In this document: one piece after another, positions 1 through 64,000 of the stretch | How the letters are laid out: each line of letters starts with the position of its first letter | How positions within the stretch are numbered: the stretch's first letter is position 1 | Assembly: GCA_044226485.1 (NCBI GenBank) | Contig: JBGAGY010000011.1 | Coordinates: 168,806-232,805, forward strand | Length of the DNA stretch: 64,000 bases | Direction: 5' to 3' | Source: Anaerolineales bacterium | GTDB lineage: Bacteria > Chloroflexota > Anaerolineae > Anaerolineales > UBA6663 | Translations under genes and position numbers: made by a program | The notes under the pieces: generated by a model | The model's database searches: none | The model's input: the letters and a program-made list of their open reading frames with translations, nothing else | Told to the model about the DNA's origin: nothing

Positions 1-421
1 ATAGAGCTCATGCGGATGGCACCCAAGCACATGTGACCTTTGGTATACGCCACGCCATCGTGTGGCTGATCACCGCTCTGAACGGACGAAGTAGGGGTGT
101 TCATCTCTGCCTGGGCCAGCAGCGAACCATGGAGCGAGCCTGCCAGACCGGGACCGTCAACAAACCCGTTTCGACCACGAGCCAGCAGGCGGCCATCTAC
201 ATACGCCATGACCGCCCGGATCGGGTGGGCATCAACTGCCATGCGGTTGACCGGAGGCCACCCTTCCCGAAAGCGCACGAGTAAGCCGACGCCTGCGGGA
301 TGCCGTCATCCAACCAAAGGTTCCAGCTGCATGCATTGGTTTGATGGCTTCGGGTTTCCAAGAGCACCCATAGAACTGGTTCAGGCGATACCGATGTTCA
401 CGCTGAAGCTACAATGCAGGC

Positions 422-1291
422 ATGGGCACTCGGCACTTCAGGACGACTCACGATGAGATCGCTTATGACCAGGCCTACCAAGCGGTGATGGCCTTGTGGT
501 CCACTCCCTATGAGTCTCGAGATGTGGAGACGCCGTTTGGGCGTACCCATGTCATCGTCGCTGGGCTTACCTCCGCCCGGCCCCTTGTCTTGCTTCACGG
601 TCGCAATGCCACATCAGCAATGTGGTTTCCGAACGTCGAGTGCTGGCAAGGCCGGTTTCGAGTGTACGCCATCGATACGATCGGCGAACCCGGCAAGAGC
701 TGCCACGACGGGCAACCCCTTGCCCATCGCGACCACTACATGCAATGGCTGTCGAGTGTTCTGGATGGCCTCGGCCTTGAGCAGGTGGATATCGTCGGCC
801 ACTCGTATGGTGCCTGGCTGGGTCTGAGCTTTGCACAGGCTCACCCTTCTCGTGTCCGTAGAGTTGTCCTGATGGAGCCCGCCCAGACTATTCAACGGTT
901 CGCTCTTTCGTTCATGGTATGGGGACTTCTCCTGCTCGCCTTTCGTTCGCAGGCGTTGCTTCAGCGCTTCTTCATCTGGGAAGCCCAAGGCCTGGCGCCC
1001 AAGCCGGAATGGATCCGTTTGATGATCCTGGGCATATCGACGTTTTCGTCCGGCAAAGAAGTGATCGCATCGGTCTTCTCCGACGCTGAACTAAAGAGTA
1101 TCGGGCAACCCGTCCTCCTGATCCTGGGTCGAAAGAGCGTTGTCCACGACGTCAGCCGGTGCGAAAAGCGCGCGACGAGGCTCCTCGCACAGTCGCAGGT
1201 AGAGGTGCTTGCCAACGCATCTCACAACGTGTCGCTGGACGACCCCACGACGGTCAACGCGCTCGTGACGGATTTCCTTGACAAGATCTGA
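422..1291 (+). CDS. alpha/beta-fold hydrolase
   Basis: 289-aa ORF. HG motif (LLHGRNATSAMW) and nucleophile elbow GHSYG. Confidence 0.85.
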   Translation: MGTRHFRTTHDEIAYDQAYQAVMALWSTPYESRDVETPFGRTHVIVAGLTSARPLVLLHGRNATSAMWFPNVECWQGRFRVYAIDTIGEPGKSCHDGQPLAHRDHYMQWLSSVLDGLGLEQVDIVGHSYGAWLGLSFAQAHPSRVRRVVLMEPAQTIQRFALSFMVWGLLLLAFRSQALLQRFFIWEAQGLAPKPEWIRLMILGISTFSSGKEVIASVFSDAELKSIGQPVLLILGRKSVVHDVSRCEKRATRLLAQSQVEVLANASHNVSLDDPTTVNALVTDFLDKI

Positions 1292-1373
1292 ATGGGGTGA
1301 TGGTGCCGCTCGCGCCTGGATTTGTATAGGACGCGCTGTGGCGACCCGAGTTGATAGGCTCATAGACCGAGCC

Positions 1374-1506
1374 GGCTACGGGCCGCATGAGCTTCTTGTT
1401 GTTTAGGTTTTGCCAAAGCCGGACCGCCGCGTGCCCCAGTCATGCGCCGAAGCCTCCTGGCTTTGAGCATCCAGTTAGCCCTGTCAGCTGCATGCGCTCG
1501 TCAGCC
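1374..1506 (-). repeat. attC-like repeat, degenerate
   Basis: ggctacgggccgcatgagct...ccagttagccctgtcagctgcatgcgctcgtcagcc aligns to the window consensus. Both arms recognisable but eroded. Confidence 0.55.
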
Positions 1507-1525
1507 GGCTATCGGCCGTCGACGG

Positions 1526-2344
1526 CTATTTCCCGCGCGATGCCGCTAACAGCGCCGCATAGTGCTCAGCGCGGGCCTGGTCGCCCATTACCCTGTAGAG
1601 CGCCTCCAGTTCCTCGAACACGTAGGGATCAACTTCTCCAGCTTCTTGCCATTCCTGCTCCAGTTTAAGCTGGATCTCCAGCGCCTTCGGGTAGTTTGCC
1701 ATGGCGCGATAGGTCGACGCCATCATCCATTTCGCAATCCGGACCCCTCGCTCACTCCCGTCTCTCTCCTTAGCTTCGCGTGATCGCACAAATTGTTCAA
1801 GGGCCTCGTCATAGCGCTTCTGCAAGTACAGGGCATATCCCACATTGTTCCTGAGTGAACCTTCCCATTTCTTGGCCTCTGGCTGTTGGGAGCCCTCCAT
1901 GTACGCTAACGCCTCCAGGTCCCACTTGAGTTGCTCATTCGGCTCCGTATCCACAAACGCCATCATGTGCAGCGCGTCGATGGCCAGATGATCAAGCCGC
2001 TCCGCCTTGGCGAGAATGAACGCCCGCCCAAAGGCATCTCGCGCCCGTGTTCGGGCGTCGTCAGTCTGCGACTCCGAAGTGTGCGTGGCCGAAGAATAGG
2101 TCCGCCCAAGCTCGAGCCAGTAACGCACCTGCGGCTCTCCAGCTGCCTGGCCGATCTCCCGGTCCACCTCAGCCAGAATTCGACGAGCCGCCTCGAAGTC
2201 CTTGCGGATCCCATATGTTCGTGCAATCTGCGTCTTGAGGATCAGCGCATCTTGTACTTCAGCGGTGGCCAGCGCAGCCCGGAAGCGCTCTTCGCTCAGG
2301 GCGGGCTGGCTGTGATCCCACAACTGCTGGATGTCGATTGCCAT
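1526..2344 (-). CDS. TPR-like helical-repeat protein (cassette-like)
   Basis: 272-aa ORF with helical-repeat composition, bracketed by degenerate attC copies. Confidence 0.7.
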   Translation of the reverse strand: MAIDIQQLWDHSQPALSEERFRAALATAEVQDALILKTQIARTYGIRKDFEAARRILAEVDREIGQAAGEPQVRYWLELGRTYSSATHTSESQTDDARTRARDAFGRAFILAKAERLDHLAIDALHMMAFVDTEPNEQLKWDLEALAYMEGSQQPEAKKWEGSLRNNVGYALYLQKRYDEALEQFVRSREAKERDGSERGVRIAKWMMASTYRAMANYPKALEIQLKLEQEWQEAGEVDPYVFEELEALYRVMGDQARAEHYAALLAASRGK

Positions 2345-2385
2345 AGATTGTCCCGATTTGACAGACGGTCAGTGCCTTGAGGGCA

Positions 2386-2471
2386 AGCTAACGGCCGGGC
2401 GAGCCGGTGAACCAAGCCCGGCCGATATCGGGCACTCGATTGGCCGCGCCAGCCGGATGCTTACGTGAACC
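2386..2471 (-). repeat. attC-like repeat, degenerate with internal deletion
   Basis: agctaacggccgggc / gagccggtgaaccaagcccggcc / cgattggccgcgccagccggatgcttacgtgaacc match left box, inner module and right arm of the consensus. Confidence 0.5.
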
Positions 2472-2490
2472 AAGTTTCGGCCACACGAGT

Positions 2491-3330
2491 TCAGGCCTCA
2501 GCAACCGTGAGAGGACGCGGCTGCTTTCCGTCGACATCTTGAAACCCATACTCTCGGGCAATCGCGGCGCTCACCACCACCTGCCCGGATTTGTTCAGAA
2601 TGTCACCATCAGCCGCCAATGCCGCCACTGCGCGCCCAACAAATAGCGGCGATTCCGAGTTGCTCAGATCAAAGAAATCCGCTGCCTTCATCACGCCTTC
2701 AGTCCGGACCAAACCCGGATACAGGCTGACCACTGCCACTCGGTGCTCACGCAACTCATGAGCCATGCACGCGGCCATTCTGTCATCTGCTGCCTTGGCG
2801 ACTCCATAGATCACGCCCTTGTCATCTCGTTGCGCTGCAAAGTACGACACGTTGACGATCAAACCTGAACCTTGCGCGATCATGAGCGGGGCCGCCAGGA
2901 CCGACGCCGTGTAATGCGCTCGTACGCCGGCCTGAAACGACTTATCCCAGCGAGACAAAGGAGCCGTCCAGAACCCTTTCTCCTTCCAGAATTCGGTTCC
3001 ATCGTTGAAGAGTTCGTACCCGCCCCAGACATTGTTCACCAATATGTCGAGCCGCCCCTGCTCAGTCGCTATCTGCCCGAACAGGTTCTCAACCTCTTCA
3101 TCGCGAGTGTGATCACATCGGACGGCTATGCCCTTTCCGCCCAGGCGCGTCACCTCATCGGCCGTCTCCTGTATCGTTCCAGGCAAGGTGACTGCCGCTT
3201 TGCCTTCCTCCGTTGTCCGCCCCGTCACATAGACTGTGGCCCCGGCCTCGCCCAATCCTTGCGCGATGCCCTTACCAACGCCTCGGCTCGCTCCCGTCAC
3301 CAGCGCGACCTTTCCCGTCAGTGTTCGCAT
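2491..3330 (-). CDS. short-chain dehydrogenase/reductase (SDR)
   Basis: TGASRGVGKG Rossmann motif and YGVAK (YxxxK). Start placed at MRTLTGK; the ORF-track start at 3408 would add an unsupported 26-aa N-terminal extension reaching into the attC-flanking spacer. Confidence 0.9.
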   Translation of the reverse strand: MRTLTGKVALVTGASRGVGKGIAQGLGEAGATVYVTGRTTEEGKAAVTLPGTIQETADEVTRLGGKGIAVRCDHTRDEEVENLFGQIATEQGRLDILVNNVWGGYELFNDGTEFWKEKGFWTAPLSRWDKSFQAGVRAHYTASVLAAPLMIAQGSGLIVNVSYFAAQRDDKGVIYGVAKAADDRMAACMAHELREHRVAVVSLYPGLVRTEGVMKAADFFDLSNSESPLFVGRAVAALAADGDILNKSGQVVVSAAIAREYGFQDVDGKQPRPLTVAEA

Positions 3331-3392
3331 GTGCCCTGCCCTCCATGAACCTGATGACCAGCCCGAGAGTGTAATCGATGATTGGAGAAACG

Positions 3393-3519
3393 GTCTACCG
3401 GCCCGCATCCGCTGCGTGGCAGATGGCCCAAGACCACCCTACCAACAACTCGCCATTGAACCGAGGCCAACCGGTTTGGGCACCCGGGCGGCCACATCAG
3501 CCGAAAGCGATTGGTCGGC
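3393..3519 (-). repeat. attC-like repeat, degenerate
   Basis: gtctaccggcccgcatccgctgcgtggc...cgccattgaaccgaggcc...gtttgggcaccc...gccacatcagccgaaagcgattggtcggc is collinear with the full-length consensus. Confidence 0.55.
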
Positions 3520-3562
3520 AGTTGGCTGCCACCGGATACAGCCCTGGCTGTGACACCCCTCA

Positions 3563-4258
3563 CTACGCGGCAGGCCTTCTAGCCACAACGATCATCGGAT
3601 TCGTCTCGGGCGTCGACTCGATCTGAAAACCCTGCGCTCTCAGCAACGCATGCAATTCCTCGACTGACCAGTACAGCGACGCATTCGAACGCTCGGCCAT
3701 GATCTTGGCGGCAGCCAGGAGCATGTTCCACGGCGTCTTTCGCTTCAAGATCCGGACTCGCGCGCGGATCTGTTGCCAGGCCGATTGATCATGATAAGCA
3801 GGTCGGAGAAAGTGCAGAACCACAAATGCGCCGCCGGGTTTCAGCACGCGTAAGACTTCTCGACACGCATGCGCCGGGCTTTGCACCGCCTGAAGCACGC
3901 TGATCGCGACCACGCCCTCGAAACTGTTGGGCGGCAGACTCAGCTGCCTGTCCAGATTCTGCAGGCCGAAACGCAGCCTCAACTTTGTGGCCGGCGTGAT
4001 CTTGGCTTTCGCTCGAGTGAGCATCCCGTCCGCCGCGTCAACTCCGGTGACATCGTAGCCCGCCTCTGCAAGCGCTACCGAATAGATTCCGGCACCGCAA
4101 CCGGCATCCAGGATGCGGGCCGAACCCTCCGGCAGAAGCGCTCCAACGATGTCAACCACTTGTTGAACGTGAGGCCGGGTCGGTGCCTGCTCATCCCACA
4201 TCCGCCCGATCAGGCTCCAGAATGCGATCCGCAGGCCGGCAGGGACGATCGACTTCAT
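3563..4258 (-). CDS. class I SAM-dependent methyltransferase
   Basis: 231-aa ORF with motif I ILDAGCGAGIY and VLKPGG post-I region. Confidence 0.9.
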   Translation of the reverse strand: MKSIVPAGLRIAFWSLIGRMWDEQAPTRPHVQQVVDIVGALLPEGSARILDAGCGAGIYSVALAEAGYDVTGVDAADGMLTRAKAKITPATKLRLRFGLQNLDRQLSLPPNSFEGVVAISVLQAVQSPAHACREVLRVLKPGGAFVVLHFLRPAYHDQSAWQQIRARVRILKRKTPWNMLLAAAKIMAERSNASLYWSVEELHALLRAQGFQIESTPETNPMIVVARRPAA

Positions 4259-4752
4259 GGCTGGGAGTCTCCGACGTGCATGTATGCCGCCACGACGGGG
4301 TCAGACGCAGCCGCTGTACAGGCCGGCAGACATGTTGCCCTTTTCGTCCAACACCCAATCAGAACGCCGTGTCGGAACAGAATGATGTCGAGCACAATCC
4401 TTCATTGCGGCTTCCGGTTGTATGAACCGCTTCCTGAAAGGATCTTCCCTTGCCACCTTTCACTTACAGGCTGCGGCATTTTCGGATGGGCGTATTTTGT
4501 CATATCGGAGATACCGCGTGTGTCGCGTGATGGACACAGGTGGAGCCATGTGCGCCGCCATCGCCCGACCCATGCTGTGATCGGCTAATACGGTAGGAGC
4601 TTCAGGTGCGTCCATGCTGAGGCCGATGCCGTGGGTAGCCGAGACGCCCACAACCGGCGAGCTGCTCCATCTATCCAGGATCACATCAGCGTGGAACGAC
4701 CAAAGCCTGGCGCCGATATCGACCCTCTCAACCACGCGCCGTCCTGAGAAAG

Positions 4753-6771
4753 TCAGCCTCGCCGTTTGCCGTTTCCAACTGGTTTTGAGCCCACTGCACC
4801 CTTGAGTGAAGGCGGTCTCTTCTTCAGGCTGTCATATAGCTGCTGAAGCTCCATCACCGGCGCAACGCCTAGATCGCAACTGAGATCCTTCTCGAGTTGC
4901 CGATATAGCTTCACAGCTGTCGATCGGTCGCCCAATGCGATCGCTGCTTGCATGCAGAGCGCAACGGCCTGTTCTTGCCACCGATTGGTCTGCAACGCCC
5001 GGCGGGATAGTTCAAGGCAGGCTCTGGGGTTGTCCTCTTGCAGCCGGTGTTGCGCCAGGGCCAGCAACGCGGTCTCGTGTTGGTCGGCCAATTTCTGGCG
5101 GATCGCAAGCGTCCAGTCGGCGTACCGCAATGCCGGAATGAACTCGCCGGCATATAGATCGACCGCCGTCTCCCAGTCGTGTGTGTTGACCGATTCCTCA
5201 AACGCCGCGAAATCGATCGCTGATCCGGCCGGCACGTGCAAACTCACACGATCGTCGGTGACGTCGAGATAGCGACACGGGAATCGGCGGTCGGGAAGGT
5301 CGGGCTCCAGGAGACGTCTGAGGGCCGATGTGGCATGGTGGACAAAGTCCAGAGCGGCGTCCGAGTCTTTGTCGGGACACAGCGCATCGCTGACCTGGGC
5401 CGACGCCAGGCTATACCCGCTGCTGACCAGCAGCAGGGCCAGCAACTCTCCGGCCCGTCGCTGCCGAAGCGCGCGGGCATCGATCCGTTGCGGTCCCACC
5501 CACACCTCCAATCGACCCAGCGTCACGACGCGGATGGGCTTGGGCGGTAAGTTCTGGATGGACTTCAATAGAACCGTCGTCGCTTCGTCCAGTTGTGGAT
5601 TGGCCGAATTGAGAAACCGCGCGATCAGTGGATAGACCCGAGCCCGTTCTCGATGGAGCAGAAAAGCGTAACCGCCTGCCTGCAAGCCCGCCACGAATTC
5701 CAGAAACAGGCCCGCCGTCTGTGGTGCGTCGCGCACGTCGCTCATCGCCGCGAGCTCCAGGACCACCTCGACCTGGTCGCAGCGCATCTCCAGTTCGGCG
5801 AAGATGGCTCGTGCCTGGTTCAGGTGGTTTTCGGCTGAGTCCAGGCTGCCGATCTGCCGTTCCGCCCGTCCCAGCTCCAATAAGGCCCGACCCTGGTAGA
5901 TTCGGTATCCGACACGCCGCGCCATCGTCAGGGCGTCCTCGGCCCAGGTGATGGCTTTGGCTTCGTCACCCCGTCGGTGGTGCATTCGGCTGATCCCAAG
6001 ACGCGTATCCAGGTTCAGACTGGGGTCGCCCAGGTGCTCGGCCGAAGCCAGGGCCTTGTCAAACTGCGTTTCGGCAAGGCCGAATTCTTCCTCATCCAGA
6101 GCCAACATGCCGGCCACATAGCAGGCATAGCCTTCACCGGCCGAGCCCGGCTGTGCCAGGGCGTTGAGCTCGGCCAGGGCTTCGTGCGTGCGCTGCCGCT
6201 GCCCTGTGAGTTGCAGGGCAATGGCCAGGGTGATCAGAGGAAAGACAGACCAGTCGGTGTAGCCGTGGGTGTGACAGAGGCGCAACGCCTGCGTGTCGGC
6301 GGCGATCGCCAGATCAAACTGCCCGCGGAACAAATAGACGCCGCTGCCAAGGTTGTGCAATGCCCGCATGCACAGCAACTGGTTCCCGATTTCGCGCGCC
6401 AGGTCAGCGGCCTGGCGGTAATAGTGTTCGCACTCGACGAGTGAGTGTGTCTCGGCCGCGCACATCCCCAGCAGCAAGAGCGCCTCGACATAGACGGAGG
6501 CCTGCGGCTCGCGGTCGGGATCCGTCAGGGTCAGGGATTCCTGCGCCAGCGACCGGGCGAGGTCGTACTGACCGAGGCGGAAACGGTAGCGCGCCACGGT
6601 GGTCAGTGCGCGGGCGCGCTCCAATGGCCGATCCCCTCCGCAGGCGCTATCCAAGGCCCGGCGCGCCATCCGCAACGCCCCGGACATATCCCCAGCCTGC
6701 TCACGTTCGTACGCCCGTTGAATAAGTGAGTCGATGTCGGTCGCGGGCGATGGCTGCATAGTCGTCGTCAT
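4753..6771 (-). CDS. SARP/BTAD-family transcriptional regulator with N-terminal TPR region
   Basis: The C-terminal part has a winged-helix-like LGRLEVWVGPQRID...RRAGELLALLL followed by a BTAD-like helical domain (DWETAVDLYAGEFIP...LYRQLEKDL). The N-terminal two thirds are TPR-like. Start could be 6813 or 6771. Confidence 0.8.
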   Translation of the reverse strand: MTTTMQPSPATDIDSLIQRAYEREQAGDMSGALRMARRALDSACGGDRPLERARALTTVARYRFRLGQYDLARSLAQESLTLTDPDREPQASVYVEALLLLGMCAAETHSLVECEHYYRQAADLAREIGNQLLCMRALHNLGSGVYLFRGQFDLAIAADTQALRLCHTHGYTDWSVFPLITLAIALQLTGQRQRTHEALAELNALAQPGSAGEGYACYVAGMLALDEEEFGLAETQFDKALASAEHLGDPSLNLDTRLGISRMHHRRGDEAKAITWAEDALTMARRVGYRIYQGRALLELGRAERQIGSLDSAENHLNQARAIFAELEMRCDQVEVVLELAAMSDVRDAPQTAGLFLEFVAGLQAGGYAFLLHRERARVYPLIARFLNSANPQLDEATTVLLKSIQNLPPKPIRVVTLGRLEVWVGPQRIDARALRQRRAGELLALLLVSSGYSLASAQVSDALCPDKDSDAALDFVHHATSALRRLLEPDLPDRRFPCRYLDVTDDRVSLHVPAGSAIDFAAFEESVNTHDWETAVDLYAGEFIPALRYADWTLAIRQKLADQHETALLALAQHRLQEDNPRACLELSRRALQTNRWQEQAVALCMQAAIALGDRSTAVKLYRQLEKDLSCDLGVAPVMELQQLYDSLKKRPPSLKGAVGSKPVGNGKRRG

Positions 6772-6986
6772 AGGGGCACTGGCATGGGCTACACGAAATA
6801 TCGAAAGACACAAACAGCCCCCTCAATCATCTTGCGCAGGCATTGCCGTGCTGCTTGAGCCAGCGCTCAGACCCACAACGCCTCGAGCCGGGCGGCTGCG
6901 CGGCGACCATCAGGGCGAGAGTCCTTGGTCTCTTGCACTCAGGTGCTCCCCCACTCTCCTCACAGATCTATCTCTTGGAAGCACGT

Positions 6987-7008
6987 TTTGGCAATGGTTT
7001 GGCAATGG
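6987..7008 (+). promoter_or_regulatory. perfect tandem 11-bp direct repeat (tttggcaatgg x2), candidate activator site
   Basis: Two exact 11-nt units in the divergent intergenic region between the SARP-like regulator and the secreted-protein genes. Each unit carries TTGGCA. TATTGT lies at 7016-7021. Confidence 0.35.
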
Positions 7009-7269
7009 GCATACGTATTGTAGTCCTGGTGGAGCACCCATGCGCCTCGTCAAGACTTTTGTGTTGCGTCTGTTTGTGGATTCAAACGCACCGGACCGTA
7101 CGTGCGGCAGTGTGCGTTTACTGGATGAGCCAGAGACTTATCCATTCAAGGATGTAGGCGATTTGGAGAATATCCTCCACCGCTCGGTCATACGTGTTCT
7201 GAAACCCCGGGCGACCCGCCCGCCGAAATCGCGCGCCCGCTCCTAGACCCCTCCCCTCGAAGGAAGCCA

Positions 7270-8400
7270 TTGATGCCGAGACACACATCCTGGACATTCT
7301 TGTTCTGCGCACTGTTGACATGGGGATCCAGCGTATCGGTCCCGACGCTCGCTCGCCAGCCCTCGGCCCAGACGCCGCGAGCCGTCAGCCAGGCGGTCGG
7401 CGTTTGGGAAGACATCAGTGACCGACTGCCCGCCCTGCCGACCGGTGCTCGACCCATCACCCAGGTGGTGGTCAGGGCGAACATGGTCTGGGCGGCCGAG
7501 CACAACACCGGCGTGCTGTATCGCTCTGAAGATTTCGGCGCGACGTTCAGCGCCATCCCGACCGGTCTATCGAATATCTCCGACCTGGATTTCCTCGACG
7601 ACTTGAACGGCGTCATGATCAGCAACAGCAAGTTCGCCCGGACCAGCGATGGTGGCCTCACCTGGAGTGCGCCGGTGACGGTTGGCTCGCCGCTCTCCGC
7701 AATCAGCTTCGCCACACCGCTCGTCGGGTATGTGGGCAGCCAAACCGGAATCGTGTACCGGACCGCGGATGGTGGTGTCACGTGGGAGAAGAAACCCTCG
7801 TCCCTGACCTGCTGCACCGTCGCAGATCTAGCCTTTCCGAACCCGACGACGCCCGACGTTGGCTTCATGGCGATCGTCAATTCCGGCAGCATCTTGTTCC
7901 GAACAACCGACGGCGGCAGCACCTGGACGGTCGTCGATTATCAGACAATCGACAACTGGGCAGGTTCCGTGACGGCCTTCGATTTCGTATCGCCAGACTC
8001 GGCCTGGGGCGTGGGCAGTTTTGGCGGGATCCTGCAGTTCAAGAACAACCAGTGGACTCAGCAGGTCAGTCACGCCCCGGTGAGCCAGTTCGGCGAACTG
8101 GTGAGCCTATGCGGTGTGTCCTTCCTCGCCGATGCACAGGTCGGCTGGGTGGTCGGCAATGGCGGAACGATTCTGCACACGACGGACGGCGGATTGACCT
8201 GGACCCCCGAAGGGCAAAACTTGAATCTGCCGACGCAGACGGCCTTGTACGGCATCGCAGCAGTTTCTTCCACCCGAGCATTCGCCAGCGGGTATCCCGC
8301 ATCTGTCATGGGCGGCCCCGCATCCGATGGCCGGCGGTTGTTCCTGTACAGCGTGCCGGACTACGACCACCATCTGTACCTGCCACTGGTCCGACATTGA
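7270..8400 (+). CDS. secreted BNR/Asp-box (Ycf48-like) beta-propeller protein
   Basis: Signal-like N-terminus. Four Asp-box repeats: TSDGGLTWS, TADGGVTWE, TTDGGSTWT, TTDGGLTWT. C-terminal tail HHLYLPLVRH. Confidence 0.8.
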   Translation: MMPRHTSWTFLFCALLTWGSSVSVPTLARQPSAQTPRAVSQAVGVWEDISDRLPALPTGARPITQVVVRANMVWAAEHNTGVLYRSEDFGATFSAIPTGLSNISDLDFLDDLNGVMISNSKFARTSDGGLTWSAPVTVGSPLSAISFATPLVGYVGSQTGIVYRTADGGVTWEKKPSSLTCCTVADLAFPNPTTPDVGFMAIVNSGSILFRTTDGGSTWTVVDYQTIDNWAGSVTAFDFVSPDSAWGVGSFGGILQFKNNQWTQQVSHAPVSQFGELVSLCGVSFLADAQVGWVVGNGGTILHTTDGGLTWTPEGQNLNLPTQTALYGIAAVSSTRAFASGYPASVMGGPASDGRRLFLYSVPDYDHHLYLPLVRH

Positions 8401-8589
8401 CACGACCCTTCCGCCGCCGCCTTCAATCGGAGTCGATCGAATGATCTCGTTCACGATGAGAACGCCCTCCCGCAGAGCGCTCTCTGACCGCCCCATGAAT
8501 GCCGCCCTGACGACGACAAAGCTGATGGCTTCCTGCAGTCGCCGTTGCTGGCGTGCTGAAGCTGCCTACTCCGCGCGTGAGGAAAGACC

Positions 8590-10602
8590 ATGACCTCTCG
8601 ATTGTCCAACGTGATCTCCATTGTGGCGTTGTTCGCGAGCCTGAGCCCGGCAGATGGCGCCGGGCCAGGCGCCGCAGATTCCGGCCCGGCGATTTTGTAC
8701 GTGGCTCCGGGCGGAGCCTGCCTGGGGATGGCCCCGTGCTACAGCCAACCCCAGGACGCGGTCGACGCGGCCCCCGCCGGTAGCGTCATCCGGATCGCAG
8801 CCGGCACTTACGCGCTGCCGGCCGGGGCCAGCGAGGTCGTTCACCTGACGAAGCGCCTGATCCTCCAAGGCGGCTACCGGCCGGCGGATTGGTATAACGC
8901 CGACCCACTTGCCTTTCCGACGATCCTGGACGGGCTTCACCTCGGCCAGGGGATGCTGATCGAGGGCGGCCCGGGACAGCCCATCGACGTCAGCGTAGAT
9001 GGACTCCAGATCACGAGGGGTCAGGCCAGTCTGGGCGGCGGCATCGCGGGGAACAACGTGCATCTCACGCTGCTGAACAGTGTGCTCAACGACAACCAGG
9101 CCACGGGCTCAGGCGGTGGACTCTATCTCGCCGGCGAATACAGCCTCACCCTCGAATGCAGCCAGGTGATCAGCAACACCTCTGGAGATATGGGCGGGGG
9201 CCTGGCGCTGCACAGCTCGAGCGGCCAATCCACGCTCACCGGGTCGTGGATCTCGGGCAATCAGGCCGCCACGGGTGGAGGAGGATTGTCCCTAATGGGC
9301 GGGCAGGCGCAACTCACCACCGTCATGTTGGTCGACAATACCGTAACGCAGCCCAGCGCTGGTGGGGCCGCGGCGGCGGCCAGCGGGGCTGGCCTGAGCC
9401 TGACCCACACCACGCTGGCCCGCAACACGGGCGGCACAAACAGCGGAGTGAGTTTGAGCGGCACATCCGTGTTGACGGCGACCAACCTGCTGGCGGCCGG
9501 CCAGGGCGTCGCCCTCACGGCGGTCGCACCGAGCACCGGAACAGTGGACGGAGTCTTGTGGGGCAGTGGAACGACCTGGGCCAATGGCGCCAACACCGGC
9601 GGCTCCGGAGGCTTCTCGATACAGCACGCCTATTCCGGCGACCCACTGTTCGCGGCCCTCGATCCCGCCAACAAGTTGACCTATTTCCACCTGAGTGCCA
9701 CCTCGCCCGCCCGGGACCGGTCCGTGTCGACCGCGCTGGGCTTCACCGACATCGATCACGAGCCGGTCGTGAACGCGATCGCGGACCTGGGGGCGGATGA
9801 GTATTTCGCGGGCGGCATCATCCACGTCAACGTTGAGCGGGGCGGCGACATTGAAGTCGGAGCGGCCGACGGAAGCCCCGAGAACAGCTACGGGTCCATC
9901 TCCTGGAATGGATCTCAGTGGGTCACCAACGATACGAGTGCGCACCTGTACTTCACGGATTTACGGACCACGGAGCGCCTCAAACACTATGCCATGATCG
10001 CCGACCTTGGCGGCAGTGCTACGGCTGAGCAGGATCTGGCGAACTACCATCTGTCGCGCACGACGTACACGTATACGGCTCTCGCCAAGACGAGCGGCGT
10101 CTATCAGATCGAAGCTGCTCGATACCGGATCACCAGGCCTGACTCTCCCGAAACCATTTGGCTGAATTCCCGCGGGACCGGAACGGGTCAGGCCTACTTC
10201 GACATCTACATTCAATATACGGTGACCTCCACGCTCGCGGTTCGGAACGGATCCGTCTGGTTCAATTACTCAGAGCCGATTGCGGCGGCTGCCCAGCATG
10301 GGCTGAGCGACTCCACAGGGCGCGTTGGAACGCTCACAACTTGCGATCCGCAGGCCGCGGATCGGTCGGGGTACTGGCTTGACGTTAATGGCGGATCGGA
10401 CATGGGTGGGCTCACCTATTTCTTTCACACCACCCGTCATCCCAACAGCATCGTCACGCTGGGATCCTGCTTCCCAGACGAATTCCGGGTCAAGTACCTT
10501 CAGTCTTCGGCAAATGCGCTTGAAGAATTCCGCTTGCGTCCGGAGGTCGTCTCGGAAACCTGGCTGCCCGTCACGTTGTACCTGCCGTTCGTCCGCCGAT
10601 AA
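8590..10602 (+). CDS. secreted right-handed beta-helix repeat protein
   Basis: 670 aa with a hydrophobic N-terminus. Repeated GGG(L) turns (GSGGGLYLAG, MGGGLALHS, TGGGGLSLMG). C-terminal tail TLYLPFVRR. Confidence 0.75.
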   Translation: MTSRLSNVISIVALFASLSPADGAGPGAADSGPAILYVAPGGACLGMAPCYSQPQDAVDAAPAGSVIRIAAGTYALPAGASEVVHLTKRLILQGGYRPADWYNADPLAFPTILDGLHLGQGMLIEGGPGQPIDVSVDGLQITRGQASLGGGIAGNNVHLTLLNSVLNDNQATGSGGGLYLAGEYSLTLECSQVISNTSGDMGGGLALHSSSGQSTLTGSWISGNQAATGGGGLSLMGGQAQLTTVMLVDNTVTQPSAGGAAAAASGAGLSLTHTTLARNTGGTNSGVSLSGTSVLTATNLLAAGQGVALTAVAPSTGTVDGVLWGSGTTWANGANTGGSGGFSIQHAYSGDPLFAALDPANKLTYFHLSATSPARDRSVSTALGFTDIDHEPVVNAIADLGADEYFAGGIIHVNVERGGDIEVGAADGSPENSYGSISWNGSQWVTNDTSAHLYFTDLRTTERLKHYAMIADLGGSATAEQDLANYHLSRTTYTYTALAKTSGVYQIEAARYRITRPDSPETIWLNSRGTGTGQAYFDIYIQYTVTSTLAVRNGSVWFNYSEPIAAAAQHGLSDSTGRVGTLTTCDPQAADRSGYWLDVNGGSDMGGLTYFFHTTRHPNSIVTLGSCFPDEFRVKYLQSSANALEEFRLRPEVVSETWLPVTLYLPFVRR

Positions 10603-10670
10603 CCCGGGCGGGCCGAGACGCCGCCGAGATCAAACCCTGCTTTCAGACTGCCTCACTATCGGAGGATACG

Positions 10671-11717
10671 ATGCCACACAAACATCACGCTCCCCTTCGG
10701 CTTCAACTTCTGGCCATCGTTTGCGCGGTCTTGGCCCTCGCGGCGAACATGTCGGGCGCTCACGCGCTGCCCAGCGCCGAACGCCAGGCGCCCGGCGCCT
10801 GGACCAAGCTGGCGGACAATCCAGTGCTATCGCCGGGTTCGTCGGGCGCCTGGGATGATCGTTTCACCCTGGCTCCCAGCGTGTTGCTGGATGGATCAAC
10901 CTACCGGATGTGGTATGCCGGGTCCGGCGCCGTGAATACGAACCGAAGGATCGGATATGCCACCTCGCCCGATGGACTCACCTGGACCCGGCACGGGAGC
11001 GCGCCGGTCTTGAGCCCCGGCCCCGTTGGAAGCTGGGACGCCGGGCAGGTCGGATTCCCATCCGTCATCAAGGATGCCGACACTTTCAAGATGTGGTACA
11101 CCGCCCTCGACACGGCCGACATCGGCCGGGTGGGCTATGCGACGTCTTCGGATGGTTTGAACTGGACCAAATACGCGGGCAACCCTGTGCTCACGGTTGG
11201 CGGACCCGGCAGCTGGGACACGGCCTACGTGGGTGCACCGCAGGTGGTCAAGGTCGGCGGCGTGTACCACCTGTGGTACCGCGGCGGCCTTAACGGCGAT
11301 ATCGGTTATGCCACGTCAGCAGACGGTCTCACGTGGACCAAGTCGGCGCGCAACCCGGTTATTGCCAGCGGTAGCGGCGGGTGGGACGACGTCGCCTACG
11401 ATCCCAGGGTGGTGTTTGACGGCACGCTGTTCCACATGTGGTATTCCGGCTGCAACCCTGCCGGCGACCTCTGCCAGGTCGGTTACGCGACCTCGTCGGA
11501 TGGCGCCGGGTGGACGCGCCATGGGATAGTCCTCCCCCAAGGCGTTGGCGGCGCGTGGGACGACAGCGGGGCCGATCATGCAGCAGTCTTGCTGGTCGGC
11601 ACGACCCTCAAGATGTGGTATTCCGGTTTTGACGGCGAGGTCTATCGCATCGGGTATGCATCGGCGGCCACGACCACGCTGGACCATGAGTTGTATGTTC
11701 CATCTGTGATCCGGTAG
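10671..11717 (+). CDS. secreted beta-propeller protein (GH32/43/130-like fold)
   Basis: Signal-like N-terminus. Four internal repeats [IV]GYATSxDGxxWT[KR]...W. C-terminal tail HELYVPSVIR. Confidence 0.7.
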   Translation: MPHKHHAPLRLQLLAIVCAVLALAANMSGAHALPSAERQAPGAWTKLADNPVLSPGSSGAWDDRFTLAPSVLLDGSTYRMWYAGSGAVNTNRRIGYATSPDGLTWTRHGSAPVLSPGPVGSWDAGQVGFPSVIKDADTFKMWYTALDTADIGRVGYATSSDGLNWTKYAGNPVLTVGGPGSWDTAYVGAPQVVKVGGVYHLWYRGGLNGDIGYATSADGLTWTKSARNPVIASGSGGWDDVAYDPRVVFDGTLFHMWYSGCNPAGDLCQVGYATSSDGAGWTRHGIVLPQGVGGAWDDSGADHAAVLLVGTTLKMWYSGFDGEVYRIGYASAATTTLDHELYVPSVIR

Positions 11718-11765
11718 TCATTGCCCGCGAGCGCTCGACTCGAGCGCCCCTGCCCGGGCGGTCAT

Positions 11766-11801
11766 GCAAAGGCCGTAATCGAAAACGATGACGGCCTTTG
11801 C
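11766..11801 (+). terminator. stem-loop downstream of the three-gene secreted-protein cluster
   Basis: gcaaaggccgt / acggcctttgc 11-bp perfect stem about 50 nt after the stop at 11717. No clear T-tract. Confidence 0.4.
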
Positions 11802-12103
11802 GGTCCCGTTGAAGAGATTGGACCTACGACGATGGGGTGAGCGGCCTGTTCATCTTTAGTGAAGATCGAGGCTTCGTCGACGTCCAGCCGCGCGAACGAC
11901 TCTGCTGGGCGATGCCATCGGTTCGGCTTTTAGACGTCAGTCATCACAATGCCCGACTCGCAGGCTGCCCGGGCCCTGTCGCGGCAGTCGCGCCGACAGG
12001 ATGGTGACCAATGACCACCTGTTTGGAAGCGTCAATCCCAGGTCCGACGCTTTGGGCCATCGTCCATCAACTTGCACAGATCCGAAGCTGACTCCCTGGT
12101 GGT

Positions 12104-12222
12104 CACCAACGCTCGATGGTCCAACCGTCCTAGTTGCTGGCTTCAGTTTCGCTCCACACGTTGGTGGTCAGGTCAACACCCAAAACAGGAGGACCCAGGT
12201 CAGCTGCCTGCGTTCGTCAGGC
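12104..12222 (-). repeat. attC-like repeat, degenerate
   Basis: Left caccaacgctcgatgg and right gacccaggtcagctgcctgcgttcgtcaggc match the consensus arms. Confidence 0.5.
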
Positions 12223-12255
12223 ACGTACCCAACCGCGTACCATCTCCCGAAACCA

Positions 12256-12735
12256 TCAATCGTCAATGGCCTCGACAGCGATGAATATCGTCACCGCTGC
12301 CGGCCCTTCGTATCGCTCGAAGTCCGTCGTGTAGCTGCGTTTGTGGCGTCCTGGCCTGGAAAAGTACTCCCATACCTGCCGCCAGAGGACTGGCACTACT
12401 TCCTGTGGGGTCCCCGCCGCATGAAACGCCAAATACATACCCGGTCTGACTCGAAGTACCGACTGCCCTTCCTCCGCATGGTACGTCTCAGGCACGCGCG
12501 CGCCAGCCGTCACATTGTAGGCCCCAGACGCGTCCGACTCGTAATCCCAGTAGACGCCATAGGCCTCAGCCGATACGCGGTTATTCTGGGCTCCTATGCC
12601 GTCGGCGAAGTATCTTCCCCATAGACTCGGGATCTTCGCTTGATCGACATCGGCCTCGGCCTCATTGGTGGTCCGCACCGTGATCCCCACGATCTGGAAA
12701 CCCTCGACTTCAACGACCTTTGGATCCATGAACAC
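12256..12735 (-). CDS. GyrI-like small-molecule-binding domain protein (cassette)
   Basis: 159-aa ORF with GTG start. Layout typical of the AraC-effector-binding/GyrI-like family (VEVEGFQIVGITVRTTN...). Confidence 0.8.
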   Translation of the reverse strand: MFMDPKVVEVEGFQIVGITVRTTNEAEADVDQAKIPSLWGRYFADGIGAQNNRVSAEAYGVYWDYESDASGAYNVTAGARVPETYHAEEGQSVLRVRPGMYLAFHAAGTPQEVVPVLWRQVWEYFSRPGRHKRSYTTDFERYEGPAAVTIFIAVEAIDD

Positions 12736-12757
12736 CTCGCTTCCGCACTGAGGGAGT

Positions 12758-12884
12758 GCCTAACCACTCGCATCGGGTACGCGGCAAATGAGCCGAGGCC
12801 GTGTTGCCCGAAGGCGCAGCGGCGAACCGGGGCCGGCCGGCTTGGGGCCCCGAGTAGTCATGTCAGCTGCATCGTTCGTCAGGC
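12758..12884 (-). repeat. attC site
   Basis: gcctaaccactcgcatcgggtacgcggc...gagccgaggccg...cttggggccccgagtagtcatgtcagctgcatcgttcgtcaggc. Confidence 0.8.
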
Positions 12885-12942
12885 TTTTGCCTGAACGCCA
12901 CAACCTGATAGCAATCCCGATCACGCCAGACTTGACGATCAG

Positions 12943-13728
12943 TCAATCGACCTGTGCCCCCCCCGTGGCATTGGCCATGGTCGCGGTCATTCCCGCTGCA
13001 AGGTCACTGGCCAGCAGAACAGCCGCGTTGGCGATCTGCGCCAACGGCGTCACCTGCCGCAACGGCACATCCTTGGCAAACTCACGATGGACTTCCTCGA
13101 ACGTGAGCCCCTTCTGGGCTCCATAGGCCTGCCAGGCGTCTCGCACCCCAGGTGCATCGGGTGATCCAGGTGAGCGCACCCAACATACCCTCACCTGAGC
13201 CGGCCCAGCCTCCACCGCCAACTGCCGGAGGTAGTGCTCCACCGCCGCGCAAGCCACGCCGAATCCGCCGACGCCACCAAAGGGTTGGCGACCAGCATTT
13301 GCCGATATCCCCAGGATCGTGCCGCCACCATGTTGAGCCATGTGCCTGGCGAGGATTGTTCCCGTGTGGAACCAGGTCGTGAGGCCTGATCGAACAGGTG
13401 CAAAGAACGAGTCGAACGGCATGTCGGATAGCGCTTGACCCTGGACATCATCCCAAGAAACCGCATTGAACATCAAGGAAACCCGCCCATGCCGTTGGAC
13501 GACCTCATCGAGGTGCCGCTGGACGGCCAGTGGATCCATGGCATCCACAGTCATGACTTGGACGGAGCCCGTCGTTCCGCCGATTTCTTCGGCCGCGCGG
13601 TCAAGAGGTTCACGCCGACGAGCTGAAAGCACGACAGTCGCGCCTTCACGCACAAAAGCCTGTGCCACTGCCTTACCGACCGCGCCTGAAGCCCCGTAGA
13701 CGATGGCCGTTCGATCTGTTAAGAGCAC
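12943..13728 (-). CDS. SDR-family oxidoreductase (cassette)
   Basis: 261 aa. N-terminal Rossmann motif IVYGASGAVGKAV. Confidence 0.85.
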   Translation of the reverse strand: MLLTDRTAIVYGASGAVGKAVAQAFVREGATVVLSARRREPLDRAAEEIGGTTGSVQVMTVDAMDPLAVQRHLDEVVQRHGRVSLMFNAVSWDDVQGQALSDMPFDSFFAPVRSGLTTWFHTGTILARHMAQHGGGTILGISANAGRQPFGGVGGFGVACAAVEHYLRQLAVEAGPAQVRVCWVRSPGSPDAPGVRDAWQAYGAQKGLTFEEVHREFAKDVPLRQVTPLAQIANAAVLLASDLAAGMTATMANATGGAQVD

Positions 13729-13818
13729 CTGATCCCTCCTGATATGTCGGCAATCCCTGCAAACTCACAGCTTGCTCGATACAACTCTGGCCTGACTCTC
13801 TCACGACGGTTCCGGACC

Positions 13819-13947
13819 GCCTAACGATGCCCAACAGCTGCGGGGCGGTTGAGCCAAGGCCGACTCGCCCGACGGCACGCCAGCGCGCCGAAGTCCGCAC
13901 GACCTGGGCCCCCGATTAGTCACGTCAGCTGCATGCTGTGGCTAGGC
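13819..13947 (-). repeat. attC site
   Basis: gcctaacgatgcccaacagctgcggggcgg...gggcccccgattagtcacgtcagctgcatgctgtggctaggc. Confidence 0.8.
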
Positions 13948-14114
13948 TGCGGTTGGAGTCACTTGCCACTGCGGACCTTATATCTCAAAACATCCCGACG
14001 AGTTGTGCAGGCGTGGGAGCCAGCCACGGCCCGAAACCGTGCTTACCAACGGACCGAAGAACACGAGACCCGTCCGAGTGCGGCGCGTTGTTGGCGAAAT
14101 GACCCACTTCATAG

Positions 14115-14684
14115 TCAGCGCGCGCGCCGGTAGTGCATGGCGACGACCCCGTTGCGGAGAGGCTTCGCCGAGACCAACTCGAGCTTTCGCGTGCTGGGCA
14201 GTCCGCTCTCGTACAGAGTTGGTCCGTGGCCGGCGATCCTGGGATGGACGAGCAACTTGTACTCGTCGATCAGATTCAGCCGGTCCAACTCCGCCGCGAG
14301 CTTACCGCTACCGAGGAGCACGCCACCCGGAGTCGCGTCCTTGAGCTCCTGCACGCCCGTTCGCAGGTCGCCGGTGATGCGGTGGCTGTTGGTCCACGGC
14401 AACTCCGTTCGCGTCGACGACACCACGTACTTCGGCTTGGCCTCCAGCTTGACGGCCCACTCGTGAAGCACCGGCGGCACCTCCACCTCGCCACGGGCGA
14501 CCGCTGGCCAGTAACTCTCCATCATCTCGTAGGTGACGCGGCCCCACAGCATCGCCCCGGTCTCGTCCATTAGGCGGGTGAAGAAGGCATGTGTCTCGTC
14601 GTCAACGATTCCTTCTTGGTCATCGATGCAGCCGTCCAGGGTGACGTTAATGCTGAAGGTCAGTAGTCCCATGATGTTCCTCAC
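14115..14684 (-). CDS. RibD C-terminal domain / dihydrofolate-reductase-like protein (cassette)
   Basis: LTFSINVTLDGCI, LWGRVTYEMM, LLGSGKLAAEL, DEYKLLVHPRIAGHG are typical of the RibD_C family. Confidence 0.85.
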   Translation of the reverse strand: MRNIMGLLTFSINVTLDGCIDDQEGIVDDETHAFFTRLMDETGAMLWGRVTYEMMESYWPAVARGEVEVPPVLHEWAVKLEAKPKYVVSSTRTELPWTNSHRITGDLRTGVQELKDATPGGVLLGSGKLAAELDRLNLIDEYKLLVHPRIAGHGPTLYESGLPSTRKLELVSAKPLRNGVVAMHYRRAR

Positions 14685-14727
14685 TCGAGAAATGCAGCCA
14701 GGCGACCCAAGGCGCTCACTCCTTGTC

Positions 14728-14760
14728 GCCTAATGTTGGGCATCAGCTGCAGGCCATTGC
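14728..14760 (-). repeat. attC fragment (one arm only)
   Basis: gcctaatgttgggcatcagctgcaggcc. A second small fragment, cctaatcagctgcg, lies at 14811-14825. Confidence 0.45.
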
Positions 14761-14953
14761 TACACTGTTGCCTGAACCGGTAACCACGGCGGCGATACGA
14801 CTCTGGATATCCTAATCAGCTGCGAAAGACGCAACCGTCAGCCACCACCCCGAACCGCGTGCACGCCTGGGCATTCCAGCCACGGGCACAGCCCAACTCC
14901 AGCCTGGCTGCACCAGCGACCTTGAGCTTATCACCCACACGGCTATCCGCACA

Positions 14954-15047
14954 GCCTAACGGCTCGCATCACCGACGTGACGGGTGAGCCGAGACCGGCA
15001 GGAAACGGTGCCTCGGATAGCGAGGTCCATCGCTGCACTCGTTAGTC
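14954..15047 (-). repeat. attC-like repeat, degenerate
   Basis: gcctaacggctcgcatcaccgacgtgacgggtgagccgagaccgg...ccatcgctgcactcgttagtc. Confidence 0.6.
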
Positions 15048-15155
15048 CAGGCTGGACCACACCCAGCCATAACAGAAGTGCAGGTGCCCGAACTCTGCTG
15101 ACGGCCCACAGCCGCGAGCAGTCACAGAACTGGCCACACCTCCGCCCTGGACAAC

Positions 15156-15803
15156 TCAGCGTGGTTGGCCATAGACCCTGACGTAGCGCTCATGCAGTCG
15201 AGCGAGACCTTCCGGCGGGATCTCCTCGGGCGTCCCGATCTGCAGCGCCAGCCACACGGTCTTCGCATTCTCTTCAGTCATCACCGCAGCTTTGACGGCC
15301 GCTTCGGCCGTTGGCCCAATCGTGAACACGCCGTGGTTGCGCATAAGGATCGCGGGCGACGACCCGATGCTTGAAACCACAACCTTGCCGATGGCGTCAT
15401 CGCCGATCAGGGCGAAGCCTCCCACAGGAATAGGGCCGCCGAACTCGTCGCCAATAGCGGTCAACACCGGCGGGATCGGCCGATTGACGGCCGCAAACGC
15501 CGTCGCATAGGGCGAGTGCGTGTGCACAATCCCTCCGACGTCGGGACGATTTCGGTAGATGTACAGATGGCTGGCGGTGTCGGAGGAAGGCGTGTAGGCG
15601 CCCTCGACAACCCGGCCTTCGAGGTCCACGATGACGATGTGGTCAGGTCGCAGCAATTCGTAGCGAATGCCCGAGGCCTTGATCGCCACCAGGCCGGTGT
15701 CAGGGTCCCGCGCGCTGACATTGCCGCCGGTCCAAACCACCAGCTGGTGGCGCGGCAATTCCAGGTGCAACGCAACAAGGTCGTGTTTGAGACGATCCAG
15801 CAT
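15156..15803 (-). CDS. class II aldolase / L-ribulose-5-phosphate 4-epimerase-like protein
   Basis: GNVSARD and HTHSPYATAF metal-site motifs. Start placed at MLDRLKHDL. Confidence 0.9.
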   Translation of the reverse strand: MLDRLKHDLVALHLELPRHQLVVWTGGNVSARDPDTGLVAIKASGIRYELLRPDHIVIVDLEGRVVEGAYTPSSDTASHLYIYRNRPDVGGIVHTHSPYATAFAAVNRPIPPVLTAIGDEFGGPIPVGGFALIGDDAIGKVVVSSIGSSPAILMRNHGVFTIGPTAEAAVKAAVMTEENAKTVWLALQIGTPEEIPPEGLARLHERYVRVYGQPR

Positions 15804-15854
15804 GATCCCTTCACCGCTGCGCGCCCGAGGCGGCTCCAACAACCGGCTCCATGC

Positions 15855-16913
15855 TCATTCTCCAGGCTGGAGGGCCGGCAAGATCCTGGCCCAGCCGTCC
15901 GGTAGCGGCAGGCGTTGACGATCGACGAAACTTCGCAAAGCCGTGGCGTCGAGGCCAGGATGAATCGTGTGCGGCGACGTGACGGCCAGGGCCGCGACCC
16001 AGCTTGCCAGGCCATGAGCCTCGACCGGGGTCAGGCCCGCCGCCAGGCCGCTCAGCAATCCCGCCAGATGAGCGTCGCCGGCCCCGGCGGTGCCCACGAC
16101 CTCCACCGGCACAGCCGGGAGGAACGACGCCGTGACGCCGTCCCACAACCAGCTCCCTTCAGCCCCGCAGGTCACCGAGAGCAGGCCATCCGGTCTGAGG
16201 GTCCTCCACCGCTCGCACGCCGCTTCGAACAACGTCGTCCGATCGACCGCGCGCTCGTCTCCAAACGCGAAGACCGAGGCCTCGCCGCGATTGAGCGCCA
16301 GCAGATCCACCAGCGCGATCAAGGCTTGACCCTCACGGGTGTTCAACTCGCCCTGTGTCAAGGCGGCGGCGCGAAAACAGGCATGGGCCGTGCCTAGTTG
16401 CAGGAGATGACGCCGCGCGGCCAGCGGCGCCTCGGGTACGGCCAACGCGATAGCGCGTGGGCCATACATGCGAATCTGAGCTTCGGCCTTTCCGACCAAC
16501 GCTTCGTCAACCTGATCGCTGGCGGAGTTGCGCGTGGTCAGGTTGCCCCCGCTGCCGTCCGGATACAGGAAGCAAAACGACGACAACGTCGTGGCACCGG
16601 CGAGCGCGCGCACCCAACGGACGTCCAGGCCGGCAGCGATCATCTCCTCGAGCAGTCGTTCGCCCTCGGGGTCGCGGCCGACGCAGCCGATTGGGAAAAC
16701 CGCCGCAGCTTCACCAAGCAACTGCTTCACGTAGTGCGCGATGATGTGGAGTTTGCAGTAGTCGCGCCGATCGAGGAGCCGACCGCTGCGGCTTTCTTCG
16801 CGCCCGAGGGTCTGGTCGCCATCCAGGGCAAAGAACTGGCCCGTGCCGATGCCGCCGACCCCGAACAGGGCTTCGTAGCGCACGCGGTGTGGATCAAGCT
16901 GCAGAGCACTCAT
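15855..16913 (-). CDS. PfkB-family carbohydrate kinase
   Basis: 352 aa. C-terminal GAGDAHLAG ATP-site motif. Confidence 0.85.
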   Translation of the reverse strand: MSALQLDPHRVRYEALFGVGGIGTGQFFALDGDQTLGREESRSGRLLDRRDYCKLHIIAHYVKQLLGEAAAVFPIGCVGRDPEGERLLEEMIAAGLDVRWVRALAGATTLSSFCFLYPDGSGGNLTTRNSASDQVDEALVGKAEAQIRMYGPRAIALAVPEAPLAARRHLLQLGTAHACFRAAALTQGELNTREGQALIALVDLLALNRGEASVFAFGDERAVDRTTLFEAACERWRTLRPDGLLSVTCGAEGSWLWDGVTASFLPAVPVEVVGTAGAGDAHLAGLLSGLAAGLTPVEAHGLASWVAALAVTSPHTIHPGLDATALRSFVDRQRLPLPDGWARILPALQPGE

Positions 16914-18064
16914 GGGTGGGTCGCGGCTCCTTCGTTTTCGATCCTCACGACTGGATCGGATGGCGATCGGCGGGCCGCCTGAACGGCGCCATCGCGCGTG
17001 ATGGCCAATACTTCAGGAACGGGCTCGAAGAGCACGGCCGTCAGCCAGGCCCGTTGAGTCGCGCCGGGTTCCAGGGTGCGCGCCGTCCCGTTCTCGATGG
17101 CGGTTTGCAGCCCGGCACAGGGATAGCTGGTCCAGGGCTCAAGGCCCATGCAATACGTCCGGCCATACCAGGGATATCCAACGCCGCCGCCCAACGCCTG
17201 CCAGAGCCACACATGGCGGAACACCTCAGCGTCCCACGCCAGGCCGAAACCGAGCCCGGCCCGATCGTTCTGAACTGCCAGCCAGCCCTCTTTGAAGCCC
17301 TTGAGGTAGCAGTTGTCCATCGAACGCTGACTGTTGGGCGGCAGGCACCTCAGATCCAGAGGCTGACCGTTTCGGTCTTTGAGCCACGGCCAATCGCCGA
17401 CCTGATGCAGACCCATACGATGGTCGGGCCCGTCCTCAGCCGTGAGCACCTCGAGGGTGGAGGCCGGGGCAGAGAGCCGGCAGGCATCGTCGAGGAACGG
17501 CGCGCCGACCACCGGGTGGTGGCCCCACATGAACGGCAGTGCTTCGGCCCCCTCGTTGGTGAGCGCTTCTTCAATGAAGAGAGCGGCGGCCCCGCGGCGC
17601 AGAGTCAGGGTCTTGCGCAACAGGAACGGCGTGCGCGTCGTTCGCACCCACAGACCCACGCGTACGCAGTCTGCCGTGTCCTCCAGGATGCGGTAGGCCC
17701 AGGGCACATTGGTCGTCTCGGCGAAGAAGCCGAAGTCCGCACCGTTCACGACGCTCGCCGGCCCGCCGTTCGGTACAACCTCGAACCAGCCGCCGCTCCA
17801 GCGATCGAAGAAGGACGCGGCGGGCGACACGGTCGGCGGGCGCAGTCCGTTGGGCGCGCGCCAGAGCACGTCGATGTCCGTCGGCTTGTGCAGGAACTGG
17901 ACGATCTCGGCGCCCTTGTCCACTAACACCACCAGCTGGATCCGATCATTCTGAAGGAGAAGCGCGCGATAGCCGCACCAGATCAGCCGATCGTCGATCC
18001 GACAACCCCAATGCCGGTCGGGGTCGGGCCGCGCGCCCTCCCCGGTTTCCCAAAAAGCATCCAT
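16910..18064 (-). CDS. aldose-1-epimerase-like (DUF4432-type) protein
   Basis: 384 aa with mutarotase-like composition. Overlaps the downstream kinase by 4 nt. Confidence 0.65.
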   Translation of the reverse strand: MDAFWETGEGARPDPDRHWGCRIDDRLIWCGYRALLLQNDRIQLVVLVDKGAEIVQFLHKPTDIDVLWRAPNGLRPPTVSPAASFFDRWSGGWFEVVPNGGPASVVNGADFGFFAETTNVPWAYRILEDTADCVRVGLWVRTTRTPFLLRKTLTLRRGAAALFIEEALTNEGAEALPFMWGHHPVVGAPFLDDACRLSAPASTLEVLTAEDGPDHRMGLHQVGDWPWLKDRNGQPLDLRCLPPNSQRSMDNCYLKGFKEGWLAVQNDRAGLGFGLAWDAEVFRHVWLWQALGGGVGYPWYGRTYCMGLEPWTSYPCAGLQTAIENGTARTLEPGATQRAWLTAVLFEPVPEVLAITRDGAVQAARRSPSDPVVRIENEGAATHP

Positions 18065-18076
18065 GAACCAACCGCC

Positions 18077-18949
18077 TTACTTGAAGCCCGTCATCGCCAG
18101 GCTGGCGACGAAGCGCCGCTGTAGAACGATGTACACGAGCAGGATTGGCAGCAGCACGATGACGGACGCCGTCATGGTCAGGTCATGCCGCGTCGTGTGC
18201 TGCGTGTTGTACCAGGTCAACAGCAACGGCAGCGTCCGCCGATCGTGGGTGGTGATCACGATCAGCGGCCAGAGGTAATCGTTCCAGCTGGCCATGAAGT
18301 TGAAGATGCCCAGCGCCGACAGCGGCGCGCCGAGCTGCGGCAGAATGATGTTCCAGAAGATCCGGAACTCGGAGGCCCCGTCGATGCGCGCCGCGTCGAT
18401 CAACTCGCTCGGGATCGCCGCGATCGACTGACGCATCAAGAAGATGCCGAACGCATCCACCATCGAGGGCACGATCAGGCCCCACAGGCTGTCCACCAGA
18501 TGCAGCCGGGCCAGAATCAGGTAGGACGGGATCATCACGATCTGGAACGGGATCATCAACTGAGCCAGGATGAAGCCGAAGAAGGCCCGCTGCCCCCAAA
18601 ACCGGAACTTGGCGAAGATGTAGCCTGCTAATGAACTCGTGAACAGGGTCGTGGCCACGTGCGCGCCGGCGACGAGCAGACTGTTAAGGAAGAAGCGTCC
18701 CAGCGGCACCTCGGGGTCGGTGAAGATGGTGACGTAGCTGGCCAGCGTCCAGGTCTCTGGCCAGAACGTCGGCGGCACGCGGATGATCTCGGCGCTCGAC
18801 TTGAACGACGACAGGATCGCCCACGCGAACGGCAGCAGCGTCACGATGCCGCCGAGCGTCAGCACGACATAGACCAGGCCGCGGCCCAGCGAGAGACGCG
18901 CGCCGGGCCGGGGCGCCTGGGTCACCGGGAGTCGCTCGAGGGTCGTCAT
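18077..18949 (-). CDS. carbohydrate ABC transporter permease
   Basis: EAA loop [20 protein letters not shown]. Start at MTTLERL; the longer ORF-track N-terminus is a high-GC artefact. Confidence 0.9.
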
Positions 18950-18951
18950 GA

Positions 18952-19938
18952 TCAATACTCCCAGTTGGTGCGCAACAGCTTGAACTGCGCGACCGTGACC
19001 ACCAGGATGATCGCGAACAGCACCAACGAGATCGCGGCCGCCCAGCCCATGTTCTGGTACCGGAACGCGTTCTGGTAGATGCTCATCACCAGGGGCGTCG
19101 TCTGGTTGCGCGGTCCGCCGTTGGTCAAGACGTCGAAGATCACGAAGACCTGGAACGACGACAACATGGTCAGGACGCAAACGAAGAGCATCGTCGGCCT
19201 GAGCAGCGGCAGCGTGATGCGGGTCAGGATCTGCCAGGCGTTCGCGCCGTCGACGCGGGCCGCGTCGACCAGTTCCTCGGGGATGCCCTGCAGCGCCGCC
19301 ATGAAGATCACGACGTTGTAGCCGAAGTCCTGCCAGAGATAGGCGACGACGACGGCCAGCATCGCAAGCGGGATGCCGAACACCGTGGCGGTGGGATCCG
19401 TCAGCCAGGTCCGCGGCGGGACGAGGCCGATCGCCCGGATCAGGCTGCTCAGCGGGCCCTGCTCGGGGTTGTAGATGTAGCCCCACAGGATGGCCACCGC
19501 CACGGACGAACTGATGGTCGGCATGAAGTAGATCGCGCGGTACAGGCCCTTGAGCCGCGAGTGCACGCTCTCGACCATGACGGCCAGGGGCAGCGTGATG
19601 AGGAGGTTCAGGGGAAGCACCAGCAACGAGAACAGGAACGTGTTGAACAACGCCTGACGAAAGACCCGGGCCGGCTGCGACGCCGCGAACATCGCCTCGA
19701 AGTTGCCGAGCCCCACGAACGGGTTGTTCCCGCCCAGGCCGAAGAGGGGTCCGCCCGCGCGCGTCGGTGAGTAGTCGAAGAACGCCAGGGCCACTGCCCA
19801 GACCATGGGCAGCAGCGCGAAGCCCATCATGTAGACCATGATCGGCGTCAGGGCGCTCGCGACGAAGCGATCCTGTGCGACGCGCACGCCTGAGGTCGGG
19901 TTGGCACGGGCCGGTCGGCGAAGAGGCAGGATGTTCAT
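18952..19938 (-). CDS. carbohydrate ABC transporter permease
   Basis: EAA loop [20 protein letters not shown]. Start at MNILPLRRP. Confidence 0.9.
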
Positions 19939-19952
19939 CGGATCTTCTCGCG

Positions 19953-21269
19953 TTACTTCGCGGCGTCGACCATCGCGTTCGACTCTTCCTGGATCGCCTG
20001 GATGGCCTCGTCCACCGTGACGGCGCCCGTCATCGCATCCAGGACGTGCGGGTGGATGATCTCGTAGAAGAGCTGGTCGCGATCCGTCACGGTGCCCACA
20101 TAGCGCCCATACGGCAACAGATCGAACGTGGCGCGCAGGTACGGCGCCTTCTCCAGGATCGCGTCGGGCTGGGCGATCGCGGCCTTCATCGCCGGGATCG
20201 TGGCCGAGCGGATGTTCCACTCGACGGCGTTCTCTTGATTGGCCGCCATGTATTGCGCAAGGAGCCAGGCCTCACGCGGATGCTGGGTGTGGACGGACAC
20301 CACCTTGCCCCAACCCGAGTCGGCCGCGAAGACGGGCTGCGTGCCATAGTACGGCGGCAGGGCGACGTAGTCGAAGGCTTCATCCGGGAAGTTGAGCGGG
20401 CCGGCCGCTGCCGCCCATGAGCCGACGAAGCCGATCGCGACCTTGTTGTTGAAGAATGCGTCGCCCACCCAGTTGGAGGTGTCGTTGAACAGAAGCGGGT
20501 CGACCACCTTGTGGGTCTGCACCATGTCGACCATCAACTGCAGGGCCTTGCGCGCTTCGGGGGTATCGAAGGTGAAATGGCGCCCGTCCGCCGCGAGGTA
20601 TTCGCCCTTCTGCTGAAGGATGGCGGCCAGGAACGTGAAGGGGATGCCATCGGCGGTGACGAAGTCGAAGCCCGAGACCGTCATGGTGCCGTTGGCGTCG
20701 AATTGCGTCAACTCCGCGGCGTCGGCGAGCATGGCGTCGAAGTCTTTCCACTGTGGCGGATAGGGCACGCCGGCGGCCGCGAACAGATCGGGGTTGACCA
20801 GCGCACCGCCATTCTCGAGGTTGTACTCCTCCGGCAGTCCATAGAGCTGGTCGTTGCACAGAAAGCCCTGCAGCGGCGCGTCAAAATACGTGTCGCGCGC
20901 CTGCGCCACGGTCATCACGTCGTCGGGAACGACCTGGAGGCGGCCGCCCTCGGCGTAGCTGCACACCCAGGTGCCGAACATCGTGATGACGTCGGCCTCT
21001 GTCCCGGCTGGCATCGACGTCTGCAGGGTCTGGATGTAGACCTCGTAGTCGAAGGTTTCGTACTCGACCTTGATGTCGGGATGATCCACCATGAAGCGTT
21101 GGACGAGCGCCTCGTTCGCCTCTTGAAAGCCGGTGCCCTGATGGGACCAGAGACGCAGCGTGATCGGCTCCGATCCGGTATCGGTCGCCGGCGCCGGCGT
21201 GGTCGGCTCACAGGCAGCCAACAAGGCGGCCAAGGACATGGCCAGAATCGAAGGACAATGGCGGTTCAT
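19953..21269 (-). CDS. ABC transporter extracellular sugar-binding lipoprotein
   Basis: Lipoprotein signal [20 protein letters not shown]. 438 aa, family-1 solute-binding protein. Confidence 0.9.
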
Positions 21270-21363
21270 GGAGCCTCTCTGTGAGGCGCGCGGTCAGCGC
21301 AATGGAGCGCCGACGCGGCCTGTTGATGGCCGTTCGGGGGACGGCCGCGAACGAGTGGATGAC

Positions 21364-22131
21364 TTACGAAAACGTCAGATCCGACACGAACCGGCAACGG
21401 TTTCCTGGAAACAGCGACGTCACAAAAGCCACGGGACGATCCGTGGCGTCATAGGCCAGGCTCTCGATCCACAGCCCGGGCGACCCGCCCTTGACTTCAA
21501 GGAGCGCCGCCTCCTGATCCTCGAGGATCACGGGCTCGAAGGCTTCTTGCGCGCGATACACCTGCACACCACAATCCATTAACAGATCGCGCAGGCCGCG
21601 CGTGTCGTCGTGGCCCTCGCGCAACACGGGTTCACACTGACGGGGGAAGTATGCGGTCTCGATCAACAGTGGCGCCGCGTCGACCACCAGTAGACGCTGG
21701 AGCCAGATCGAGGGCTCGCCGCCAGGCAGGCCCAGCTTCTGACGGATCTCACCGGGCGGCTCCGTCAACTTCTTGCCAATCACGACCACGTCCGGTTGAT
21801 GCCCGCTGTCGCGCACGACGTCCGAAAACTCGAGCAGTCGCAAGACGCTCTTGCGGATCTTGGGTGGCGCCACGAACGTGCCGCGGCCCTGGACCCGCTG
21901 CAGCACGCCTTCGCGCACCAGGAAGTCGATGCCCTGCCGCACCGTCGAGCGACTGACCTTGAGACTGTCCATCAGCTCGCGCTCCGACGGGATCTGCTGG
22001 CCGGGCGCCCACTCGCCGTCCTGAATGCGGCTGCGGATCGCGCTGCCGACGCTGTGATACAACGCCACAGGTTGCTGGTGCAGATCGGCGACGTCGGTCA
22101 ACGTGTAAAGAGAGTGTTTGCCGCGGGCCAT
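21364..22131 (-). CDS. GntR/HutC-family regulator (wHTH + UTRA)
   Basis: IPSERELMDSLKVSRSTVRQGIDFLVREGVL helix-turn-helix. UTRA-like C-terminus. Confidence 0.85.
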   Translation of the reverse strand: MARGKHSLYTLTDVADLHQQPVALYHSVGSAIRSRIQDGEWAPGQQIPSERELMDSLKVSRSTVRQGIDFLVREGVLQRVQGRGTFVAPPKIRKSVLRLLEFSDVVRDSGHQPDVVVIGKKLTEPPGEIRQKLGLPGGEPSIWLQRLLVVDAAPLLIETAYFPRQCEPVLREGHDDTRGLRDLLMDCGVQVYRAQEAFEPVILEDQEAALLEVKGGSPGLWIESLAYDATDRPVAFVTSLFPGNRCRFVSDLTFS

Positions 22132-22173
22132 GGCGTTACGACGAAGGCGTCCGATCTGCGAACTCATCCGAAC

Positions 22174-22185
22174 TGGTACGAACCA
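22174..22185. promoter_or_regulatory. candidate HutC/NagR-type operator TGGTACGAACCA
   Basis: TGGT-N4-ACCA palindrome just upstream of the GntR/HutC gene. Resembles the TGGTnTAGACCA dre/NagR boxes (9/12 by eye). Confidence 0.3.
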
Positions 22186-22328
22186 TTTCGCGTAATCTAC
22201 TCCTCTCCTGCCCGCGCTGTCAAGCTCTGGACGACCGAATCGTGACCGTTTATGATTCTTTTAAGGTTATTAATGGTTGACTGTCGCCCGCTTACGGTGT
22301 ATTTTGAGCGCGCCTGGGGAAAGCAGAT

Positions 22329-23108
22329 ATGAAGATCAAGACCGAGATCAGCACCCTCGATAGACTCGAGCGCATTCAGGACTTCGTCAACGCGCGGCAA
22401 CGCGTGGTGGTGGCCGACCTGGTCACCGCGTTCGCGATCAGCGAGACCACGGCGCGGCGGGACCTGGAAGTGCTGGCCGAGCGCGGTTCGATCCAACGCG
22501 TGCACGGCGGCGCGATCGCTCTGCGTAAGGCGCCACCGGAGCCGCCCGCCCTGTTGCGCGCCGGCGAACAGGCTGACGAGAAGCAACGCATCGGTCGCGC
22601 GGCCGCCGACCTGATCGACGACGGCGACACGGTGTTCCTCGGCGCCGGCACCACGGTCATGGAAGTCGCGCGCCACGTGCGCGACCGGCGCAACCTGACC
22701 GTGATCTCCAACTCGTTGCTGGTCTTTCAGGTTCTGGCGGATGCCCCAGATCTCAACCTGGTCGGCCTCGGCGGCCTGTTCCGCAAGGGCGAGCGCTCGT
22801 TCGTCGGCGACATCACCGAGCAGGCCCTCGAGCGCGTGCGGGCCGCCAAGGTCTTCCTCGGCGTGCGCGCGCTCGATGTGGACGAAGGCCTGACAGAGGA
22901 GTACCCGCCCGAAGCCGCGACCAACCGGCAGATCATGAAGAGCGGGCGACACGTAATCGTCGTGGCCGATCACACGAAGTTCGGACGCATGGCCGGTTCC
23001 GTCATCGCGCCGGTAACGGCCATGCACACCCTCGTGACCGATGTCGACGCTCCGTCCGCGGACGTCGACGCGTTGACGGCCAAAGGGATCCGCGTCCTGC
23101 GAGCGTGA
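22329..23108 (+). CDS. DeoR/GlpR-family transcriptional regulator
   Basis: HTH DLVTAFAISETTARRDLEVLAERG plus a DeoR C-terminal sensor domain. Confidence 0.9.
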   Translation: MKIKTEISTLDRLERIQDFVNARQRVVVADLVTAFAISETTARRDLEVLAERGSIQRVHGGAIALRKAPPEPPALLRAGEQADEKQRIGRAAADLIDDGDTVFLGAGTTVMEVARHVRDRRNLTVISNSLLVFQVLADAPDLNLVGLGGLFRKGERSFVGDITEQALERVRAAKVFLGVRALDVDEGLTEEYPPEAATNRQIMKSGRHVIVVADHTKFGRMAGSVIAPVTAMHTLVTDVDAPSADVDALTAKGIRVLRA

Positions 23109-23109
23109 G

Positions 23110-24150
23110 GTGGCGATGTTGCTCAAAGACTATCGACCGCGCGCCGCGTTGGTGACGCGCCGCACGCAGCTTGACGCGCCGCGTTTCCCCGTGATCGACG
23201 CGCACAACCATCTCGCCGAACCCTTCGGCGGCGGCTGGGACAAACGCCCGGTGCGCGAACTCCTCGATGTCCTTGACCAGGCCGACGTGCGCGCCTACGT
23301 GGATCTGGATGGCGGCTGGGGCGAGTCAGTGCTCGAACAGCATCTCGACTACTTCAAGGCGGCCGCGCCCGAACGCTTCCGCATCTTCGGCGGCGTCAAC
23401 TGGGGCGAATGGCCCGCTCACGGCGATCGTTTCGGCGAGTGGGCGGCCGGCCGGCTGCGTCTCCAGGCGCGGCGCGGCGCCGAGGGCCTCAAGATCTGGA
23501 AGCCGTTCGGCCTGCACGTTCGCGACCATCACGGGGACCTCGTGGCCGTCGACGATGAGCGGCTCGATCCGCTCTGGCAGACCGCCGGCGAGCTGCGTCT
23601 CCCGGTGATGATCCACGTCGGAGACCCGGTCGCCTTTTTCGGCCCACTCGACGGAACCAACGAACGCTACGAGCAACTGGTCGAGCATCCGGATTGGCAC
23701 TTTCCAAGTCCGCCCTTCCCGCCCCTGCAAACCATCCTCGACGGGTTGGCGAACCTGGTGGCGCGCCATCCGGCGACGACCTTCATCGGCGCGCATGTCG
23801 GCTGCTATGCCGAGAACCTGGCCTGGGTCGGCGCGCTCCTCGAGCGCTGTCCGAACTTCTACGTCGACATCGGCGCCCGGATCGCCGAGCTCGGCCGACA
23901 ACCGTACACGGCCCGCCGGTTCTTCCTGCGCTTTGCCGATCGGATTCTGTTCGGGACGGATGCGGGCGCCGAGCTCGACGTGTATCGCATCCATTACCGG
24001 TTCCTCGAAACCGACGACGAGTATTTCAGCTATGACCCGGGCGAGGTGCCCGGCGACGGACGTTGGAACATCCACGGGATGTATCTCCCCGACGACGTCC
24101 TCGAGAAGATCTACGCGCTCAACGCGCGCCGCATCCTCTTCACCTCATGA
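23110..24150 (+). CDS. amidohydrolase-2 family metal-dependent hydrolase
   Basis: VIDAHNHL N-terminal metal motif and TIM-barrel hydrolase layout. Confidence 0.8.
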   Translation: MAMLLKDYRPRAALVTRRTQLDAPRFPVIDAHNHLAEPFGGGWDKRPVRELLDVLDQADVRAYVDLDGGWGESVLEQHLDYFKAAAPERFRIFGGVNWGEWPAHGDRFGEWAAGRLRLQARRGAEGLKIWKPFGLHVRDHHGDLVAVDDERLDPLWQTAGELRLPVMIHVGDPVAFFGPLDGTNERYEQLVEHPDWHFPSPPFPPLQTILDGLANLVARHPATTFIGAHVGCYAENLAWVGALLERCPNFYVDIGARIAELGRQPYTARRFFLRFADRILFGTDAGAELDVYRIHYRFLETDDEYFSYDPGEVPGDGRWNIHGMYLPDDVLEKIYALNARRILFTS

Positions 24151-24266
24151 CCGAACGCCGCCCTCAGTGAGCGATGAGGGGCGGCGGCGGACCGCCTGAC
24201 CGACACACTCGTCCGAGGTGCGCGAGCGCGCATCGCGCCGCCCCGGACGCCAGGAGCACGTCTACC

Positions 24267-25601
24267 ATGACCAAGATCGCGCTGATCGGCGCGGGCAGCC
24301 TCGTCTTCGCCCGCAGCCTGTGCAACGATATCCTCTCCACCCCGGCGCTGCGCGACTCGACGCTGGCGCTGGTCGACATCGACCCGCAACGCCTCGAGCA
24401 GGCCCGCGTCATGGTCGAGGAGCTCGCACGCTTTCAGGGGGTGTCGCCGCGCGTCGAGGCCTCGCTCGATCGCCGGGCGATGCTGCGCAACGCTGACTAT
24501 GTCTTCACCACGTTTCAACAGGGCGGCTTGCGCGCGTTCGAGCTCGACATCGACATCCCGCGGCGCTATGGCGTCGAGCAATGTATCGGCGACACGTTGG
24601 GGCCGGGCGGCGTCTTCCGGGCGCTCCGGACCATCCCGGTGCTCCTCGACATCTGCCGTGAGCTCGACGACGTGGCGCCACTCGCGCTCCTGCTCAACTA
24701 CGTCAACCCGATGGCCATGAACTGCTGGGCCATCGATCGCGGCAGCGGTCGCCCGCACGTCGGCCTGTGCCACAGCGTCCAGGGCACCAGTGAACTGCTC
24801 GCGCAATGGCTCGACGTGCCGTACGAAGACGTGACTTATCGTTGCGCCGGGATCAACCACCAGGCGTTCTTCCTCGACTACCGACGAGGCGAAGTGGATC
24901 TGTATCCAGAGCTGCGCGCGCGCGTGCGCCAGCCCGCGATCCGGGCCCAGGATCCGATTCGCATCGCGCTGCTCGAGCACTTCGGCTATTTCGTGACCGA
25001 GAGCAGCGGCCATGCCAGCGAGTATTACCCCTACTTCCGCAAGACCGCCCAAATGGTGGCCGATGAGGTCGTGCCCGCCTTCGATCCGGCGGCCAGCGTC
25101 TGGTTCGATCAGGGACGCACCGGCGGGTATCTGCGCGAGTGCCTGCGTCGGCAGAAGGTCGCGGGCGCGGACCCGGCCGGGCTCGACGAGGACGACGGCT
25201 TCGTCATGGGCCAACGCGGCCCTGAGTATGGGTCCTACATCATCGAAGCCATTGAGACGCGCTCGCCTATTCGGATCAACGGCAACGTCCCGAATCGCGG
25301 CGCGATCAGCAACCTACCCGCCGGGTGCTGTGTGGAGGTGCCCTGCCTGGTGGACGGCAACGGCGTCCAGCCGACGACCGTCGGCGCCCTGCCCCCGCAG
25401 CTCGCGGCGCTGATGCGCGCGTCGATCGGCGTGCAGGAATTGGCCGTGGAAGCGGCGCTGACCGGCGATCGCGACGCCCTCCACCACGCGGTTCTGCTCG
25501 ACCCGCTGACGGCCGCCGCCTGCACGCTCCCGCAAATCCACGATCTGGTTGATGAGTTGCTCGGGGCCGAGCTCGAGTGGCTGCCCCAATTCGCGGCCTG
25601 A
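24267..25601 (+). CDS. glycoside hydrolase family 4 (NAD/Mn-dependent glycosidase)
   Basis: KIALIGAGSLVFA Rossmann motif, LLLNYVNPMAMN and GLCHSVQG signatures. Start at MTKIALIG. Confidence 0.85.
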   Translation: MTKIALIGAGSLVFARSLCNDILSTPALRDSTLALVDIDPQRLEQARVMVEELARFQGVSPRVEASLDRRAMLRNADYVFTTFQQGGLRAFELDIDIPRRYGVEQCIGDTLGPGGVFRALRTIPVLLDICRELDDVAPLALLLNYVNPMAMNCWAIDRGSGRPHVGLCHSVQGTSELLAQWLDVPYEDVTYRCAGINHQAFFLDYRRGEVDLYPELRARVRQPAIRAQDPIRIALLEHFGYFVTESSGHASEYYPYFRKTAQMVADEVVPAFDPAASVWFDQGRTGGYLRECLRRQKVAGADPAGLDEDDGFVMGQRGPEYGSYIIEAIETRSPIRINGNVPNRGAISNLPAGCCVEVPCLVDGNGVQPTTVGALPPQLAALMRASIGVQELAVEAALTGDRDALHHAVLLDPLTAAACTLPQIHDLVDELLGAELEWLPQFAA

Positions 25602-25618
25602 TGCAGGAGACGTCATCG

Positions 25619-26515
25619 ATGTCCGACTTTTCCCGCTTTGACCTCCTGCGTTGGTGTCGAGTGCCGGTGGACCAACTCGAAGCCCACCCGGATCGACGCA
25701 TCCCGCTGCGGCTCTGTCCGGACTCGGCCACGTTGGGCCGGTGGATGGCTGAGACCTTCGTGGGTGAGATACGCGAGCACAACCAGCGGGGCGAGCCGAC
25801 CGTCGCCATCGTGCCGTGCGGACCGAGCTGCTGGTACGAACCCTTTGCGGAGCTCGTCAATCGCGAGCGGGTCAGCCTGCGGAACCTCGTGGTCTTTCAC
25901 ATGGATGAGTGCCTGGACTGGCAGGGTCGGCTCCTCGCGGCCGGCCATCCGTTCAACTTCCGCGCGACCATGGAGGCCCGGTTCTACGCGCCGGTCGACC
26001 CGGGTCTGGCGGTGCCGGTGGATCACCGCCACTTTCTGACGGCCGACAACGTGGCCGACATCCGCGCCGCCATCGCGGCCACGCGCGTGGATCTATGCCT
26101 GGGAGGTTGGGGCCAGGACGGCCACCTCGCCTACAACCAGGCCCGGCGCAATCCATACAGCCCCATCAGTGTCGAGGACCTGCGGAACTCGACGATCCGG
26201 GTGCAGGACAACAACGCTGACACCATCCTGGCCCTGGCGCACCGCAATGTCGGAGCCGCCTACCAGTTGGTGCCGCCGATGTCGGTGACCCTGGGCGTGC
26301 GCGAAGTTTTGTCGGCCCGGAAGGTGCGCGTCTTCAGCGACACGGGTGCGTGGAAACAAACTGCTCTGCGTGTGGCGCTCTTCGGGCCACTCAACGTCGA
26401 ATATCCCATGACCTTGTTGCAGGAACACCCGGACGCTTTGGTCACGGCCACGCTCGAGACAGCCCGGCATCCTTGTAGTGAGCACCCGGAGTGGGACTTC
26501 GGTTCCGCCGACTGA
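25619..26515 (+). CDS. glucosamine-6-phosphate deaminase/isomerase-like (NagB superfamily) protein
   Basis: VVFHMDEC and CLGGWGQDGHLAYN motifs. Start at MSDFSRF. Confidence 0.75.
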   Translation: MSDFSRFDLLRWCRVPVDQLEAHPDRRIPLRLCPDSATLGRWMAETFVGEIREHNQRGEPTVAIVPCGPSCWYEPFAELVNRERVSLRNLVVFHMDECLDWQGRLLAAGHPFNFRATMEARFYAPVDPGLAVPVDHRHFLTADNVADIRAAIAATRVDLCLGGWGQDGHLAYNQARRNPYSPISVEDLRNSTIRVQDNNADTILALAHRNVGAAYQLVPPMSVTLGVREVLSARKVRVFSDTGAWKQTALRVALFGPLNVEYPMTLLQEHPDALVTATLETARHPCSEHPEWDFGSAD

Positions 26516-26854
26516 AGCCGGGAAAGAGATGAGCGATGGCCCGAGCCTCGTGCCGATCAAGACGGGGCTTGAGGACTCACCCTATCGTCGTGCGAGTTGT
26601 CCGCCGCCCGCTCAACCACCCGGCGGGCCACATGAAGACGGTAGAACGACGGTTGACCCGCGGTTCGGGTGGCATTCTCCGCGTTTCCCGTCCGGACATC
26701 TGGCGCCGTCATGGAGCGCGGCTATGTGCCGTTTATGCACCTTGCGCATCGGTGAATTGGAACTGGCTCATCAGCAGCACCAGCGTGACTGAGGTAGCAC
26801 AAGCAGGAATGAAGCCAATGGGGAACACCTCACGTGGCCCTGCCATTTGTTCTC

Positions 26855-27166
26855 TCAAAGTCGCAGCCAACAACCCCAGCCGATGGCATTCGCCGCGACC
26901 CACCAACCTGCTCGCAACATGCGTCGGCGCAGCAATAGCCATTGCGCAATGCCAATGGCGATCCCAAGCGTCAAGTACGCCAACCGCGTCGCAATCCCTG
27001 GATCCGTCCAGTTCGTCCATTCCAGAAGGAAGACCAGACACGCTCCCACAACCAAGCCTGCGGAGGTCGTCACGACCCACCAGGCCATGTGAGCAAAGTA
27101 ACGGCGCAATATCGCGTATTGCATGGCTCCGGTTACGAGGCCCGTGATCGGAACAAGGGTATACAT
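26855..27166 (-). CDS. small integral membrane protein (cassette; possible 3' frameshift)
   Basis: About 103 aa from MYTLVPITG with 3 predicted TM segments. A further TM-like stretch (FPIGFIPACATSVTLVLLM) continues in another frame after the stop. The ORF-track N-terminus (MQLTW...) is attC sequence. Confidence 0.45.
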   Translation of the reverse strand: MYTLVPITGLVTGAMQYAILRRYFAHMAWWVVTTSAGLVVGACLVFLLEWTNWTDPGIATRLAYLTLGIAIGIAQWLLLRRRMLRAGWWVAANAIGWGCWLRL

Positions 27167-27287
27167 GTCCCACCTCAGCTGTGCGACGGATGAGCTGTGG
27201 CCGCACTGCCCGCGAGCATGCCGGTGAACCGAAGCCGCTCGGATTGGGGCCCCGAGCATCCACGTCAGCTGCATACGTTTGTTAGGC
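27162..27287 (-). repeat. attC site (left-coordinate arm eroded)
   Basis: ...tcagctgtgcgacggatgagc...gccggtgaaccgaagccgc...ttggggccccgagcatccacgtcagctgcatacgtttgttaggc. Confidence 0.7.
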
Positions 27288-27315
27288 TGCCAGATCAGAT
27301 TCGCCGGAACCCGAC

Positions 27316-28284
27316 CTATGGCTGAGGGATGTGCATCTCAACAAGCCACTGCTCAATGCGCCCCTCCATCCAGGTCGCCAGTCGAGGCACCCTTATCGCC
27401 TCGGCTCCCGGAGCGTTCCAGATGATCTGATGAATCTCATGCTCGATCTGATAGATGGTCAGGCGTCGGGCCAGTTCAGGAACCTGGGTACAGCGCGGTT
27501 TGGCCTGAAGAAACGCGCTCAGAAATGCGCCGAAATCGAGCTCGTCTTGGGGCGAGTACAGGCACCAGTGGAACAAATGGCACAACTCGAAGTCAGCCTC
27601 GCCGAACTGCGCGCATTCCCAATCAATCACTCCCGAAAATCGACCCTGATCCAGCAGAATGTTCTTGGGATGGAGGTCGTTGTGCAGGAGCTTGGGCCCT
27701 CCCTGGTAGTCTAGTGCTGGCGAGAGAGCCCGCAAGTACAGAAAAGCCCGGTGCAAGGTCTCCACACTGGCCTCCTTCAACGCAAGTCCTTGTGACTCGC
27801 GTTCAAGGAAGTCCCAATAGCGTTGATGACCTGCCCGCCACGTGCCCGGCCAGCGCCCTACAGTCGGAATGTAGAGCCCAATGTCGTAATGGTCATCTCG
27901 AACACCCTGCACTTGATCCACGAACGCTGCCAGCGACTGGCCGAGCCGCGTTTGTTGAGCCGGCGTGGTGCCAGGTAAGGCCGTCAGGAAGTCATCACCG
28001 GGCAAGAAAGTCAGCACGACATAGTGCAACACGCCGTCGTCCCGGTCGAGCGCTCCTCGATAGAGGATCCTGGGAACGCCGGCAAGCGCAGCCACTTGCT
28101 CATACTTCGTCACCAAAGACGTCATCGGATCAACGGCTATCCGCATCAGCAATTCTCGATTGATGACAAAGACCGATTTTCCGAAGCTTCCAGCCACCGG
28201 CACAACGTCACGCAGGCTGATGTGGTGTCGAATAGCGATTTGCTCAACGACGCTTGGAACGATGGCTGAATTCACGCTTGACAT
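27316..28284 (-). CDS. aminoglycoside/choline-kinase-type phosphotransferase (APH family) (cassette)
   Basis: LLHNDLHPKNILL catalytic loop and GVIDWECAQFGEADFEL. Start at MSSVNSA; upstream ORF extension runs into the adjacent attC. Confidence 0.85.
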   Translation of the reverse strand: MSSVNSAIVPSVVEQIAIRHHISLRDVVPVAGSFGKSVFVINRELLMRIAVDPMTSLVTKYEQVAALAGVPRILYRGALDRDDGVLHYVVLTFLPGDDFLTALPGTTPAQQTRLGQSLAAFVDQVQGVRDDHYDIGLYIPTVGRWPGTWRAGHQRYWDFLERESQGLALKEASVETLHRAFLYLRALSPALDYQGGPKLLHNDLHPKNILLDQGRFSGVIDWECAQFGEADFELCHLFHWCLYSPQDELDFGAFLSAFLQAKPRCTQVPELARRLTIYQIEHEIHQIIWNAPGAEAIRVPRLATWMEGRIEQWLVEMHIPQP

Positions 28285-28331
28285 TCTGGTAACCGTTCGG
28301 CTCTGACGTCCAACATACCTTCTGTGAGGCT

Positions 28332-28428
28332 GCCCAACGGCCTGCATCGGGTGCGTAGCGCGGCGAGCCAGCCCGTTGGTCTGGGGCCCCGATTTGCCAC
28401 TCGTCGGCTGCATGCATTCTTGTTTGTG
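28332..28428 (-). repeat. attC-like repeat, short form, degenerate
   Basis: gcccaacggcctgcatcgggtgcgtagc...gagccagccc...ctggggccccgatttgccactcgtcggctgcatgcattcttgtttgtg. Lacks the ~35-nt inner module. Confidence 0.55.
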
Positions 28429-28491
28429 GCTTCATGCCGTGGCATGGCAGGGCGAACCGAAAGCGACGTGTGAAATAACCCGTTTCTGTGA

Positions 28492-28942
28492 TCACTCACT
28501 CAAGCCACGATCCATCTCACTTTTCGCCTCAAGATACTCATCGCTGCCAAAGACTTCGCAGATGCGGGGCATCACACGTTTGAGTACATCGGCTAGCCGT
28601 TGGAGTTGGTTCTCGCTCGACGCCATCGAAGCACCGTCAAGCCAGATTGCTTCCAGTCGAACCGCCCATGGCCTCCACTGATGTCGTTCGCCACATCCGC
28701 GAGATCGTGCCACGGCCCCGACTCAGCCCCGCGCGGTGGCCATTCCCGCGGCCCAAACGACACAAACACCTGGCCGCGGTCTTCAGCAAACTTGATCCTC
28801 CCGCATTGCGCCGACGCCAGGACGAGTTGCCAGTTCCGAACGAGTTGTACATGACTGCTCGCAACATGGTGAACCCATATTCGTCAAACAAGAAGCGCAT
28901 ATCCTGTTTGATGAGATCAAGGTCCGTAACGCCGCTGTGCAT
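28492..28942 (-). pseudogene. cassette gene of unknown function disrupted by two frameshifts
   Basis: Plausible protein is spread over three frames: MHSGVTDLDLIKQDMRFLFDEYGFTMLRAVMYNSFG / LVLASAQCGRIKFAEDRGQVFVSFGPREWPP...WHDLADVANDI / WLDGASMASSENQLQRLADVLKRVMPRICEVFGSDEYLEAK. Confidence 0.5.
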
Positions 28943-28966
28943 TCTATTCGCTATGCTTTCCGATCC

Positions 28967-29088
28967 GCCTAACGGCCGGCATCAGCTGCAGGGCGGATGA
29001 GCCAGCCCGCATCGGCGAAGGTGCGCCGGTAGGCCGAGATCGGCAGAGCTTGTGGCCCCGCCCCGAGTAGCCACGGCAGCCACATGTG
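28967..29088 (-). repeat. attC site (moderately diverged)
   Basis: gcctaacggccggcatcagctgcagggcggatgagccagccc...cttgtggccccgccccgagtagccacggcagccacatgtgctcgtcgggc. Confidence 0.7.
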
Positions 29089-29147
29089 CTCGTCGGGCGC
29101 GTTGCTGCTATCAGCGCTGATCCAGAGCACACGCCTGACGTTGATTC

Positions 29148-30122
29148 TTAATCGCGCATTTCACCAACAAACACCCTATATCGGTTGCCTCCACATACTT
29201 TTGCCTGATACATAGCTATGTCGGCATCGCGCAGTATTTCGTCCAGTCGTTGGTATGTAGCAATATTCATAACGACACCAATACTGGCACCGCTGACAAC
29301 CGCACTCCCATGCAATTCGTAGGGAAGTGCCAGACCCGCCTGGATTCGCTCAATGACCGTCCTCACGTCATCCGTGGTTGAGGCCCCCTCGAGCAGTATC
29401 GCAAATTCATCACCCCCCAAGCGGCCGACCGTGTCGATTTCTCGAACCAGTGCCTTCAGGCGCCCAGTGACTTGCCTGAGGATGTCATCGCCAGCTTCAT
29501 GCCCCAGGCTGTCGTTGATGCTCTTGAAGTTGTCTAGGTCAAGATACAACACCGCCGAGGCGCTGTGCGGATTCCGCTTGCACCAAGCATGAGCATGTTC
29601 CAAGCGATTGAAGAACAGTCTCCGATTTGGCAGATCTGTAAGTGGGTCGTGAAGAGCCTCATGAGCCAGTTTCTCTTCTGCGCGCGTTCGCCTCGCGACT
29701 TCGTCCCGCAACAACTGGCGTTCAGTCTCCAATTCAAGCGCCTGCCGTTTGATCCGGTCGTTCAGCCCTCGCAGATCCACGACCCAACCGACAAGGACAC
29801 TTGCCAATGTGAAAGTGCCGATTCCGAGAACGTGGGTTATCAGCTCGTTGTTTGCGCTTCCCGAAATGCCGAATAGGAGGATATTGGTCGGCAGCCCTAT
29901 CACCAGGTAGAATACGCCCCCTCGCACCCCCATGAGCCACCCGCACACCGCCGCAGGAATCGCATTGAACGCCGCGGCAAAAAGGCCCAACTGCGGATAA
30001 GCTATGAAGTAGATCAGCGCATATAAAAGCATGCTGCCTGTCGCAACCAAATATCGGCCGTTCATTTCCTTCCAGACCTCTTGGGCAGGCATTGTCAAGG
30101 CCCCAATAGTGTGCCATATCAC
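29148..30122 (-). CDS. membrane-anchored GGDEF diguanylate cyclase (cassette)
   Basis: N-terminal multi-TM region and C-terminal GGDEF domain (RLGGDEFAILL). Start is GTG at 30122 or ATG at 30092. Confidence 0.85.
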   Translation of the reverse strand: MIWHTIGALTMPAQEVWKEMNGRYLVATGSMLLYALIYFIAYPQLGLFAAAFNAIPAAVCGWLMGVRGGVFYLVIGLPTNILLFGISGSANNELITHVLGIGTFTLASVLVGWVVDLRGLNDRIKRQALELETERQLLRDEVARRTRAEEKLAHEALHDPLTDLPNRRLFFNRLEHAHAWCKRNPHSASAVLYLDLDNFKSINDSLGHEAGDDILRQVTGRLKALVREIDTVGRLGGDEFAILLEGASTTDDVRTVIERIQAGLALPYELHGSAVVSGASIGVVMNIATYQRLDEILRDADIAMYQAKVCGGNRYRVFVGEMRD

Positions 30123-30143
30123 GTCGGCGCTCGCAACCGGAGC

Positions 30144-30272
30144 GCCTAACGGCTCGCATCAGTTGTGTGGCGGGTGAGCCGAGGCCGATCTGCCCGACGG
30201 CACGCTGGTAAACCGGAGCCGCCATGAGTTGGGGCCCGATTGGCCACATCAGCCGCAGGCTTTCGGTTGACG
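30144..30272 (-). repeat. attC site
   Basis: gcctaacggctcgcatcagttgtgtggcgggtgagccgaggccg...gttggggcccgattggccacatcagccgcaggctttcggttgacg. Confidence 0.75.
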
Positions 30273-30579
30273 GTTGTTGCCTGGAGCGTCTGAGGTCGCT
30301 CGCCACCCGGTTCTTGAATTGAATACCGAGATCAGCATGAGGGTGATCCCGCTGAGAAACCCTAACATCACCAATCGCCACGGGCTACTGTCACTCACCA
30401 TCGATCCGATCTGATCACCCAGACTTTGCCCCGGATAGGTCTCTCGTGAAGGCGCTGATGAAGGCCCCAATCGGCTCCAGCGGCCACTCACCCAGATGTC
30501 ACCCTGTCACACATCGTTCAACGACAGAGCCTGTTGCTCCTATCACTCCCGTAACCATCAGGTGCCCGAGCTAACAGGA

Positions 30580-30612
30580 CAGCGACCTTCGGGGCTTGCC
30601 CGAAGGTCGCTG
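30580..30612 (-). terminator. 14-bp perfect stem-loop downstream of the isochorismatase-like gene
   Basis: cagcgaccttcggg-gcttg-cccgaaggtcgctg, 44 nt past the stop codon at 30656 (minus strand). Confidence 0.5.
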
Positions 30613-30655
30613 TACGGCGTTCGATGATGCAACCAGGCTACACGAACACCGAGCG

Positions 30656-31297
30656 TCAGTTGCTATAGCCGCGTCCGGAGACTTCGACCGTCGCTTCGCC
30701 AGCGACCGCCGCCAGGAACTCGGTGTGGTTCATTGGCCGCGAGAACATCGGGTAGTTCTTCTCAACCGCCAGCCGCTGCTCTTCTTCGCTCAGGGCGGCC
30801 GTGCAATCCTTCAGGGTCACCACGATGTAACCCTTCTCATATCCCGAGCGCATGGTAGATTCCACACAGCAGTTCGTCAGAAAACCGCCCAGAGCGATGT
30901 CGGTGATCCCACGACTTCGCAGAATGAAATCCAGATTGGTGCTGGCAAATCCGCACAGACCTCGTTTACCCTCGATCACGATGTCTTGAGGCTCCGGCTT
31001 GAGGACATCGACGATCTCAGCCCCCCATGTGCCTTTGCGGAAGGACTTGCTATCCACGACACCCTTGAGGATGCCATAGGGTTGCGGCGTCAGTTCGTGG
31101 TAGTCGTCCGTGAACGTAATGGGAGCATGGATGATCGTGACCCCGAGTTCTCGAGCACGCTTGACCGTCTCCACGGTGTTCGCCAGCATCTGGGTGCTCT
31201 CCATGACTGGCTGAACCGCCTGATGCAGGGATCCCCCTTCTGACGTAAAGTCATTCTGAAACTCGATCAGAATCAGAGCCGTCTGTTTCGGGTTCAT
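30656..31297 (-). CDS. isochorismatase-family cysteine hydrolase
   Basis: ALILIEFQNDF and the catalytic-Cys region GFLTNCCVESTMR. AAGGAG Shine-Dalgarno sequence 8 nt upstream of the ATG at 31297. Confidence 0.9.
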   Translation of the reverse strand: MNPKQTALILIEFQNDFTSEGGSLHQAVQPVMESTQMLANTVETVKRARELGVTIIHAPITFTDDYHELTPQPYGILKGVVDSKSFRKGTWGAEIVDVLKPEPQDIVIEGKRGLCGFASTNLDFILRSRGITDIALGGFLTNCCVESTMRSGYEKGYIVVTLKDCTAALSEEEQRLAVEKNYPMFSRPMNHTEFLAAVAGEATVEVSGRGYSN

Positions 31298-31480
31298 GGG
31301 TTTGCTCCTTGAATATGAGGTTGGCGACGAACTCGGTACCCGAATTCTACTCCCATGTCCTTCAAGGGTTGTTGAGCCCGCTGGACTTCCCCCAAGGTTC
31401 TGCCTGCCTCGTTGCCGTCCGTCCACGACACCTGGCGAGCATCGGACCCGATTCGAGCGGCCTTCGCCCAACACGATGGA

Positions 31481-32371
31481 TCATCCCCCGTCGGTATCCA
31501 TCACGGGCAATTGTCGGGTCGCCGCGAGCATCACGATCACGGCCAGTACAGGGATCCACCCGGCGAGCCCCAGCGGCGATGCACCCAGTGCGGTATCTAC
31601 GCCGGGCGTCAGCACCATCAGGGGCAAACCCGCAATCGCATTGAAGGCCCCATGGCAGAGCGCCGCGATCCACGGGCTGCGCGCCTTCAGATAAAGCCAC
31701 GACAGGATCGTGCCCAACAGGATGAAGCCCACCACCCCCACCAGGACCCCCAGGTAGGGGTGCTGAGGGAAGTTATAACCGTGCAGGATCGTCGTCGGCG
31801 CGTGCCAGAGGCCCCAGATGGCGCCGCTGAGCAGGATGGCGCGCCACTGGCCGAGCGGCACCAACTTCGGCAGCAGGTAACCACGCCACCCCAACTCCTC
31901 ACCCAGCGCGAAGATCATGTTGATGACCGGCGCGATGGTCAACGCCGCCGCCAGTTGCCCGAAGACAATGAGCTGCGGATCCGGCAACACGGTACCTGTC
32001 GGCGCGTTCGCCGCCAACAACTCCCGGAGCGCCGCGAACGAAAGGTCGAGGTGACCCGTTCCGAACACAACCGTTATGCCGAGTGTGGCTAATGTGATGA
32101 GCGCCGGCAGCAACCACGCCACAAGGTAGAAGCGCTTGGGCCCGAGCCGATTGAGCCGCAGGCTCTTGATCACCGGTTGCCCTTCCACCATGCGCGTGGC
32201 CACGATCGCCCCGAGGCCTGGAGCCCACATCGCCAGGGCGAACAGGATCAGCATGGACAGCTGATAGGTCTGCGGATCGGGCGAACCTTTCGCCAACAGG
32301 GGCAGAGTGAAGAGGATCCAGGCGAGGCCAAAGGCAACACCAAGGAAGGTGAGTAATGACTTTCGGTTCAT
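31481..32371 (-). CDS. CPBP-family intramembrane glutamic endopeptidase
   Basis: EELGWRGYLLPKL, GLWHAP and HGAFNA motifs. Multi-TM. Confidence 0.85.
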   Translation of the reverse strand: MNRKSLLTFLGVAFGLAWILFTLPLLAKGSPDPQTYQLSMLILFALAMWAPGLGAIVATRMVEGQPVIKSLRLNRLGPKRFYLVAWLLPALITLATLGITVVFGTGHLDLSFAALRELLAANAPTGTVLPDPQLIVFGQLAAALTIAPVINMIFALGEELGWRGYLLPKLVPLGQWRAILLSGAIWGLWHAPTTILHGYNFPQHPYLGVLVGVVGFILLGTILSWLYLKARSPWIAALCHGAFNAIAGLPLMVLTPGVDTALGASPLGLAGWIPVLAVIVMLAATRQLPVMDTDGG

Positions 32372-32398
32372 GATGTCTCCGTCTTCTGCAGAACTCGC

Positions 32399-32545
32399 TC
32401 AACGAGCGTCGTGAATGGCCGTGGCAGGATCGTCAAGGCGGACACCCATTTCGATCAGGTCCGTCGCCGGAACGCCGGGCCCCAGCACGGCCGCGATGCC
32501 GGCCAGCGTGATGAACAACAAGATCGTGAGCACGATAGTGAACAT
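32399..32545 (-). CDS. 48-aa hydrophobic peptide ORF upstream of the CPBP gene
   Basis: GGGAGG 6 nt before the ATG. MFTILLTILLFITLAGIAAVLGPGVPATDLIEMGVRLDDPATAIHDAR-type sequence (one TM helix plus acidic tail). Below the ORF-track size cut-off, translated by hand. Confidence 0.4.
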   Translation of the reverse strand: MFTIVLTILLFITLAGIAAVLGPGVPATDLIEMGVRLDDPATAIHDAR

Positions 32546-32757
32546 GGCAACCTCCCTCTGACGAACTCTGCTCACGATACGCTGAAATACACCTTCTCGC
32601 CCCGATCTGCAGGGCAGTTCTGACCTGGCCGATCAGTCAGGATCGGAATCTCTGGCGGGCGGGCAACTCCACATCGCGGGTGCCGGGCCGAACCCGATCG
32701 AACGCCGTCGTCGTGTGACTCCGATCGATCTCGACAATGCGTGACGCAAGACGCTGT

Positions 32758-33612
32758 TTACGATTTGGTCTTCTGCAGGCCTTGAGCCGTGTAGACATCA
32801 GTTGCAGGCGTCCGGACAAGGCTCAGGCCCGGAACGAACCAGAGGGCAACGCCGGCCGCAAGGGTGAGCAGAGTCCGAATCACCTCGACTCGATCCGACA
32901 CCGGGGCCAACAACTGAGATGTGAAGTTCGCGCTGAAGTGGATGAACATGGCCGCCGGGATGCTTCCGGCCGTCGAAAGGTGAACGCGCGCCATCAGCAG
33001 CGAGAGCCCGACGTTCAGAAGCATGAAGGCCCAGAACCCCTCCATGCGGAAGCCCATCTGCCCGTGCCAGGTCGCGGGCATGGCGTAGAGGGGCAGATGC
33101 CAGAAGCCCCAGATGAGGCCCAGCAGGATCGATCCGCGCACCTCACCGAAACGCGCGATCAGCGGATCGAGCAGGTAGCCGCGCCACCCGAATTCCTCTG
33201 ACCACGGCCCGGAGAGAAAGCTGATGAAGGTCACCAGCGGCCAGAGGGCCGGAGAGGCCATAAGCGCCCGCCACTGATCCAGGCCCGGCCACGCGCCACC
33301 GAGCGCGAGATCCAGGGCGACGCCCGCAGCGTAGATCAACGGGAAGATCAAGGCGATGAACGCACACCACCCTGCTGAGATGGATCGCAGGCTGAGGGCC
33401 CGTCGCCAGAAGGCCCGCCGGTCGGCCGGATCACCCAGGAAGATCAACACGACGCCGACAAGCGACGGGGCCATGCCGCCGGCGATCAGCAACAGCATCC
33501 AGGGCATCTCATATGCGCTGTGTCCGCTCCAGATGAGCGCGCCGTAGAAGGCCCAGGTCCAGACGAACGCGGCCAGCAGGAAATAACCGGGGTGGCGTTT
33601 CGCGTAAGTCAT
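32758..33612 (-). CDS. CPBP-family intramembrane protease
   Basis: SEEFGWRGYLLDPL, GFWHLP and HFSANF motifs. Confidence 0.85.
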   Translation of the reverse strand: MTYAKRHPGYFLLAAFVWTWAFYGALIWSGHSAYEMPWMLLLIAGGMAPSLVGVVLIFLGDPADRRAFWRRALSLRSISAGWCAFIALIFPLIYAAGVALDLALGGAWPGLDQWRALMASPALWPLVTFISFLSGPWSEEFGWRGYLLDPLIARFGEVRGSILLGLIWGFWHLPLYAMPATWHGQMGFRMEGFWAFMLLNVGLSLLMARVHLSTAGSIPAAMFIHFSANFTSQLLAPVSDRVEVIRTLLTLAAGVALWFVPGLSLVRTPATDVYTAQGLQKTKS

Positions 33613-33633
33613 GATCTCACCAGCAGGGTCAGT

Positions 33634-34593
33634 CTAGCGCACCAGCGCCAGGGCCAGAAACGTGAAGATCGCCACGTCGCTGAGAAAATGAATCCACCAC
33701 GTCCAGAAGACGCCGCGGGTTTCGACCATCCCCTTCCCCAGGATCCAGCCCATGAAGATGGAGGCGATCCCGCCCAGCAGGCCGCCGGGCGTTCCAAAGT
33801 AATGGGCGATACCAAAAAAATAAGCCGTCATCCACAATGCCTGACGGCTGCCGAAGCCGCGCTCGAGCGAGGCCAGGAAAGGCGCGCGATACGTCATCTC
33901 TTCATTGAAAGCGTTCAGCGCGGCGTAGAACAGGATCGACGGTACGGCCGGCAGCAATCGCCCGAACTGGGCGGCATCGGGCTGCGCGCCGAGGAACATC
34001 AGAACGGCCAGTGTCGCCGCGATGTAGAAGCCCCACTGCAGCCCGAAGGACGGCCACGCCACAGGCTTCGGGAAACCCAGCCACGGCACAGGTTGGATCG
34101 GCGCCGTCAGCCGGCCCCGCGTGAGAAAGAACGCGTTGCGCCGATAGCCCAGGAGCAACAGCAACCCGATCATGCAGGCCGACACCACAAGTTTGCCGAT
34201 CTGCTCGGCCTGCATCCGCGCATCGAAGGCCGTGCCGCCAAAGAGCGCCTGCAGAGGCAGCATTGTGAAGTCGATGCGGGTCCGCGCTTCGTTGAGGGCG
34301 AACAGGGCCAGGAAGAGCGCCACAGGATCGCGCAACGCTCGCGCCGGTCGCCAGAAGCTGGCCGTCGTCGCGAGGATCGCCAACGCCACGATTCGCGCCA
34401 GAGCCAACCAGGCCGGGACGGCGCCCGTCAGCTCCACGAATACGATGTCGACGAGGGCGCTGACAGCCAGGACGAGCGCCCAGGCCACCATGAGCAGGCT
34501 CCGCTCACTGGCGGATGAGGTGGGTTGATTCGCCGAAGCAAACGTCTCAGATGAGCTGGTCATTGTGGTCGCCCTTTCGTAGCACCCGCTCAA
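33634..34593 (-). CDS. CPBP-family intramembrane protease (divergent)
   Basis: FNEEMTYRAPFL, GIAHY and IHFLSDV motifs. Multi-TM. Confidence 0.8.
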   Translation of the reverse strand: MSGCYERATTMTSSSETFASANQPTSSASERSLLMVAWALVLAVSALVDIVFVELTGAVPAWLALARIVALAILATTASFWRPARALRDPVALFLALFALNEARTRIDFTMLPLQALFGGTAFDARMQAEQIGKLVVSACMIGLLLLLGYRRNAFFLTRGRLTAPIQPVPWLGFPKPVAWPSFGLQWGFYIAATLAVLMFLGAQPDAAQFGRLLPAVPSILFYAALNAFNEEMTYRAPFLASLERGFGSRQALWMTAYFFGIAHYFGTPGGLLGGIASIFMGWILGKGMVETRGVFWTWWIHFLSDVAIFTFLALALVR

Positions 34594-34823
34594 CGGAGGC
34601 TGATCGACTCCGGTTGAAGGGGAACCACACTTTCAGTATCGATCAAGGTCCACGGCAGGTTCGTGGCACTGGCCCGTAGGTCGGCCAGGACGCGCAGGAC
34701 ACTCGGCGCGTACAGCGAGCGCGGCGTGCCAGTGGACTCGCCCGTCCACAGAGGCACGTCTGGCTCGAAGGCATCCAGGATGTAGAGGGTTCGAAGGGCC
34801 ATAGGGCACCAGGTGTCCGTCAT
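34590..34823 (-). CDS. hypothetical 77-aa protein translationally coupled to the receiver gene
   Basis: ATGA start/stop overlap with the upstream receiver ORF. Its stop overlaps the start of the downstream CPBP gene. Confidence 0.4.
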   Translation of the reverse strand: MTDTWCPMALRTLYILDAFEPDVPLWTGESTGTPRSLYAPSVLRVLADLRASATNLPWTLIDTESVVPLQPESISLR

Positions 34824-35167
34824 CCGGCGAAAACGGCCAGGATGACCTCCGGAAGATCGGTCTTGTTGACGAAAGCGTCGGCGCCGTCGGCCAGCGCCTG
34901 TGCAGCAGACTCGGGCCGGGCGCTGGCCACGATCAGACGGGCATTCGGCGCCGCGGCGCGCAGCGCATCGGTCCGGCACAGGCGCGGCTCGCCCGACAAC
35001 TCCCAATCCAACAAAATGAGGTCCGGCTGGCAGGCCTGGGCCGCGTCGAGGGCGGCTTCCATCGATGAGGCTTCAGCGATCACGGTCACACCGAGTCGCG
35101 TCCCCAATAACAGGGAGAGCGCGGATCTCAGGGCGTCGTCATCGTCAGCCAACAGGACCTGTTTCAT
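34820..35167 (-). CDS. stand-alone response-regulator receiver domain
   Basis: 115 aa. Acidic pocket LLADDDD, phospho-acceptor LILLDWEL, conserved K in FVNKTD. Confidence 0.85.
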   Translation of the reverse strand: MKQVLLADDDDALRSALSLLLGTRLGVTVIAEASSMEAALDAAQACQPDLILLDWELSGEPRLCRTDALRAAAPNARLIVASARPESAAQALADGADAFVNKTDLPEVILAVFAG

Positions 35168-35267
35168 GCGTTCAGTCTAGCCAAGGCCCGAGGATTGTGA
35201 CCCGTCGTCAGGCGGGTTTTCGCCTGGTCACGCGGCCAGGTCCGGTCCGCGGGCAGCCGGGGTCGGG

Positions 35268-36167
35268 CTATGCCGCCCAGGCGCCGGCTTCCGGAGCGGC
35301 CGCGATCCTGCGGAGCAACGCATTCGCGAACGCGGCGGCCGCCACGGCGAGCACCATGAAGGAGGCCACGAAGCCGATGAACTGACCCAGGCTCAGCTGC
35401 ACGCCGGCCATTCGATTTATGACCGTTTGAGCCACGACCACGACCCCCACGATTGCGTACAGGATGAGCAACACCGCCGAAAGCAGGTCACCCAGGGGCT
35501 GACGCCGCCAGATCAGCCACGCCGCCGCCCAGGTCATGGGTACTGTGATGGCCAGATCGATCACGTAGGTCACGATCGTCGTGTTGTCGAGCAGCCCGAG
35601 CGGTGGCTCACCGGTCAGGGCTGCCCCGACGATGTCGCTCATCCATACCAGCAGAAGCACCGACCCGGCCGTGGCCAGAAAGATCGCGATCCCGCGGCGC
35701 GGGACTCCGGTACACGTGCACCGAGACAGGGCCGCCAGGTCGATCCCGGCCAGCACCGCCCCGAAGGCATACAGGCCGACCGCGAAGTACGCGACGTAGA
35801 TGAGAAACAGCTCGTTGTAGGCCGCGCCGAAGGCCAGCGAGGCCGCGTTGTAGAGGAAGTAGCTCAGCAGGCCGGACAGCCAGACCGAGCCCCTGACGTT
35901 GCCGGGCCGCCATCGCAGTGCAGCCCAGAGGAGCAAGGGCACACACAGCACGAGCGTGACGACGTCGGTGCCGCGGAAGGTCGCGGCGCCCTGGACGGTT
36001 TCGTGGCGATAGATCCCTGTGCCGTCGAGGTTGAAGGTCACGCCGTGCACGGTGGTCACCACGCGGGGCTCCAACCTGCCTGTCTGAATCAGGCCGACGC
36101 CTGCCGCGATCAGGGCCAGCATGGCGACGGTCACCGACAATCCGATGTGTATGCGTGCGTGGTTCAT
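35268..36167 (-). CDS. polytopic membrane protein of unknown function
   Basis: About 300 aa with 7-8 hydrophobic segments. Start at MNHARIHIG. Confidence 0.65.
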   Translation of the reverse strand: MNHARIHIGLSVTVAMLALIAAGVGLIQTGRLEPRVVTTVHGVTFNLDGTGIYRHETVQGAATFRGTDVVTLVLCVPLLLWAALRWRPGNVRGSVWLSGLLSYFLYNAASLAFGAAYNELFLIYVAYFAVGLYAFGAVLAGIDLAALSRCTCTGVPRRGIAIFLATAGSVLLLVWMSDIVGAALTGEPPLGLLDNTTIVTYVIDLAITVPMTWAAAWLIWRRQPLGDLLSAVLLILYAIVGVVVVAQTVINRMAGVQLSLGQFIGFVASFMVLAVAAAAFANALLRRIAAAPEAGAWAA

Positions 36168-36298
36168 CCCAGGCTCCATCCCTTTCGGTTCGTGTGCCTG
36201 GTTGAGTGTACAGAGGGTCAGGAATCGAAGGCTGTTCTTCGGGCGGGTTTTGGCCTGGCCAGGTGGCCAGGGTCACACGATGTGCGAAGGGCGCCGAC

Positions 36299-36925
36299 CT
36301 ACACGAGTTTGCGCTGCATGGCCAGCGAGACGGCGGCCACGCGATTCTCGACGCCGAGCTTCGCCAAAATGTTGCTGATGTGAAACTTGACGGTCGACAC
36401 GCTGACGACCAGGCGCTCGGCAATCTCTTGATTGGGCAGGCCCTCGACCATAAGCGCCAATACGTCACGCTCGCGATCCGTCAGGTTGTCGGCCGGCGAA
36501 AGGCTCCCTTGGGCCAGGGCCTGCGCCGCTTCAGGCGAGAGGGTCAACCGTCCCCTGTGTGCGGCCCGTATGGCGGCCGCCAGCTCAACGGCGCTGACGT
36601 TCTTCATTAAGTAGCCAACCGCCCCGGCCCTCAACGCATTCTGCACGAGGCCGTTCTCGGGGAAGCTCGTGAGCGCGATCACCTGCGGCGCGGGCGTGAG
36701 GGCCCTGATCTGCTGGGTGGCGGCCACGCCGTCCAACACCGGCATCATCAGATCCATCAGCACGACGTCGGGCTGCAACGTCCTGCAACGCTGCACGGCC
36801 TCGGCGCCGTCGCCGGCCTCGCCCACCAGCTCGAAGTCCGGCGTCACGCCCAAGAAGGCCGCAAGACCCGAACGAACCACGGCGTGGTCATCAACGATCA
36901 ATACACGAATCGGTGTGGTGGTCAT
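36299..36925 (-). CDS. NarL/LuxR-family response regulator
   Basis: Receiver domain (IRVLIVDDH...VVLMDLMMP) plus LuxR HTH (LTDRERDVLALMVEGLPNQEIAERLVVSVSTVKFHISNILAKLG). ATGA overlap with the kinase stop. Confidence 0.9.
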   Translation of the reverse strand: MTTTPIRVLIVDDHAVVRSGLAAFLGVTPDFELVGEAGDGAEAVQRCRTLQPDVVLMDLMMPVLDGVAATQQIRALTPAPQVIALTSFPENGLVQNALRAGAVGYLMKNVSAVELAAAIRAAHRGRLTLSPEAAQALAQGSLSPADNLTDRERDVLALMVEGLPNQEIAERLVVSVSTVKFHISNILAKLGVENRVAAVSLAMQRKLV

Positions 36926-39900
36926 GCGGGTTCCTCCCAAACAACGGTGATCTGCGTCCCGGCGCCGGGTTCGCTGTAAAGCGTCACGCGCGCCCCGACA
37001 GCTTCCGCGCGCTCACGCATGATCCTCAGGCCAAGATGGTCGGCGGTCACGGCGCTCGGGTCGAAGCCGGCGCCGGTGTCGGCGATCGTCAACCGCACGC
37101 TCGGGCCGAGGCGCAACTGCACGACCGCCTGCGACGCGCGCGCGTGCTTGACGACGTTGTTGAGCGCTTCCTGGGTGATGCGGTACAGCATCAATTGCAC
37201 ATCAGGCGGCAGCGGACGGTCGCCGTCGATCTGAACCTGGACCGACAGACGCGTCCGCCCGCCGGCCGCTTCACCGAGTTGTCGTAGGAGCACCGGCAGC
37301 GGGACCTCGGTCAGGGCGTTCGGCCTCAGTTCAACGAGCAGCGACCGCATCTCGGCCATAGCGCCCCTGGTCAGCTGGCGCAGTTCTTCAAGCCGACGCA
37401 CACCGGCGGCGCGATCGGCCTCCCACACCTGGGGCAGCACCTCGGCGATCAGGGTGGTGGCGAACAGCGTCTGGGTCACGGCGTCGTGCAGGTCGCGCGC
37501 CAGCCGCGTTCGTTCGGCGACGACGGCTTCCTCGGCGGCCTTCTGCTGTAACAACCGGTTGCTCCGCTCGAGCTCATCGGTGCGCAGCTGCACCAGGTGC
37601 TCGAGCTGTCGGTTGCGATTTCGTACCGAGCGCAGGCGCAGCTGAACGCCGGCCAGCGCAGTGAGCACGAGGCCGACGGCTACCAGGCCGCGAAACCACC
37701 ACGTCTCCCAGTAGGGCGGCGTGATCGTCACCGGCAGAATCAGCCCGGGCTCGCTCCACACGCCCTCGCTGTTGGCGGCGCGCACGCGCAGCGTGTAGGA
37801 ACCACCGGGCAGGTTCGTGTAGCTGGCGTAGCGGCGGGTCCCGGCCTCGATCCAATTCGGATCGTATCCCTCAAGCCTGTAGGCGAAACGGTTGTGTTCG
37901 GGCGCGCTGAAATCGAGGGCCGCGAATTCGAAGGCGATGAAACTCTGGTCGTAGGTCAGGGTGATGGGTTCGACGCCCGTGTGCGGCACCGAGACGTTGA
38001 GCACCTGAAAATCCGTGAGAACGACCGGCGGCGGCACCTGTCGCGGCGTGAGCGCGGACGGGTCGAAGACGTTGAAGCCGTGGCTCGTGCCGACATAGAT
38101 CAGGCCAGCGTGGGTCCGCAGCCAGGCTCCCGAATTGAACTCGTTGCTGGCGAGGCCGTCGGACGTGTCGAAGATCTGGAATTGCTCGGTCTGGATGTCG
38201 AAGCGCGCCAGCCCGTTGTTCGTGGTCAGCCACAGATCCTGCCCGGCTCCGGACACGACGCTGAGGACTGTGGTGTTGCGCAGACCTTCGCGCTCCCCAT
38301 AGACGCGCACCTCGCCGGTCGCCGGATCCAGGCGGTTCAATCCGCCCTGCGTCGCGAGCCAGACGATCCCGGAGTCGCCGGGCTGAATGGCCCAGACGTT
38401 GCTGTCGCTGAGCGCCCCGGCCCCCGCGCCCGGTGCATAGGTCGTGAAACGCGCTGTCTCCGGTGCCAGGCTGGCCGGGTCGGCCAGGTTCAGGTGATTG
38501 AGGCCACCACCCCAGGTGCCGATCCACAGGTCCTGGCCATCGACGGCGAGCGACACGATCTGATCGAGGCTCAGCGTGCCCGAGCGAGTCGGATCGGCAC
38601 GATAGCGCACGAACGTGTCGCTGGCCGGGTCGAAGCGGTGCAGGCCGCCGAGCGTGCCGACCCACATACGGCCGGCATCGTCGACGACAATGCTCGAGAC
38701 ACTGCCGTCGGCCAAGGCCGATGGATCGTCGAGGTTGGGTGGGTAATGCCTGAACCCACCCGTGGCGGGATCGAGACGATCCAGGCCGGCGCCGAGCGTG
38801 CCAAGCCAGACCATACCGGCGGCATCGACGTGAAGCGACATGACCATGTCGGCGCTGACGCTATCGTCTCGCGTGGCGTCGTGGCGATAGTGGGTGAACA
38901 GCCCGGTGGCCGGATCAAGCCGATCGAGCCCCGATCCCCAGACGGCCATCCAGATCCCGCCGGTTGCGTCCTCGGCGAACGCGCCGATCTGGCTGCTGGC
39001 CGGGCCGTTGACGTCGTCCGGGTGGCTCTCGAAGAGGCGAAAGTCGCGGCTGTGGGGCGTGAGTTTGTTGAGGCCGCCGCGAGTCGTGCCCGCCCAGATG
39101 ACGCCGGAATGGTCTTGAAGCAGCGACCAGATTTCGTCGCCGCTCAGGCTGTGCGGCTGCGCGAGGTCGAAGGGGTAGCGCGTGAAACGCCCGGGCAAAG
39201 CCGGGTCCATTTCGTTCAGCCCACCGCCCCAGGTGCCGACCCACAGATGGCCATCATCTGACACAAGCAGGCTGAAGACGTTATCGGAACTCAGGCTTGT
39301 TGGATCGTCCTCTGTGTGCGAGTAGTGGGTCGCGCGGCCGGTTGCCGGATCGAACAATTCTAGGCCGGCCCCGGGGAGGCTGAACCCGCCCAGGCCTACC
39401 CACAACCGACCATCGCCGGCCGGCACGATGGCCGAAACGCTGTCGCCGGCGATGCTATCGGGGTTCGTCGAGTCGTGCTGGTAGTGGATGAAGGTGCCGC
39501 TGTCCCTGTCGAAGCGGTTGAGGCCAGCGCCTGGCGTCCCGAACGCCCCCGTGCCCACCCACAATTGGTGAGCCATATCTTCGTACAGCGTAGACACGGC
39601 ATCGGCGCTCAGGCTGTTCGCGTCGGTGGGATCGTGCCGATAGTGCGTGAAGCCACCGATCGCCGGGTCGAACCGATCGAGGCCACCCAGGGTGCCGACC
39701 CAGATCGAGCCATCGCCGGTCTGCAACAGCGTCGGGACGACGCCATGGCTGAGCGCGGCGGGATCAGAGGCATCCGGTTCGAATCGAGTGAAGACGCCCG
39801 TCGCCGGGTCGTAGCGATTGAGGCCCCCGCCCCACGTCCCGATCCAGATGAGGCCATCCGCATCCTGCATCAGGGCGATGACGCTGTTGTGGCCTAACGA

Positions 39901-40242
39901 GGTTGGATCCTCCGGATCATGCCGGAAGACCGTGAAGCCGTAGCCGTCGTAGCGGTCGAGGCCGTCCTGGGTACCGATCCAGAGATACCCGGCACGATCC
40001 TGAAGGAACGCCAACCCGGCGTTCTGAGAGAGCCCGTCCTCGATGGTGAGATGGCCGAAGCGAGCCGTGCCGCCGACGGGCAGCGATCCAGCCGTTGGCG
40101 CGTTCGCGAGGGTCGGCGCGACGGGCCGGCCGATGAATCCGAGCAGACAGGCCAAGGCGAACCACAACGACAGCTTTCTGTGGGGCCGCCTGATGAGGGT
40201 CAGCATGGTCCGGAGGACTGTAGTCGATGAATATGGAGGCAT
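36922..40242 (-). CDS. sensor histidine kinase with periplasmic two-component-regulator propeller repeats and Y_Y_Y domain
   Basis: About 12 repeats of the ...LW(I/V)GTxGGGLNR(F/L)DPxTG type, one TM helix (WWFRGLVAVGLVLTALAGV), HisKA_3 (RLARDLHDAVTQTLF) and an HATPase_c domain. Confidence 0.9.
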   Translation of the reverse strand: MPPYSSTTVLRTMLTLIRRPHRKLSLWFALACLLGFIGRPVAPTLANAPTAGSLPVGGTARFGHLTIEDGLSQNAGLAFLQDRAGYLWIGTQDGLDRYDGYGFTVFRHDPEDPTSLGHNSVIALMQDADGLIWIGTWGGGLNRYDPATGVFTRFEPDASDPAALSHGVVPTLLQTGDGSIWVGTLGGLDRFDPAIGGFTHYRHDPTDANSLSADAVSTLYEDMAHQLWVGTGAFGTPGAGLNRFDRDSGTFIHYQHDSTNPDSIAGDSVSAIVPAGDGRLWVGLGGFSLPGAGLELFDPATGRATHYSHTEDDPTSLSSDNVFSLLVSDDGHLWVGTWGGGLNEMDPALPGRFTRYPFDLAQPHSLSGDEIWSLLQDHSGVIWAGTTRGGLNKLTPHSRDFRLFESHPDDVNGPASSQIGAFAEDATGGIWMAVWGSGLDRLDPATGLFTHYRHDATRDDSVSADMVMSLHVDAAGMVWLGTLGAGLDRLDPATGGFRHYPPNLDDPSALADGSVSSIVVDDAGRMWVGTLGGLHRFDPASDTFVRYRADPTRSGTLSLDQIVSLAVDGQDLWIGTWGGGLNHLNLADPASLAPETARFTTYAPGAGAGALSDSNVWAIQPGDSGIVWLATQGGLNRLDPATGEVRVYGEREGLRNTTVLSVVSGAGQDLWLTTNNGLARFDIQTEQFQIFDTSDGLASNEFNSGAWLRTHAGLIYVGTSHGFNVFDPSALTPRQVPPPVVLTDFQVLNVSVPHTGVEPITLTYDQSFIAFEFAALDFSAPEHNRFAYRLEGYDPNWIEAGTRRYASYTNLPGGSYTLRVRAANSEGVWSEPGLILPVTITPPYWETWWFRGLVAVGLVLTALAGVQLRLRSVRNRNRQLEHLVQLRTDELERSNRLLQQKAAEEAVVAERTRLARDLHDAVTQTLFATTLIAEVLPQVWEADRAAGVRRLEELRQLTRGAMAEMRSLLVELRPNALTEVPLPVLLRQLGEAAGGRTRLSVQVQIDGDRPLPPDVQLMLYRITQEALNNVVKHARASQAVVQLRLGPSVRLTIADTGAGFDPSAVTADHLGLRIMRERAEAVGARVTLYSEPGAGTQITVVWEEPA

Positions 40243-40299
40243 ACAGTGCCGATGCTCATCTTTCGTCAGGAGACTGATCCTGGTCTGAGCCTGGCGGAC

Positions 40300-40875
40300 T
40301 CAGGCACGCATCGACGGTTGAGCCCGAGCTCGCCTGTCATCGGCCATCAGTTCTGCCAGACGCTCGCGAGCGATGTGATAGCGGTGTTTGGTGACATCGA
40401 CCGACGCCTCAAGGACCCCGGCTATCTGCCCGAACGAGAGATGCTCCCAACAGCGTAGCAGGACGATCAGCCGGTCCTTTGGAGCCAGTCGATCCAGGTG
40501 GTCCAGAAGCAGGCGAGCGCGATGGGCGACGCCTGTTTCTGGGCCCTGGCCAGCCGGTCCCGAAATCGCGCCGGCCGAACTTAGGGCGCGCCCGTCAGCC
40601 AACAGATCCAGACAGAGCCGGCCGGCATAGCCAAGCACCCAGAGGCGGAAATCCTCCCGGACACATGCGTCCGCTCGATGACGGAAGGCAGCCGCGAACG
40701 TCGCGGCCGTGGCTCGATCGGCCTCTGCGTGATCGCCGAGCATGCGCAGACACAGGTGTTGGACGGAACTACCGCAACCGTCCACGCAACGGTCGAAGGC
40801 CGCTGGGTCGTTCAGGTCGATGGCTTCAGACGGGGTGAACGGGTTGATCGCGTGCTGACGGATGAAGGCAAGCAT
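40300..40875 (-). CDS. ECF-type sigma-70 family factor
   Basis: Region 2-like LCLRMLGDHAEADRATAATFAAAFRH...FRLWVLGYAGRLCLDLL. Region 4 HTH LSFGQIAGVLEASVDVTKHRYHIARERL. Confidence 0.7.
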   Translation of the reverse strand: MLAFIRQHAINPFTPSEAIDLNDPAAFDRCVDGCGSSVQHLCLRMLGDHAEADRATAATFAAAFRHRADACVREDFRLWVLGYAGRLCLDLLADGRALSSAGAISGPAGQGPETGVAHRARLLLDHLDRLAPKDRLIVLLRCWEHLSFGQIAGVLEASVDVTKHRYHIARERLAELMADDRRARAQPSMRA

Positions 40876-41011
40876 GACGGACCGCCGGGCGATCGGCTGA
40901 ACACAAGCCGATCCATCCTCAACACACTACAGATCCGGCGGACCTTTCGCACCCGACCCCAGAGGAGTTCGCACCTGGTCAACCGGCCAGGGGACCATGC
41001 ATCCGGTGCGT

Positions 41012-42583
41012 TCACGGGGCCGCCGCAGGGCTCCAGGTCACGCCGAAGCCATCGTCGTATTGGACCAGTGTGTGGGGTCGGTCGAGACGATACCAGGCCG
41101 TCTCATGGCCCAATCGGACGCGGTATGCGCGCACCGATTCGGTGGGCGTCTGGATCGTTTCCAGGCTGACGATCTGCACAACCGAAAGTTCGCCCTGCCC
41201 GGTCATCAGACCGGGGCGCACATCCAACAGCGTCAGGCGAGCGCCCCAGAAGAGCGCCCGGTCGAACGGCAAAGCCATCATGCGCCACGGCCACTCAGCC
41301 GCCACGACGCTGTCGGCCGGGACCGATACAGGTGACTGCGCGTCCAGCTTGAGTTGGAGCGACTCGTCCACCGACTTGAGGGCCGCCGTCCACTCCAGCG
41401 ACTCGCCCTGGAAGTGGTAGTCGGCGTCGAGCAGGCGCATCGTGTCGGTCTGCCAGTGCCCGGCTCCGGTCAGGCTATAAGCGCCGCCGGCGTAGTAGGA
41501 CTGACCGACCTGCAGCTCGAAGCGACGTTGCTCAACCCGACACTCAAACGCCACGCGATCCGCCTCGGGGGTGAATTGGCAGGTCGAACGTCCGACGACG
41601 GTGCCCGCGACATTCTTGAGGTCATACGTCGCCGTGGTTGGTTCTGACCAGGCTGACGGCTCGAGTTGCAACTGCGGATCGGCGAGCACCTCCGGGTAAC
41701 GACCCTGAGCCAACTCAAGGCCGGCGCCCGCCAGATACAGGGCTGACGCAATCGCCAATGGCCAGAAAGCCCGGCCTCCGATCGGCATGGTCGCGGCTAA
41801 CGGCGCCGTCTTGCGCCGCTTGAGGGACCAGGCAGCGGCGACAGCAACCAGAATGGCGATGACCCCAAAGACACCGAGGCCTGTCAGAACAATCTCGCTT
41901 GAGAATGCGGCGGGTTCGATCGCGTTGATCAGCATCAGCGCAACGCTGACCCCATTGTGCACGGCATGCGCCACAATCGATGGCCAGAGCGACCGCGTGC
42001 ATTGGGCCAGGAGCCCGGTTGCCAACGCCAGCGGGAAAAGGGCCAGGGCGCCCTGCAAACGGAAGTGGAACATGACAAACAGACCGCTCACGAGCATCAG
42101 ACTGAGGCGACGGCCGATGGGGCTGTACGCGTGCAGCAACACGCCGCGAAAGAGGATCTCTTCGCAGACCGGGGCGAACAAGGCGAGCGCCAGCGCCAGA
42201 GTCGTGAGACTCAGCGGATCGGCTGATGCAAGACCGAGCATCGACGGCGGACGGTAGCCCAGGAGGGTGACGCCCAGAGCGTCAAACACATTGGACAACA
42301 CCCAGGCGCCCAGGCCGAGAGCCGCGCCGATGGCCAGATCCCTCCCACCGGAACCGCTCAACGGCACGGCGGCCGAAAACGACAGGCCCGACAGACGGAT
42401 CCAGAGCAGAGCCGGCACGAGGATCAACCCGAGTTCGGTGGCGATCAGGCCCCACCCTAACGCCGCCCACTGCACCAGGCTACCCAGAGTCAGAACCAGA
42501 AGCATGGAGACGAGGTAGAGGCCATTAGCCAGGAGGACTCGACGTTGCAGGCTTGCGTTGGAAGAGAGTTCTGAAAGAGACAT
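41012..42583 (-). CDS. CPBP-family protease fused to a large C-terminal extracytoplasmic domain
   Basis: CEEILFRGVLLHAY, MFHFRL and AHAVHNGV motifs in the N-terminal membrane half. About 250-aa C-terminal domain of unknown function. Start placed at MSLSELS. Confidence 0.7.
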   Translation of the reverse strand: MSLSELSSNASLQRRVLLANGLYLVSMLLVLTLGSLVQWAALGWGLIATELGLILVPALLWIRLSGLSFSAAVPLSGSGGRDLAIGAALGLGAWVLSNVFDALGVTLLGYRPPSMLGLASADPLSLTTLALALALFAPVCEEILFRGVLLHAYSPIGRRLSLMLVSGLFVMFHFRLQGALALFPLALATGLLAQCTRSLWPSIVAHAVHNGVSVALMLINAIEPAAFSSEIVLTGLGVFGVIAILVAVAAAWSLKRRKTAPLAATMPIGGRAFWPLAIASALYLAGAGLELAQGRYPEVLADPQLQLEPSAWSEPTTATYDLKNVAGTVVGRSTCQFTPEADRVAFECRVEQRRFELQVGQSYYAGGAYSLTGAGHWQTDTMRLLDADYHFQGESLEWTAALKSVDESLQLKLDAQSPVSVPADSVVAAEWPWRMMALPFDRALFWGARLTLLDVRPGLMTGQGELSVVQIVSLETIQTPTESVRAYRVRLGHETAWYRLDRPHTLVQYDDGFGVTWSPAAAP

Positions 42584-42653
42584 GATGATCGGCTTCGCAA
42601 TAGCTGGAGGTTTCCGAACGGAGGGCGGTTCCTGGATGCCTAAGGCGCGACCC

Positions 42654-43934
42654 TCAGGGCAAGTGTGACTCGGTCTGAGCCAGGACGGTGTCAACCATCA
42701 CGTCGACGAACCGCGATGACTCAGAGACCCAGGGCGTATGGCCGGAGTGCTCGAACCACACGATCTCTTTGTGAGGAGCCTCGAGCCTCTCGGCGAACTC
42801 CTCGAGCAGGGTCGGCGGCGCATTGACGTCGTGGCGCCCGATCAGGAAGTACACGGGCACATCGAGTTCGGGAACCTGTTGGCGGAAGTCCACGGTCCAA
42901 AGTTGAGGGTATACGACTCCCAACGTCTCGATCACGCCGCGGAACCAACTGACCTTGTCGTACAGGCCATATTCCGGCGCGGCCAGATCGCGAAACGTGT
43001 TAGCGCCGTTGTCTGCGATCTCGGGGTTGTCGTTCATGTACTCAAAGGTATCCATCAGGAAGGCCGCCTCCTTCAAAGCGACATCGTCGCCGTAATACGG
43101 CGGTGGCCCCTGACGCGTGAGTGTTTCGATCTTGGCTGTGTCGCCGCGCTCGCGGGCCAATCCAAGCGCGAACTCGTAGCAGAGGCGATCATTCTCCAGG
43201 AACGCGACCATCTGGCCCGTTCCGATGAAAGCCCGCACATCCTCCGGGTACCGTTGAGCGTAGAGGATGCCGAGGGCGCTGCCCCACGACTCCCCGAGCA
43301 GATAGACTCCGTCGATGTGGAAGCGCTCGCGCAGCAGCCCGATCAGGGCGTGAGCGTCCTCAAGATACCGTTCTGGTGTGAGCGTCGCTCGATCGACCGC
43401 ATCGAAAGACTTACCCGAGCCGGGCTGCTCCCAATTGACCACAACGAAGTGATCCTCAAGCTCTTGAAGCGCGAAACGGGCCGTCGCCAATTGGCTGCCG
43501 CCGGGCCCGCCGGCCAGGAACAGCAGAACCGGCTTCGTGGCATCTCGCCCTCGGATCGAGATCCACTGCCGGCTGCCCTTCAGGTCCACGGTCTCGAGCA
43601 CGGCGATGCTGCCGGCAACCGTGCGACCCTCAGCATCCGTGATGGGTGGCGTCATCGCAAATGCCTGCGATACCACGACGGCCAGCGTGCTCATCAGCGC
43701 GAGCCCGGCCACGGCGAGGCTCGGACCCTTCAGCGCTCGATCATATCGAAGTGCAACAACTGCGAGGCCCAGGGCGGTGAGCATCAGCGGCAGCCACAGC
43801 CAGATGGGCACAGCAGTCGCCTGAGGCAGGAGCGCAAGGGGTATACACAACAGAAGCCCGAGCAACACCAGGATCGTCTGCGCCGCCATCCGGGCAACTG
43901 GTCTGACCCATCCGAAGTGTGTCGCGTTCAACAT
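42654..43934 (-). CDS. membrane-anchored alpha/beta hydrolase (prolyl-aminopeptidase-like, S33)
   Basis: N-terminal TM segments. LFLAGGPGGS and nucleophile elbow GESWGS. Confidence 0.85.
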   Translation of the reverse strand: MLNATHFGWVRPVARMAAQTILVLLGLLLCIPLALLPQATAVPIWLWLPLMLTALGLAVVALRYDRALKGPSLAVAGLALMSTLAVVVSQAFAMTPPITDAEGRTVAGSIAVLETVDLKGSRQWISIRGRDATKPVLLFLAGGPGGSQLATARFALQELEDHFVVVNWEQPGSGKSFDAVDRATLTPERYLEDAHALIGLLRERFHIDGVYLLGESWGSALGILYAQRYPEDVRAFIGTGQMVAFLENDRLCYEFALGLARERGDTAKIETLTRQGPPPYYGDDVALKEAAFLMDTFEYMNDNPEIADNGANTFRDLAAPEYGLYDKVSWFRGVIETLGVVYPQLWTVDFRQQVPELDVPVYFLIGRHDVNAPPTLLEEFAERLEAPHKEIVWFEHSGHTPWVSESSRFVDVMVDTVLAQTESHLP

Positions 43935-44379
43935 CGCCTTTCGCCCTTCGAGCCACGCCGGCTGAGCCGACGCAGGCTCCTGTTAGTTGAGGAATCCCCT
44001 CTGGCGTAGAGTCCACCAGCGTTGGCGGTACCCGGGAGTCGTTACCAACTCCGACCACACATCCTGGAAGGTGACCGTCCGCCGACATTCCAGCACAACG
44101 TCCAAGACGAGAGTCGCAGCCCGTACAATACGCCGATCAAGTCAGGTGCTCTTGATCGAGTTGTCCGGTCTAAATGGCCGTCGGTCTAGCCCAAGGATAA
44201 GGGCAATCGCGCCCGCCCCTACAGACGCCAGACGGGTATCGGCCCTGGTCAGTCGGACAGGATTCCCGATGGCCAGAAGCGTTCACACCCAGAGTGACTT
44301 CCCGCTGAGGTTCGGTGGGTTGGAACTTCTATGATGTTGGCGACTGGCGGCTGGCGCACTCGAGCAACCAAAATTAGCG

Positions 44380-44553
44380 CTTTGATGTGTCTTCCAATCA
44401 GGGCGCACCATCGAACGCAGATCATCGAAGCTGCTCCGCTGCACGGTCAATTGGTCTAGGCCGCGGCCCACGAGCAGCGGAGACTGCTCCACTACTCGGG
44501 TTATTTCGATTTGCTCTGCCGCGGAGCGCCGGATCCGGCGTTCCATGGCTTCT
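44380..44553 (-). mobile_element. remnant of IS3/IS481-type orfA (third, fragmentary copy)
   Basis: Encodes ...RIRRSAAEQIEITRVVEQSPLLVGRGLDQLTVQRSSF, matching MERLIRRSPAERMEINSVVEQSPLPAGRVLEQLNVPRSSF of the copy at 54310-55866. DNA identity ends abruptly at about 44553. Confidence 0.55.
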
Positions 44554-44629
44554 CCCGCCTGGGCCTATTTGCCAGGATCCACATGCCTCTGGCTCGCGCG
44601 CCGTTGGCGTCACTCGGGATTTGCTGTCG

Positions 44630-44845
44630 ATCTGGTCATGTAATCAATTCCTGCTCGCGCTCGTCCTTATTGAAGACCCCACGCAGCGGACCATAGCCGG
44701 CGCCTTGGGAGCGTTCCAGGGTCACTATGCGACCAATGTGCCGTTGCTCTGCGCGGGCACCATCCTGATCCTATTCGTGCTATTTCAGCGTCAGACCATT
44801 GCTGCGTTGTTGCAGGGCTCGATCAACGGATCGGGCGCGAAGCGG
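44630..44845 (+). pseudogene. 3' fragment of a sugar ABC permease gene
   Basis: NQFLLALVLIEDPTQRTIAGALGAFQGHYATNVPLLCAGTILILFVLFQRQTIAALLQGSING resembles the C-terminus of MalG/UgpE-type permeases. No N-terminal part present. Confidence 0.45.
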
Positions 44846-44895
44846 GTTGCCTCGTTATGGCTCGGAAGGTGCTCCTCTATCCGCTCGATGGCTCC

Positions 44896-45345
44896 TCACG
44901 AATCCTGCGGCTTGAGTTCTTCGGCAAGCCCGATGAGGATGCCTTCGGGGCCACGGATGTAGCAGAGCCGATATACCCCTTCGTAATTCACGATCTCATC
45001 AACAACCGTCGCGCCTACCTTACTGAGCCGGGCGAGGGTGTCGTCGAGGTTCTCGACGGCAAACATGACGCGCAGATATCCTAACGAGTTCACAGGTGCC
45101 CTGCGATGGTCCGACGCGATGGCGGGAGCGTCGAAGCGCGAGAGCTCAATGTGGCTGTGACCATCGGGGGTGTGCAGCATGGCGACCTCGACGCGCTGGT
45201 CACGCACCCCTGTGACGCGGCCGGCCCATTCGCCTTCGATCATCATACGGCCCTCAAGGGCGAGGCCGAGTTCGCTGAAGAACTCAATCGCACCTTCAAG
45301 GTTCTCAACCACGATACCGACGTTGTCCATGCGCTTGACCGCCAT
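44896..45345 (-). CDS. VOC (glyoxalase/bleomycin-resistance/dioxygenase) family protein (cassette)
   Basis: 149 aa from MAVKRMDNVGIVVENLEGAIEFF. GGAGGAG Shine-Dalgarno sequence upstream. The longer ORF-track N-terminus crosses the attC. Confidence 0.9.
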   Translation of the reverse strand: MAVKRMDNVGIVVENLEGAIEFFSELGLALEGRMMIEGEWAGRVTGVRDQRVEVAMLHTPDGHSHIELSRFDAPAIASDHRRAPVNSLGYLRVMFAVENLDDTLARLSKVGATVVDEIVNYEGVYRLCYIRGPEGILIGLAEELKPQDS

Positions 45346-45441
45346 AACCTCTCCTCCGGTACTCACCAAGGTAGCGCCCGTGCGGCCAATTCTCGCACGA
45401 TCACATGGCCTCGTCAGATTCGGCTTCGGCCCAGTGAGACA

Positions 45442-45535
45442 GACTGACGGCTCGCAGCAGTTGTGTAGCAGGTGAGCCGAGGCCGGCCGGCTTGGGGCCC
45501 CAGTTAGCCACGTCAGCTGCATGCGTTCGTTGGGC
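45442..45535 (-). repeat. attC site, short form (~94 nt)
   Basis: gactgacggctcgcagcagttgtgtagcaggtgagccgaggccggccggcttggggccccagttagccacgtcagctgcatgcgttcgttgggc. Lacks the inner module. Confidence 0.75.
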
Positions 45536-45976
45536 CGTCTGTCGGTACAGACCGGGTACATGGGTGACACTCTGGCCGCAGAATCAGGGCTGGGAGGACC
45601 GGCCCACGCCCTGGAATGTGAGTTCACCCATGTCTCAACGCGCCGACTTCATCCGAGACCTCGAGCGGGTCTCTTCACCGACCCATTCGCTGCTCTCCCG
45701 CGCTTTGCTCGCCTTTCCACCTCCCAGCAGGCGACCGGGAACCTTTTTGGGTTGTGACCCATGTTCGCGGTCCACCTGGTACAGATGTCCCCGACAGTTC
45801 AGCGCCACACTTGCCTCGCCAAACTGGTGATTCTGGATTGTGCTATCTATGGCAGGAATGCAATGAAATGAACGCCCAACTTTGCATAATAGCAAAGCCC
45901 CTCGTTCCTAAAACAATACTTCCAACAATACTCTAGTATCTATGAGCTAACACCTTACGTCCCATATCTTGAGTAC

Positions 45977-46423
45977 ATGAATGCAAAAACAACACAACAA
46001 CACGCTTTGGAAGAAACCAAGGTCAGTTTGACACTGAAGCTCGCAGCGTTATGGACGAGTTTCATGTTTCTCTACATCTATGTGGATTACTTCCACTTGT
46101 ACATGCCCAGCTCCCTAGAAGACATGGTATCTGGAAAGATGTGGGAATTTGCGGTAACTCCAGCGATTCTGTTTGCCGGCCTCGCCTCAGTCACGATCCC
46201 GGCTCTCATGGTTTTCCTCTCTGTTGGCATGCCGGCCAAGATCAGTCGCTGGACAAACATCGTTGTGGCGACGGTATATATTCCCTATTCGTTATTCAAT
46301 CTAGCCGGAGAAGCTTGGCCTCATATGTTGTTTGGTGCTGCTGTAGAAATCGTTCTCCTGCTACTCATTATCCGTTATGCGTGGACGTGGCCTCGCATCG
46401 AGCCATCCGTGTCGGGCCGCTGA
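45977..46423 (+). CDS. membrane protein of unknown function (cassette, inverted orientation, low GC)
   Basis: 148 aa with 4 hydrophobic segments. Visibly lower GC than the surroundings and preceded by an AT-rich stretch. Confidence 0.7.
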   Translation: MNAKTTQQHALEETKVSLTLKLAALWTSFMFLYIYVDYFHLYMPSSLEDMVSGKMWEFAVTPAILFAGLASVTIPALMVFLSVGMPAKISRWTNIVVATVYIPYSLFNLAGEAWPHMLFGAAVEIVLLLLIIRYAWTWPRIEPSVSGR

Positions 46424-46700
46424 CCCGCTGAATGGCCGGCGCGCAACGCACCAGGCCAGAGGCTATGCGGATGAGACGAGCGCGCCTTCAATGGCGGCTG
46501 CGAACTCATGGTCAGGTCTGCCGCCTCACCGTGTGCGCGCCGGCCATACGCGTGAGACACCTCCCGGGACGATGACCTCGATGGTGTGCCTGGATTGCTC
46601 ACCGGCAGGCCGGTCACAGGTCACGAACGAGTCAAGAAAGGCTCTTTCGGACTCTTGACGATCGGTCAAAGCTGACCAGCCTCTCCCCCCGGTAGCGGAG

Positions 46701-46829
46701 GCCCAACGGCTTGCATCATCTGCGTGGCGGGTGAGCCGAGGCTGTTGTCGCCCGCAGGCGGGTCGGTGAACCGAAGCCGCTCGGCTTGGGGCCCCGAGTA
46801 GCTACGTCAGCGGCATGCGTTCGTTAGGA
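46701..46829 (-). repeat. attC site
   Basis: gcccaacggcttgcatcatctgcgtggcgggtgagccgagg...ggtgaaccgaagccgc...cttggggccccgagtagctacgtcagcggcatgcgttcgttagga. Confidence 0.85.
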
Positions 46830-47678
46830 AGCCTGTTGGTCCTTGATGCCGTGTTCGATCGATACGGACTCAAGTTCAGTTGGCAAGACGCCATCTTCAA
46901 TCCAGGCGCGTACCATTTGAGAAAACAAGCCCGGCGCCTCGCCATTCCATCCATGACCGACACCAGGAACACGATATCCTCTCGCGCCCGGTATGGCACC
47001 GATGAGGAGCGGAATAGATTGTTGCACGAGCGGGTGTTCTCGGCTGCCCGCAACCACAAGGGTCGGACTGGTCACACCGCACGGCAGAGCCGACATCCCG
47101 CGGTCGAGGATCTCGTTTCCGATGTGCAGCATCGCTTGCCATGATGTCTGCCGCGCTGCTTCTCGGTAGCCCGCGTAGGCCTCGTCCGGTATCCGAAGCT
47201 GCCTGGCTGTGCCTCGAAGGACGAAATCCAGGCCTCGGAATGGGGTGAGCAAGTACCACCTGAATTTGGTCAGTTGGCTATGCGGAAACGGCAGCACATT
47301 GATTCCGCTCAACACAACATGATCGACATTTTCGGGGCTCATCTCGACCAGCCGTAGGGCCACGTGACCGCCAAGCGACAACCCAACAAGGTGAGCGCGT
47401 CCGCCATGCGCCCGCTGTGCAATCAGCCGTTTGACTTCGCCGACGACATGGTCCAGGTTTCGCCACGGTATCCGGTTGCTTTGACCGTGTCCGGGCAAAT
47501 CCGGAACCAAGCAGTGATAACGAGGCGACAAATCCGCCACCTGGCGCTGCCACATCCAGCTGCTTGTTCCCGCTCCGTGGAGGAAAACGATGGACTTCGC
47601 ATCGCGCGGACCAACCTCATCGAACCACATAGTCCCCCCGTGCACCACAACCGTCCCAAACTCGTCTTCGAGGACCAT
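46824..47678 (-). CDS. alpha/beta-fold hydrolase (cassette)
   Basis: VFLHGAGTSSWMW and nucleophile elbow GLSLGG. The TAA stop is the TAA of the attC box (cc-TAA-c). Confidence 0.85.
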   Translation of the reverse strand: MVLEDEFGTVVVHGGTMWFDEVGPRDAKSIVFLHGAGTSSWMWQRQVADLSPRYHCLVPDLPGHGQSNRIPWRNLDHVVGEVKRLIAQRAHGGRAHLVGLSLGGHVALRLVEMSPENVDHVVLSGINVLPFPHSQLTKFRWYLLTPFRGLDFVLRGTARQLRIPDEAYAGYREAARQTSWQAMLHIGNEILDRGMSALPCGVTSPTLVVAGSREHPLVQQSIPLLIGAIPGARGYRVPGVGHGWNGEAPGLFSQMVRAWIEDGVLPTELESVSIEHGIKDQQAS

Positions 47679-47706
47679 TGTATCCCCGGCGTGCTCACAG
47701 GCGGCT

Positions 47707-47828
47707 GTCTAACGCACGGGCATCAGCTGCATGACGGGTGAGCCGAGGCCGACCTATCCGACGACAGGCCGTTGAACCGAGCTTGTATCCATTGCATTGG
47801 CCACGTTTCCGACCATTGCACGCTGGTC
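47707..47828 (-). repeat. attC-like repeat, right-coordinate arm eroded
   Basis: gtctaacgcacgggcatcagctgcatgacgggtgagccgaggccg...gccgttgaaccgag...cattggccacgt then decays. Confidence 0.6.
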
Positions 47829-47942
47829 GCATCGCTGGCTAGGTCGCATTCGACGTTCACACAAGGCCGACCACTCGAAGCGGTTTCGCTCAGCAAGTAC
47901 TCTCGCATACATGGCCCCCTACAAGCTGTCTGGGAACCTAAC

Positions 47943-49540
47943 TGTATGTCGTCAGCTGAAACCGGACAGAAATCGCTTCTGAGATTGTCGCACTTCTGGC
48001 TATTGTATAGCCCCATGGGAGGCCGCTATGCCGAGGAAGAAGGCGTCCGTTGCAGACACCGTTCGCGCCATCCGCGGGTGACTGTCGGTCGTTGACCGTG
48101 CGGAAGTTCTCAGCGGAAGACAAGATCCGCCTTGTCCTCGACGGCATCCGTGGCGAGACCGGCTGTGCGCGCGGACACGGTCCGCCCTCTGCTGGCGAGA
48201 GGGCATCGCCACCAACCTCTATGACACCTGGAGCAAAGAGTTCCTCGATGCCGGCAAGAAAAGCCTGGTAGGCGACACCGAACGTCAGGCCGATAGCCGC
48301 GATGTGTCTGACTTGCGTCATGAGATGAACCAACTCAAGCCTGTGGTGGCCGAGCTCTCGCTCAAGAACCGTGTGCTTGAAGATTACTTACTGGGTCGGG
48401 AGAAGCCATGGACGCTCGGCTGGAGCTATGCTCCAGTCGCCTGATTCTGCCGCTATAAGCGGAACGTTCGCCCGCCGCGAAGATGGAGATCATTCGCGAG
48501 GTGGAGCAGTCTCCGCTGCCGGTCGGCCGCGCCCTAGAACAATTGAACGTGTCGCGGAGTCGCTTCTATGAGTGGTATCGCCAGTCCTTAAAGGAAGGAG
48601 AGGACGGGCTCTCGCCTCGGCAAAGGGAAAGACGCCAATTTTGGAACCGAGCCCCGGAGCAGGTGCAGAGCCAAATCGTCGAACTGGCCCTGCAGCAGCA
48701 TGCAGATCAGTCGTTTCCCGAAATTGCGTGGCCCGTCACCGATCGGGGGCGGTATTTCCTCTCAGAGTCCATCGTTTATCGCCTGCTCAGACGGATCGAA
48801 CGTCGGATGCAACCGCGTCCGCGGTCACGACGCCGGCGTTCGAGTTGGTCACAGCGGCCGAGACAATCGGCACGCCCACGCAGCGGATGAACGAGCTCTG
48901 GCAGACGGACTTCACCTATATCAAGATCCAGAGTTGGGGTTGGTATTACCTTTCCACCGTGCTGGACAATTTCTCGCGCTAAATCCTAAACTGGAAGCTC
49001 ACGTCCACCATGGCCGCCGACGATGTGCTCGTCACGCTGGAATTGGCGTTGAAAGCTGCAGGACTCCAACACGCCCGCGTCCGCTATCGACCGCGGCTTC
49101 TTTCGGACAACTGGCCGGCCCATCTCTCGAAGGAGCTGCGCGAGTATCTGGAGGAGCACGATATCGAGCACACGCGCGTGGCCCCGTTTCATTCGATGAC
49201 GCAGGCCAAGATCGAACGCTATCACCCTCGATGAAGAACATCGTGCCGCCGGAGAACTACTTCATACCCGAACCCCTCGAGCGAGCGATCAAGGCCCTCG
49301 TAGAACAATACAACCGCCACCGCTATCACGTGTCGCTGAACAATCCGACGCCCGCGGATGTGTACTCCGGGCGACCCAAGGAGATCTTGAACCGACGAGC
49401 GAAGATCAAGCGCGATACGTTGGCTGACCGTCGCTTCATGGCCCAGCAGACCCGCCTGGCGGCGGGCCTATCATCGATCAGGCCAAGAGTGTAGGGATCA
49501 GAACGGGGCTCGACTGTCCGGCTTTAGCTGAACCCAAACA
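47943..49540 (+). mobile_element. IS3/IS481-type insertion sequence, copy 1 (heavily decayed)
   Basis: Ends tgtatgtcgtcagctgaaaccggacag ... ctgtccggctttagctgaacccaaaca form imperfect TG..CA inverted repeats. The HTH + rve coding region is broken by many frameshifts and stops (ORF fragments 48483-48890, 49010-49234 and others). Confidence 0.8.
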
Positions 49541-49992
49541 CACATCCGGATACATGTAGGATTGCACTGTACTGCCCATCGGCACGCCACAGCGCGGTCC
49601 GTGCGGAGCGGCGGATATGGTGTGGGCGACGGCGATGAAACCGTTCGACCCATTGGCCTGGCGCCGCACTGGTTCTCGCGATGAGGTTCCACCGGGAATA
49701 ATGGCGCTTATGGGCAGTGCATCTGAGCCGTCGTGTCGACGGTCCGGCGTCGCGTGAGACGTGACAGGTCCATCCACTGCTCATTCCGGATCAATGCTCG
49801 AGTAAGGTCATCCCTGAGATCCTGCGCTCATCCGGTATGATGTGCACCGTTCGAGCGGCAACGGAGACCTGACGTCGACCAAGATTCGCGATCCAGGGTG
49901 TCGCGCGCAATGCTTCTGTGCTCTAGACAAGTGTCACGAATCGCGCACATGTCGTGATTTCGCTCTATTCTCTTTTCATTTGAGTACCACCC

Positions 49993-50673
49993 ATGACTTC
50001 GCCCTTGACGATCGCCATTCTCGACGACCATTCCATCACGGTCGATGGCTACCGCGCCCGTCTGGCTCAAGATCCAGCGCTGCGCATTGCCTGGGCGACG
50101 GCCTTCGGAGAGGACGTCCTGACCCGCATGGAACAGCAGCCGGTCGACGTCCTGATCCTGGACGTCAGCGTGCCGACCTCCTCGACGAACTCAAACCCCT
50201 ACCCCATCCTGGACGTGATCCCGCGTCTGCTCGACCGCCAGCCCGCTTTGACCATTCTCGTGATCTCGATGCACATGGAGAGCCGCCTGATCAAAGGAGT
50301 CCTTCGTCTGGGGGCATCAGGGTACGTGCTCAAGGATGATCGCGCGGCCCTGGACCGCCTCGATCAGATCGTCCGGACAGTCGTTGCTGGAGATCTCTAT
50401 GTCAGCCCCCTTGCCGAGCAACGCTGGCGTGATCGGCAAGACGCCGCGGACTCTCCCTTGACGCCGCGTCAACTGCAGGCCCTGTCGCTCTGCCTGGCCT
50501 ATCCAGATGAGACTTCTCAGCAGCTTGCCCTACGGCTCGGCGTAACATCCGTCACACTCCGCAACCTGTTATCAGGCGCTTACCTCCGGCTCAATGTGCG
50601 CTCCCGCGCTGCGGCAGTGGCCGAGGCCCAGCGCCGCGGTGTCATCACACCCCCGGGGCCAGCCCTGCCGTAG
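49993..50673 (+). CDS. LuxR/NarL-family response regulator
   Basis: Receiver domain (IAILDDH...VLILDVSVP) plus LuxR-type HTH (LTPRQLQALSLCLAYPDETSQQLALRLGVTSVTLRNLLSGAYLRL). Confidence 0.85.
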   Translation: MTSPLTIAILDDHSITVDGYRARLAQDPALRIAWATAFGEDVLTRMEQQPVDVLILDVSVPTSSTNSNPYPILDVIPRLLDRQPALTILVISMHMESRLIKGVLRLGASGYVLKDDRAALDRLDQIVRTVVAGDLYVSPLAEQRWRDRQDAADSPLTPRQLQALSLCLAYPDETSQQLALRLGVTSVTLRNLLSGAYLRLNVRSRAAAVAEAQRRGVITPPGPALP

Positions 50674-52733
50674 GCAGTCACCTTCTCCGCCTGGTTTCAG
50701 GGTGAACATCACTTCTGGCGACCGCCCTATCAGTGCGCCCCGCTGGTCGAATGGATGCGAGGGCGAAACTGTCTGCTAAGGCGACGGGGCCGTTGCTGCT
50801 GTGACCAAACCTGTGACCCGCCCGCAGCCGGATCATGGTACAAGTGGGATAGGTATAGGGTTGAGATGACAAACGGTGGCGGCGACTCGAATCCCATGGG
50901 CCAGCAGGCGACGGCGAGGACAACTCATCGCGTGGGTCGGGCGAGGTCCGAACGACGCTCTCCACGCGCGCTCGGACTTGTGTATGGGCTGGTGGCGGCG
51001 ACGCTGATGGCGTTGCTCGGCTACACCTACGGACTGATGGTGGCCCTGCCCTATGCGGGTTGGGATGGTCTCGGGGCCGATGGGACGATCCAGTATGTCT
51101 GGCGAACCGACACGGGATTGCGTGAAGGTGACAAGTTGCTGTCGGTGGATGGCCGGGCCGTGACCGACTTCCGTCGTGATCTTCGGCAGCCATTCTGGTC
51201 TTCCAGTCATTCCGAGACCGTGACCTACACGGTTGAACGCGACGGCCAAAGGCTGAACCTCACGGCCCCGCTGTCGCGCTTCACTTCCCGCGAACTCGAA
51301 GAACGGCTGCTCAGTCAATGGTTTCTGGCGTGGGCCTTTGCCCTGGCCGGCCTGGCCATCATGCTGGTCGTGCGGCCGAGGGACACGCGCTGGTGGCTGC
51401 TGGTCGTCTTCCACGCTCTGACCGCGCTCTGGCTGAGTGCCAGCAGCCTCTCACGGTGGCACGCCTGGGAAAGCATGCTGCTTCTGCACGCGGCGATCTG
51501 GGCGAGTGTGCCGGTGAACTGGCATCTGCACTGGATCTTTCCGACGTCTCTGACCCGCGTGCCGCGCGTCGCCTGGATCGGCGCGTACGGTCTGGCCACG
51601 CTGCTGATCGTGGCCGAGCTGGCGCAAGTCGTCCCCGCCTCCACCTACAACATCGGATTCCTGCTGGCGCTCAGCGGCGTGCTGGTGCCCTGGATTGTGC
51701 GGGCCGTGCGTCGCCAGATGCCGCCGGGCGCGCGCCTGATGCTCATCGCGGTTGTCGCCGCTATCGTGCCCACGCTGGTGTTCAGCAGCTTGTATTGGAC
51801 GCAGCGCCCGGTCCTTGCCGCCGGCCTGGGCTTGCTCGCGTTGCCTATACTGCCAGCTGCGTACGTCTACATGGCCAGCCGCCGACAATTGGGCGGCCTT
51901 GAACTTTGGGCCAATCGTGCGCTGGCCGCCTATCTCTACGCGCTCGGCACGATGTTCCTGGCCGCTCTGGCGGCTATGACGGTCTGGCAACTGGCGCCTG
52001 ACAGTTCGATCGTCCTGGGCACCGCTGTGGGTTTGACGGCCATCGTTGCCATCCTCACTCCCAGTCTTTTCCCGTCGGTGCAACGTTGGATCGAACGCCA
52101 TCTGCTGGGATTGCCTTGGGATCGCGACCGTCTGGTCGAAGGCTATCTGGCACAGATCGTGGCCGCGACCGACCTCTCAAGCCTGGTCCATGCCCTTCGC
52201 GATAAGATCCTGCCCTCGCTGCTCGTGCGCCAATCCGTGCTATACCAGATCAACGAGGTCCAGTCGCCCGAACTGATCTATGAGCACGGCATTGCCCAGA
52301 ATGCACTGATCGATCAGCAGACCTTGAGCGCCTGGAGTCACAACTCGTCTGAACCGGAGGGATGGGTGCGCCTGATCCTGCCACTGAAGCTGGACGGCGA
52401 TCCGGTCGGGCTGCTCCTGCTGGGCGCGCACGATCCCGATGACGTCTATACCGCCTCTGAGCGCGCACTCCTGCGCACAATAGCTGATCAGACCGCGATC
52501 GCGCTGGCCCACGCGCGCCGAACCGAGCAACTTCGCCTGCTGTTTCAGGCGAACATCGAACGGCATGAAGCCGAGCGAGCCGCGTTGGGCCGTGACCTTC
52601 ATGACGACATTCTGCAGCAGATGGCGGTGCTGGCGACCCATGCCCCCAATCCGGCCGGAGACGCAGCTTACGCGTCGATTGTGAGCCGCACCCGGCAGAT
52701 GATCAGCGGCCTGCGTCCGGTGATGCTGGACTA

Positions 52734-53567
52734 GAAGTCATCCTAAAAATGGCGCCTGAGCAGAATGCAGATGCAGGCCAACTGGACAAAGGCCAAGTAG
52801 TTCTCGATTTTGCGCTCGTAGCGGATCACGATCCGGCGGAAGTTCTGGAGCCAAGCGTTGGTCCGCTCGATCTTCCAGCGTCGTTTGTAGCGGCGCAACG
52901 GTCGTCCATCTTGGGTGAACCGGCGTCGGTTCGAACGGTTCGGCGCGATCAGTTCAATGCCTCGGCGAGCAAGGCGAGCATCATGTCCGTCACTATCGTA
53001 GGCTCCGTCGCCGATGAGGCGGCGGGGTCGAGCCGGGACAAAACGGGCTGCAAGAGTCGGTTCAACGAGGGCGATTTCAGCCGTCGAAGCAGCCGATACG
53101 TGAATGGCGACAGGAAGACCAGTGCGGTCTGCGATTGCCATGATTTTGCAGCCTTTTCCACGCCGCGTCTTGCCGATCGCGGCTCCCCCTTTTTCGCGGA
53201 GACGAAGGTGGCGTCGATGAAGCACTCCGAGAGATCCAGCTTGCCGCGCCGTTTGAGATCACGGGCCAGCGCTTTGAGGACCTTCTCGAACACGCCGGAC
53301 CTGACCCACTCCTGGAACCGCTTGTGGCAGGTCGACTTGGACGGGTATCGCGGAGAGGGCAGATCCTCCCACTGCGCACCCGTGCGCATCACCCACAGAA
53401 TGCCGTTCAGCACCGCTCGATCCGGGCAGCGCGGCCGGCCTTTGCCGTCGGCTCGTGCCGGTCGCTTGGGGATCAAGGGCTCAACCACCGCCCACTGTGC
53501 ATCCGTTAGGTCCATGGCTGCCGCACCTCTCGGTACGGCGCAGTGTACCCATTTTTAGGATAGCTTC
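52734..53567 (-). mobile_element. IS5-family (IS427-group-like) insertion sequence, 834 bp
   Basis: Inverted repeats gaagtcatcctaaaaatgg / gaagctatcctaaaaatgg. TA direct duplication at 52732-52733 and 53568-53569. Confidence 0.85.
52743..53515 (-). CDS. IS5/IS427-type DDE transposase, two overlapping frames joined by a putative -1 frameshift
   Basis: orfA LTDAQWAVVEPLIPKR...LNGILWVMRTGAQWEDLP. orfB ...IGDGAYDSDGHD...RWKIERTNAWLQNFRRI. The frames overlap at AAAAAGGGGG (complement of 53196-53205). Confidence 0.85.
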
Positions 53568-54355
53568 TACGGTCTGGCCGTCGCGCTCGAGCAGCTGGCC
53601 GATGATCTGGCCGATCGCGCCGGGTCCGGCCTTGACCTGCGGGTGAGCCTAACAGGCGAAGCGCGCTATTCGACGCTCGTGGAACAGCATGTCTATCGCA
53701 TCGTTCAGCAGGCTGCCGAGAACGCGCTCAAACATGCCCAGGGATCGTGGATAGAGATCTCGGGCACCCTCGACGCCGACGCTCTGGCGTTGTGGGTCAC
53801 CGACAACGGCGTCGGCATCCCCTTGGAGTTGACCACCGCTCTCGGGCCGCTGATCGCGCAACATCACTTTGGTCTTGCTGGCATGGTCGAGCGCGCGACT
53901 CTGATCGGCGCGGCTCTTGAGGTGCGGGCGCTGCCTCAAGGCGGCAGCACGGTGGGCGTGCGGTGGCCCAAGGCTAGCCATTCGTCATAGCTGGCATGCC
54001 CAGCACCACACGTGTTTGTGGAGTGGGACAGAGGATGGCCGCCGAACGCTCATCCAGGCGCCGCGCATAGATCGCGATCGGTTCTTTCGCGAAAACTCCC
54101 CCGAGGCCTCGCCGAGGCCGTCGACGAGTTCGCCTGAGAGGGTCTCAATTGTGCCGATCAGGCTGTCGCTCACGAACTGCGCAAACACCGCGACCTCCAC
54201 ACCCGTCCCCACACCGTTGTCGTCGTTGAACACAAGCGGAACCCCGGTAGCCTGAGGCTCTCCCCAGTCATCGGGAGCATCGATCTGGAATTTGTTGGCG
54301 CTCGTAGACTGTTTGGGTTCAGCTAAAGCCGGACAGTCGAGCCCCGTTTTGATTC

Positions 54356-55180
54356 CTACACTCTTGGCCTGATCGATGATAGGCCCGCCGCCAGGTGGGT
54401 CTCTTTGGCCATGAAGCGACGGGCAGCCAACCTGTCGCGTTTGATCTTCTCTCGGCGGTCCAGGATCTCCTTCGCTCGCCCAAAGTACACGTCCGCGGGC
54501 GTCAGGTTGTTCAGCGACTCGTGATAGCGGTGGTGGTCGTATTGCTCCACAAAGGATCGAATGGCGCGCTCGAGCGGCTCTGGCATGAAATAGTTCTCCA
54601 GCAGCACGATGTTCTTCATGGAGCGGTGATAGCGCTCGATCTTGCCCTGCGTCATCGGGTGGAACGGCGCCCCACGTGTGTGCTCAATGTTCTGCGCCTC
54701 CAGATACTCGCGCAACTCTTTGGAGAGATAGGCCGGTCCGTTGTCCGAGAGCAGCCGAGGTCGATGGCGCACGCGAGCGTGCTTGAGCCCCGAGGCTTTC
54801 AAGGCCAACTCGAGCGTGTCGAGCACATCGCTGGCGGCCATGGTGGACGTGAGCTTCCAGGCCAGGATGTAGCGTGAGAAGTCGTCCAGCACCGTGGAGA
54901 GGTCGTACCAGCCCCAACCCTGGATCTTGATGTAGGTGAAGTCGGTCTGCCAGAGCTCATTCACTCGCTTCGTGGGCGTGCCGAACGAGTCGGCAGCCGT
55001 GATCACCTCGAACGCCGGCGTCGTGACGAGATCGAACCGCTTGAGCAAGCGATAAACGCTGGATTCTGAGACGAAATACTGCTCTCGATCGGTGAAGAGC
55101 CAAGCGATTTCTCGCGCGAAGCCCTCGCGCGACGACTTATCCGGATACTCCAGAGCCAGTTCTAGGATTTGGCCGCGCAC
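54356..55180 (-). CDS. rve (DDE integrase-core) transposase segment
   Basis: LWQTDFTYIKIQGWGWYDLSTVLDDFSRYILAW...LLSDNGPAY...HPMTQGKIERYHRSMK. The N-terminal HTH part lies upstream, separated by an in-frame TAA. Confidence 0.8.
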   Translation of the reverse strand: MRGQILELALEYPDKSSREGFAREIAWLFTDREQYFVSESSVYRLLKRFDLVTTPAFEVITAADSFGTPTKRVNELWQTDFTYIKIQGWGWYDLSTVLDDFSRYILAWKLTSTMAASDVLDTLELALKASGLKHARVRHRPRLLSDNGPAYLSKELREYLEAQNIEHTRGAPFHPMTQGKIERYHRSMKNIVLLENYFMPEPLERAIRSFVEQYDHHRYHESLNNLTPADVYFGRAKEILDRREKIKRDRLAARRFMAKETHLAAGLSSIRPRV

Positions 55181-55280
55181 TTGCTCGGCGATGCGATTCC
55201 AAAACTGGCGCCGTTCCCTCTGCCGAGGCGAGAGCCCGTCCTCTCCTTCCTTTTAGTACTGGCGGTACCACTCATAGAAG

Positions 55281-55781
55281 CTACTGCGCGGCACGTTCAA
55301 TTGTTCTAGAACGCGGCCGGCAGGCAGAGGAGACTGCTCCACCACGCTGTTGATCTCCATTCTCTCGGCAGGTGAACGCCGGATCAGGCGTTCCATGGCT
55401 TCTCCCGACCCAGCAAGTTTTTTTCGAGCACGCGGTTCTTGAGGGAGAGCTCCACCACCAGCTGCTTGAGTTGGCTGACCTCATTGCGCAGCTAGCTGCG
55501 CCGCGCAACTCAAACACGCCGCGGCTATCGGCCTGGCGTTCGGTATCGCCGACCAGGCGCTTCTTGCCCCGCATCAAGGAACTCTTTGCTCCAGGTGTAA
55601 TAGAGGTTGGTGGCGATGCCTTCGCGCCGGCACCGTGCGGACCGTGTCCGCGCGCACAGCCGGTCTCGCCACGGATGCCTTCGAGGACGATGCGGATCTT
55701 GTCTTCAGCTGAGAACTTCCGCCGGGTCACCCGGCGGATGGTGCGAACGGTCTCTTCAACGGACGTCTTCTTCCTCGGCAT
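55281..55781 (-). pseudogene. IS orfA/HTH region with frameshifts
   Basis: Starts MPRKKTSVEETVRTIRRVTRRKFSAEDKIRIVLEGIRGE, then loses frame. EGIATNLYYTWSKEFLDAG is readable in another frame. Confidence 0.7.
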
Positions 55782-55866
55782 AGCGGCCTCCCTTGGGGCT
55801 ATACTATGGCCGGAAGTGTAACAATCTCAGAGGCTATTTTTGTCCGATTTCAGCTGACGACATACA

Positions 55867-55948
55867 GCCCGGCGACTCGCCGGTGAACCGAAGCCGGCAT
55901 TGACTTGGGGCCCCGGTTAGCCACGTCAGCTGCATGCGTTCGTTAGGC
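55867..55948 (-). repeat. attC site truncated by IS insertion
   Basis: gcccggcgactcgccggtgaaccgaagccggcattgacttggggccccggttagccacgtcagctgcatgcgttcgttaggc. The first ~45 nt of the consensus are missing at the IS junction. Confidence 0.8.
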
Positions 55949-56214
55949 GGTTTGAAGCTGTGCCAGAACCCCACTCTGGCCTCAAACCTCTTTGTTACGC
56001 CCTCGCCTGGCTCTCGACGGTTCTCCGCTAACGATCATTCCACCGCTCCATGCATCTTCCCATCTTGCGATTTCACGTAATCGTGTGACTGTCGCACAAT
56101 TTGCTCAAGGATGGGCAGCTCGATGTCGCTGAGCCGCGTGAGGTACACACAGACGCCTCTCGCCGTGTGCTTGCCCGGGCGCTCGAGCAGCAAGGATGCT
56201 GTTCAGGTTCACCA

Positions 56215-56730
56215 TCAAATCCTTCCCGTTGCGGGGCCGGATCGGATGAGGAAGTCGAGTTGCACGAAGCGTTGCTTCTTTCGTCGCTCGGTGCGGGGAT
56301 CAGTGACCCAGATCTCACAGCGGCTTGCAAAGGCATCGCCCTCGGGCGTCCGATCGCGATCAAACTCCAGCCCTTGTTCCGTCACCCAGTCGATCAGGTG
56401 GCCGTTCGAGCGCACGTCCTCGCCGCGATAGGTCAGGGTCGCATACTCGCCCGCCGGAATCACCCCCGCACGAACGCGCTGATCGCCCTTCAAAGGCTCG
56501 GGCACTACAAGGCCAACCTCTATCTCCATGATGCCTTTCATGTCGACAAGGTGCAGGCGCATGAAGATCGGGCCGTCATCGGGCGTCCCACTCGCTTTGA
56601 CCCAGCGGAGGAGTTCTCGCTCAAGCCGATCACGCTCGGCCAGCATGCCACGGTAAGGTGCAAATGCCCGGATACCAAGTGTATGTCGCTCGGCGCGTCT
56701 CGCAAGTGTGGGGCCTTCGGTGATCTCCAT
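56215..56730 (-). CDS. GyrI-like small-molecule-binding domain protein (cassette)
   Basis: 171 aa. IPAGEYATLTYRG and ...CEIWVTDPRTE typical of GyrI-like/AraC-effector-binding domains. Second member of this family in the window. Confidence 0.8.
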   Translation of the reverse strand: MEITEGPTLARRAERHTLGIRAFAPYRGMLAERDRLERELLRWVKASGTPDDGPIFMRLHLVDMKGIMEIEVGLVVPEPLKGDQRVRAGVIPAGEYATLTYRGEDVRSNGHLIDWVTEQGLEFDRDRTPEGDAFASRCEIWVTDPRTERRKKQRFVQLDFLIRSGPATGRI

Positions 56731-57010
56731 GTCTCATCCTTTCATGCTTTTTAGCAAATGGATTGGAAAATGGCAGGAACTATCATTTCGGTTTGTTGGC
56801 GGTTTTGCGTCGAAATTCGTAATGTGTCTGAACGAAGACTGTTTTCCCTGCCCCAACAACTGAACAAAGCGGATTCTATCGGCAACAGCGACAAAAAGGG
56901 TTTGATCCGGTCGACTTTGGCTGTCACCCTCGAATCCGGCGGTCTTGACAGCGTGACAAGTATATGACCTAACCATTTCTGTATTCGGAACTTCTGCGCC
57001 CGCGGGGTCC

Positions 57011-57139
57011 GCCTAACGGCCCGCATCAGCTGCGTGGCGGGTGAACCGAGGCCGGGCTGCCCGAAGGCGCGCCGGTGAACCGAGACCGGCACGGCTTGGG
57101 GCCCCAGTTAGCCACGTCAGCTGCATGCGTTCGTTAGCC
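57011..57139 (-). repeat. attC site
   Basis: gcctaacggcccgcatcagctgcgtggcgggtgaaccgaggccg...gccggtgaaccgagaccggc...cttggggccccagttagccacgtcagctgcatgcgttcgttagcc. Confidence 0.9.
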
Positions 57140-57173
57140 GGCCGGTGGTCTTTGAGCCAACGACTGCCTCCCA

Positions 57174-58370
57174 TCATAGGGCTTCCACCAATCTCACTGC
57201 CTCGCTAACACCATCTTCATCGGCACGAATGGCAGCGCCCAAGGCACCGGATTTCGCACGCATTGAAACATCAGATATGGCCTGTTCGATGGATCGCGCC
57301 AGTTTGTCAACGGTCATGTGGCCACGCGAAAAGTACCGAGGGCCTACGCCCATTTCAAAGACGCGCTGCCCCCAGTAGTATTGATCGATGATGTGTGGGA
57401 TCACAATACTGGGCACACCCGCGCATAACCCCGCAGCTGTCGTGCCAAAGCCACCGTGGTGAATCACCGCCGTCACCTGATCGAATAGCCAAGCGTGTGG
57501 CAGCGAGCCAGCGGAATATACCGTGGGCGGCACAACCAACGTTTCCAGAATATCTCCCCAACCTTGCACAATGGCACGCGCTCCCGTTCGGCGCAGCGCC
57601 TCCAATACCATCTGCGCGCTTTGCCGGCCCTTGGTCGCCCCCATGACGCCTAGGCTGACCGCCACGGGCCGATCGCCAGCAAGCAAAAAGTCGAGCAACG
57701 CAGGCGGCGGTGCCCAACCGGGGGGAGGACGCGCGCACCAATAGTTGGTCTGATGTACCTGTGGTAGCCACCGTGGGTTTGCTGGCGCTACATGGTGGCT
57801 GACAGGCAGCAATATCAGGCGCGGCGAAAGCATGGTGGTGATGTCTTTCACCAACGGTGCGTTCACTCTTTTGCGAAAGCGGTTCGTGGGGCCGACAAAG
57901 AGTCTTCCGAGCGTCCAACCAAAGAGCCTTTCGATCACGGTTGGCGGGCCAGCCGGGAGAGTAGGAACACGCGCTGGCTGGAGGGTCACGCTGATCCACG
58001 GCTTGTTCAGCTTTTCAGCTTCGACCACACCACTCCCAGTATCCGACGTGACTACCAGATCCGCAGTCATGCAAAGCGCCAAAACGTCGGAGTAGGCATC
58101 TTGCACGAGTCGTCCGGCCAACTGCATCACGCGGATCATTCCCAGCCACATATTACCGAATGATCGCGCCATCAGTCGTGCGCCTTCAACGCCCATATCC
58201 ACCGGGTGCCCCACCGGTGCCGCTTGGAGGCCGTGTTGCTCAACCAATGGGCAGAGTGTCGGGTTGGTGGCCAGCGTCACATCATGGCCGGCATCCCTGA
58301 GACCCTCGCCCAAGACGATATAGGGTTGCACGTCACCACGTGATCCAATGGTAGCAACGATGATCTTCAT
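57174..58370 (-). CDS. GT1-family UDP-glycosyltransferase (MGT/sterol-glucosyltransferase-like) (cassette)
   Basis: KIIVATIGSRGDVQPYIVLGEGL N-terminal motif. C-terminal donor-binding HHGGFGTTAAGLCAGVPSIVIPHIIDQ. Confidence 0.9.
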   Translation of the reverse strand: MKIIVATIGSRGDVQPYIVLGEGLRDAGHDVTLATNPTLCPLVEQHGLQAAPVGHPVDMGVEGARLMARSFGNMWLGMIRVMQLAGRLVQDAYSDVLALCMTADLVVTSDTGSGVVEAEKLNKPWISVTLQPARVPTLPAGPPTVIERLFGWTLGRLFVGPTNRFRKRVNAPLVKDITTMLSPRLILLPVSHHVAPANPRWLPQVHQTNYWCARPPPGWAPPPALLDFLLAGDRPVAVSLGVMGATKGRQSAQMVLEALRRTGARAIVQGWGDILETLVVPPTVYSAGSLPHAWLFDQVTAVIHHGGFGTTAAGLCAGVPSIVIPHIIDQYYWGQRVFEMGVGPRYFSRGHMTVDKLARSIEQAISDVSMRAKSGALGAAIRADEDGVSEAVRLVEAL

Positions 58371-58388
58371 TTTGACATCCCAAGAGCC

Positions 58389-58484
58389 GGCTAACGGCCC
58401 GCATCAGCTGCGTGGCGGATGAGCCGAGGCCGCCCTACCCGAAGAGACGCCGGTGAACCGAGGCCGGCCTGGCTTGGGGCCCCC
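58389..58484 (-). repeat. attC site lacking its right-coordinate arm
   Basis: ggctaacggcccgcatcagctgcgtggcggatgagccgaggccg...ggtgaaccgaggccggcctggcttggggcccc, then unrelated sequence. No GCCACGTCAGCTG...GTTAGGC arm. Confidence 0.75.
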
Positions 58485-58634
58485 TCAATCCGTGCCCCGC
58501 GTAGATTTCTCGATCCTTGGGCACAGCGGACCCTTCCAAGCATACCCACAGTAAAAGGAAGCGGGCACAGAATGCCACCGAAATGGTAGGATTACGACGA
58601 ACTCGCGGATTTCACCGCAGAGAATGGTATCCGA

Positions 58635-59051
58635 ATGGACGTACAAGAACAAATCGACCAATACATCGCAAGCCAACCCGAACCCAAACGTCGCGACGTG
58701 CAGGAGTTGCATGGCCTCATTCGGAAAGTGATGCCGACGGACAAGTTGTGGTTTCTGGACGGCAAGGACAGCGCCAACAAAACGGTGTCCAATCCAAATA
58801 TCGGATACGGCTCTCACACAATTGCGTACGCTGATGGAACATCCAGAGAGTTTTATCGAGTGGGTTTGAGCGCAAACAAGGCCGGGATATCGGTCTACAT
58901 CCTGGGACTGCAGGACAAGACATACTTGGCCCAGACATATGGCGAACAACTGGGCAAAGCGAAAGTGACCGGCTATTGCATCAGGTTTCGGAGCCTAAAG
59001 GACATTAACCGTGATGTCCTTGAAAAGGCAATACGAGATGGAGCTAGGTGA
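58635..59051 (+). CDS. DUF1801 (YdhG-like) domain protein (cassette, inverted orientation)
   Basis: 138 aa. ...QYIASQPEPKRRDVQELHGLIRKVMP...GYCIRFRSLKDINRDVLEKAIRDG layout typical of DUF1801. GC lower than the flanking attCs. Confidence 0.75.
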   Translation: MDVQEQIDQYIASQPEPKRRDVQELHGLIRKVMPTDKLWFLDGKDSANKTVSNPNIGYGSHTIAYADGTSREFYRVGLSANKAGISVYILGLQDKTYLAQTYGEQLGKAKVTGYCIRFRSLKDINRDVLEKAIRDGAR

Positions 59052-59106
59052 GGCCACAGAGTGCCCATACTAGCCGTTAGCCCTACCTACCGTCTCTCCT
59101 TCGAGC

Positions 59107-59235
59107 GCCTAACGGCTCGCATCAGCTGCGTGGCGGGTGAGCCGAGGCCGCACCGCCCGACGACTCGCCAGTGAACCGAGGCCGGCACGGTTTGGGCACC
59201 CAGTTAGCCACGTCAGCTGCATGCGTTCGTTAGGC
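59107..59235 (-). repeat. attC site
   Basis: gcctaacggctcgcatcagctgcgtggcgggtgagccgaggccg...cagtgaaccgaggccggc...tttgggcacccagttagccacgtcagctgcatgcgttcgttaggc. Confidence 0.9.
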
Positions 59236-59325
59236 CGCCGTTTGCCTGCAGACTCCATCCAGACGACTATCTCTGGCCACACTCACAACCGACAACCCTC
59301 TTTGCCCGTGGAAGCTTTTTGATGG

Positions 59326-59733
59326 CTACAGCTCCCTGACCACGTCAAGAACGGGCTTCACATCGATAATCGGCGTCGCATCAAACGCCTCCAGATCCAA
59401 CACCTTGATCCGAGTCGGACTTTCGATCTGCACGATCCTCACTCGGTGGATTCCTACAGGATTGGGACGATCCTGCGACCGGGTGCTGAACACCCCTCGC
59501 AGCGGAACGCGCGAATCGTCCCGGGGATGCACGCTCAATACCTCGCGATCACCTCGATCAAGCCACGTGAGCACCAAGATCTCCTCCCCGGCGCGCAGGT
59601 CCTTCAACCCTTGTTCGAACTCTGGCTCGAAAACCAGCCAGGCTTCGGGCGCTCCTTCGAAACCCTGCTTCGGTGCATGTTCCCGATCCACGAGGGGCGA
59701 GCGAACATGACCGATCGGCTTGAGCGTAAACAT
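59326..59733 (-). CDS. TsaA/TrmO-like (UPF0066) domain protein (cassette)
   Basis: LKPIGHVRSP...GVFSTRSQDRPNPVGIHRVRIV...LDLEAFDATPIIDVKP are characteristic of the TrmO N-terminal beta-barrel. Confidence 0.85.
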   Translation of the reverse strand: MFTLKPIGHVRSPLVDREHAPKQGFEGAPEAWLVFEPEFEQGLKDLRAGEEILVLTWLDRGDREVLSVHPRDDSRVPLRGVFSTRSQDRPNPVGIHRVRIVQIESPTRIKVLDLEAFDATPIIDVKPVLDVVREL

Positions 59734-59760
59734 CCGATTCGCCTCCTATTTGGTGGAGCG

Positions 59761-59890
59761 GCCTAACGGCCGGGCATCAGCTGCAGGGCGGATGAGCCGA
59801 GGCCGAGTTGCCCGACGACTCGCCGGTGAACCGAGACCGGCCTGGCTTGGGGCCCCGATTAGCCACGTCAGCTGCATGCGTTCGTTAGGT
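59761..59890 (-). repeat. attC site
   Basis: gcctaacggccgggcatcagctgcagggcggatgagccgaggccg...gccggtgaaccgagaccggc...cttggggccccgattagccacgtcagctgcatgcgttcgttaggt. Confidence 0.9.
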
Positions 59891-59903
59891 GGCTTTCCGA
59901 CGA

Positions 59904-60415
59904 TCAGTTCTCCACACTATTGGCGAATCCACCCGCCAAACACCCAATACGGCCCCTGCATTCATCTGGCACGGAGTCCGCTAGAGACTCGTCCAGAACC
60001 CTCGTTTCGCCTCCGCCGATCGTGATATTGTCGCCGATCTTCCAGGATCTCGTCTCGCCCAGCGGGATATCCTCGACGGTGAGCGTCACTCCGTCGAATT
60101 CGTGGCGAAAGTCTGCCGGCCAAACGACTGTGTAGGTTTCCTCGCCCTCTGAGTACTTGATCCTCACACAGGAGCCTTCGCTCTCCAACGTCCCCTCTAA
60201 GAGGGCTGTCATTCTCGGGAGAGCAAAAAAGGTTCCCGTTGCGCTCGGCGCGGCCCCTGTTGGCTCCGCAACGGACGGTGTTGAGCTGGCAACGATATTG
60301 AATGAACACGCTGCAAAAAAACCAAGGCGCTGGCGACAAATGCGCTGGCAACCAAGGCGCTGGCGACAAATGCGCTGGCATTCCACAGGCAGAAGCGTGA
60401 CGTATCGGTTGACAT
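59904..60415 (-). pseudogene. putative lipoprotein cassette gene split by a frame change at a T7 tract
   Basis: Signal-peptide-like MSTDTSRFCLWNASAFVASALVASAFVASALVF is in one frame (ORF 60209-60415). The mature-looking part (A)ACSFNIVASSTPS... is in the -1 frame (ORF 59904-60431). The frames meet at G UUU UUU G (complement of 60315-60321). Confidence 0.5.
60321..60380. repeat. perfect 30-bp tandem duplication inside the cassette ORF
   Basis: accaaggcgctggcgacaaatgcgctggca x2, duplicating ASAFVASALV in the signal-peptide-like frame. Confidence 0.9.
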
Positions 60416-60481
60416 CCGGATTCCTTCCCACTACCCGCTCGACTCGGCAACAGGAATCACCCCCTCAGAATGCAAGGAGCC

Positions 60482-60609
60482 ACCTAACGCACTGGCATCA
60501 GCTGCGTGGCGGGTCTAGCCAGCCCGGGCTGGCCGAAGGCGCGCCGGCGATGCAACCACACTGGTTGGGGGCCCCGAATAGCTACGTCAGCTGCATGCCA
60601 TTGTTAGGC
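60482..60609 (-). repeat. attC site (diverged centre)
   Basis: acctaacgcactggcatcagctgcgtggcgggtctagccagcccgg...ttgggggccccgaatagctacgtcagctgcatgccattgttaggc. Confidence 0.85.
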
Positions 60610-60662
60610 CGCCCCAAAGGCGCTTTGACGTTCATAACGCAAGCCGCCTGGCTCAGACGATT

Positions 60663-61145
60663 CTACGATGGCCAATACACGCCCATAACAGCGATTGCGG
60701 TTACCAACATGACCACGACGACCTGGCTCGTGGACAAGAGTCCAACTGTTTCAGCCGGGCCCACAAGATACCGGTAGCTCTTCGGTACAGGGTATACGCC
60801 CCAAACCTTGAAAAAAACCGGAAACACCAAATGACCCAAGGCAATACTGCCCGCGAAAACGGGATAAACCATCTCCCGAGGGCTGCTGCCGTTCCGAACA
60901 AGATAGACGCCGAGGAGCAAGACGAGAACAGACAATGCACCCGCGCCCAAAGTCCAAACCGTCATGCGTCGATTGCTCCCCACATGAACTTCGGACAACT
61001 CAGTCAGTTCCGATTCAGAGTACTGCTTCAACCGAAATCGGATCAAGAATATGTCTGTCCAGAATACGGCTACACACCCCAACGCCGTCCACACAATTGC
61101 CCAAACCATTTTCGCCCCCTCAGTCGTCACAACGATGGCGAACAT
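60663..61145 (-). CDS. membrane protein of unknown function (cassette)
   Basis: About 160 aa from MFAIVVTTEG (or 148 aa from MVWAIVW) with 4 hydrophobic segments. The ORF-track N-terminus MPVSVRRCAVGRVGLGS... is attC sequence. Confidence 0.6.
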   Translation of the reverse strand: MFAIVVTTEGAKMVWAIVWTALGCVAVFWTDIFLIRFRLKQYSESELTELSEVHVGSNRRMTVWTLGAGALSVLVLLLGVYLVRNGSSPREMVYPVFAGSIALGHLVFPVFFKVWGVYPVPKSYRYLVGPAETVGLLSTSQVVVVMLVTAIAVMGVYWPS

Positions 61146-61162
61146 GTTCTTGTTGGTTGGCG

Positions 61163-61291
61163 GCCTAACGGCTCGCATCAGCTGCGTGGCGAGCGAACCG
61201 AGGCCGACCCGCCCGACGGCGCACCGGCGAACCGAGACCGGCACGGCTTGGGGCCCCGATTAGCCACGTCAGCTGCATGCGATTGTTAGGT
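61163..61291 (-). repeat. attC site
   Basis: gcctaacggctcgcatcagctgcgtggcgagcgaaccgaggccg...ccggcgaaccgagaccggc...cttggggccccgattagccacgtcagctgcatgcgattgttaggt. Confidence 0.9.
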
Positions 61292-61348
61292 GCACTGCTT
61301 GCGATGTATTTGTAGAAACGAAAACTGGGCCTTCGCCCAGTTTGATAA

Positions 61349-61654
61349 TCAACCGCCAGTCGTTCGACCCTGCTGCCATTGCTTGAGAGATTGCTGGCTC
61401 TCCCCAGATGGCTTTCCGAGAATCAAGTCCTCAACGGCAATATCTTCGTCCAATGCGGGCCAATGGATGCCCTGCCCCTGCCCGACGAGGCGCCAATTCT
61501 TTCGCTCATCGACGCTGCCGTGCAGCAACCGCGGATACCAGCCCAAAGGCACGGAAATCGTCCGCCCGTCCGACAGGTCGACCGTCAACGTGTCGTCGGT
61601 GACAACCACATCCTGAGCCCGCGCTAGTCGGATTTCAGAGGCCAAAGAACTCAT
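61349..61654 (-). CDS. DUF2442-family protein (second gene of a two-gene cassette)
   Basis: 101 aa. ...VVVTDDTLTVDLSDGRTISVPLGWYPRLLHGSVDERKNWRLVGQGQGIHWPALDEDIAVEDLI is the typical DUF2442 pattern. Overlaps the upstream gene by 20 nt. Confidence 0.8.
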   Translation of the reverse strand: MSSLASEIRLARAQDVVVTDDTLTVDLSDGRTISVPLGWYPRLLHGSVDERKNWRLVGQGQGIHWPALDEDIAVEDLILGKPSGESQQSLKQWQQGRTTGG

Positions 61655-61871
61655 TCCATTTCCTCATCAGTGTGTCGCGGTTGTCTTCCACATGACGCTG
61701 GATTTGGGTGATGTCTTTGCGACCAAATCCACCACTACTTTCGAGCCGGACTGGCTCAAGCCAAAACTTGGCAACATTGCTGTCTCGCTCAACATGCACA
61801 TGTGGGGGTTCGCTGCGATCGCCCGAATAAAAGAAGAAGCGATATGGCCCCACCCACAAGACAGTCGGCAT
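61635..61871 (-). CDS. DUF4160-family protein (first gene of a two-gene cassette)
   Basis: 78 aa. MPTVLWVGPYRFFFYSGDRSEPPHVHVERDSNVAKFWLEPV is the DUF4160 signature. The longer ORF-track N-terminus is attC-derived. Confidence 0.8.
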   Translation of the reverse strand: MPTVLWVGPYRFFFYSGDRSEPPHVHVERDSNVAKFWLEPVRLESSGGFGRKDITQIQRHVEDNRDTLMRKWNEFFGL

Positions 61872-61877
61872 TTCGCA

Positions 61878-61906
61878 ACAATATTGCTGAAAGGCGTTTC
61901 TGTCAA
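61878..61906 (-). promoter_or_regulatory. cassette-internal sigma70-type promoter TTGACA-17-TATTGT
   Basis: On the minus strand, TTGACA (61906-61901), a 17-nt spacer and TATTGT (61883-61878). The ATG at 61871 lies only 6 nt downstream, implying a leaderless or near-leaderless mRNA. Confidence 0.6.
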
Positions 61907-61993
61907 CTTTGCCGAAATGCAGCAAAAACGAGCCTATCTGGACGGTAGAGTGCCCCGTTTCCTTGCCTTCGATATTCTGCCCCGGCAGGGTGC

Positions 61994-62122
61994 ACCTAAC
62001 GGCTCGCATCAGCTGCGTGGCGGGTGAGCCGAGGCCGTGCTGCCCGCAGGCACGCCGGTGAACCGAAGCCGCCATGACTTGGGGCCCCAGTTAGCCACGT
62101 CAGCTGCATGCGTTTGTTAGCC
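61994..62122 (-). repeat. attC site
   Basis: acctaacggctcgcatcagctgcgtggcgggtgagccgaggccg...gccggtgaaccgaagccgc...cttggggccccagttagccacgtcagctgcatgcgtttgttagcc. Confidence 0.9.
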
Positions 62123-62129
62123 CGGTGCC

Positions 62130-62888
62130 TCACCGGCGACACCGACATACAAAGCGACTCACGGCATAGAAGAAACTACCCTCGGCGACCGCGTCGGCCA
62201 CATCGGCACGCCATTGCGCTAACTCACCGGCCCCAAACTCGGTTTCCGCAAGCCACTGCGACATAAGCCCCACGACTCGAGGAGCATAGTGGTCTTCTTG
62301 CCACGCCGAATTCACCAACGTGTACACCATCGGCTCGACCTCCGCAAAACCAGCCTTACGGCAGAGATGATTCAGCAGCCGGCCCATTCCAGCACCTTGT
62401 CCATCGCCGGCAAACGCCAGAACGGCTCGGCGTGATCGCGCTCGGTCCGAGGTCGAGAATACCTGGGTTTCCCAATCGGTATGTACTACCAGCGCCGTGC
62501 CGCCCGGTCTCAACACACGTCGAATCTCGGTGAGCGCCTCGATTGGCGGATTCACAAACTCCAGCATTTCTGCACAGATCGCCTTGTCGAAGGTCATATC
62601 CTCGAACGGCAGGGTACGCGCATCCGCCCTCCGATACTCAATTCGACGATCGCCGCTCCCGCTCTTCCAGCGCTCAATAGCCCGCAGATATCGCCGCTCA
62701 TCCGCCTCCACGCCTATGATCCGCCCTACAGCGGGATACTCTTGAGCCAGAAATCGATCCGCATCGCCTGTATCGCAACCAACGTCGATGATCGATTCGC
62801 CGCCGCGTGGTTCCAGCCATGAAAAGTACTGTCTCCACTGCGCCATGATGTCGGGCATCGGTCCATCCAGGAATCGTTCTTGCGCCAT
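62130..62888 (-). CDS. class I SAM-dependent methyltransferase (cassette)
   Basis: Motif I IIDVGCDTGDADRFL and post-I VLRPGG. The stop codon is 8 nt from the attC box. Confidence 0.9.
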   Translation of the reverse strand: MAQERFLDGPMPDIMAQWRQYFSWLEPRGGESIIDVGCDTGDADRFLAQEYPAVGRIIGVEADERRYLRAIERWKSGSGDRRIEYRRADARTLPFEDMTFDKAICAEMLEFVNPPIEALTEIRRVLRPGGTALVVHTDWETQVFSTSDRARSRRAVLAFAGDGQGAGMGRLLNHLCRKAGFAEVEPMVYTLVNSAWQEDHYAPRVVGLMSQWLAETEFGAGELAQWRADVADAVAEGSFFYAVSRFVCRCRR

Positions 62889-62915
62889 TGTTCCTCTCGA
62901 AATGTATCAGGCGAG

Positions 62916-63044
62916 GGCTAACGGCTCGCATCAGCTGCGTGGCGGGTGAGCCGAGGCCGCCACGCCCGATGGCGCGTCGGTGAACCGAGACCGGCCTGAC
63001 TTGGGGCCCCGAGTAGCCACGTCAGCTGCATGCGTTCGTTAGCC
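62916..63044 (-). repeat. attC site
   Basis: ggctaacggctcgcatcagctgcgtggcgggtgagccgaggccg...tcggtgaaccgagaccggc...cttggggccccgagtagccacgtcagctgcatgcgttcgttagcc. Confidence 0.9.
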
Positions 63045-63097
63045 TGCCAGATCAGACGCGCCGGCGCTCAGAATTCGCCGAATCAGGCATTCTGGCG

Positions 63098-63694
63098 TTA
63101 CGGACCAACTGCGTACTCATTGCAGCCCAGATAGGCATCCAAGATCTGGGTCACACGCGTATCGACGGCACCTTGGTCGGGCATCAGATGTAGTTCCGGC
63201 GCGACCAACGCTTGAATGCCCGTGTACACGGTTTCATCGAGATTCCCGGTGACGCGCTCGATCGTGCTGCCCAGACCGCTCTGCCCCGTCAACCGGAGCA
63301 TCGTTCCTGCCGGGTTGAGCTCCAAAGGCAGCCACCCTGCATAGAACCCGCCCATCATCAACCGATTGCCCACCGCGGCAATAGTTTCCGCCTTCAACTT
63401 CCCTACACGGATAACATCGGGCTTCCGAACCAAGCTCACATCGAGAAAAGCGAATCCGTCGGCCCAAATGACCAACTCAGGCACGTACGTGCAGTAGCGA
63501 TCACCCGGCTGTGTGGTGGGGATAGGAACGCCCGGATAGTGCACCTCGGCCATCACCAGCTTGGTGACCTCGCCTGTTTCCAATGTCGGACCGAAGACTA
63601 CTCGAAACACGGCGATCATGAGCACAGTCAAGACGACGGTGAAGGTGATAAAGCCCCGCTTGCGTCGACTTCCTTCGTGGCTCACGAAAACCAT
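63098..63694 (-). CDS. N-terminally membrane-anchored protein of unknown function (cassette)
   Basis: 198 aa with a single TM helix (GFITFTVVLTVLMIAVFRVVF), followed by a soluble domain with no family I recognise. Confidence 0.6.
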   Translation of the reverse strand: MVFVSHEGSRRKRGFITFTVVLTVLMIAVFRVVFGPTLETGEVTKLVMAEVHYPGVPIPTTQPGDRYCTYVPELVIWADGFAFLDVSLVRKPDVIRVGKLKAETIAAVGNRLMMGGFYAGWLPLELNPAGTMLRLTGQSGLGSTIERVTGNLDETVYTGIQALVAPELHLMPDQGAVDTRVTQILDAYLGCNEYAVGP

Positions 63695-63707
63695 CCTCTT
63701 GGAGGCA

Positions 63708-63837
63708 GGCTAACGGCTCGCATCAGCTGCGTGGCGGGTGAACCGAGGCCGAGTTGCCCGCAGACGCGCCGGTGAACCGAGCCCGGCCTTGACTTGGGGC
63801 CCCGAGTAGCCACGTCAGCTGCATGCGGTTGTTAGGC
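63708..63837 (-). repeat. attC site
   Basis: ggctaacggctcgcatcagctgcgtggcgggtgaaccgaggccg...gccggtgaaccgagcccggc...cttggggccccgagtagccacgtcagctgcatgcggttgttaggc. Confidence 0.9.
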
Positions 63838-63880
63838 CGCGGGTGGCCCAGACACATCCAACTTCCCCTGCAAGATGGAC

Positions 63881-64000
63881 CTACCTAAAGCGCGGTTTCC
63901 ACGCTGGAATCACGACCGCAACAAGCATTGAACCCACAATACCTGGTAGACACATGACAGTCAGATACCACACGATCACCTGAAAGTCGACCTGCTGCAC
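63881..64000 (-). CDS. 3' end of a further cassette ORF (hydrophobic C-terminus), truncated by the window edge
   Basis: Open minus-strand frame ...VQQVDFQVIVWYLTVMCLPGIVGSMLVAVVIPAWKPRFR-stop (TAG, complement of 63881-63883). Confidence 0.4.
   Translation of the reverse strand: MQQVDFQVIVWYLTVMCLPGIVGSMLVAVVIPAWKPRFR

Follow-up and report, generated by a model that had tools for sequence, protein, structure and literature searches.

The superintegron of Vibrio cholerae carries homogeneous, long attC sites (VCRs, ~123–133 bp). The chromosomal integrons of Xanthomonas have inactivated integrases and decaying arrays, with intI, often a pseudogene, still beside the array at a fixed locus. To count as a sedentary chromosomal integron (SCI), an element should have an intI and attC sites that are homogeneous and either number more than 19 or are conserved throughout the species. 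A further kind of element, the CALIN, consists of cassettes with at least two attC sites in the same orientation but lacks a nearby intI; it has been proposed to arise when rearrangement separates an array from its intI, when intI is lost, or when cassettes insert at secondary sites (PMC4889954).

We analyzed a 64-kb stretch of DNA (the window) from an uncultured Anaerolineales (Chloroflexota) bacterium. Its cassette arrays clearly exemplify an element type that is already known and are in this sense ordinary; the label CALIN-type fits them best. As in CALINs, co-oriented attC sites with cassettes occur without a nearby intI, the cassettes are mostly non-resistance genes of unknown function, and IS elements are associated; the origins proposed for CALINs also fit our observations. 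The window differs from CALINs in having five one-strand clusters with graded decay within 64 kb, in its uncultured Anaerolineales host, and in an attC family as homogeneous as in large sedentary integrons. With the V. cholerae superintegron it shares attC sites that are long (~127 nt) and closely resemble one another, small cassettes by the dozen, some of which encode toxin-antitoxin-like pairs or proteins of the Cass2 type, and ORFs co-oriented with the top strand; unlike the superintegron, it has no visible intI, attI or Pc, and large stretches of host genes break up its array.

Results

Twenty-five attC copies in five clusters

The window repeat is an imperfect palindrome of ~127 nt. A preliminary description of this DNA had reported about 25 co-oriented copies in five clusters. 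An nhmmer profile built from seven right-hand copies bore this out, detecting 25 copies at E<0.01, 25/25 on the + strand, and a second profile, built exclusively from 31 copies of other genomes, recovered the identical 25. Allowing up to three mismatches, the motif GGTGAGCCGAGGCCG matched 36 times in the window (5.65 expected), a number reached in 0 of 100 shuffles, and good matches were exclusively on the + strand. Profile matches start at 225, 1378, 2398, and 3396 (cluster 1); 12195, 12760, 13821, and 14956 (cluster 2); 27167, 28336, 28969, and 30146 (cluster 3); 45445, 46703, and 47709 (cluster 4); and 55851, 57013, 58391, 59109, 59763, 60484, 61165, 61996, 62918, and 63710 (cluster 5). The copies are listed below with nhmmer scores in bits and identities to the external consensus.

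225–343, + strand: strongly eroded attC of cluster 1; 32 bits, identity 0.62; canonical hairpin lost
1373–1506, + strand: strongly eroded attC, the TPR cassette's own site; 37 bits, identity 0.63; boxes CGGCTAC/GTCAGCC, AAC and GTT both gone
2346–2470, + strand: attC with left half eroded past recognition; profile match just 2398–2467 (model 54–122), aligned with orthologues
3393–3519, + strand: eroded attC; 54 bits, identity 0.67; left box GTCTACC, AAC gone
12195–12221, + strand: final 27 nt of an attC at the left border of cluster 2; model 99–125, E=0.0014
12758–12884, + strand: moderately diverged attC; 82 bits, identity 0.84; right box GTCAGGC
13819–13947, + strand: moderately diverged attC; 76 bits, identity 0.78; right box GCTAGGC
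14954–15044, + strand: eroded short-form attC (91 nt) that closes cluster 2 on the right, 110 nt away from the stop codon of a host aldolase gene; profile match to model 1–43, right arm seen by eye and in repeat family D9
27167–27286, + strand: attC at the left border of cluster 3, left box lost; 82.5 bits, model 6–125, identity 0.76
28334–28427, + strand: short-form eroded attC; 23 bits, 33-column internal gap
28967–29098, + strand: diverged attC; 48 bits, identity 0.75; right box GTCGGGC
30144–30271, + strand: diverged attC; 86 bits, identity 0.79; right box degenerate
45443–45535, + strand: short-form attC; deletion between internal GGTGARCCGAGGCCG repeats
46701–46829, + strand: well-conserved attC; 99 bits, identity 0.88
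47707–47781, + strand: left ~72 nt alone of an attC at the right border of cluster 4; profile alignment, border read
55868–55947, + strand: right ~80 nt of an attC cut by an IS, left border of cluster 5; 70 bits, right-arm identity 0.97
57011–57139, + strand: near-consensus attC; 119 bits, identity 0.91, folding energy −42 kcal/mol
58389–58483, + strand: attC without right arm; model 1–92
59107–59235, + strand: near-consensus attC; 118 bits, identity 0.89
59761–59890, + strand: near-consensus attC; 109 bits; its left box and the right box of the 59107 copy match
60482–60609, + strand: attC of a variant subtype (GGCAT/ATGCC L box); 85 bits; compensatory stem change from C-G to G-C
61163–61291, + strand: near-consensus attC; 112 bits
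61994–62122, + strand: near-consensus attC; 119 bits
62916–63044, + strand: near-consensus attC; 118 bits, hairpin z-score −4.4
63708–63837, + strand: near-consensus attC; 116 bits; the array runs on past the window edge

The copy at 225–343 lies to the left of 1374, where the series had been said to begin. Three copies that look partial (14954–15044, 28334–28427, and 45443–45535) are short forms of ~91–94 nt, and four others are truly truncated (12195–12221, 47707–47781, 55868–55947, and 58389–58483).

Sequence and predicted fold of the attC family

Our wider sample comprised the window and 133 related loci (413 kb) with 351 distinct attC copies, the loci having been gathered through an exact 22-base right-arm pattern that biases the sample toward intact sites. 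In 321 of the 351, the copy is 127–129 nt long, and short forms measure 91–95 nt; both lie within the ~57–141 bp known for attC sites. A strict RYYYAAC box is present in 231 copies (66%) and a strict GTTRRRY box in 220 (63%), and most copies that fail the strict fit differ just by a G at position 2 (GGCTAAC/GTTAGCC). Within the window, the boxes of clusters 4 and 5 fit, and clusters 1–3 have mutated AAC/GTT triplets.

The predicted hairpin has two single-base bulges. Counted from its 3′ end, the + strand consists of the box (1–7), a spacer (8–11), ATGC (12–15), a bulged C16, CAGCTG (17–22), and a bulged T23. Numbered from the outer end of GTTRRRY, the bulges thus occupy 16 and 23, with 6 bp of stem between them, in the arm opposite 5′-AAC-3′, an arrangement that agrees with the attC criteria of extrahelical bases at 16 and 23/24, a 6-bp stem between them and the same choice of arm (PMC5027507). 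The first extrahelical base is C in this family, whereas it is usually G in studied attC sites, as it is in the V. cholerae superintegron. Stem covariation is thin: across 19 pairs the stems are near-invariant, with few compensatory changes. The variant subtype with the GGCAT/ATGCC L box and its compensatory change occurs, for example, at 60482 and in related loci L077 and L004. The central part of the site, nominally the variable one, is likewise conserved and holds a 34-nt-spaced internal direct repeat, another difference from the V. cholerae sites. Short-form copies lack one of the two repeats.

Cassettes and a footprint of exchange

Neighboring sites are related through their boxes. Of the 224 adjacent pairs in the window and the 133 loci together, 217, among them 6/6 pairs of cluster 5, have a left box whose outer 6 nt are complementary to the right box of the neighboring site, whereas the left box complements its own site's right box in just 115 of 351 copies (33%). 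Informative cases number 141 for the neighbor across the cassette versus 1. The box halves on the two sides of a cassette match each other and so belong to that cassette; cassette exchanges must therefore have happened, and the pairing is best read as the footprint of exchange inside the core site. This footprint points to IntI-driven recombination of these sites.

Intervals between attC sites range from 229 to 1967 bp (median 641). Cassettes have one dominant ORF, which runs on the minus strand in 145 of them and on the plus strand in 9; in the window alone, 18/21 are minus. Pfam identified Cass2 and a DUF4160/DUF2442 pair among the encoded proteins. The same cassettes recur in other genomes beside different neighbors, and the 46701 attC with its alpha/beta-hydrolase cassette is 92.6% identical to locus L058. 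Cassettes outside clusters 3 and 4 include the following.

3563–4258, − strand: fifth cassette of cluster 1, SAM methyltransferase (Pfam Methyltransf_11, E=3e-21), upstream attC missing; 81% identical to an attC-flanked cassette of loci L033 and L039, homology ending at 4293
12222–14953, − strand: cluster 2 cassettes encoding Cass2, an integron-associated effector-binding protein family (Pfam PF14526, E=1.7e-16), an SDR (adh_short), and a RibD_C reductase
55948–63707, − strand: cluster 5 cassettes, one ORF or one pair per 530–1250-bp interval (Pfam): GyrI-like protein, MGT-type glycosyltransferase, DUF1801 (+ strand), TrmO_N, two unknowns, DUF2442+DUF4160 pair, methyltransferase, unknown

We also considered whether the repeats are another intergenic palindrome (REP/BIME-like or MITE) that spreads by itself. 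Such an element would be compatible with the lack of nearby integrase, the unusual conservation that extends to the central part, and the Rfam scan of the repeat, which gave zero matches to any family. However, the pairing of boxes across cassettes is not expected of REPs or MITEs, the bulge geometry is canonical, co-orientation is strict in all 133 loci (0 mixed), and each unit has one co-oriented ORF and is common to genomes in different contexts. We regard this explanation as close to refuted. Since the repeats combine attC boxes, canonical bulges, one short ORF per unit and the box-partner rule, their sequences identify them as genuine integron attC sites.

Polarity and the search for an integrase

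The common polarity noted earlier also holds. All copies have their bottom strand on the + strand and the cassette ORFs are on the minus strand; therefore, intI/attI of a canonical integron would be located to the right, making rightward the predicted integrase-proximal direction. In most SCIs, bottom strands are on the leading-strand template (PMC5371416). The + strand of the window has a negative GC skew, which would weakly fit this arrangement.

That the 64 kb contain no visible tyrosine recombinase agrees with our searches. Using tblastn with an approximate IntI1 query, we obtained nothing below E=4 and detected neither intI nor an intI pseudogene in the window, and Pfam scans of about 70 window ORFs yielded no PF00589 and no tyrosine recombinase. 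An intI with attI and Pc beside the array was not found within the 64 kb, nor was an integrase found in the 133 related loci (413 kb). The window ends inside cluster 5, of which 10 sites are visible. Among related arrays, 12 ends that face the predicted integrase position can be read for 1.4 kb or more into the flank, and none of these has an integrase; such promoter-proximal ends abut housekeeping genes. Four assemblies have a common array end that abuts an acetyl-CoA synthetase/GNAT gene, and the MAG CAYZRP01 has two different ends on this side. We consider it more probable than not that no integrase follows immediately beyond the right window edge, although one could be present just past it.

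Erosion toward the left

The copies had been described as better conserved toward the right. Plotting identity to consensus against coordinate upheld the overall trend: with the independent consensus and the 18 full-length copies, Spearman rho was 0.77 (p=1.6e-4). Mean identities for clusters 1–5 were 0.64, 0.81, 0.77, 0.88, and 0.88, a gradient based on five clusters with clusters 2 and 3 out of order, so that strict monotony fails; the 12–15 kb cluster is no more eroded than that at 27–30 kb. Cluster 5 sites are homogeneous (0.87–0.91). Their predicted folding energies are −29 to −42 kcal/mol, compared with −17 to −31 in the other clusters, and AAC/GTT triplets are lost in clusters 1–3.

A gradient of this kind would be silent on age if the left-hand copies, rather than being eroded, represented attC subfamilies that are older or distinct and are maintained by selection. 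The existence of a variant subtype, for example at 60482, L077, and L004, would favor this reading. However, the left-hand copies lack the AAC/GTT triplets and the hairpin, and the attC of the TPR cassette has orthologues that deviate at different positions in each genome. This site is near-consensus in one metagenome contig (L068), half-eroded in L003 and L009, and has diverged independently in three genomes. Selection-maintained subfamilies are thus very unlikely. Because the same cassette has a near-consensus attC once and independently diverged ones in three genomes, we interpret the leftward erosion as true decay of one family.

Gaps between clusters and IS elements

The clusters are separated by 8–15 kb of ordinary host genes, including a sugar operon, two-component systems, and CAAX proteases. 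GC3 is 0.773 in these blocks versus 0.648 in cassettes (p=3e-6). IS elements are present at two cluster borders, those of clusters 4 and 5.

47942–49540, + strand: degenerate IS3-family copy, inverted relative to the element at 54310–55867; 79.6% identity over 1634 nt, termini read
54310–55867, − strand: IS3-family element inside an attC, rve transposase (Pfam rve, E=5e-25); the IS end ...CGACATACA directly adjoins attC sequence from model position ~46 on

With host genes between clusters and IS elements at two borders, the clusters are not one contiguous array, contrary to the earlier, conditional suggestion of a single array spanning more than 62 kb. In an alternative history, the five clusters are a single array of one very large sedentary chromosomal integron, intI/attI lies shortly to the right of 64000, and the host blocks moved in later. 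All 25 sites on one strand, polarity and conservation that both point rightward, a cluster 5 that runs off the window edge, and the IS elements and broken attC sites at cluster borders would all accord with this history. Yet the broken attC sites on the two sides of a gap never add up to one site; therefore, none of the host blocks can have simply inserted. At their right borders, clusters 1 and 3 show what resemble cassette starts that directly abut host genes, and the 12 integrase-free array ends of relatives and the two different ends in CAYZRP01 also argue against it. Five clusters would all face the same way by chance with a probability of ~1/16, and replication direction could also impose such an arrangement (PMC5371416). 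We therefore consider a single large integron possible, at appreciably less than even odds. Measured against the criteria for sedentary integrons, cluster 5 is homogeneous with 10 sites before the window ends, the 25 sites are non-contiguous, and the window has no intI. Under the IntegronFinder 4-kb rule (PMC4889954, 2016), the clusters would be called separate CALINs: clusters 1–4 lie 8–15 kb from other clusters and have no intI, and the right side of cluster 5 is off the window.

Discussion

Most probably, the window repeats are one homogeneous ~127-nt attC family that bounds about 25 cassettes on an uncultured Anaerolineales chromosome and forms five CALIN-type arrays, of which cluster 5 is intact and clusters 1–4 are decayed remnants. 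By analogy with studied integrons, the single-stranded + (bottom) strand would fold into a hairpin in which a short unpaired spacer separates the R box (GCCTAAC/GTTAGGC) from the L box, where C16 and T23 bulge out. This hairpin would be bound by a tyrosine recombinase of the IntI type, with cleavage between A and C of the left-box 5′-AAC-3′, and the cassette, a minus-strand ORF followed by its attC, would be excised as a circle and re-inserted. Cluster 5 (55.9–64 kb and beyond) is intact and probably still mobilizable. Clusters 1–4 are probably older remnants, no longer refreshed and cut off by rearrangements, with an IS at two borders; their attC sites would have decayed neutrally, with many of their genes still intact. 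As in Xanthomonas, cassette arrays on the chromosome appear to have ceased active turnover and to decay in place; the difference is that in the window tblastn detects neither intI nor a pseudogene.

Since no related array end with readable flank carried an integrase, arrays of this Anaerolineales lineage might as a rule be uncoupled from an adjacent integrase. A recombinase that is rare or encoded far away would then mobilize cassettes in trans, and the five clusters would represent a time series of one array breaking up and fossilizing in the chromosome. We think this improbable. If it were true, attC decay and cassette domestication could be dated.

Integron-like sites in the window and in related loci

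The motif reported in the preliminary description has 36 matches in the window against 5.65 expected, a count that 0 shuffles reached; a second motif by itself was without significance in the window. At the right end of the window, the repeat unit is ~127 nt long and reads GCCTAAC-GGCTC-GCAT-CAGCTG-CGTGGC ... ~65 nt ... GCCACG-T-CAGCTG-C-ATGC-GTTC-GTTAGGC. Using a profile built from seven right-hand copies (E<0.01), we detected 25 copies in five clusters, all on the + strand. A second profile, made from 31 copies taken exclusively from other genomes, recovered the identical set, bearing out the earlier count of ~25 copies of a single polarity in five clusters. Rfam families and tRNAs were absent from the window.

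Relatives were gathered by exact matching to a 22-base stretch of the repeat's right arm. The pattern occurred in contigs of metagenome-assembled genomes (MAGs) labelled Anaerolineales, Promineifilaceae, Caldilineales, Anaerolineae, and Planctomycetaceae (one short contig) and in at least 120 metagenome stretches; a viral scan gave no match. In 133 related loci (413 kb), profile searches identified 391 sites, and 0 of the 133 had sites on both strands. L005 (CAZGMU010000591.1), a 2.5-kb related contig with three sites from a MAG labelled Planctomycetaceae, was either binned wrongly or shows that the family has spread outside Chloroflexota.

As single-stranded DNA, the repeat forms a long hairpin with two single-base bulges (z-score about -4.4), and its two ends are the inverse-core and core boxes of integrons. 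Counting from the 3′ end of the + strand, a 7-nt box (positions 1-7) is followed by a 4-nt spacer, ATGC, a bulged C at position 16, the 6-bp stem CAGCTG, and a bulged T at position 23. In attC sites, the extrahelical bases lie at position 16, where G is the usual base, and at 23/24, where T is conserved (Nivina et al., PMC5027507). Since the layouts agree, the repeat has canonical attC geometry, with the + strand as the bottom strand; the C at position 16 instead of G is the sole departure. As the stems are nearly invariant, covariation contributes little. Judged at the sequence level, the repeat conforms to an attC in every respect that could be checked.

The "variable" attC centre is conserved (e.g., 57040-57088), and within it GGTGARCCGAGGCCG occurs twice, at a spacing of 34 nt. 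Short forms of ~91-94 nt, at 14954-15044, 28334-28427, and 45443-45535, are missing one GGTGARCCGAGGCCG copy, as expected from slippage between the two. A left-arm variant, CAGGGC, occurs at 59761-59890 and 28967-29098 of the window and at 857-985 of the related locus L118. The compensating GCCCTG is present on the right arm in L118 and absent from both window copies, whose arms are therefore mismatched.

Units have been exchanged as cassettes

In integrons, the crossover falls inside the core site. Thus, the outer six bases of one box go with the neighbouring cassette; partner boxes are expected on the two sides of a cassette but not necessarily within one site. We compared the boxes of 351 distinct full-length copies. 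The left box was the complement of the low-coordinate neighbour's right box in 217 of 224 pairs (97%); within a single site, left and right boxes were partners in 115 of 351 copies (33%). Informative cases favoured the neighbour over the own site by 141 to 1, and in cluster 5 of the window the rule was kept in 6/6 adjacent pairs. These results show that the units have been exchanged as cassettes by crossover within the core site, presumably through an IntI-type recombinase.

Site-to-site intervals range from 229 to 1967 bp (median 641). With the site placed on the + strand, the dominant open reading frame (ORF) is on the minus strand in 145 cassettes and on the plus strand in 9; for the window, the minus strand accounts for 18 of 21. 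Cassette products assigned by Pfam include Cass2 ("integron-associated effector binding protein"), a DUF4160/DUF2442 pair, short-chain dehydrogenases (SDRs), alpha/beta hydrolases, methyltransferases, an APH-family kinase, a GGDEF protein, an MGT-type glycosyltransferase, and TrmO_N. The cassettes are not known resistance determinants; the nearest candidates are the APH-family phosphotransferase and a macrolide-glycosyltransferase-like enzyme. Single cassettes reappear in other loci beside different neighbours. Sample SRR28480388 contains a cassette identical to one of the window.

Window cassettes that recur in related loci (L handles)
1526-2344, TPR cassette, also in L003, L009, and L068
3563-4258, methyltransferase cassette, also in L033 and L039
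46824-47678, hydrolase cassette, also in L058 (92.6%)

A short cassette family recurs at 88-94% identity in many loci (L015, L092, L116, L110, L128, L040, L048, L085, and others), often in several copies per locus; these cassettes may have no coding capacity or only a very small ORF. A tandem duplication of ~30 nt (aaccaaggcgctggcgacaaatgcgctggc, twice) lies at 60310-60380 within a cassette of unknown function.

The position of the bulges is concordant with the direction of the ORFs, making the minus strand the top strand, so that the arrays read from right to left. On these two grounds a canonical intI/attI is expected on the right, the direction predicted earlier. For shared cassettes in differing contexts, the flanking attC sites were at background identity (0.75) on both sides; the family is too homogeneous for this comparison to inform on polarity.

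attC sites erode towards the left

The preliminary description also proposed that the copies decay leftward. Across 18 full-length copies, identity to an external consensus increases with coordinate (rho 0.77, p=1.6e-4), a gradient of five clusters whose means, from cluster 1 to cluster 5, are 0.64, 0.81, 0.77, 0.88, and 0.88. The trend is not strictly ordered, as the mean of cluster 3 lies below that of cluster 2. AAC or GTT is missing from the copies at 1373, 3393, 12758, 13819, and 28967, indicating that erosion has reached the functional core. Cluster 5 copies have folding energies of -29 to -42 kcal/mol; those of the other clusters range from -17 to -31, with the canonical hairpin lost.

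That the eroded copies instead constitute a subfamily of their own is contradicted by the attC of the TPR cassette: in L068 it is near-consensus (124 bits), in L003 and L009 it is half-eroded at differing positions (89 bits in both), and the window copy, with 37 bits, is the most eroded. We conclude that the gradient reflects decay.

Ordinary chromosomal genes separate the clusters

The gaps between clusters contain ordinary chromosomal genes, with a GC3 of 0.773 vs 0.648 for cassette ORFs (p=3e-6).

Gaps, borders, and IS3-family copies in the window
4.7-11.7 kb, gap, BTAD/TPR regulator and secreted BNR/beta-helix proteins
12195, border, 27-nt attC fragment
14954-15044, border, short eroded attC; a host aldolase gene has its stop 110 nt away
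15-27 kb, gap, sugar-uptake and catabolism operon under GntR control
30.6-44 kb, gap, CAAX proteases, sigma factor, and LuxR-type two-component system
44422-44557, third IS3-family fragment (136-nt), left of cluster 4
47942-49540, degenerate inverted copy of the IS3-family element, 160 nt from a truncated attC
50-54 kb, gap, second two-component system
54310-55867, IS3-family element inserted inside an attC

At about 4293, a cassette start abuts host genes without an attC, and 31474 is probably a second such border. The isochorismatase gene at 30656-31474, which adjoins the final attC of cluster 3 on its right side, shows a cassette-like GC3 of 0.67, against 0.81 for the next gene; it may be an additional cassette whose upstream attC is gone. 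The two longer IS3-family copies are 79.6% identical, inverted, and enclose a response-regulator/kinase pair; with the 136-nt fragment, they resemble the scar of a composite transposon or of an inversion. A minus-strand element of the IS4/IS5 family (52735-53642; DUF4096 and DDE_Tnp_1, apparently frameshifted) splits a histidine kinase gene into a HisKA_3 start (ORF 50755-52734) and HATPase_c (53643-53990). Simple insertion of the gap blocks into attC sites would leave matching halves. When broken attC halves were compared across the gaps, no pair matched, ruling out this origin for every block.

In a comparison of synteny, the sugar operon has a single close relative, a 7980-bp contig. In L134 (GCA_964578195.1, CAZOCD010000151.1), the operon is 98.6% identical to window 14952-22506, and the left arm of the junction attC is no more than ~87% identical. 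The cassette beyond is entirely unlike that of the window and is related to one in L033. Either the attC was the site of a recent exchange or of homologous recombination, or the assembly is chimeric at the repeat. In more distant sugar operons (62-70% identity), gene order differs and attC is absent.

No integrase in the window or at readable array ends of related loci

Using tblastn with an IntI1 query, we found no match beyond noise in the window or any related locus, and Pfam detected DDE transposases only, without a tyrosine recombinase. Both searches agree with the initial impression that no integrase is visible in the window. A weak match to the IntI1 N terminus in the related locus L054 proved to be PIN/antitoxin and methyltransferase cassettes.

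In the related loci, 12 array ends on the side predicted for the integrase have a flank of 1.4 kb or more, and none has an integrase. Four assemblies (L006, L011, L044, and L048) share an end at which an acetyl-CoA synthetase (ADP-forming)/GNAT gene (896-aa) has its 3′ end against the first cassette. As the first cassette differs in each, this end has turned over while its position remained unchanged. Homology among the four assemblies begins at the stop codon of the gene, and no attI-like box was visible at this junction. One MAG carries a second, different array end. Since no integrase was found and these related array ends lack one, we consider it rather doubtful that intI lies just right of 64000.

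Discussion

From its sequence footprint, the system appears to behave like an integron cassette array. Within the window, it falls outside the definition of a complete integron. Under the IntegronFinder 4-kb rule (PMC4889954), the five clusters would count as separate CALINs, that is, co-oriented attC clusters with cassettes and without a nearby intI. The label that fits them best is CALIN-type arrays, and they may form the distal portion of a sedentary chromosomal integron. Since surveys already report integrons and CALINs in Chloroflexi (PMC4889954), this kind of system is already known. Two traits are mildly unusual, namely the C at position 16 and the graded, fragmented layout.

The window contributes a well-documented cassette system from Chloroflexota, whose integrons are, to our knowledge, known from genome surveys only. 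Its attC family retains canonical geometry, except that the first extrahelical base is C in place of G. The graded decay, together with one cassette whose attC is intact or eroded in different genomes, provides a natural record of the route from mobile cassettes to fixed chromosomal genes.

Follow-up and report, generated by a model that had tools for sequence, protein, structure and literature searches.

What does a common tail of eight residues do on exported proteins that have little else in common? The question arises at a locus in the window (the whole 64,000-nucleotide stretch of DNA from an Anaerolineales bacterium that we analysed), where a sequence-only reading had noticed three adjacent plus-strand genes whose products share the ending LY[LV]Px[VI]x[RH]. 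We found the same in the open reading frames, which end in ..HHLYLPLVRH, ..TLYLPFVRR and ..HELYVPSVIR (proteins 1, 2 and 3) with a stop codon directly after each (Table 1). The accompanying claims also held: Pfam places the proteins in unrelated folds (a PSII_BNR/BNR propeller, a Beta_helix protein and a GH130/GH32-type propeller), each has a signal-peptide-like N-terminus, and only the stop codon follows the tail, unlike sortase, exosortase, rhombosortase and archaeosortase signals, in which a hydrophobic helix follows. An NCBIfam family search gave no match to the body of protein 2. The divergent gene upstream of the cluster encodes a TPR and BTAD-type regulator. A related genome has such a gene directly ahead of its cluster (locus L049, 4214-6157), and the regulator is likely part of the context of the cluster, outside the tag.

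Table 1. Features of the tandem gene cluster, in coordinates of the window.
Feature	Position	Strand	Description
TPR + BTAD-type regulator	4753..6813	-	ORF; divergent, upstream of cluster
Gene 1	7270..8400	+	376-aa exported BNR/Ycf48-like beta-propeller protein; Pfam PSII_BNR 8.7e-17, BNR 3.5e-10; signal-like N-terminus
Tail 1, LYLPLVRH	8374..8397	+	YLP-box at exact C-terminus of gene 1 product; NF050076 16.4 bits (cut-off 15), NF053834 16.0 bits (cut-off 10)
Gene 2	8590..10602	+	670-aa exported right-handed beta-helix protein; Pfam Beta_helix 2.8e-6
Tail 2, LYLPFVRR	10576..10599	+	YLP-box at exact C-terminus of gene 2 product; NF053834 14.7 bits (cut-off 10), NF050076 14.3 bits (below cut-off 15)
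Gene 3	10671..11717	+	348-aa exported five-bladed propeller, GH130/GH32-like (DUF377-type); Pfam Glyco_hydro_130 3.6e-10, Glyco_hydro_32N 2.3e-5
Tail 3, LYVPSVIR	11691..11714	+	Diverged YLP-box at exact C-terminus of gene 3 product; aligns with orthologue tails

The tails belong to a catalogued motif

Tails 1 and 2 are recognised by two NCBIfam models that share the name "YLP-box putative sorting motif-containing protein": NF050076 (sort_motif_YLP) and NF053834 (ultrashort_CTERM). Tail 1 passes both cut-offs and tail 2 passes that of NF053834 only, while the model search returned no match of tail 3 to either. The catalogued motif and the tails agree in sequence, in extreme C-terminal position, in phylum and in the kind of exported carrier; they differ in that tail 3 is too diverged to score and in that the models describe the motif only. 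All three tails represent the Chloroflexota YLP-box, which has the consensus h-[Y/F/W]-[L/V/I/M]-P-x-[L/V/I]-x-[R/K/H]. The sequence-only reading had suggested a sorting, anchoring or processing tag of an uncharacterised system. A real, conserved tag on exported proteins stands, but its novelty does not, as the YLP-box is already catalogued and the window brings no new kind of signal. Our literature search found no mechanism, partner or paper for the YLP-box models, and no experimental localisation data for YLP-box proteins.

The tail is enriched at C-termini and conserved in orthologues

A common tail might arise by chance or from similar composition, or might simply be the final strand in each fold, since the motif is short and the 11-position NCBIfam model finds chance matches in 11 of 14 control genomes. 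In this genome, the pattern Y[LVIM]P.[LVIMF].[RKH]$ occurs at the exact C-terminus 13 times against 0.24 expected from the internal rate of the same pattern, a roughly 54-fold enrichment (29,618 stop-to-stop frames, each 100 aa or longer). With F or W permitted at the Y position, 26 proteins carry the tail, 20 of which end exactly on the basic residue (Arg in 19 of the 26 tails, His in 4 and Lys in 3). In a slightly stricter set of 20 tagged proteins, 18 have a hydrophobic, signal-like stretch at the N-terminus, compared to 26% of all ORFs (odds ratio 26, p = 3e-9), and the reversed pattern gave no match where the true pattern gave 18. The enrichment genome-wide and among signal-peptide proteins that the sequence-only reading had called for is therefore present. 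We found no recurrent gene family neighbouring the tagged genes in this genome or in genome G076.

The tail is also kept in orthologues of all three proteins in related genomes, so neither of the two outcomes that the sequence-only reading had named as refuting was observed. It was retained in 5 of 5 matches to protein 1 at 53% identity or more (one being the window's own protein, at 100%), and in 17 of 18 matches to protein 2 with at least 51% identity and 85 of the full 120 (the window's own protein counted). By regular expression, it was found in 48 of 120 matches to protein 3, including nearly all of those above about 55% identity, and tail 3 lines up with those of orthologues, for example ..LDHx[IV][FY][LI]Pxhx[KR]. 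Within protein 3, as read from the sequence, the blade-closing motif (R/Q)(I/V)GYA(T/S) occurs five times and its last copy lies 15 residues before the end, which places the tail outside the fold. One related genome has a partly syntenic cluster whose three secreted proteins end in ..AAFLPLIVR, ..KVFIPMVMK and ..LYIPMVTSGAR. With this enrichment and its concentration in signal-peptide proteins, the empty reversed control, the conservation in orthologues of three unrelated folds and the position of tail 3 beyond the last propeller blade, the chance or last-strand reading is already refuted, and we give it practically no weight.

Within Chloroflexota, the tail sits on many unrelated carrier proteins per genome. 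All 25 genomes of family f22 are tail-positive; tail matches number 22 in Herpetosiphon aurantiacus DSM 785 (control, 3) and 63 in one relative (control, 4).

The box occurs at both ends of exported proteins

The same box is found near N-termini, where it begins 4-10 residues past the signal-peptidase site and ahead of a Pro/Thr linker (5 cases versus 0.64 expected, p = 5e-4; about 8-9 carriers in all). C-terminal boxes end 0-4 residues from the C-terminus, and in other genomes a Pro/Thr linker directly precedes them (loci L014 and L029). As boxes occur at both termini, a single C-terminal cleavage-and-transfer chemistry cannot account for both positions.

Classical sortase and exosortase are not required

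The core L-P-x-h-x resembles the L-P-x-T-G of sortase signals, as would fit a degenerate LPXTG-type signal that a classical sortase (PF04203) handles. A sortase was found in genome G000 and in 25 of 25 f22 genomes, divergent sortases and DUF11 substrates of the LP[QENR]T[GA] type adjoin C25 peptidase and YLP genes, and one DUF11 protein (in G346) ends in LLPETGRR with no helix behind it. However, the search gave no PF04203 candidate in G076 (closed, 99% complete) or G148, both of which carry many tails; G076 has 27 tail matches against 9 in the control and many verified tagged proteins. Conversely, closed sortase-positive genomes show no tail excess (G043, 3 matches against 11 in the control; G258, 4 against 6), and family f2 is sortase-positive in 24 of 24 genomes with tails at chance level. 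The two signals are alike in being C-terminal with a Leu-Pro core, often behind a Pro/Thr wall-spanning linker, and borne by surface enzymes and adhesins. In contrast to LPXTG signals, the YLP-box lacks the Thr-Gly, the hydrophobic membrane helix and the charged stop-transfer tail, occurs N-terminally too, and is present in sortase-free genomes. True LPETG substrates with a helix exist elsewhere in this genome. A classical sortase route is already contradicted by the phyletic pattern and appears very improbable to us. Exosortase/PEP-CTERM was rejected, as PF09721 was not found in this genome (96% complete) and the tails lack a helix. Classical sortase and exosortase are thus ruled out as the required enzyme.

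A PorU-like C25 peptidase goes with the tag, yet some lineages do without it

Another candidate is a PorU-like C25 cysteine peptidase acting as a sortase-type transpeptidase, which would recognise the YLP-box, clip it off and attach the protein by a covalent bond to a polymer of the wall or surface, as PorU does with T9SS cargo. This genome and the majority of tail-rich families have a C25. We detected PF01364 in 63 of 401 Chloroflexota genomes, including all 25 of f22; it was present in 22 of the 24 genomes with at least two R-type tail matches and in 16 of the 19 with a clear tail excess (58-genome panel). The C25 protein of this genome (C13:233608-236460) has NF033707 "T9SS sortase PorU" as its best match (216 bits) and keeps the invariant His and Cys. 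In tail-rich genomes, C25 proteins themselves end in YLP-type tails right after the domain, just as PorU carries a CTD, often in a variant without the aromatic residue (VTLPVIRR, VALPLVQR, VDVPLLQR). Four checked genomes that lack a clear tail excess (G002, G166, G383 and G105) have a C25 without such a tail, while the C25 of a fifth, G291, does carry one. The C25 gene adjoins large YLP-tagged adhesins in families f1, f3, f22, f38, f41 and f7, and many distant homologues of the cargo carry T9SS CTDs (at least one of them from Bacteroidota).

Against this route, G242 (97% complete, 3 contigs) and G266 equal their C25-positive sister species in the number of verified tagged secreted proteins, and neither a family search nor a protein query found a C25 in either. 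Tails are not in excess in at least seven genomes that have C25, contrasts within families (f3/g11, f2/g9, f7, f15, f25, f41 and f42) reveal no dependence on C25, N-terminal boxes could not be processed by cutting a C-terminal tail, and the co-occurrence would be equally explained if C25 were merely a common cargo. No co-occurring protease or transpeptidase of the kind that the sequence-only reading had proposed to look for by phylogenetic profiling emerged firmly: sortase fails, and C25 follows the tail between families but not within them. The PorU-like C25 peptidase is tagged, linked to the tag and dispensable in some lineages, and we regard its recognition of the box as unlikely.

Every YLP-rich genome that we examined has a sortase or a C25, which leaves room for an either-or enzymatic route. 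In a broader proposal, the YLP-box and the PorU-like C25 would form a sorting system in single-membrane Chloroflexota, with an evolutionary tie to the type IX attachment step: the enzyme would cut the eight-residue tail and fix the cargo to a surface polymer or to the adjoining sortase-built DUF11 fibre, and lineages that lost C25 would use a substitute enzyme. We think this distinctly unlikely.

A free-end retention tag as a tentative model

The place of the tail is taken by other modules in distant homologues. Many homologues of protein 3 have PF18962 T9SS sorting domains there (at least one annotated as Bacteroidota), another has a membrane anchor and one has, by reading, a dockerin-like end; homologues of protein 1 show the same swap. 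Pfam found no PF18962 in the three window proteins.

Our preferred reading, to which we give somewhat less than an even chance, is that the YLP-box is a free-end retention tag that holds exported proteins at the envelope. It would be a very short tag for Sec- or Tat-exported enzymes and adhesins, one that would stand in for the T9SS C-terminal domains or membrane anchors of homologous enzymes in other phyla. The box would act as a linear peptide with a free end, always at the far end of the protein and often after a Pro/Thr linker. A putative envelope component would capture it without a covalent bond, for instance by docking it as a strand or in a groove while its basic end touches acidic groups, and neither a membrane-retention step nor a dedicated sortase would be required. 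Against retention, a peptide of eight residues is short to hold proteins of 2,000 aa or more stably in place, and the family-level link to a tailed PorU-like C25 better fits an enzymatic, covalent route.

Alternatively, the box could be a processing, maturation or turnover signal, that is, a propeptide boundary or a tag that a protease or quality-control factor of the envelope reads. A protease specific for Arg/Lys, as gingipains are, would match the conserved basic residue, and N-terminal boxes between signal peptide and linker occupy a fitting place for a propeptide cut. With 16 copies, CPBP/Rce1-like proteases are common here (their relatives in eukaryotes trim very short C-terminal motifs), and one lies near the syntenic cluster in L049. 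However, the tails that end exactly on the basic residue leave nothing to cut off after it, a turnover tag is an unlikely substitute for the sorting domains of homologues, and CPBP enzymes act inside the membrane, in which the tail is not embedded. We consider this reading quite improbable.

The retention tag that we favour can be set beside known systems. The T9SS CTD, a folded domain of about 80 residues, marks the same classes of secreted hydrolases, with PF18962 in many distant homologues where Chloroflexota have the YLP-box, and a PorU-like C25 enzyme, itself tagged, accompanies the YLP-box at the family level; unlike the CTD, the YLP-box has eight residues, and some YLP-rich genomes have no detectable C25. 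Dockerin-cohesin and SLH-type tethers correspond to the working model, in which a terminal module behind a linker holds diverse enzymes at the surface, but they are folded domains with known receptors, whereas the YLP-box is a linear peptide and its receptor only putative. The C-terminal Lys of Braun lipoprotein, which L,D-transpeptidases attach to peptidoglycan, is likewise a minimal C-terminal signal that closes on a basic residue and lacks a helix. That linkage requires the Lys epsilon-amine, whereas YLP tails mostly end in Arg and some in His, and extra residues may follow; with Lys in only 3 of 26 tails, we rejected Braun-type attachment through a terminal Lys.

Filamentous Chloroflexota, which are plentiful in soils, hot springs, sediments and wastewater sludge, send a large number of hydrolases and adhesins out of the cell. 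At stake is whether a single-membrane cell keeps exported proteins at its surface by an eight-residue tag. The comparative tests narrow the search for an enzyme, as sortase and exosortase are not required and C25 is linked but dispensable in some lineages, and a cultured carrier of the YLP-box exists in H. aurantiacus DSM 785. If real, so small a tag for retention would also find use in surface display.

A conserved YLP-box ends three neighbouring secreted proteins

The sequence-only reading had described three adjacent secreted proteins, encoded in tandem on one strand, with a common tail at the extreme C-terminus and no helix beyond it. The open reading frames and signal-like N-termini of proteins 1, 2 and 3 (table) bear this out, and a stop codon immediately follows each tail. 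Protein 3 has five copies of the blade-closing motif (R/Q)(I/V)GYA(T/S); as the last of them lies 15 residues from the C-terminus, the tail is outside the fold. A promoter scan of the cluster gave no promoter-like sites, and a terminator scan gave just two terminator-like sites, fewer than the shuffled expectation. Divergent from the cluster is a gene for a TPR-BTAD (SARP-like) regulator, which may control the three genes, as a TPR-BTAD gene also lies directly upstream of the equivalent cluster in a related genome.

Scoring of 30-residue C-terminal pieces matched tail 1 to two NCBIfam models, NF050076 ('sort_motif_YLP'; 16.4 bits, cut-off 15) and NF053834 ('ultrashort_CTERM'; 16.0 bits, cut-off 10), both titled 'YLP-box putative sorting motif-containing protein'. 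Tail 2 scored 14.3 and 14.7 bits, respectively, against the same cut-offs, and tail 3 matched neither model. Both models were absent from the matches when full-length proteins 1-3 were scanned against NCBIfam, so the motif is easily missed. Literature searches on the motif or YLP-box, Chloroflexi sorting signals, PorU/C25 in Chloroflexi and the Herpetosiphon secretome found nothing relevant. The proposal that the tail could be a sorting, anchoring or processing tag of an uncharacterised system was right in kind, but the YLP-box (an 8-residue tail, consensus h-[Y/F/W]-[L/V/I/M]-P-x-[L/V/I]-x-[R/K/H]) is already catalogued, hence the finding is not new.

Across the whole source genome (6.58 Mb, 30 contigs), 13 long open frames end exactly in the pattern Y[LVIM]P.[LVIMF].[RKH], compared to 0.24 expected from its internal rate; if F or W may stand in for the Tyr, the number rises to 26 proteins. 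The very last residue is basic in 20 of these 26, and weaker preferences are seen upstream of the box (Leu at -4, Pro at -3, Arg at -1). In a slightly stricter set of 20 tailed proteins, 18 have a signal-like N-terminus, the share among all ORFs being 26% (odds ratio 26, p = 3e-9), which is the enrichment that the earlier reading had proposed to look for. The tail is also kept in close homologues of protein 1 (5/5 at ≥53% identity) and protein 2 (17/18 at ≥51% identity), the window's own protein being counted in each case, and in nearly all homologues of protein 3 above ~55% identity; among all homologues listed it is found in 5/82, 85/120 and 48/120, respectively. A partly syntenic cluster in a related genome encodes a TPR-BTAD regulator, a BNR protein, a GH130-like protein and a third beta-rich protein, and YLP-type tails end all three of its secreted proteins. 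As the tail is both enriched and kept in orthologues, the observation is confirmed.

Locations of the features discussed (C, contigs of the source genome; L, loci)
Feature	Location	Strand	Remarks
Gene 1, BNR/Ycf48-like propeller	window 7270-8400	+	signal-peptide-like N-terminus; tail LYLPLVRH
Gene 2, right-handed beta-helix protein	window 8590-10602	+	signal-peptide-like N-terminus; tail LYLPFVRR
Gene 3, GH130/GH32-like five-bladed propeller	window 10671-11717	+	signal-peptide-like N-terminus; tail LYVPSVIR
TPR-BTAD regulator	window 4753-6813	-
TPR-BTAD gene, related genome	L049 4214-6157
CPBP/Rce1-like (PF02517) gene	window 31634-31942	-
CPBP/Rce1-like (PF02517) gene	window 32923-33243	-
CPBP/Rce1-like (PF02517) gene	window 33673-33945	-
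CPBP/Rce1-like (PF02517) gene	window 41951-42211	-
PF02517-overlapping ORF	C13:217944-218903	+
PF02517-overlapping ORF	C28:7823-8743	+
Six-product operon	C13:228408-239267 (L048 4409-15268)	-	order of products as in text
PorU-like C25 peptidase	C13:233608-236460
DUF11 protein, genome G346	L069:7720-8388	-	ends ..LLPETGRR, then stop
Tandem paralogues, genome G076	L032:8378-13971	+	578, 580 and 427 aa; all end ..IFLPLI[RL]R
Post-signal YLP-box protein	C8:397013-398239
Post-signal YLP-box protein	C8:44334-45464
Post-signal YLP-box protein	C16:10593-11633
Post-signal YLP-box protein	C21:15122-16867
Post-signal YLP-box protein	C24:118665-120308
Post-signal YLP-box protein	C26:85125-85757
Post-signal YLP-box protein	C27:241328-243157	-
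Post-signal YLP-box protein	C28:60617-62638	-
Post-signal YLP-box protein	C5 within 393817-394920

The YLP-box is patchily distributed in Chloroflexota

We counted the codon pattern Y-h-P-h-h-[RS]-[RS]-stop, with the reversed pattern in the same genome as control. The source genome has 7 matches (control 0), and every genome of family f22 is matched (25/25), the highest count being 16; counts in most other families are at the control level. Of the matches inspected, most are genuine C-termini of long ORFs. A broader pattern, run on a 58-genome panel, gave 18 matches in the source genome (control 0), 22 in Herpetosiphon aurantiacus DSM 785 (control 3), 63 in its Herpetosiphonaceae relative G126 (control 4) and 48 in genome G391 (control 5). 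With the first broad pattern, two closed genomes of the sister family f2, G043 and G258, gave 3 (control 11) and 4 (control 6). The distribution of the box within Chloroflexota is thus patchy.

Sortases and other candidate partners

Exosortase (PF09721) was not found in the source genome. Sortase (PF04203) is present there and in 283/401 genomes, and was rejected as the partner on its phyletic pattern. Genome G076 (closed, 2.57 Mb, 99% complete) has no sortase candidates and 27 tail matches (control 9), and its sister G148 likewise has none and 14 (control 4), the reverse of family f2, where all 24 genomes have sortase and there is no tail excess. We therefore consider handling of the box by a classical sortase highly improbable. 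Twelve 20-kb regions of G076 hold many large signal-peptide proteins ending ..FLPLIRR, ..FLPLILR, ..YIPLLRR and similar, with no recurrent non-cargo neighbour; when 313 genes next to tagged ones in the source genome were compared all against all, generic families alone emerged. Three tandem paralogous secreted proteins of G076 are separated by repeated spacers, a sign that tagged genes have recently been amplified locally.

CPBP/Rce1-like proteins (PF02517) were set aside as a partner; the family is too widespread for a presence/absence test. The source genome has 16 copies, none adjoining the three-gene cluster; four are in the window, away from the cluster, three of them inside 2.3 kb. Two PF02517-overlapping ORFs elsewhere in this genome have a common end, ..GGFGPEGGL followed by a membrane helix and a basic tail, which looks like a separate C-terminal signal.

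A PorU-like C25 peptidase is linked to the tail between families

Peptidase C25 (PF01364) was found in 63/401 genomes, including the source genome, G076, G148, all 25 of family f22 and every Herpetosiphonaceae genome checked, and was not found in G043 or G258. A PorU-like route, in which C25 would attach tagged proteins covalently, draws on several observations. C25 co-occurs with the tail at the family level (22/24 genomes with at least two R-type matches), and the C25 protein of the source genome has NF033707 'T9SS sortase PorU' as its best match (216 bits, below the equivalog cut-off) and keeps the invariant His and Cys. In tail-rich genomes C25 itself carries a YLP-type tail directly after its domain, and its gene adjoins large tagged adhesins in six families. 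C25 is without the tail in four checked genomes lacking a clear tail excess (G002, G166, G383 and G105) and has it in G291, also without clear excess.

Against this route, G242 (97% complete, 3 contigs) and G266 equal their sister species G184 and G202, both C25-positive, in tail excess, and no C25 was detected in either by family model or protein query; eleven tagged proteins were verified in the two, and the N-terminus is clearly signal-like in nearly all of them. Tail excess is absent from at least seven C25-positive genomes of the 58-genome panel, and within-family contrasts did not support dependence of the tail on C25. C25 is thus linked to the tail between families, not within them, and may simply be a common cargo, which would account for the co-occurrence. 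A complex prediction for C25 residues 293-935 with the C-terminal 40 residues of the tagged adhesin encoded next to it scored 0.02 (mark 0.32), which speaks neither for nor against binding. C-terminal transpeptidation, moreover, cannot handle the N-terminal boxes described below. We regard the PorU-like route as unlikely. Peptidase C11 (clan CD), considered as a C25 stand-in, is not universal either, being present in the source genome and G266 and not found in G242 or G130. Every tail-rich genome examined has sortase or C25, so an either-or enzymatic route is possible.

The source-genome C25 gene lies in an operon outside the window that encodes six products. The first is an SdrD-like adhesin with the C-terminus ..RLFLPSLLRR, the second the C25 peptidase with the C-terminus ..VTLPVIRR, and the third a DUF11 protein that has a signal peptide, a Pro/Thr linker and a classical LPETG, helix and basic tail. 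They are followed by a divergent sortase, which scored 44 bits and escaped the family scan of the genome, then by an ECF sigma factor and lastly by a propeller protein of 984 aa. The module of large tagged adhesin, DUF11 LP[QENR]T[GA] protein and C25 peptidase is a recurrent one, present in several families of Chloroflexota (L053-L055 and L061-L064 in f22 and f59; L069 in f7; L048 in f1). Its DUF11 proteins have a common [I/V]TE[T/V]-type motif right after the signal peptide, and the C25 tails of f1, f22 and f59 lack the aromatic residue (VTLPVIRR, VALPLVQR, VTLPLVQR, VDVPLLQR). Beside the C25 gene of G346, a DUF11 protein ends in a sortase-type pentapeptide plus two Arg with no membrane helix, an end that in form stands midway between the YLP-box and LPXTG signals.

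N-terminal boxes and a candidate mechanism

The YLP-box also occurs 4-10 residues past predicted signal-peptidase sites in about 8-9 proteins of the source genome (5 strict matches in post-signal windows, compared to 0.64 expected; p = 5e-4), usually ahead of a Pro/Thr-rich linker or low-complexity stretch. Two of these proteins have twin-arginine-like signals. Among the more distant homologues of protein 1 and protein 3, many (at least one of them annotated Bacteroidota) have PF18962, a T9SS sorting domain, as their C-terminal module; one distant homologue ends in a membrane helix, and the end of one is, in our reading, dockerin-like.

The box may be a retention tag, which a putative envelope component would bind non-covalently as a linear peptide. 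We tentatively favour this reading because the tag always lies near a free terminus, at the protein end that is remote from the catalytic domain, and often follows a linker; works at either terminus; takes the place of the folded modules for sorting or anchoring that homologues from other phyla carry; and is found in genomes without each candidate transpeptidase. A signal for processing or turnover seems improbable, more so than the PorU-like route, and the remaining probability falls to an explanation that we have not considered. The mechanism of the YLP-box is testable in cultured organisms.

Follow-up and report, generated by a model that had tools for sequence, protein, structure and literature searches.

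The segment at 59761-59890 of the window (the whole stretch of DNA that was analysed, 64 kb) lies between two open reading frames, 59326-59733 and 59904-60431. On the plus strand it reads GCCTAAC-GGCCG-GGCAT-CAGCTG-CAGGGC, then 72 nt, then GCCACG-T-CAGCTG-C-ATGCG-TTC-GTTAGGT. Its box-to-box length is 130 nt, which falls within the attC range of 57-141 bp; the repeat of the family as a whole is about 133 nt. Judged from its sequence, the segment is an ordinary attC copy that ends a cassette in a large chromosomal, sedentary array of integron type, from an Anaerolineales-like (Chloroflexota) bacterium.

Anatomy of the site

All features of the copy are given on the plus strand. The R' box GCCTAAC (RYYYAAC), the predicted bottom-strand box, occupies 59761-59767. 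It is followed by the 5'-arm spacer GGCCG (59768-59772), which has one G more than the GGCT or GGCC of the family, and by the L' arm GGCAT-CAGCTG-CAGGGC (59773-59789), which carries three private substitutions relative to the consensus CGCAT-CAGCTG-CGTGGC. The variable terminal structure of about 72 nt (59790-59861) contains a direct repeat, a small hairpin GCCGGT/GAACCGAG/ACCGGC (59822-59841) and GGGGCCCC (59849-59856); the last two are indeed present where an earlier note on this DNA had seen them, in the centre of the site. The direct repeat, GGTGARCCGAGGCCG at 59790-59805 and 59824-59839, is present in every copy and is unable to form an extended stem. The L'' arm GCCACG-T-CAGCTG-C-ATGCG (59862-59880) has two extra bases, T59868 at position 23 and C59875 at position 16. 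The 3'-arm spacer TTC (59881-59883) and the R'' box GTTAGGT (GTTRRRY, 59884-59890) complete the site, and with three further nucleotides, to 59893, the R'' box complements GCCACCTAAC.

The private changes of this copy are the extra spacer G, C to G at 59773, and GT to AG at 59785-59786. These four left-arm positions are otherwise invariant in 149-150 of 150 copies, and the changes leave 3 of the 17 stem pairs mismatched, one in the 5-bp stem and two in the upper 6-bp stem. The description previously given for 59761-59890 fits the family consensus but not the left arm of this particular copy, in which all four changes lie.

Family consensus and distribution

A covariance model was trained on 13 copies from the window. 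It found about 24 copies between 214 and 63840, every one of them on the plus strand. The copy at 59761-59890 scored 142 bits on the plus strand versus 13.6 bits on the minus strand, and over the copy sites of the window the minus-strand scores were 13-24 bits versus up to 155 bits for the plus strand. The consensus from the 13 window copies, GCCTAAC-GGCT-CGCAT-CAGCTG-CGTGGC...GCCACG-T-CAGCTG-C-ATGCG-TTC-GTTAGGC, was obtained again from 150 copies of the window and related loci, which reproduces the arms proposed earlier, with a T and a C extra in the right arm. Co-orientation was strict: among 409 copies at 125 loci, no locus had mixed strands.

AAC and GTT were kept in 149-150 of 150 copies, and the second box position was G in place of Y in about 25% of copies. 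Among the spacer variants, GGCT was found in 191 copies and GGCC in 150, TTC in 305 and ATT in 46. The extra T and the extra C were each present in 379 of 380 copies, figures that are partly ascertainment by the search pattern, because the related loci were fetched with a right-arm pattern and right-arm conservation is biased accordingly. MAGs of Anaerolineales, Caldilineales and Anaerolineae contain the right-arm pattern, as do at least 120 metagenome stretches, and a contig assembled from run SRR28480388 was identical to window 57115-58413. The attC pattern was absent from viral contigs, and an Rfam search returned no matching family. Integrons in Chloroflexi have already been reported (Cury 2016, PMC4889954); our literature search on attC sites of Anaerolineales found nothing specific. 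Incomplete copies also occur in the window, at 58388-58484, 55852-55949, 45441-45538 and 2398-2467; one kind consists of the 5' two-thirds alone, another of the 3' part alone, a third has an internal deletion and the last is a fragment.

Cassette boundaries and contents

The cassette that owns this attC extends over 59767-60487 on the minus strand. It begins with the ORF 59904-60431, which encodes 175 aa without a Pfam match, and ends with the attC at 59890-59767. GTTAGGTGGC (59884-59893) is exactly complementary to GCCACCTAAC (60479-60488), which is the left box of the following attC and marks where the cassette starts. In the same way, GCGGCCTAAC (59758-59767) is exactly complementary to GTTAGGCCGC (59229-59238), which is the right box of the attC at 59106. 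Bases 59761-59766, with 59758-59760, belong to the neighbouring cassette (ORF 59326-59733). Since the last six core-box bases come from the neighbouring cassette, the true partner of the R'' box sits in the preceding attC.

This relation is general. In 268 cassettes, the boxes flanking one body were 98-100% Watson-Crick complementary at the 6 positions past AAC/GTT and 76% at the seventh. The two boxes of one attC in the array matched in 30-81%, identical to random pairs. Such body-specific complementarity rules out a generic palindromic repeat and bears out the attC identity that the earlier note had assigned. The units have one ORF each at a spacing of 0.6-1.4 kb, and cassette bodies 98-99% identical were found in different arrays, which points to recent cassette movement.

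Several cassette genes could be assigned by family. An overlapping DUF4160 and DUF2442 gene pair lies in one cassette (window 61349-62075, minus strand); pairs of this kind are often seen in cassette arrays and are suspected to be toxin-antitoxin-like. Genes of the APH phosphotransferase family (window 27316-28413) and the RibD_C, dihydrofolate-reductase-like family (window 14115-14684), both on the minus strand, are cassette genes assigned by family only. An alpha/beta-hydrolase gene at window 422-1291 is on the plus strand, against the array direction, as are about 16% of bodies across the loci.

The array is interrupted by gaps of 8-15 kb at window 3522-12757, 15050-27159, 30274-45441 and 47847-55834, which hold ordinary-looking operons, mostly on the minus strand. 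Their genes include a sugar ABC transporter, GH4, PfkB, three Rce1-like proteases, a 1106-aa Reg_prop/Y_Y_Y histidine kinase and a TPR/BTAD regulator. These operons may be old cassettes stripped of attC, or insertions. A 136-nt direct repeat outside the attC family (79% identity, window 44422-44557 and 55272-55407) may reflect paralogous cassette genes.

Extrahelical bases and spacer

In the bottom strand of characterised attC sites, AAC belongs to the 5' R' box, and the other arm carries the extrahelical bases, close to L'' (Nivina 2016, PMC5027507). Position 16 holds the first of these bases, most often a G, and position 23 or 24 the last, a conserved T, with six paired bases in between (PMC5027507, PMC7439510). 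Counted from the plus-strand 3' end of the present family, GTTAGGC takes positions 1-7, TTC 8-10, ATGCG 11-15, C 16, CAGCTG 17-22 and T 23. The distance from the R box is thus 8 nt for one extra base and 15 nt for the other, and the stem between them has 6 bp, which is the canonical geometry. The earlier suggestion of a non-canonical bulge spacing was therefore mistaken, and of the bulge identities said to differ from the G/T pair only C16 does so, T23 being the conserved canonical base. C16 is the sole departure from the canonical identities. In the VCR, changing G16 to C altered recombination 2.7-fold or less (Bouvier 2009, PMC2727003).

The central spacer, GGCT versus TTC, has the 4/3 unpaired nucleotides described before, but these are reducible to 2/1 if G9-C and G10-T pair; the usual length is 5-6 nt per arm. 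The stem below the first extra base is longer in proportion to the spacer shortening. C16 is a minor variant of the attC design, and the short spacer is probably another.

Stem conservation and folding

The L stem consists of 5 + 6 + 6 bp, which were paired in 96.9-99.9% of cells across the copies. Three of its pairs showed compensatory switches (C-G to G-C, G-C to A-T and G-C to A-T), in nine sequences each of an 87-copy set. Changes on both sides of a stem pair were seen in 44 cells, against 14.6 ± 3.3 after shuffling, and 0 of 500 shuffles were as high. Because the stem is near-invariant in the 150 best copies, this covariation comes from a few lineages and not from many independent events. 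In the terminal structure, three small predicted hairpins were paired in 81-94% of cells with little covariation. By mutual information, terminal-structure columns correlate with their neighbours only, so the inner hairpin and the GGGGCCCC hairpin stay predictions.

Each strand of the copy at 59761-59890 was folded as single-stranded DNA, as had been proposed, and the boxes paired in the minimum-energy fold of either strand. The fold energy was no better than that of shuffles (z = -0.9 for the plus strand and -1.2 for the minus strand), as is expected for a single copy at 69% G+C, and the plus strand was not favoured energetically. In the plus-strand ensemble, the base of the recombinogenic hairpin had a probability of 0.63 in this copy and of 0.48-0.89 over the copies of the window, and the probability of the recombinogenic fold was higher for plus than for minus in 8 of 8 copies.

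Strand and orientation

When the plus strand is read, both extra bases are on the arm opposite AAC. The bulged-base rule that the earlier note had applied matches the published one (Nivina 2016, PMC5027507), and by this rule the plus strand is very probably the bottom, recombinogenic strand, with the cassettes read on the minus strand. Pfam-matched ORFs, ORF strands, linkage to the low-coordinate attC and the array ends all agree with this assignment. The Pfam-matched genes at 57-64 kb (methyltransferase, DUF2442, DUF4160, TrmO_N and glycosyltransferase) are all on the minus strand, and cassette genes elsewhere in the window are mostly so. Across the loci, 218 of 261 bodies (84%) had their longest ORF on the minus strand, as did 194 of the 221 (88%) in which this ORF takes up 60% or more of the body.

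Homologous bodies gave a boundary as well as a direction. In their high-coordinate attC, linkage was 100% at columns 2-5 but had dropped to background by column 12 and stayed there; the breakpoint is sharp and falls at RYYYAA|C in the left box. Since linkage ends between box columns 5 and 12, the predicted cleavage and crossover in the present copy would lie between A59766 and C59767 of the plus strand. In a 17-member family with bodies of about 222 nt, the low-coordinate attC was atypical in 15 of 17. The family signature of this attC was 55.9 bits (null 9.3 ± 1.7, maximum 16.8), and that of the high-coordinate attC was 9.2 vs 8.2 ± 1.3, which equals a random draw from the population. From this linkage, a cassette is a minus-strand ORF followed by an attC at lower coordinates.

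This small cassette is very common in the related loci (L011, L013, L028, L034, L061, L080, L086, L103, L109 and L121), often in tandem, with an atypical attC in two sub-variants, which have compensatory changes in the stem. No copy of this cassette was seen in the window.

The linkage tests, per column and by family signature, replaced a comparison of pairwise identity of the attC sites flanking homologous bodies. That comparison was misleading: the left attC differed more than the right, with both at or above background. Across the family the attC sites are about 82% identical, the same level as the bodies, and the atypical ones diverge rapidly. Complementarity between the boxes of neighbouring attC sites was also dropped as an orientation test, as both orientations predict the same pattern.

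In the window, attC model scores drop from the right (146-155 bits) to the left (17-62 bits), which fits new cassettes entering on the right. The plus-strand GC skew was negative in 13 of the 15 intervals scored. In 25 of 30 sedentary integrons the bottom strand lies on the leading-strand template (PMC5371416), and the negative skew would hint at the same placement here, weakly, since gene orientation confounds it. Energetics gave no preference for the plus strand. Its mean stability was 1.0 kcal/mol less than that of the minus strand, and it was favoured in 30% of 150 copies. G:T pairs (2.29 vs 1.89) and purine skew (+0.02 and +0.04) barely differed between the strands, so the secondary strand biases of Nivina 2016 are not seen in this family.

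Array ends and integrase

A tblastn search (E < 0.01) with an IntI1 sequence as query matched no integron integrase, either in the 64 kb of the window or in the 411 kb of 130 related loci, three array ends included. No recombinase was found among the ORFs of the window and of related loci that were scanned with Pfam. As the array is cut off by the end of the window, intI may be located beyond coordinate 64000, and the window may be the interior of a complete integron.

Three array ends were found in related loci (L002, L038 and L043), all on the high-coordinate side. Each consists of the last complete attC, one more body without its own attC that differs by locus, CTAAC+ATATMAGTAGASTG, unrelated DNA and an ordinary gene, for example for a Pat-like acetyltransferase or a chemotaxis receptor. 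By Pfam, the flanks of the array ends encode a Pat-like acetyltransferase, a chemotaxis receptor and a DDE transposase and no tyrosine recombinase, and no integrase was found within 3-13 kb of the three ends. The shared CTAAC+ATATMAGTAGASTG, in which the part after CTAAC is a motif 14 nt long, is at L002 5746-5766, L038 1038-1056 and L043 4258-4276 (minus). Read on the minus strand, CTAAC+ATATMAGTAGASTG is a candidate attI-like G|TTRRRY junction before the first cassette, that is, a putative minimal attI. The motif is absent from the window. A match on one phage contig was rejected as due to chance; it is inside a coding region, without attC.

We considered whether the arrays of this lineage are kept apart from their integrase. 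Several chromosomal arrays would then start, beside ordinary genes, at a conserved minimal motif about 17 nt long, which reads 5'-CASTCTACTKATAT-G|TTAGGC-3' along the cassette strand, and be served by one integrase acting in trans whose pocket is adapted to C and not G. We regard this arrangement as rather doubtful.

Comparison with known integrons

Like the VCRs (Vibrio cholerae repeats, about 123-133 bp, sedentary and chromosomal), the present repeats are long (133 nt) and homogeneous within the lineage, and they occur in dozens of co-oriented copies, about one per cassette, with RYYYAAC/GTTRRRY boxes. In both kinds the L'' arm carries the extrahelical bases, 6 paired bases separate the first of them from the last, and the variable terminal structure is long. 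As in VCR arrays, the bottom strand is probably on the leading-strand template. Unlike the VCR, which has G16, T20 and T24, the sites here have two extrahelical bases, the first of which is C and not G. The spacer is 2-4 nt per arm here against 5-6 in the VCR, and the host belongs to Chloroflexota. The terminal structure of the VCR is an extended imperfect stem, whereas that of the present family is predicted to be branched and has a direct repeat. The predicted probability of the recombinogenic fold is also high here, 0.5-0.9, unlike that of the VCR.

The mobile-integron site attCaadA7 (57-70 bp) shares with the present family a 7-nt R box, a first extra base 8 nt away (position 16), a 6-bp stem, T23 and the number of two extrahelical bases. 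Unlike attCaadA7, the sites here are twice as long, have C16 instead of G16 and are without the GAA-type 3-nt loop. Mobile-integron attC sites favour the bottom strand by 2.1 kcal/mol (263 sites), whereas no energy or purine bias is seen here.

The loci also resemble CALIN elements, which are attC clusters that lack an integron integrase (PMC4889954), in having at least two attC sites without intI nearby, in the 64 kb and in L002, L038 and L043, though the true array end of the window lies outside it. As in CALIN, the cassettes have no match to known resistance cassettes, and there are several clusters per genome (four contigs in one MAG). Unlike CALIN, of which 83% have fewer than six sites, the window has 24 sites over 64 kb, and the array ends share the attI-like 17-nt motif.

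Discussion

The anatomy, cassette structure, crossover position and orientation demonstrated here at the sequence level can be placed in a mechanism whose folding in vivo, integrase and chemistry would be those of established attC sites. The plus strand, when single-stranded, would fold into a hairpin. Its base would be an R-box stem (AAC/GTT plus 6-7 cassette-specific pairs), a small internal loop and a 5-bp stem, and above these would follow the bulged C16, the 6-bp CAGCTG stem, the bulged T23, a 6-bp stem and the terminal structure of about 73 nt. The R and L boxes would be bound by a putative integron integrase whose gene would lie outside the window. The pair of bulges opposite AAC would mark the bottom strand, and the cut would be made between A59766 and C59767.

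Repeats of another nature, such as REP/BIME-like palindromes, a MITE or a terminator that happens to resemble attC, might have been suspected from the missing integrase nearby, the copies interspersed with ordinary operons over 64 kb, the single-copy fold no better than shuffles and the lack of an Rfam match. A palindrome of this sort does not account for box complementarity specific to each body, for strict co-orientation, for one ORF per unit at a spacing of 0.6-1.4 kb, for RYYYAAC/GTTRRRY boxes with extra bases at 16 and 23, or for the same bodies in different arrays with breakpoints at AAC, and we consider it extremely improbable. That the sites are attC but with the minus strand as bottom strand, cassettes on the plus strand and crossover at the right box is very unlikely. 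It would agree with the slightly better fold of the minus strand (mean 1.0 kcal/mol), with the box-proximal extra base, which is G on the minus strand and so has the usual identity of the first extrahelical base, and with homologous bodies of L061 and L092 that break linkage exactly at the right box. However, it would put the extra bases on the AAC arm, the configuration of a top strand, and it conflicts with the 84-88% of ORFs on the minus strand, with a high-coordinate attC interior that is never linked to the body and with array ends whose attC-less last body is on the high-coordinate side.

A milder departure concerns how strictly the asymmetry is obeyed. Bodies 92-99% identical have different attC interiors on both sides in L012/L121, L006/L062 and L061/L092, which is not predicted by the classical model and suggests gene conversion or a rare top-strand or right-box crossover. 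Both boxes may be used, or homologous recombination or gene conversion may act among near-identical attC sites, so that the asymmetry biases movement and does not fully dictate it; we see this as a strong possibility, if one slightly short of probable. In pairs whose bodies are at least 90% identical, the spacer columns of the left attC show no linkage, and variable terminal-structure positions correlate with neighbours only, a mosaic pattern. In known attC sites the top strand is documented to recombine at 10^-3 to 10^-4 of the frequency of the bottom strand (PMC5027507), and the divergent atypical attC stays linked (15 of 17), as expected if exchange requires homology. Yet the informative near-identical pairs number only three, and the main breakpoint is sharp and at the left box.

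For plus-strand attC sites that end minus-strand cassettes, the practical value is in annotation, with cassette boundaries and orientation fixed for a 64-kb array. The canonical 16/23 geometry holds in a phylum far from Proteobacteria, in which it was defined, together with a family-wide C in place of the usual G and an unusually short central spacer. The several hundred natural variants of the family are material for testing what the integrase reads, and the putative array starts without an integrase beside them and the apparently unlinked attC interiors could inform how large arrays are maintained.
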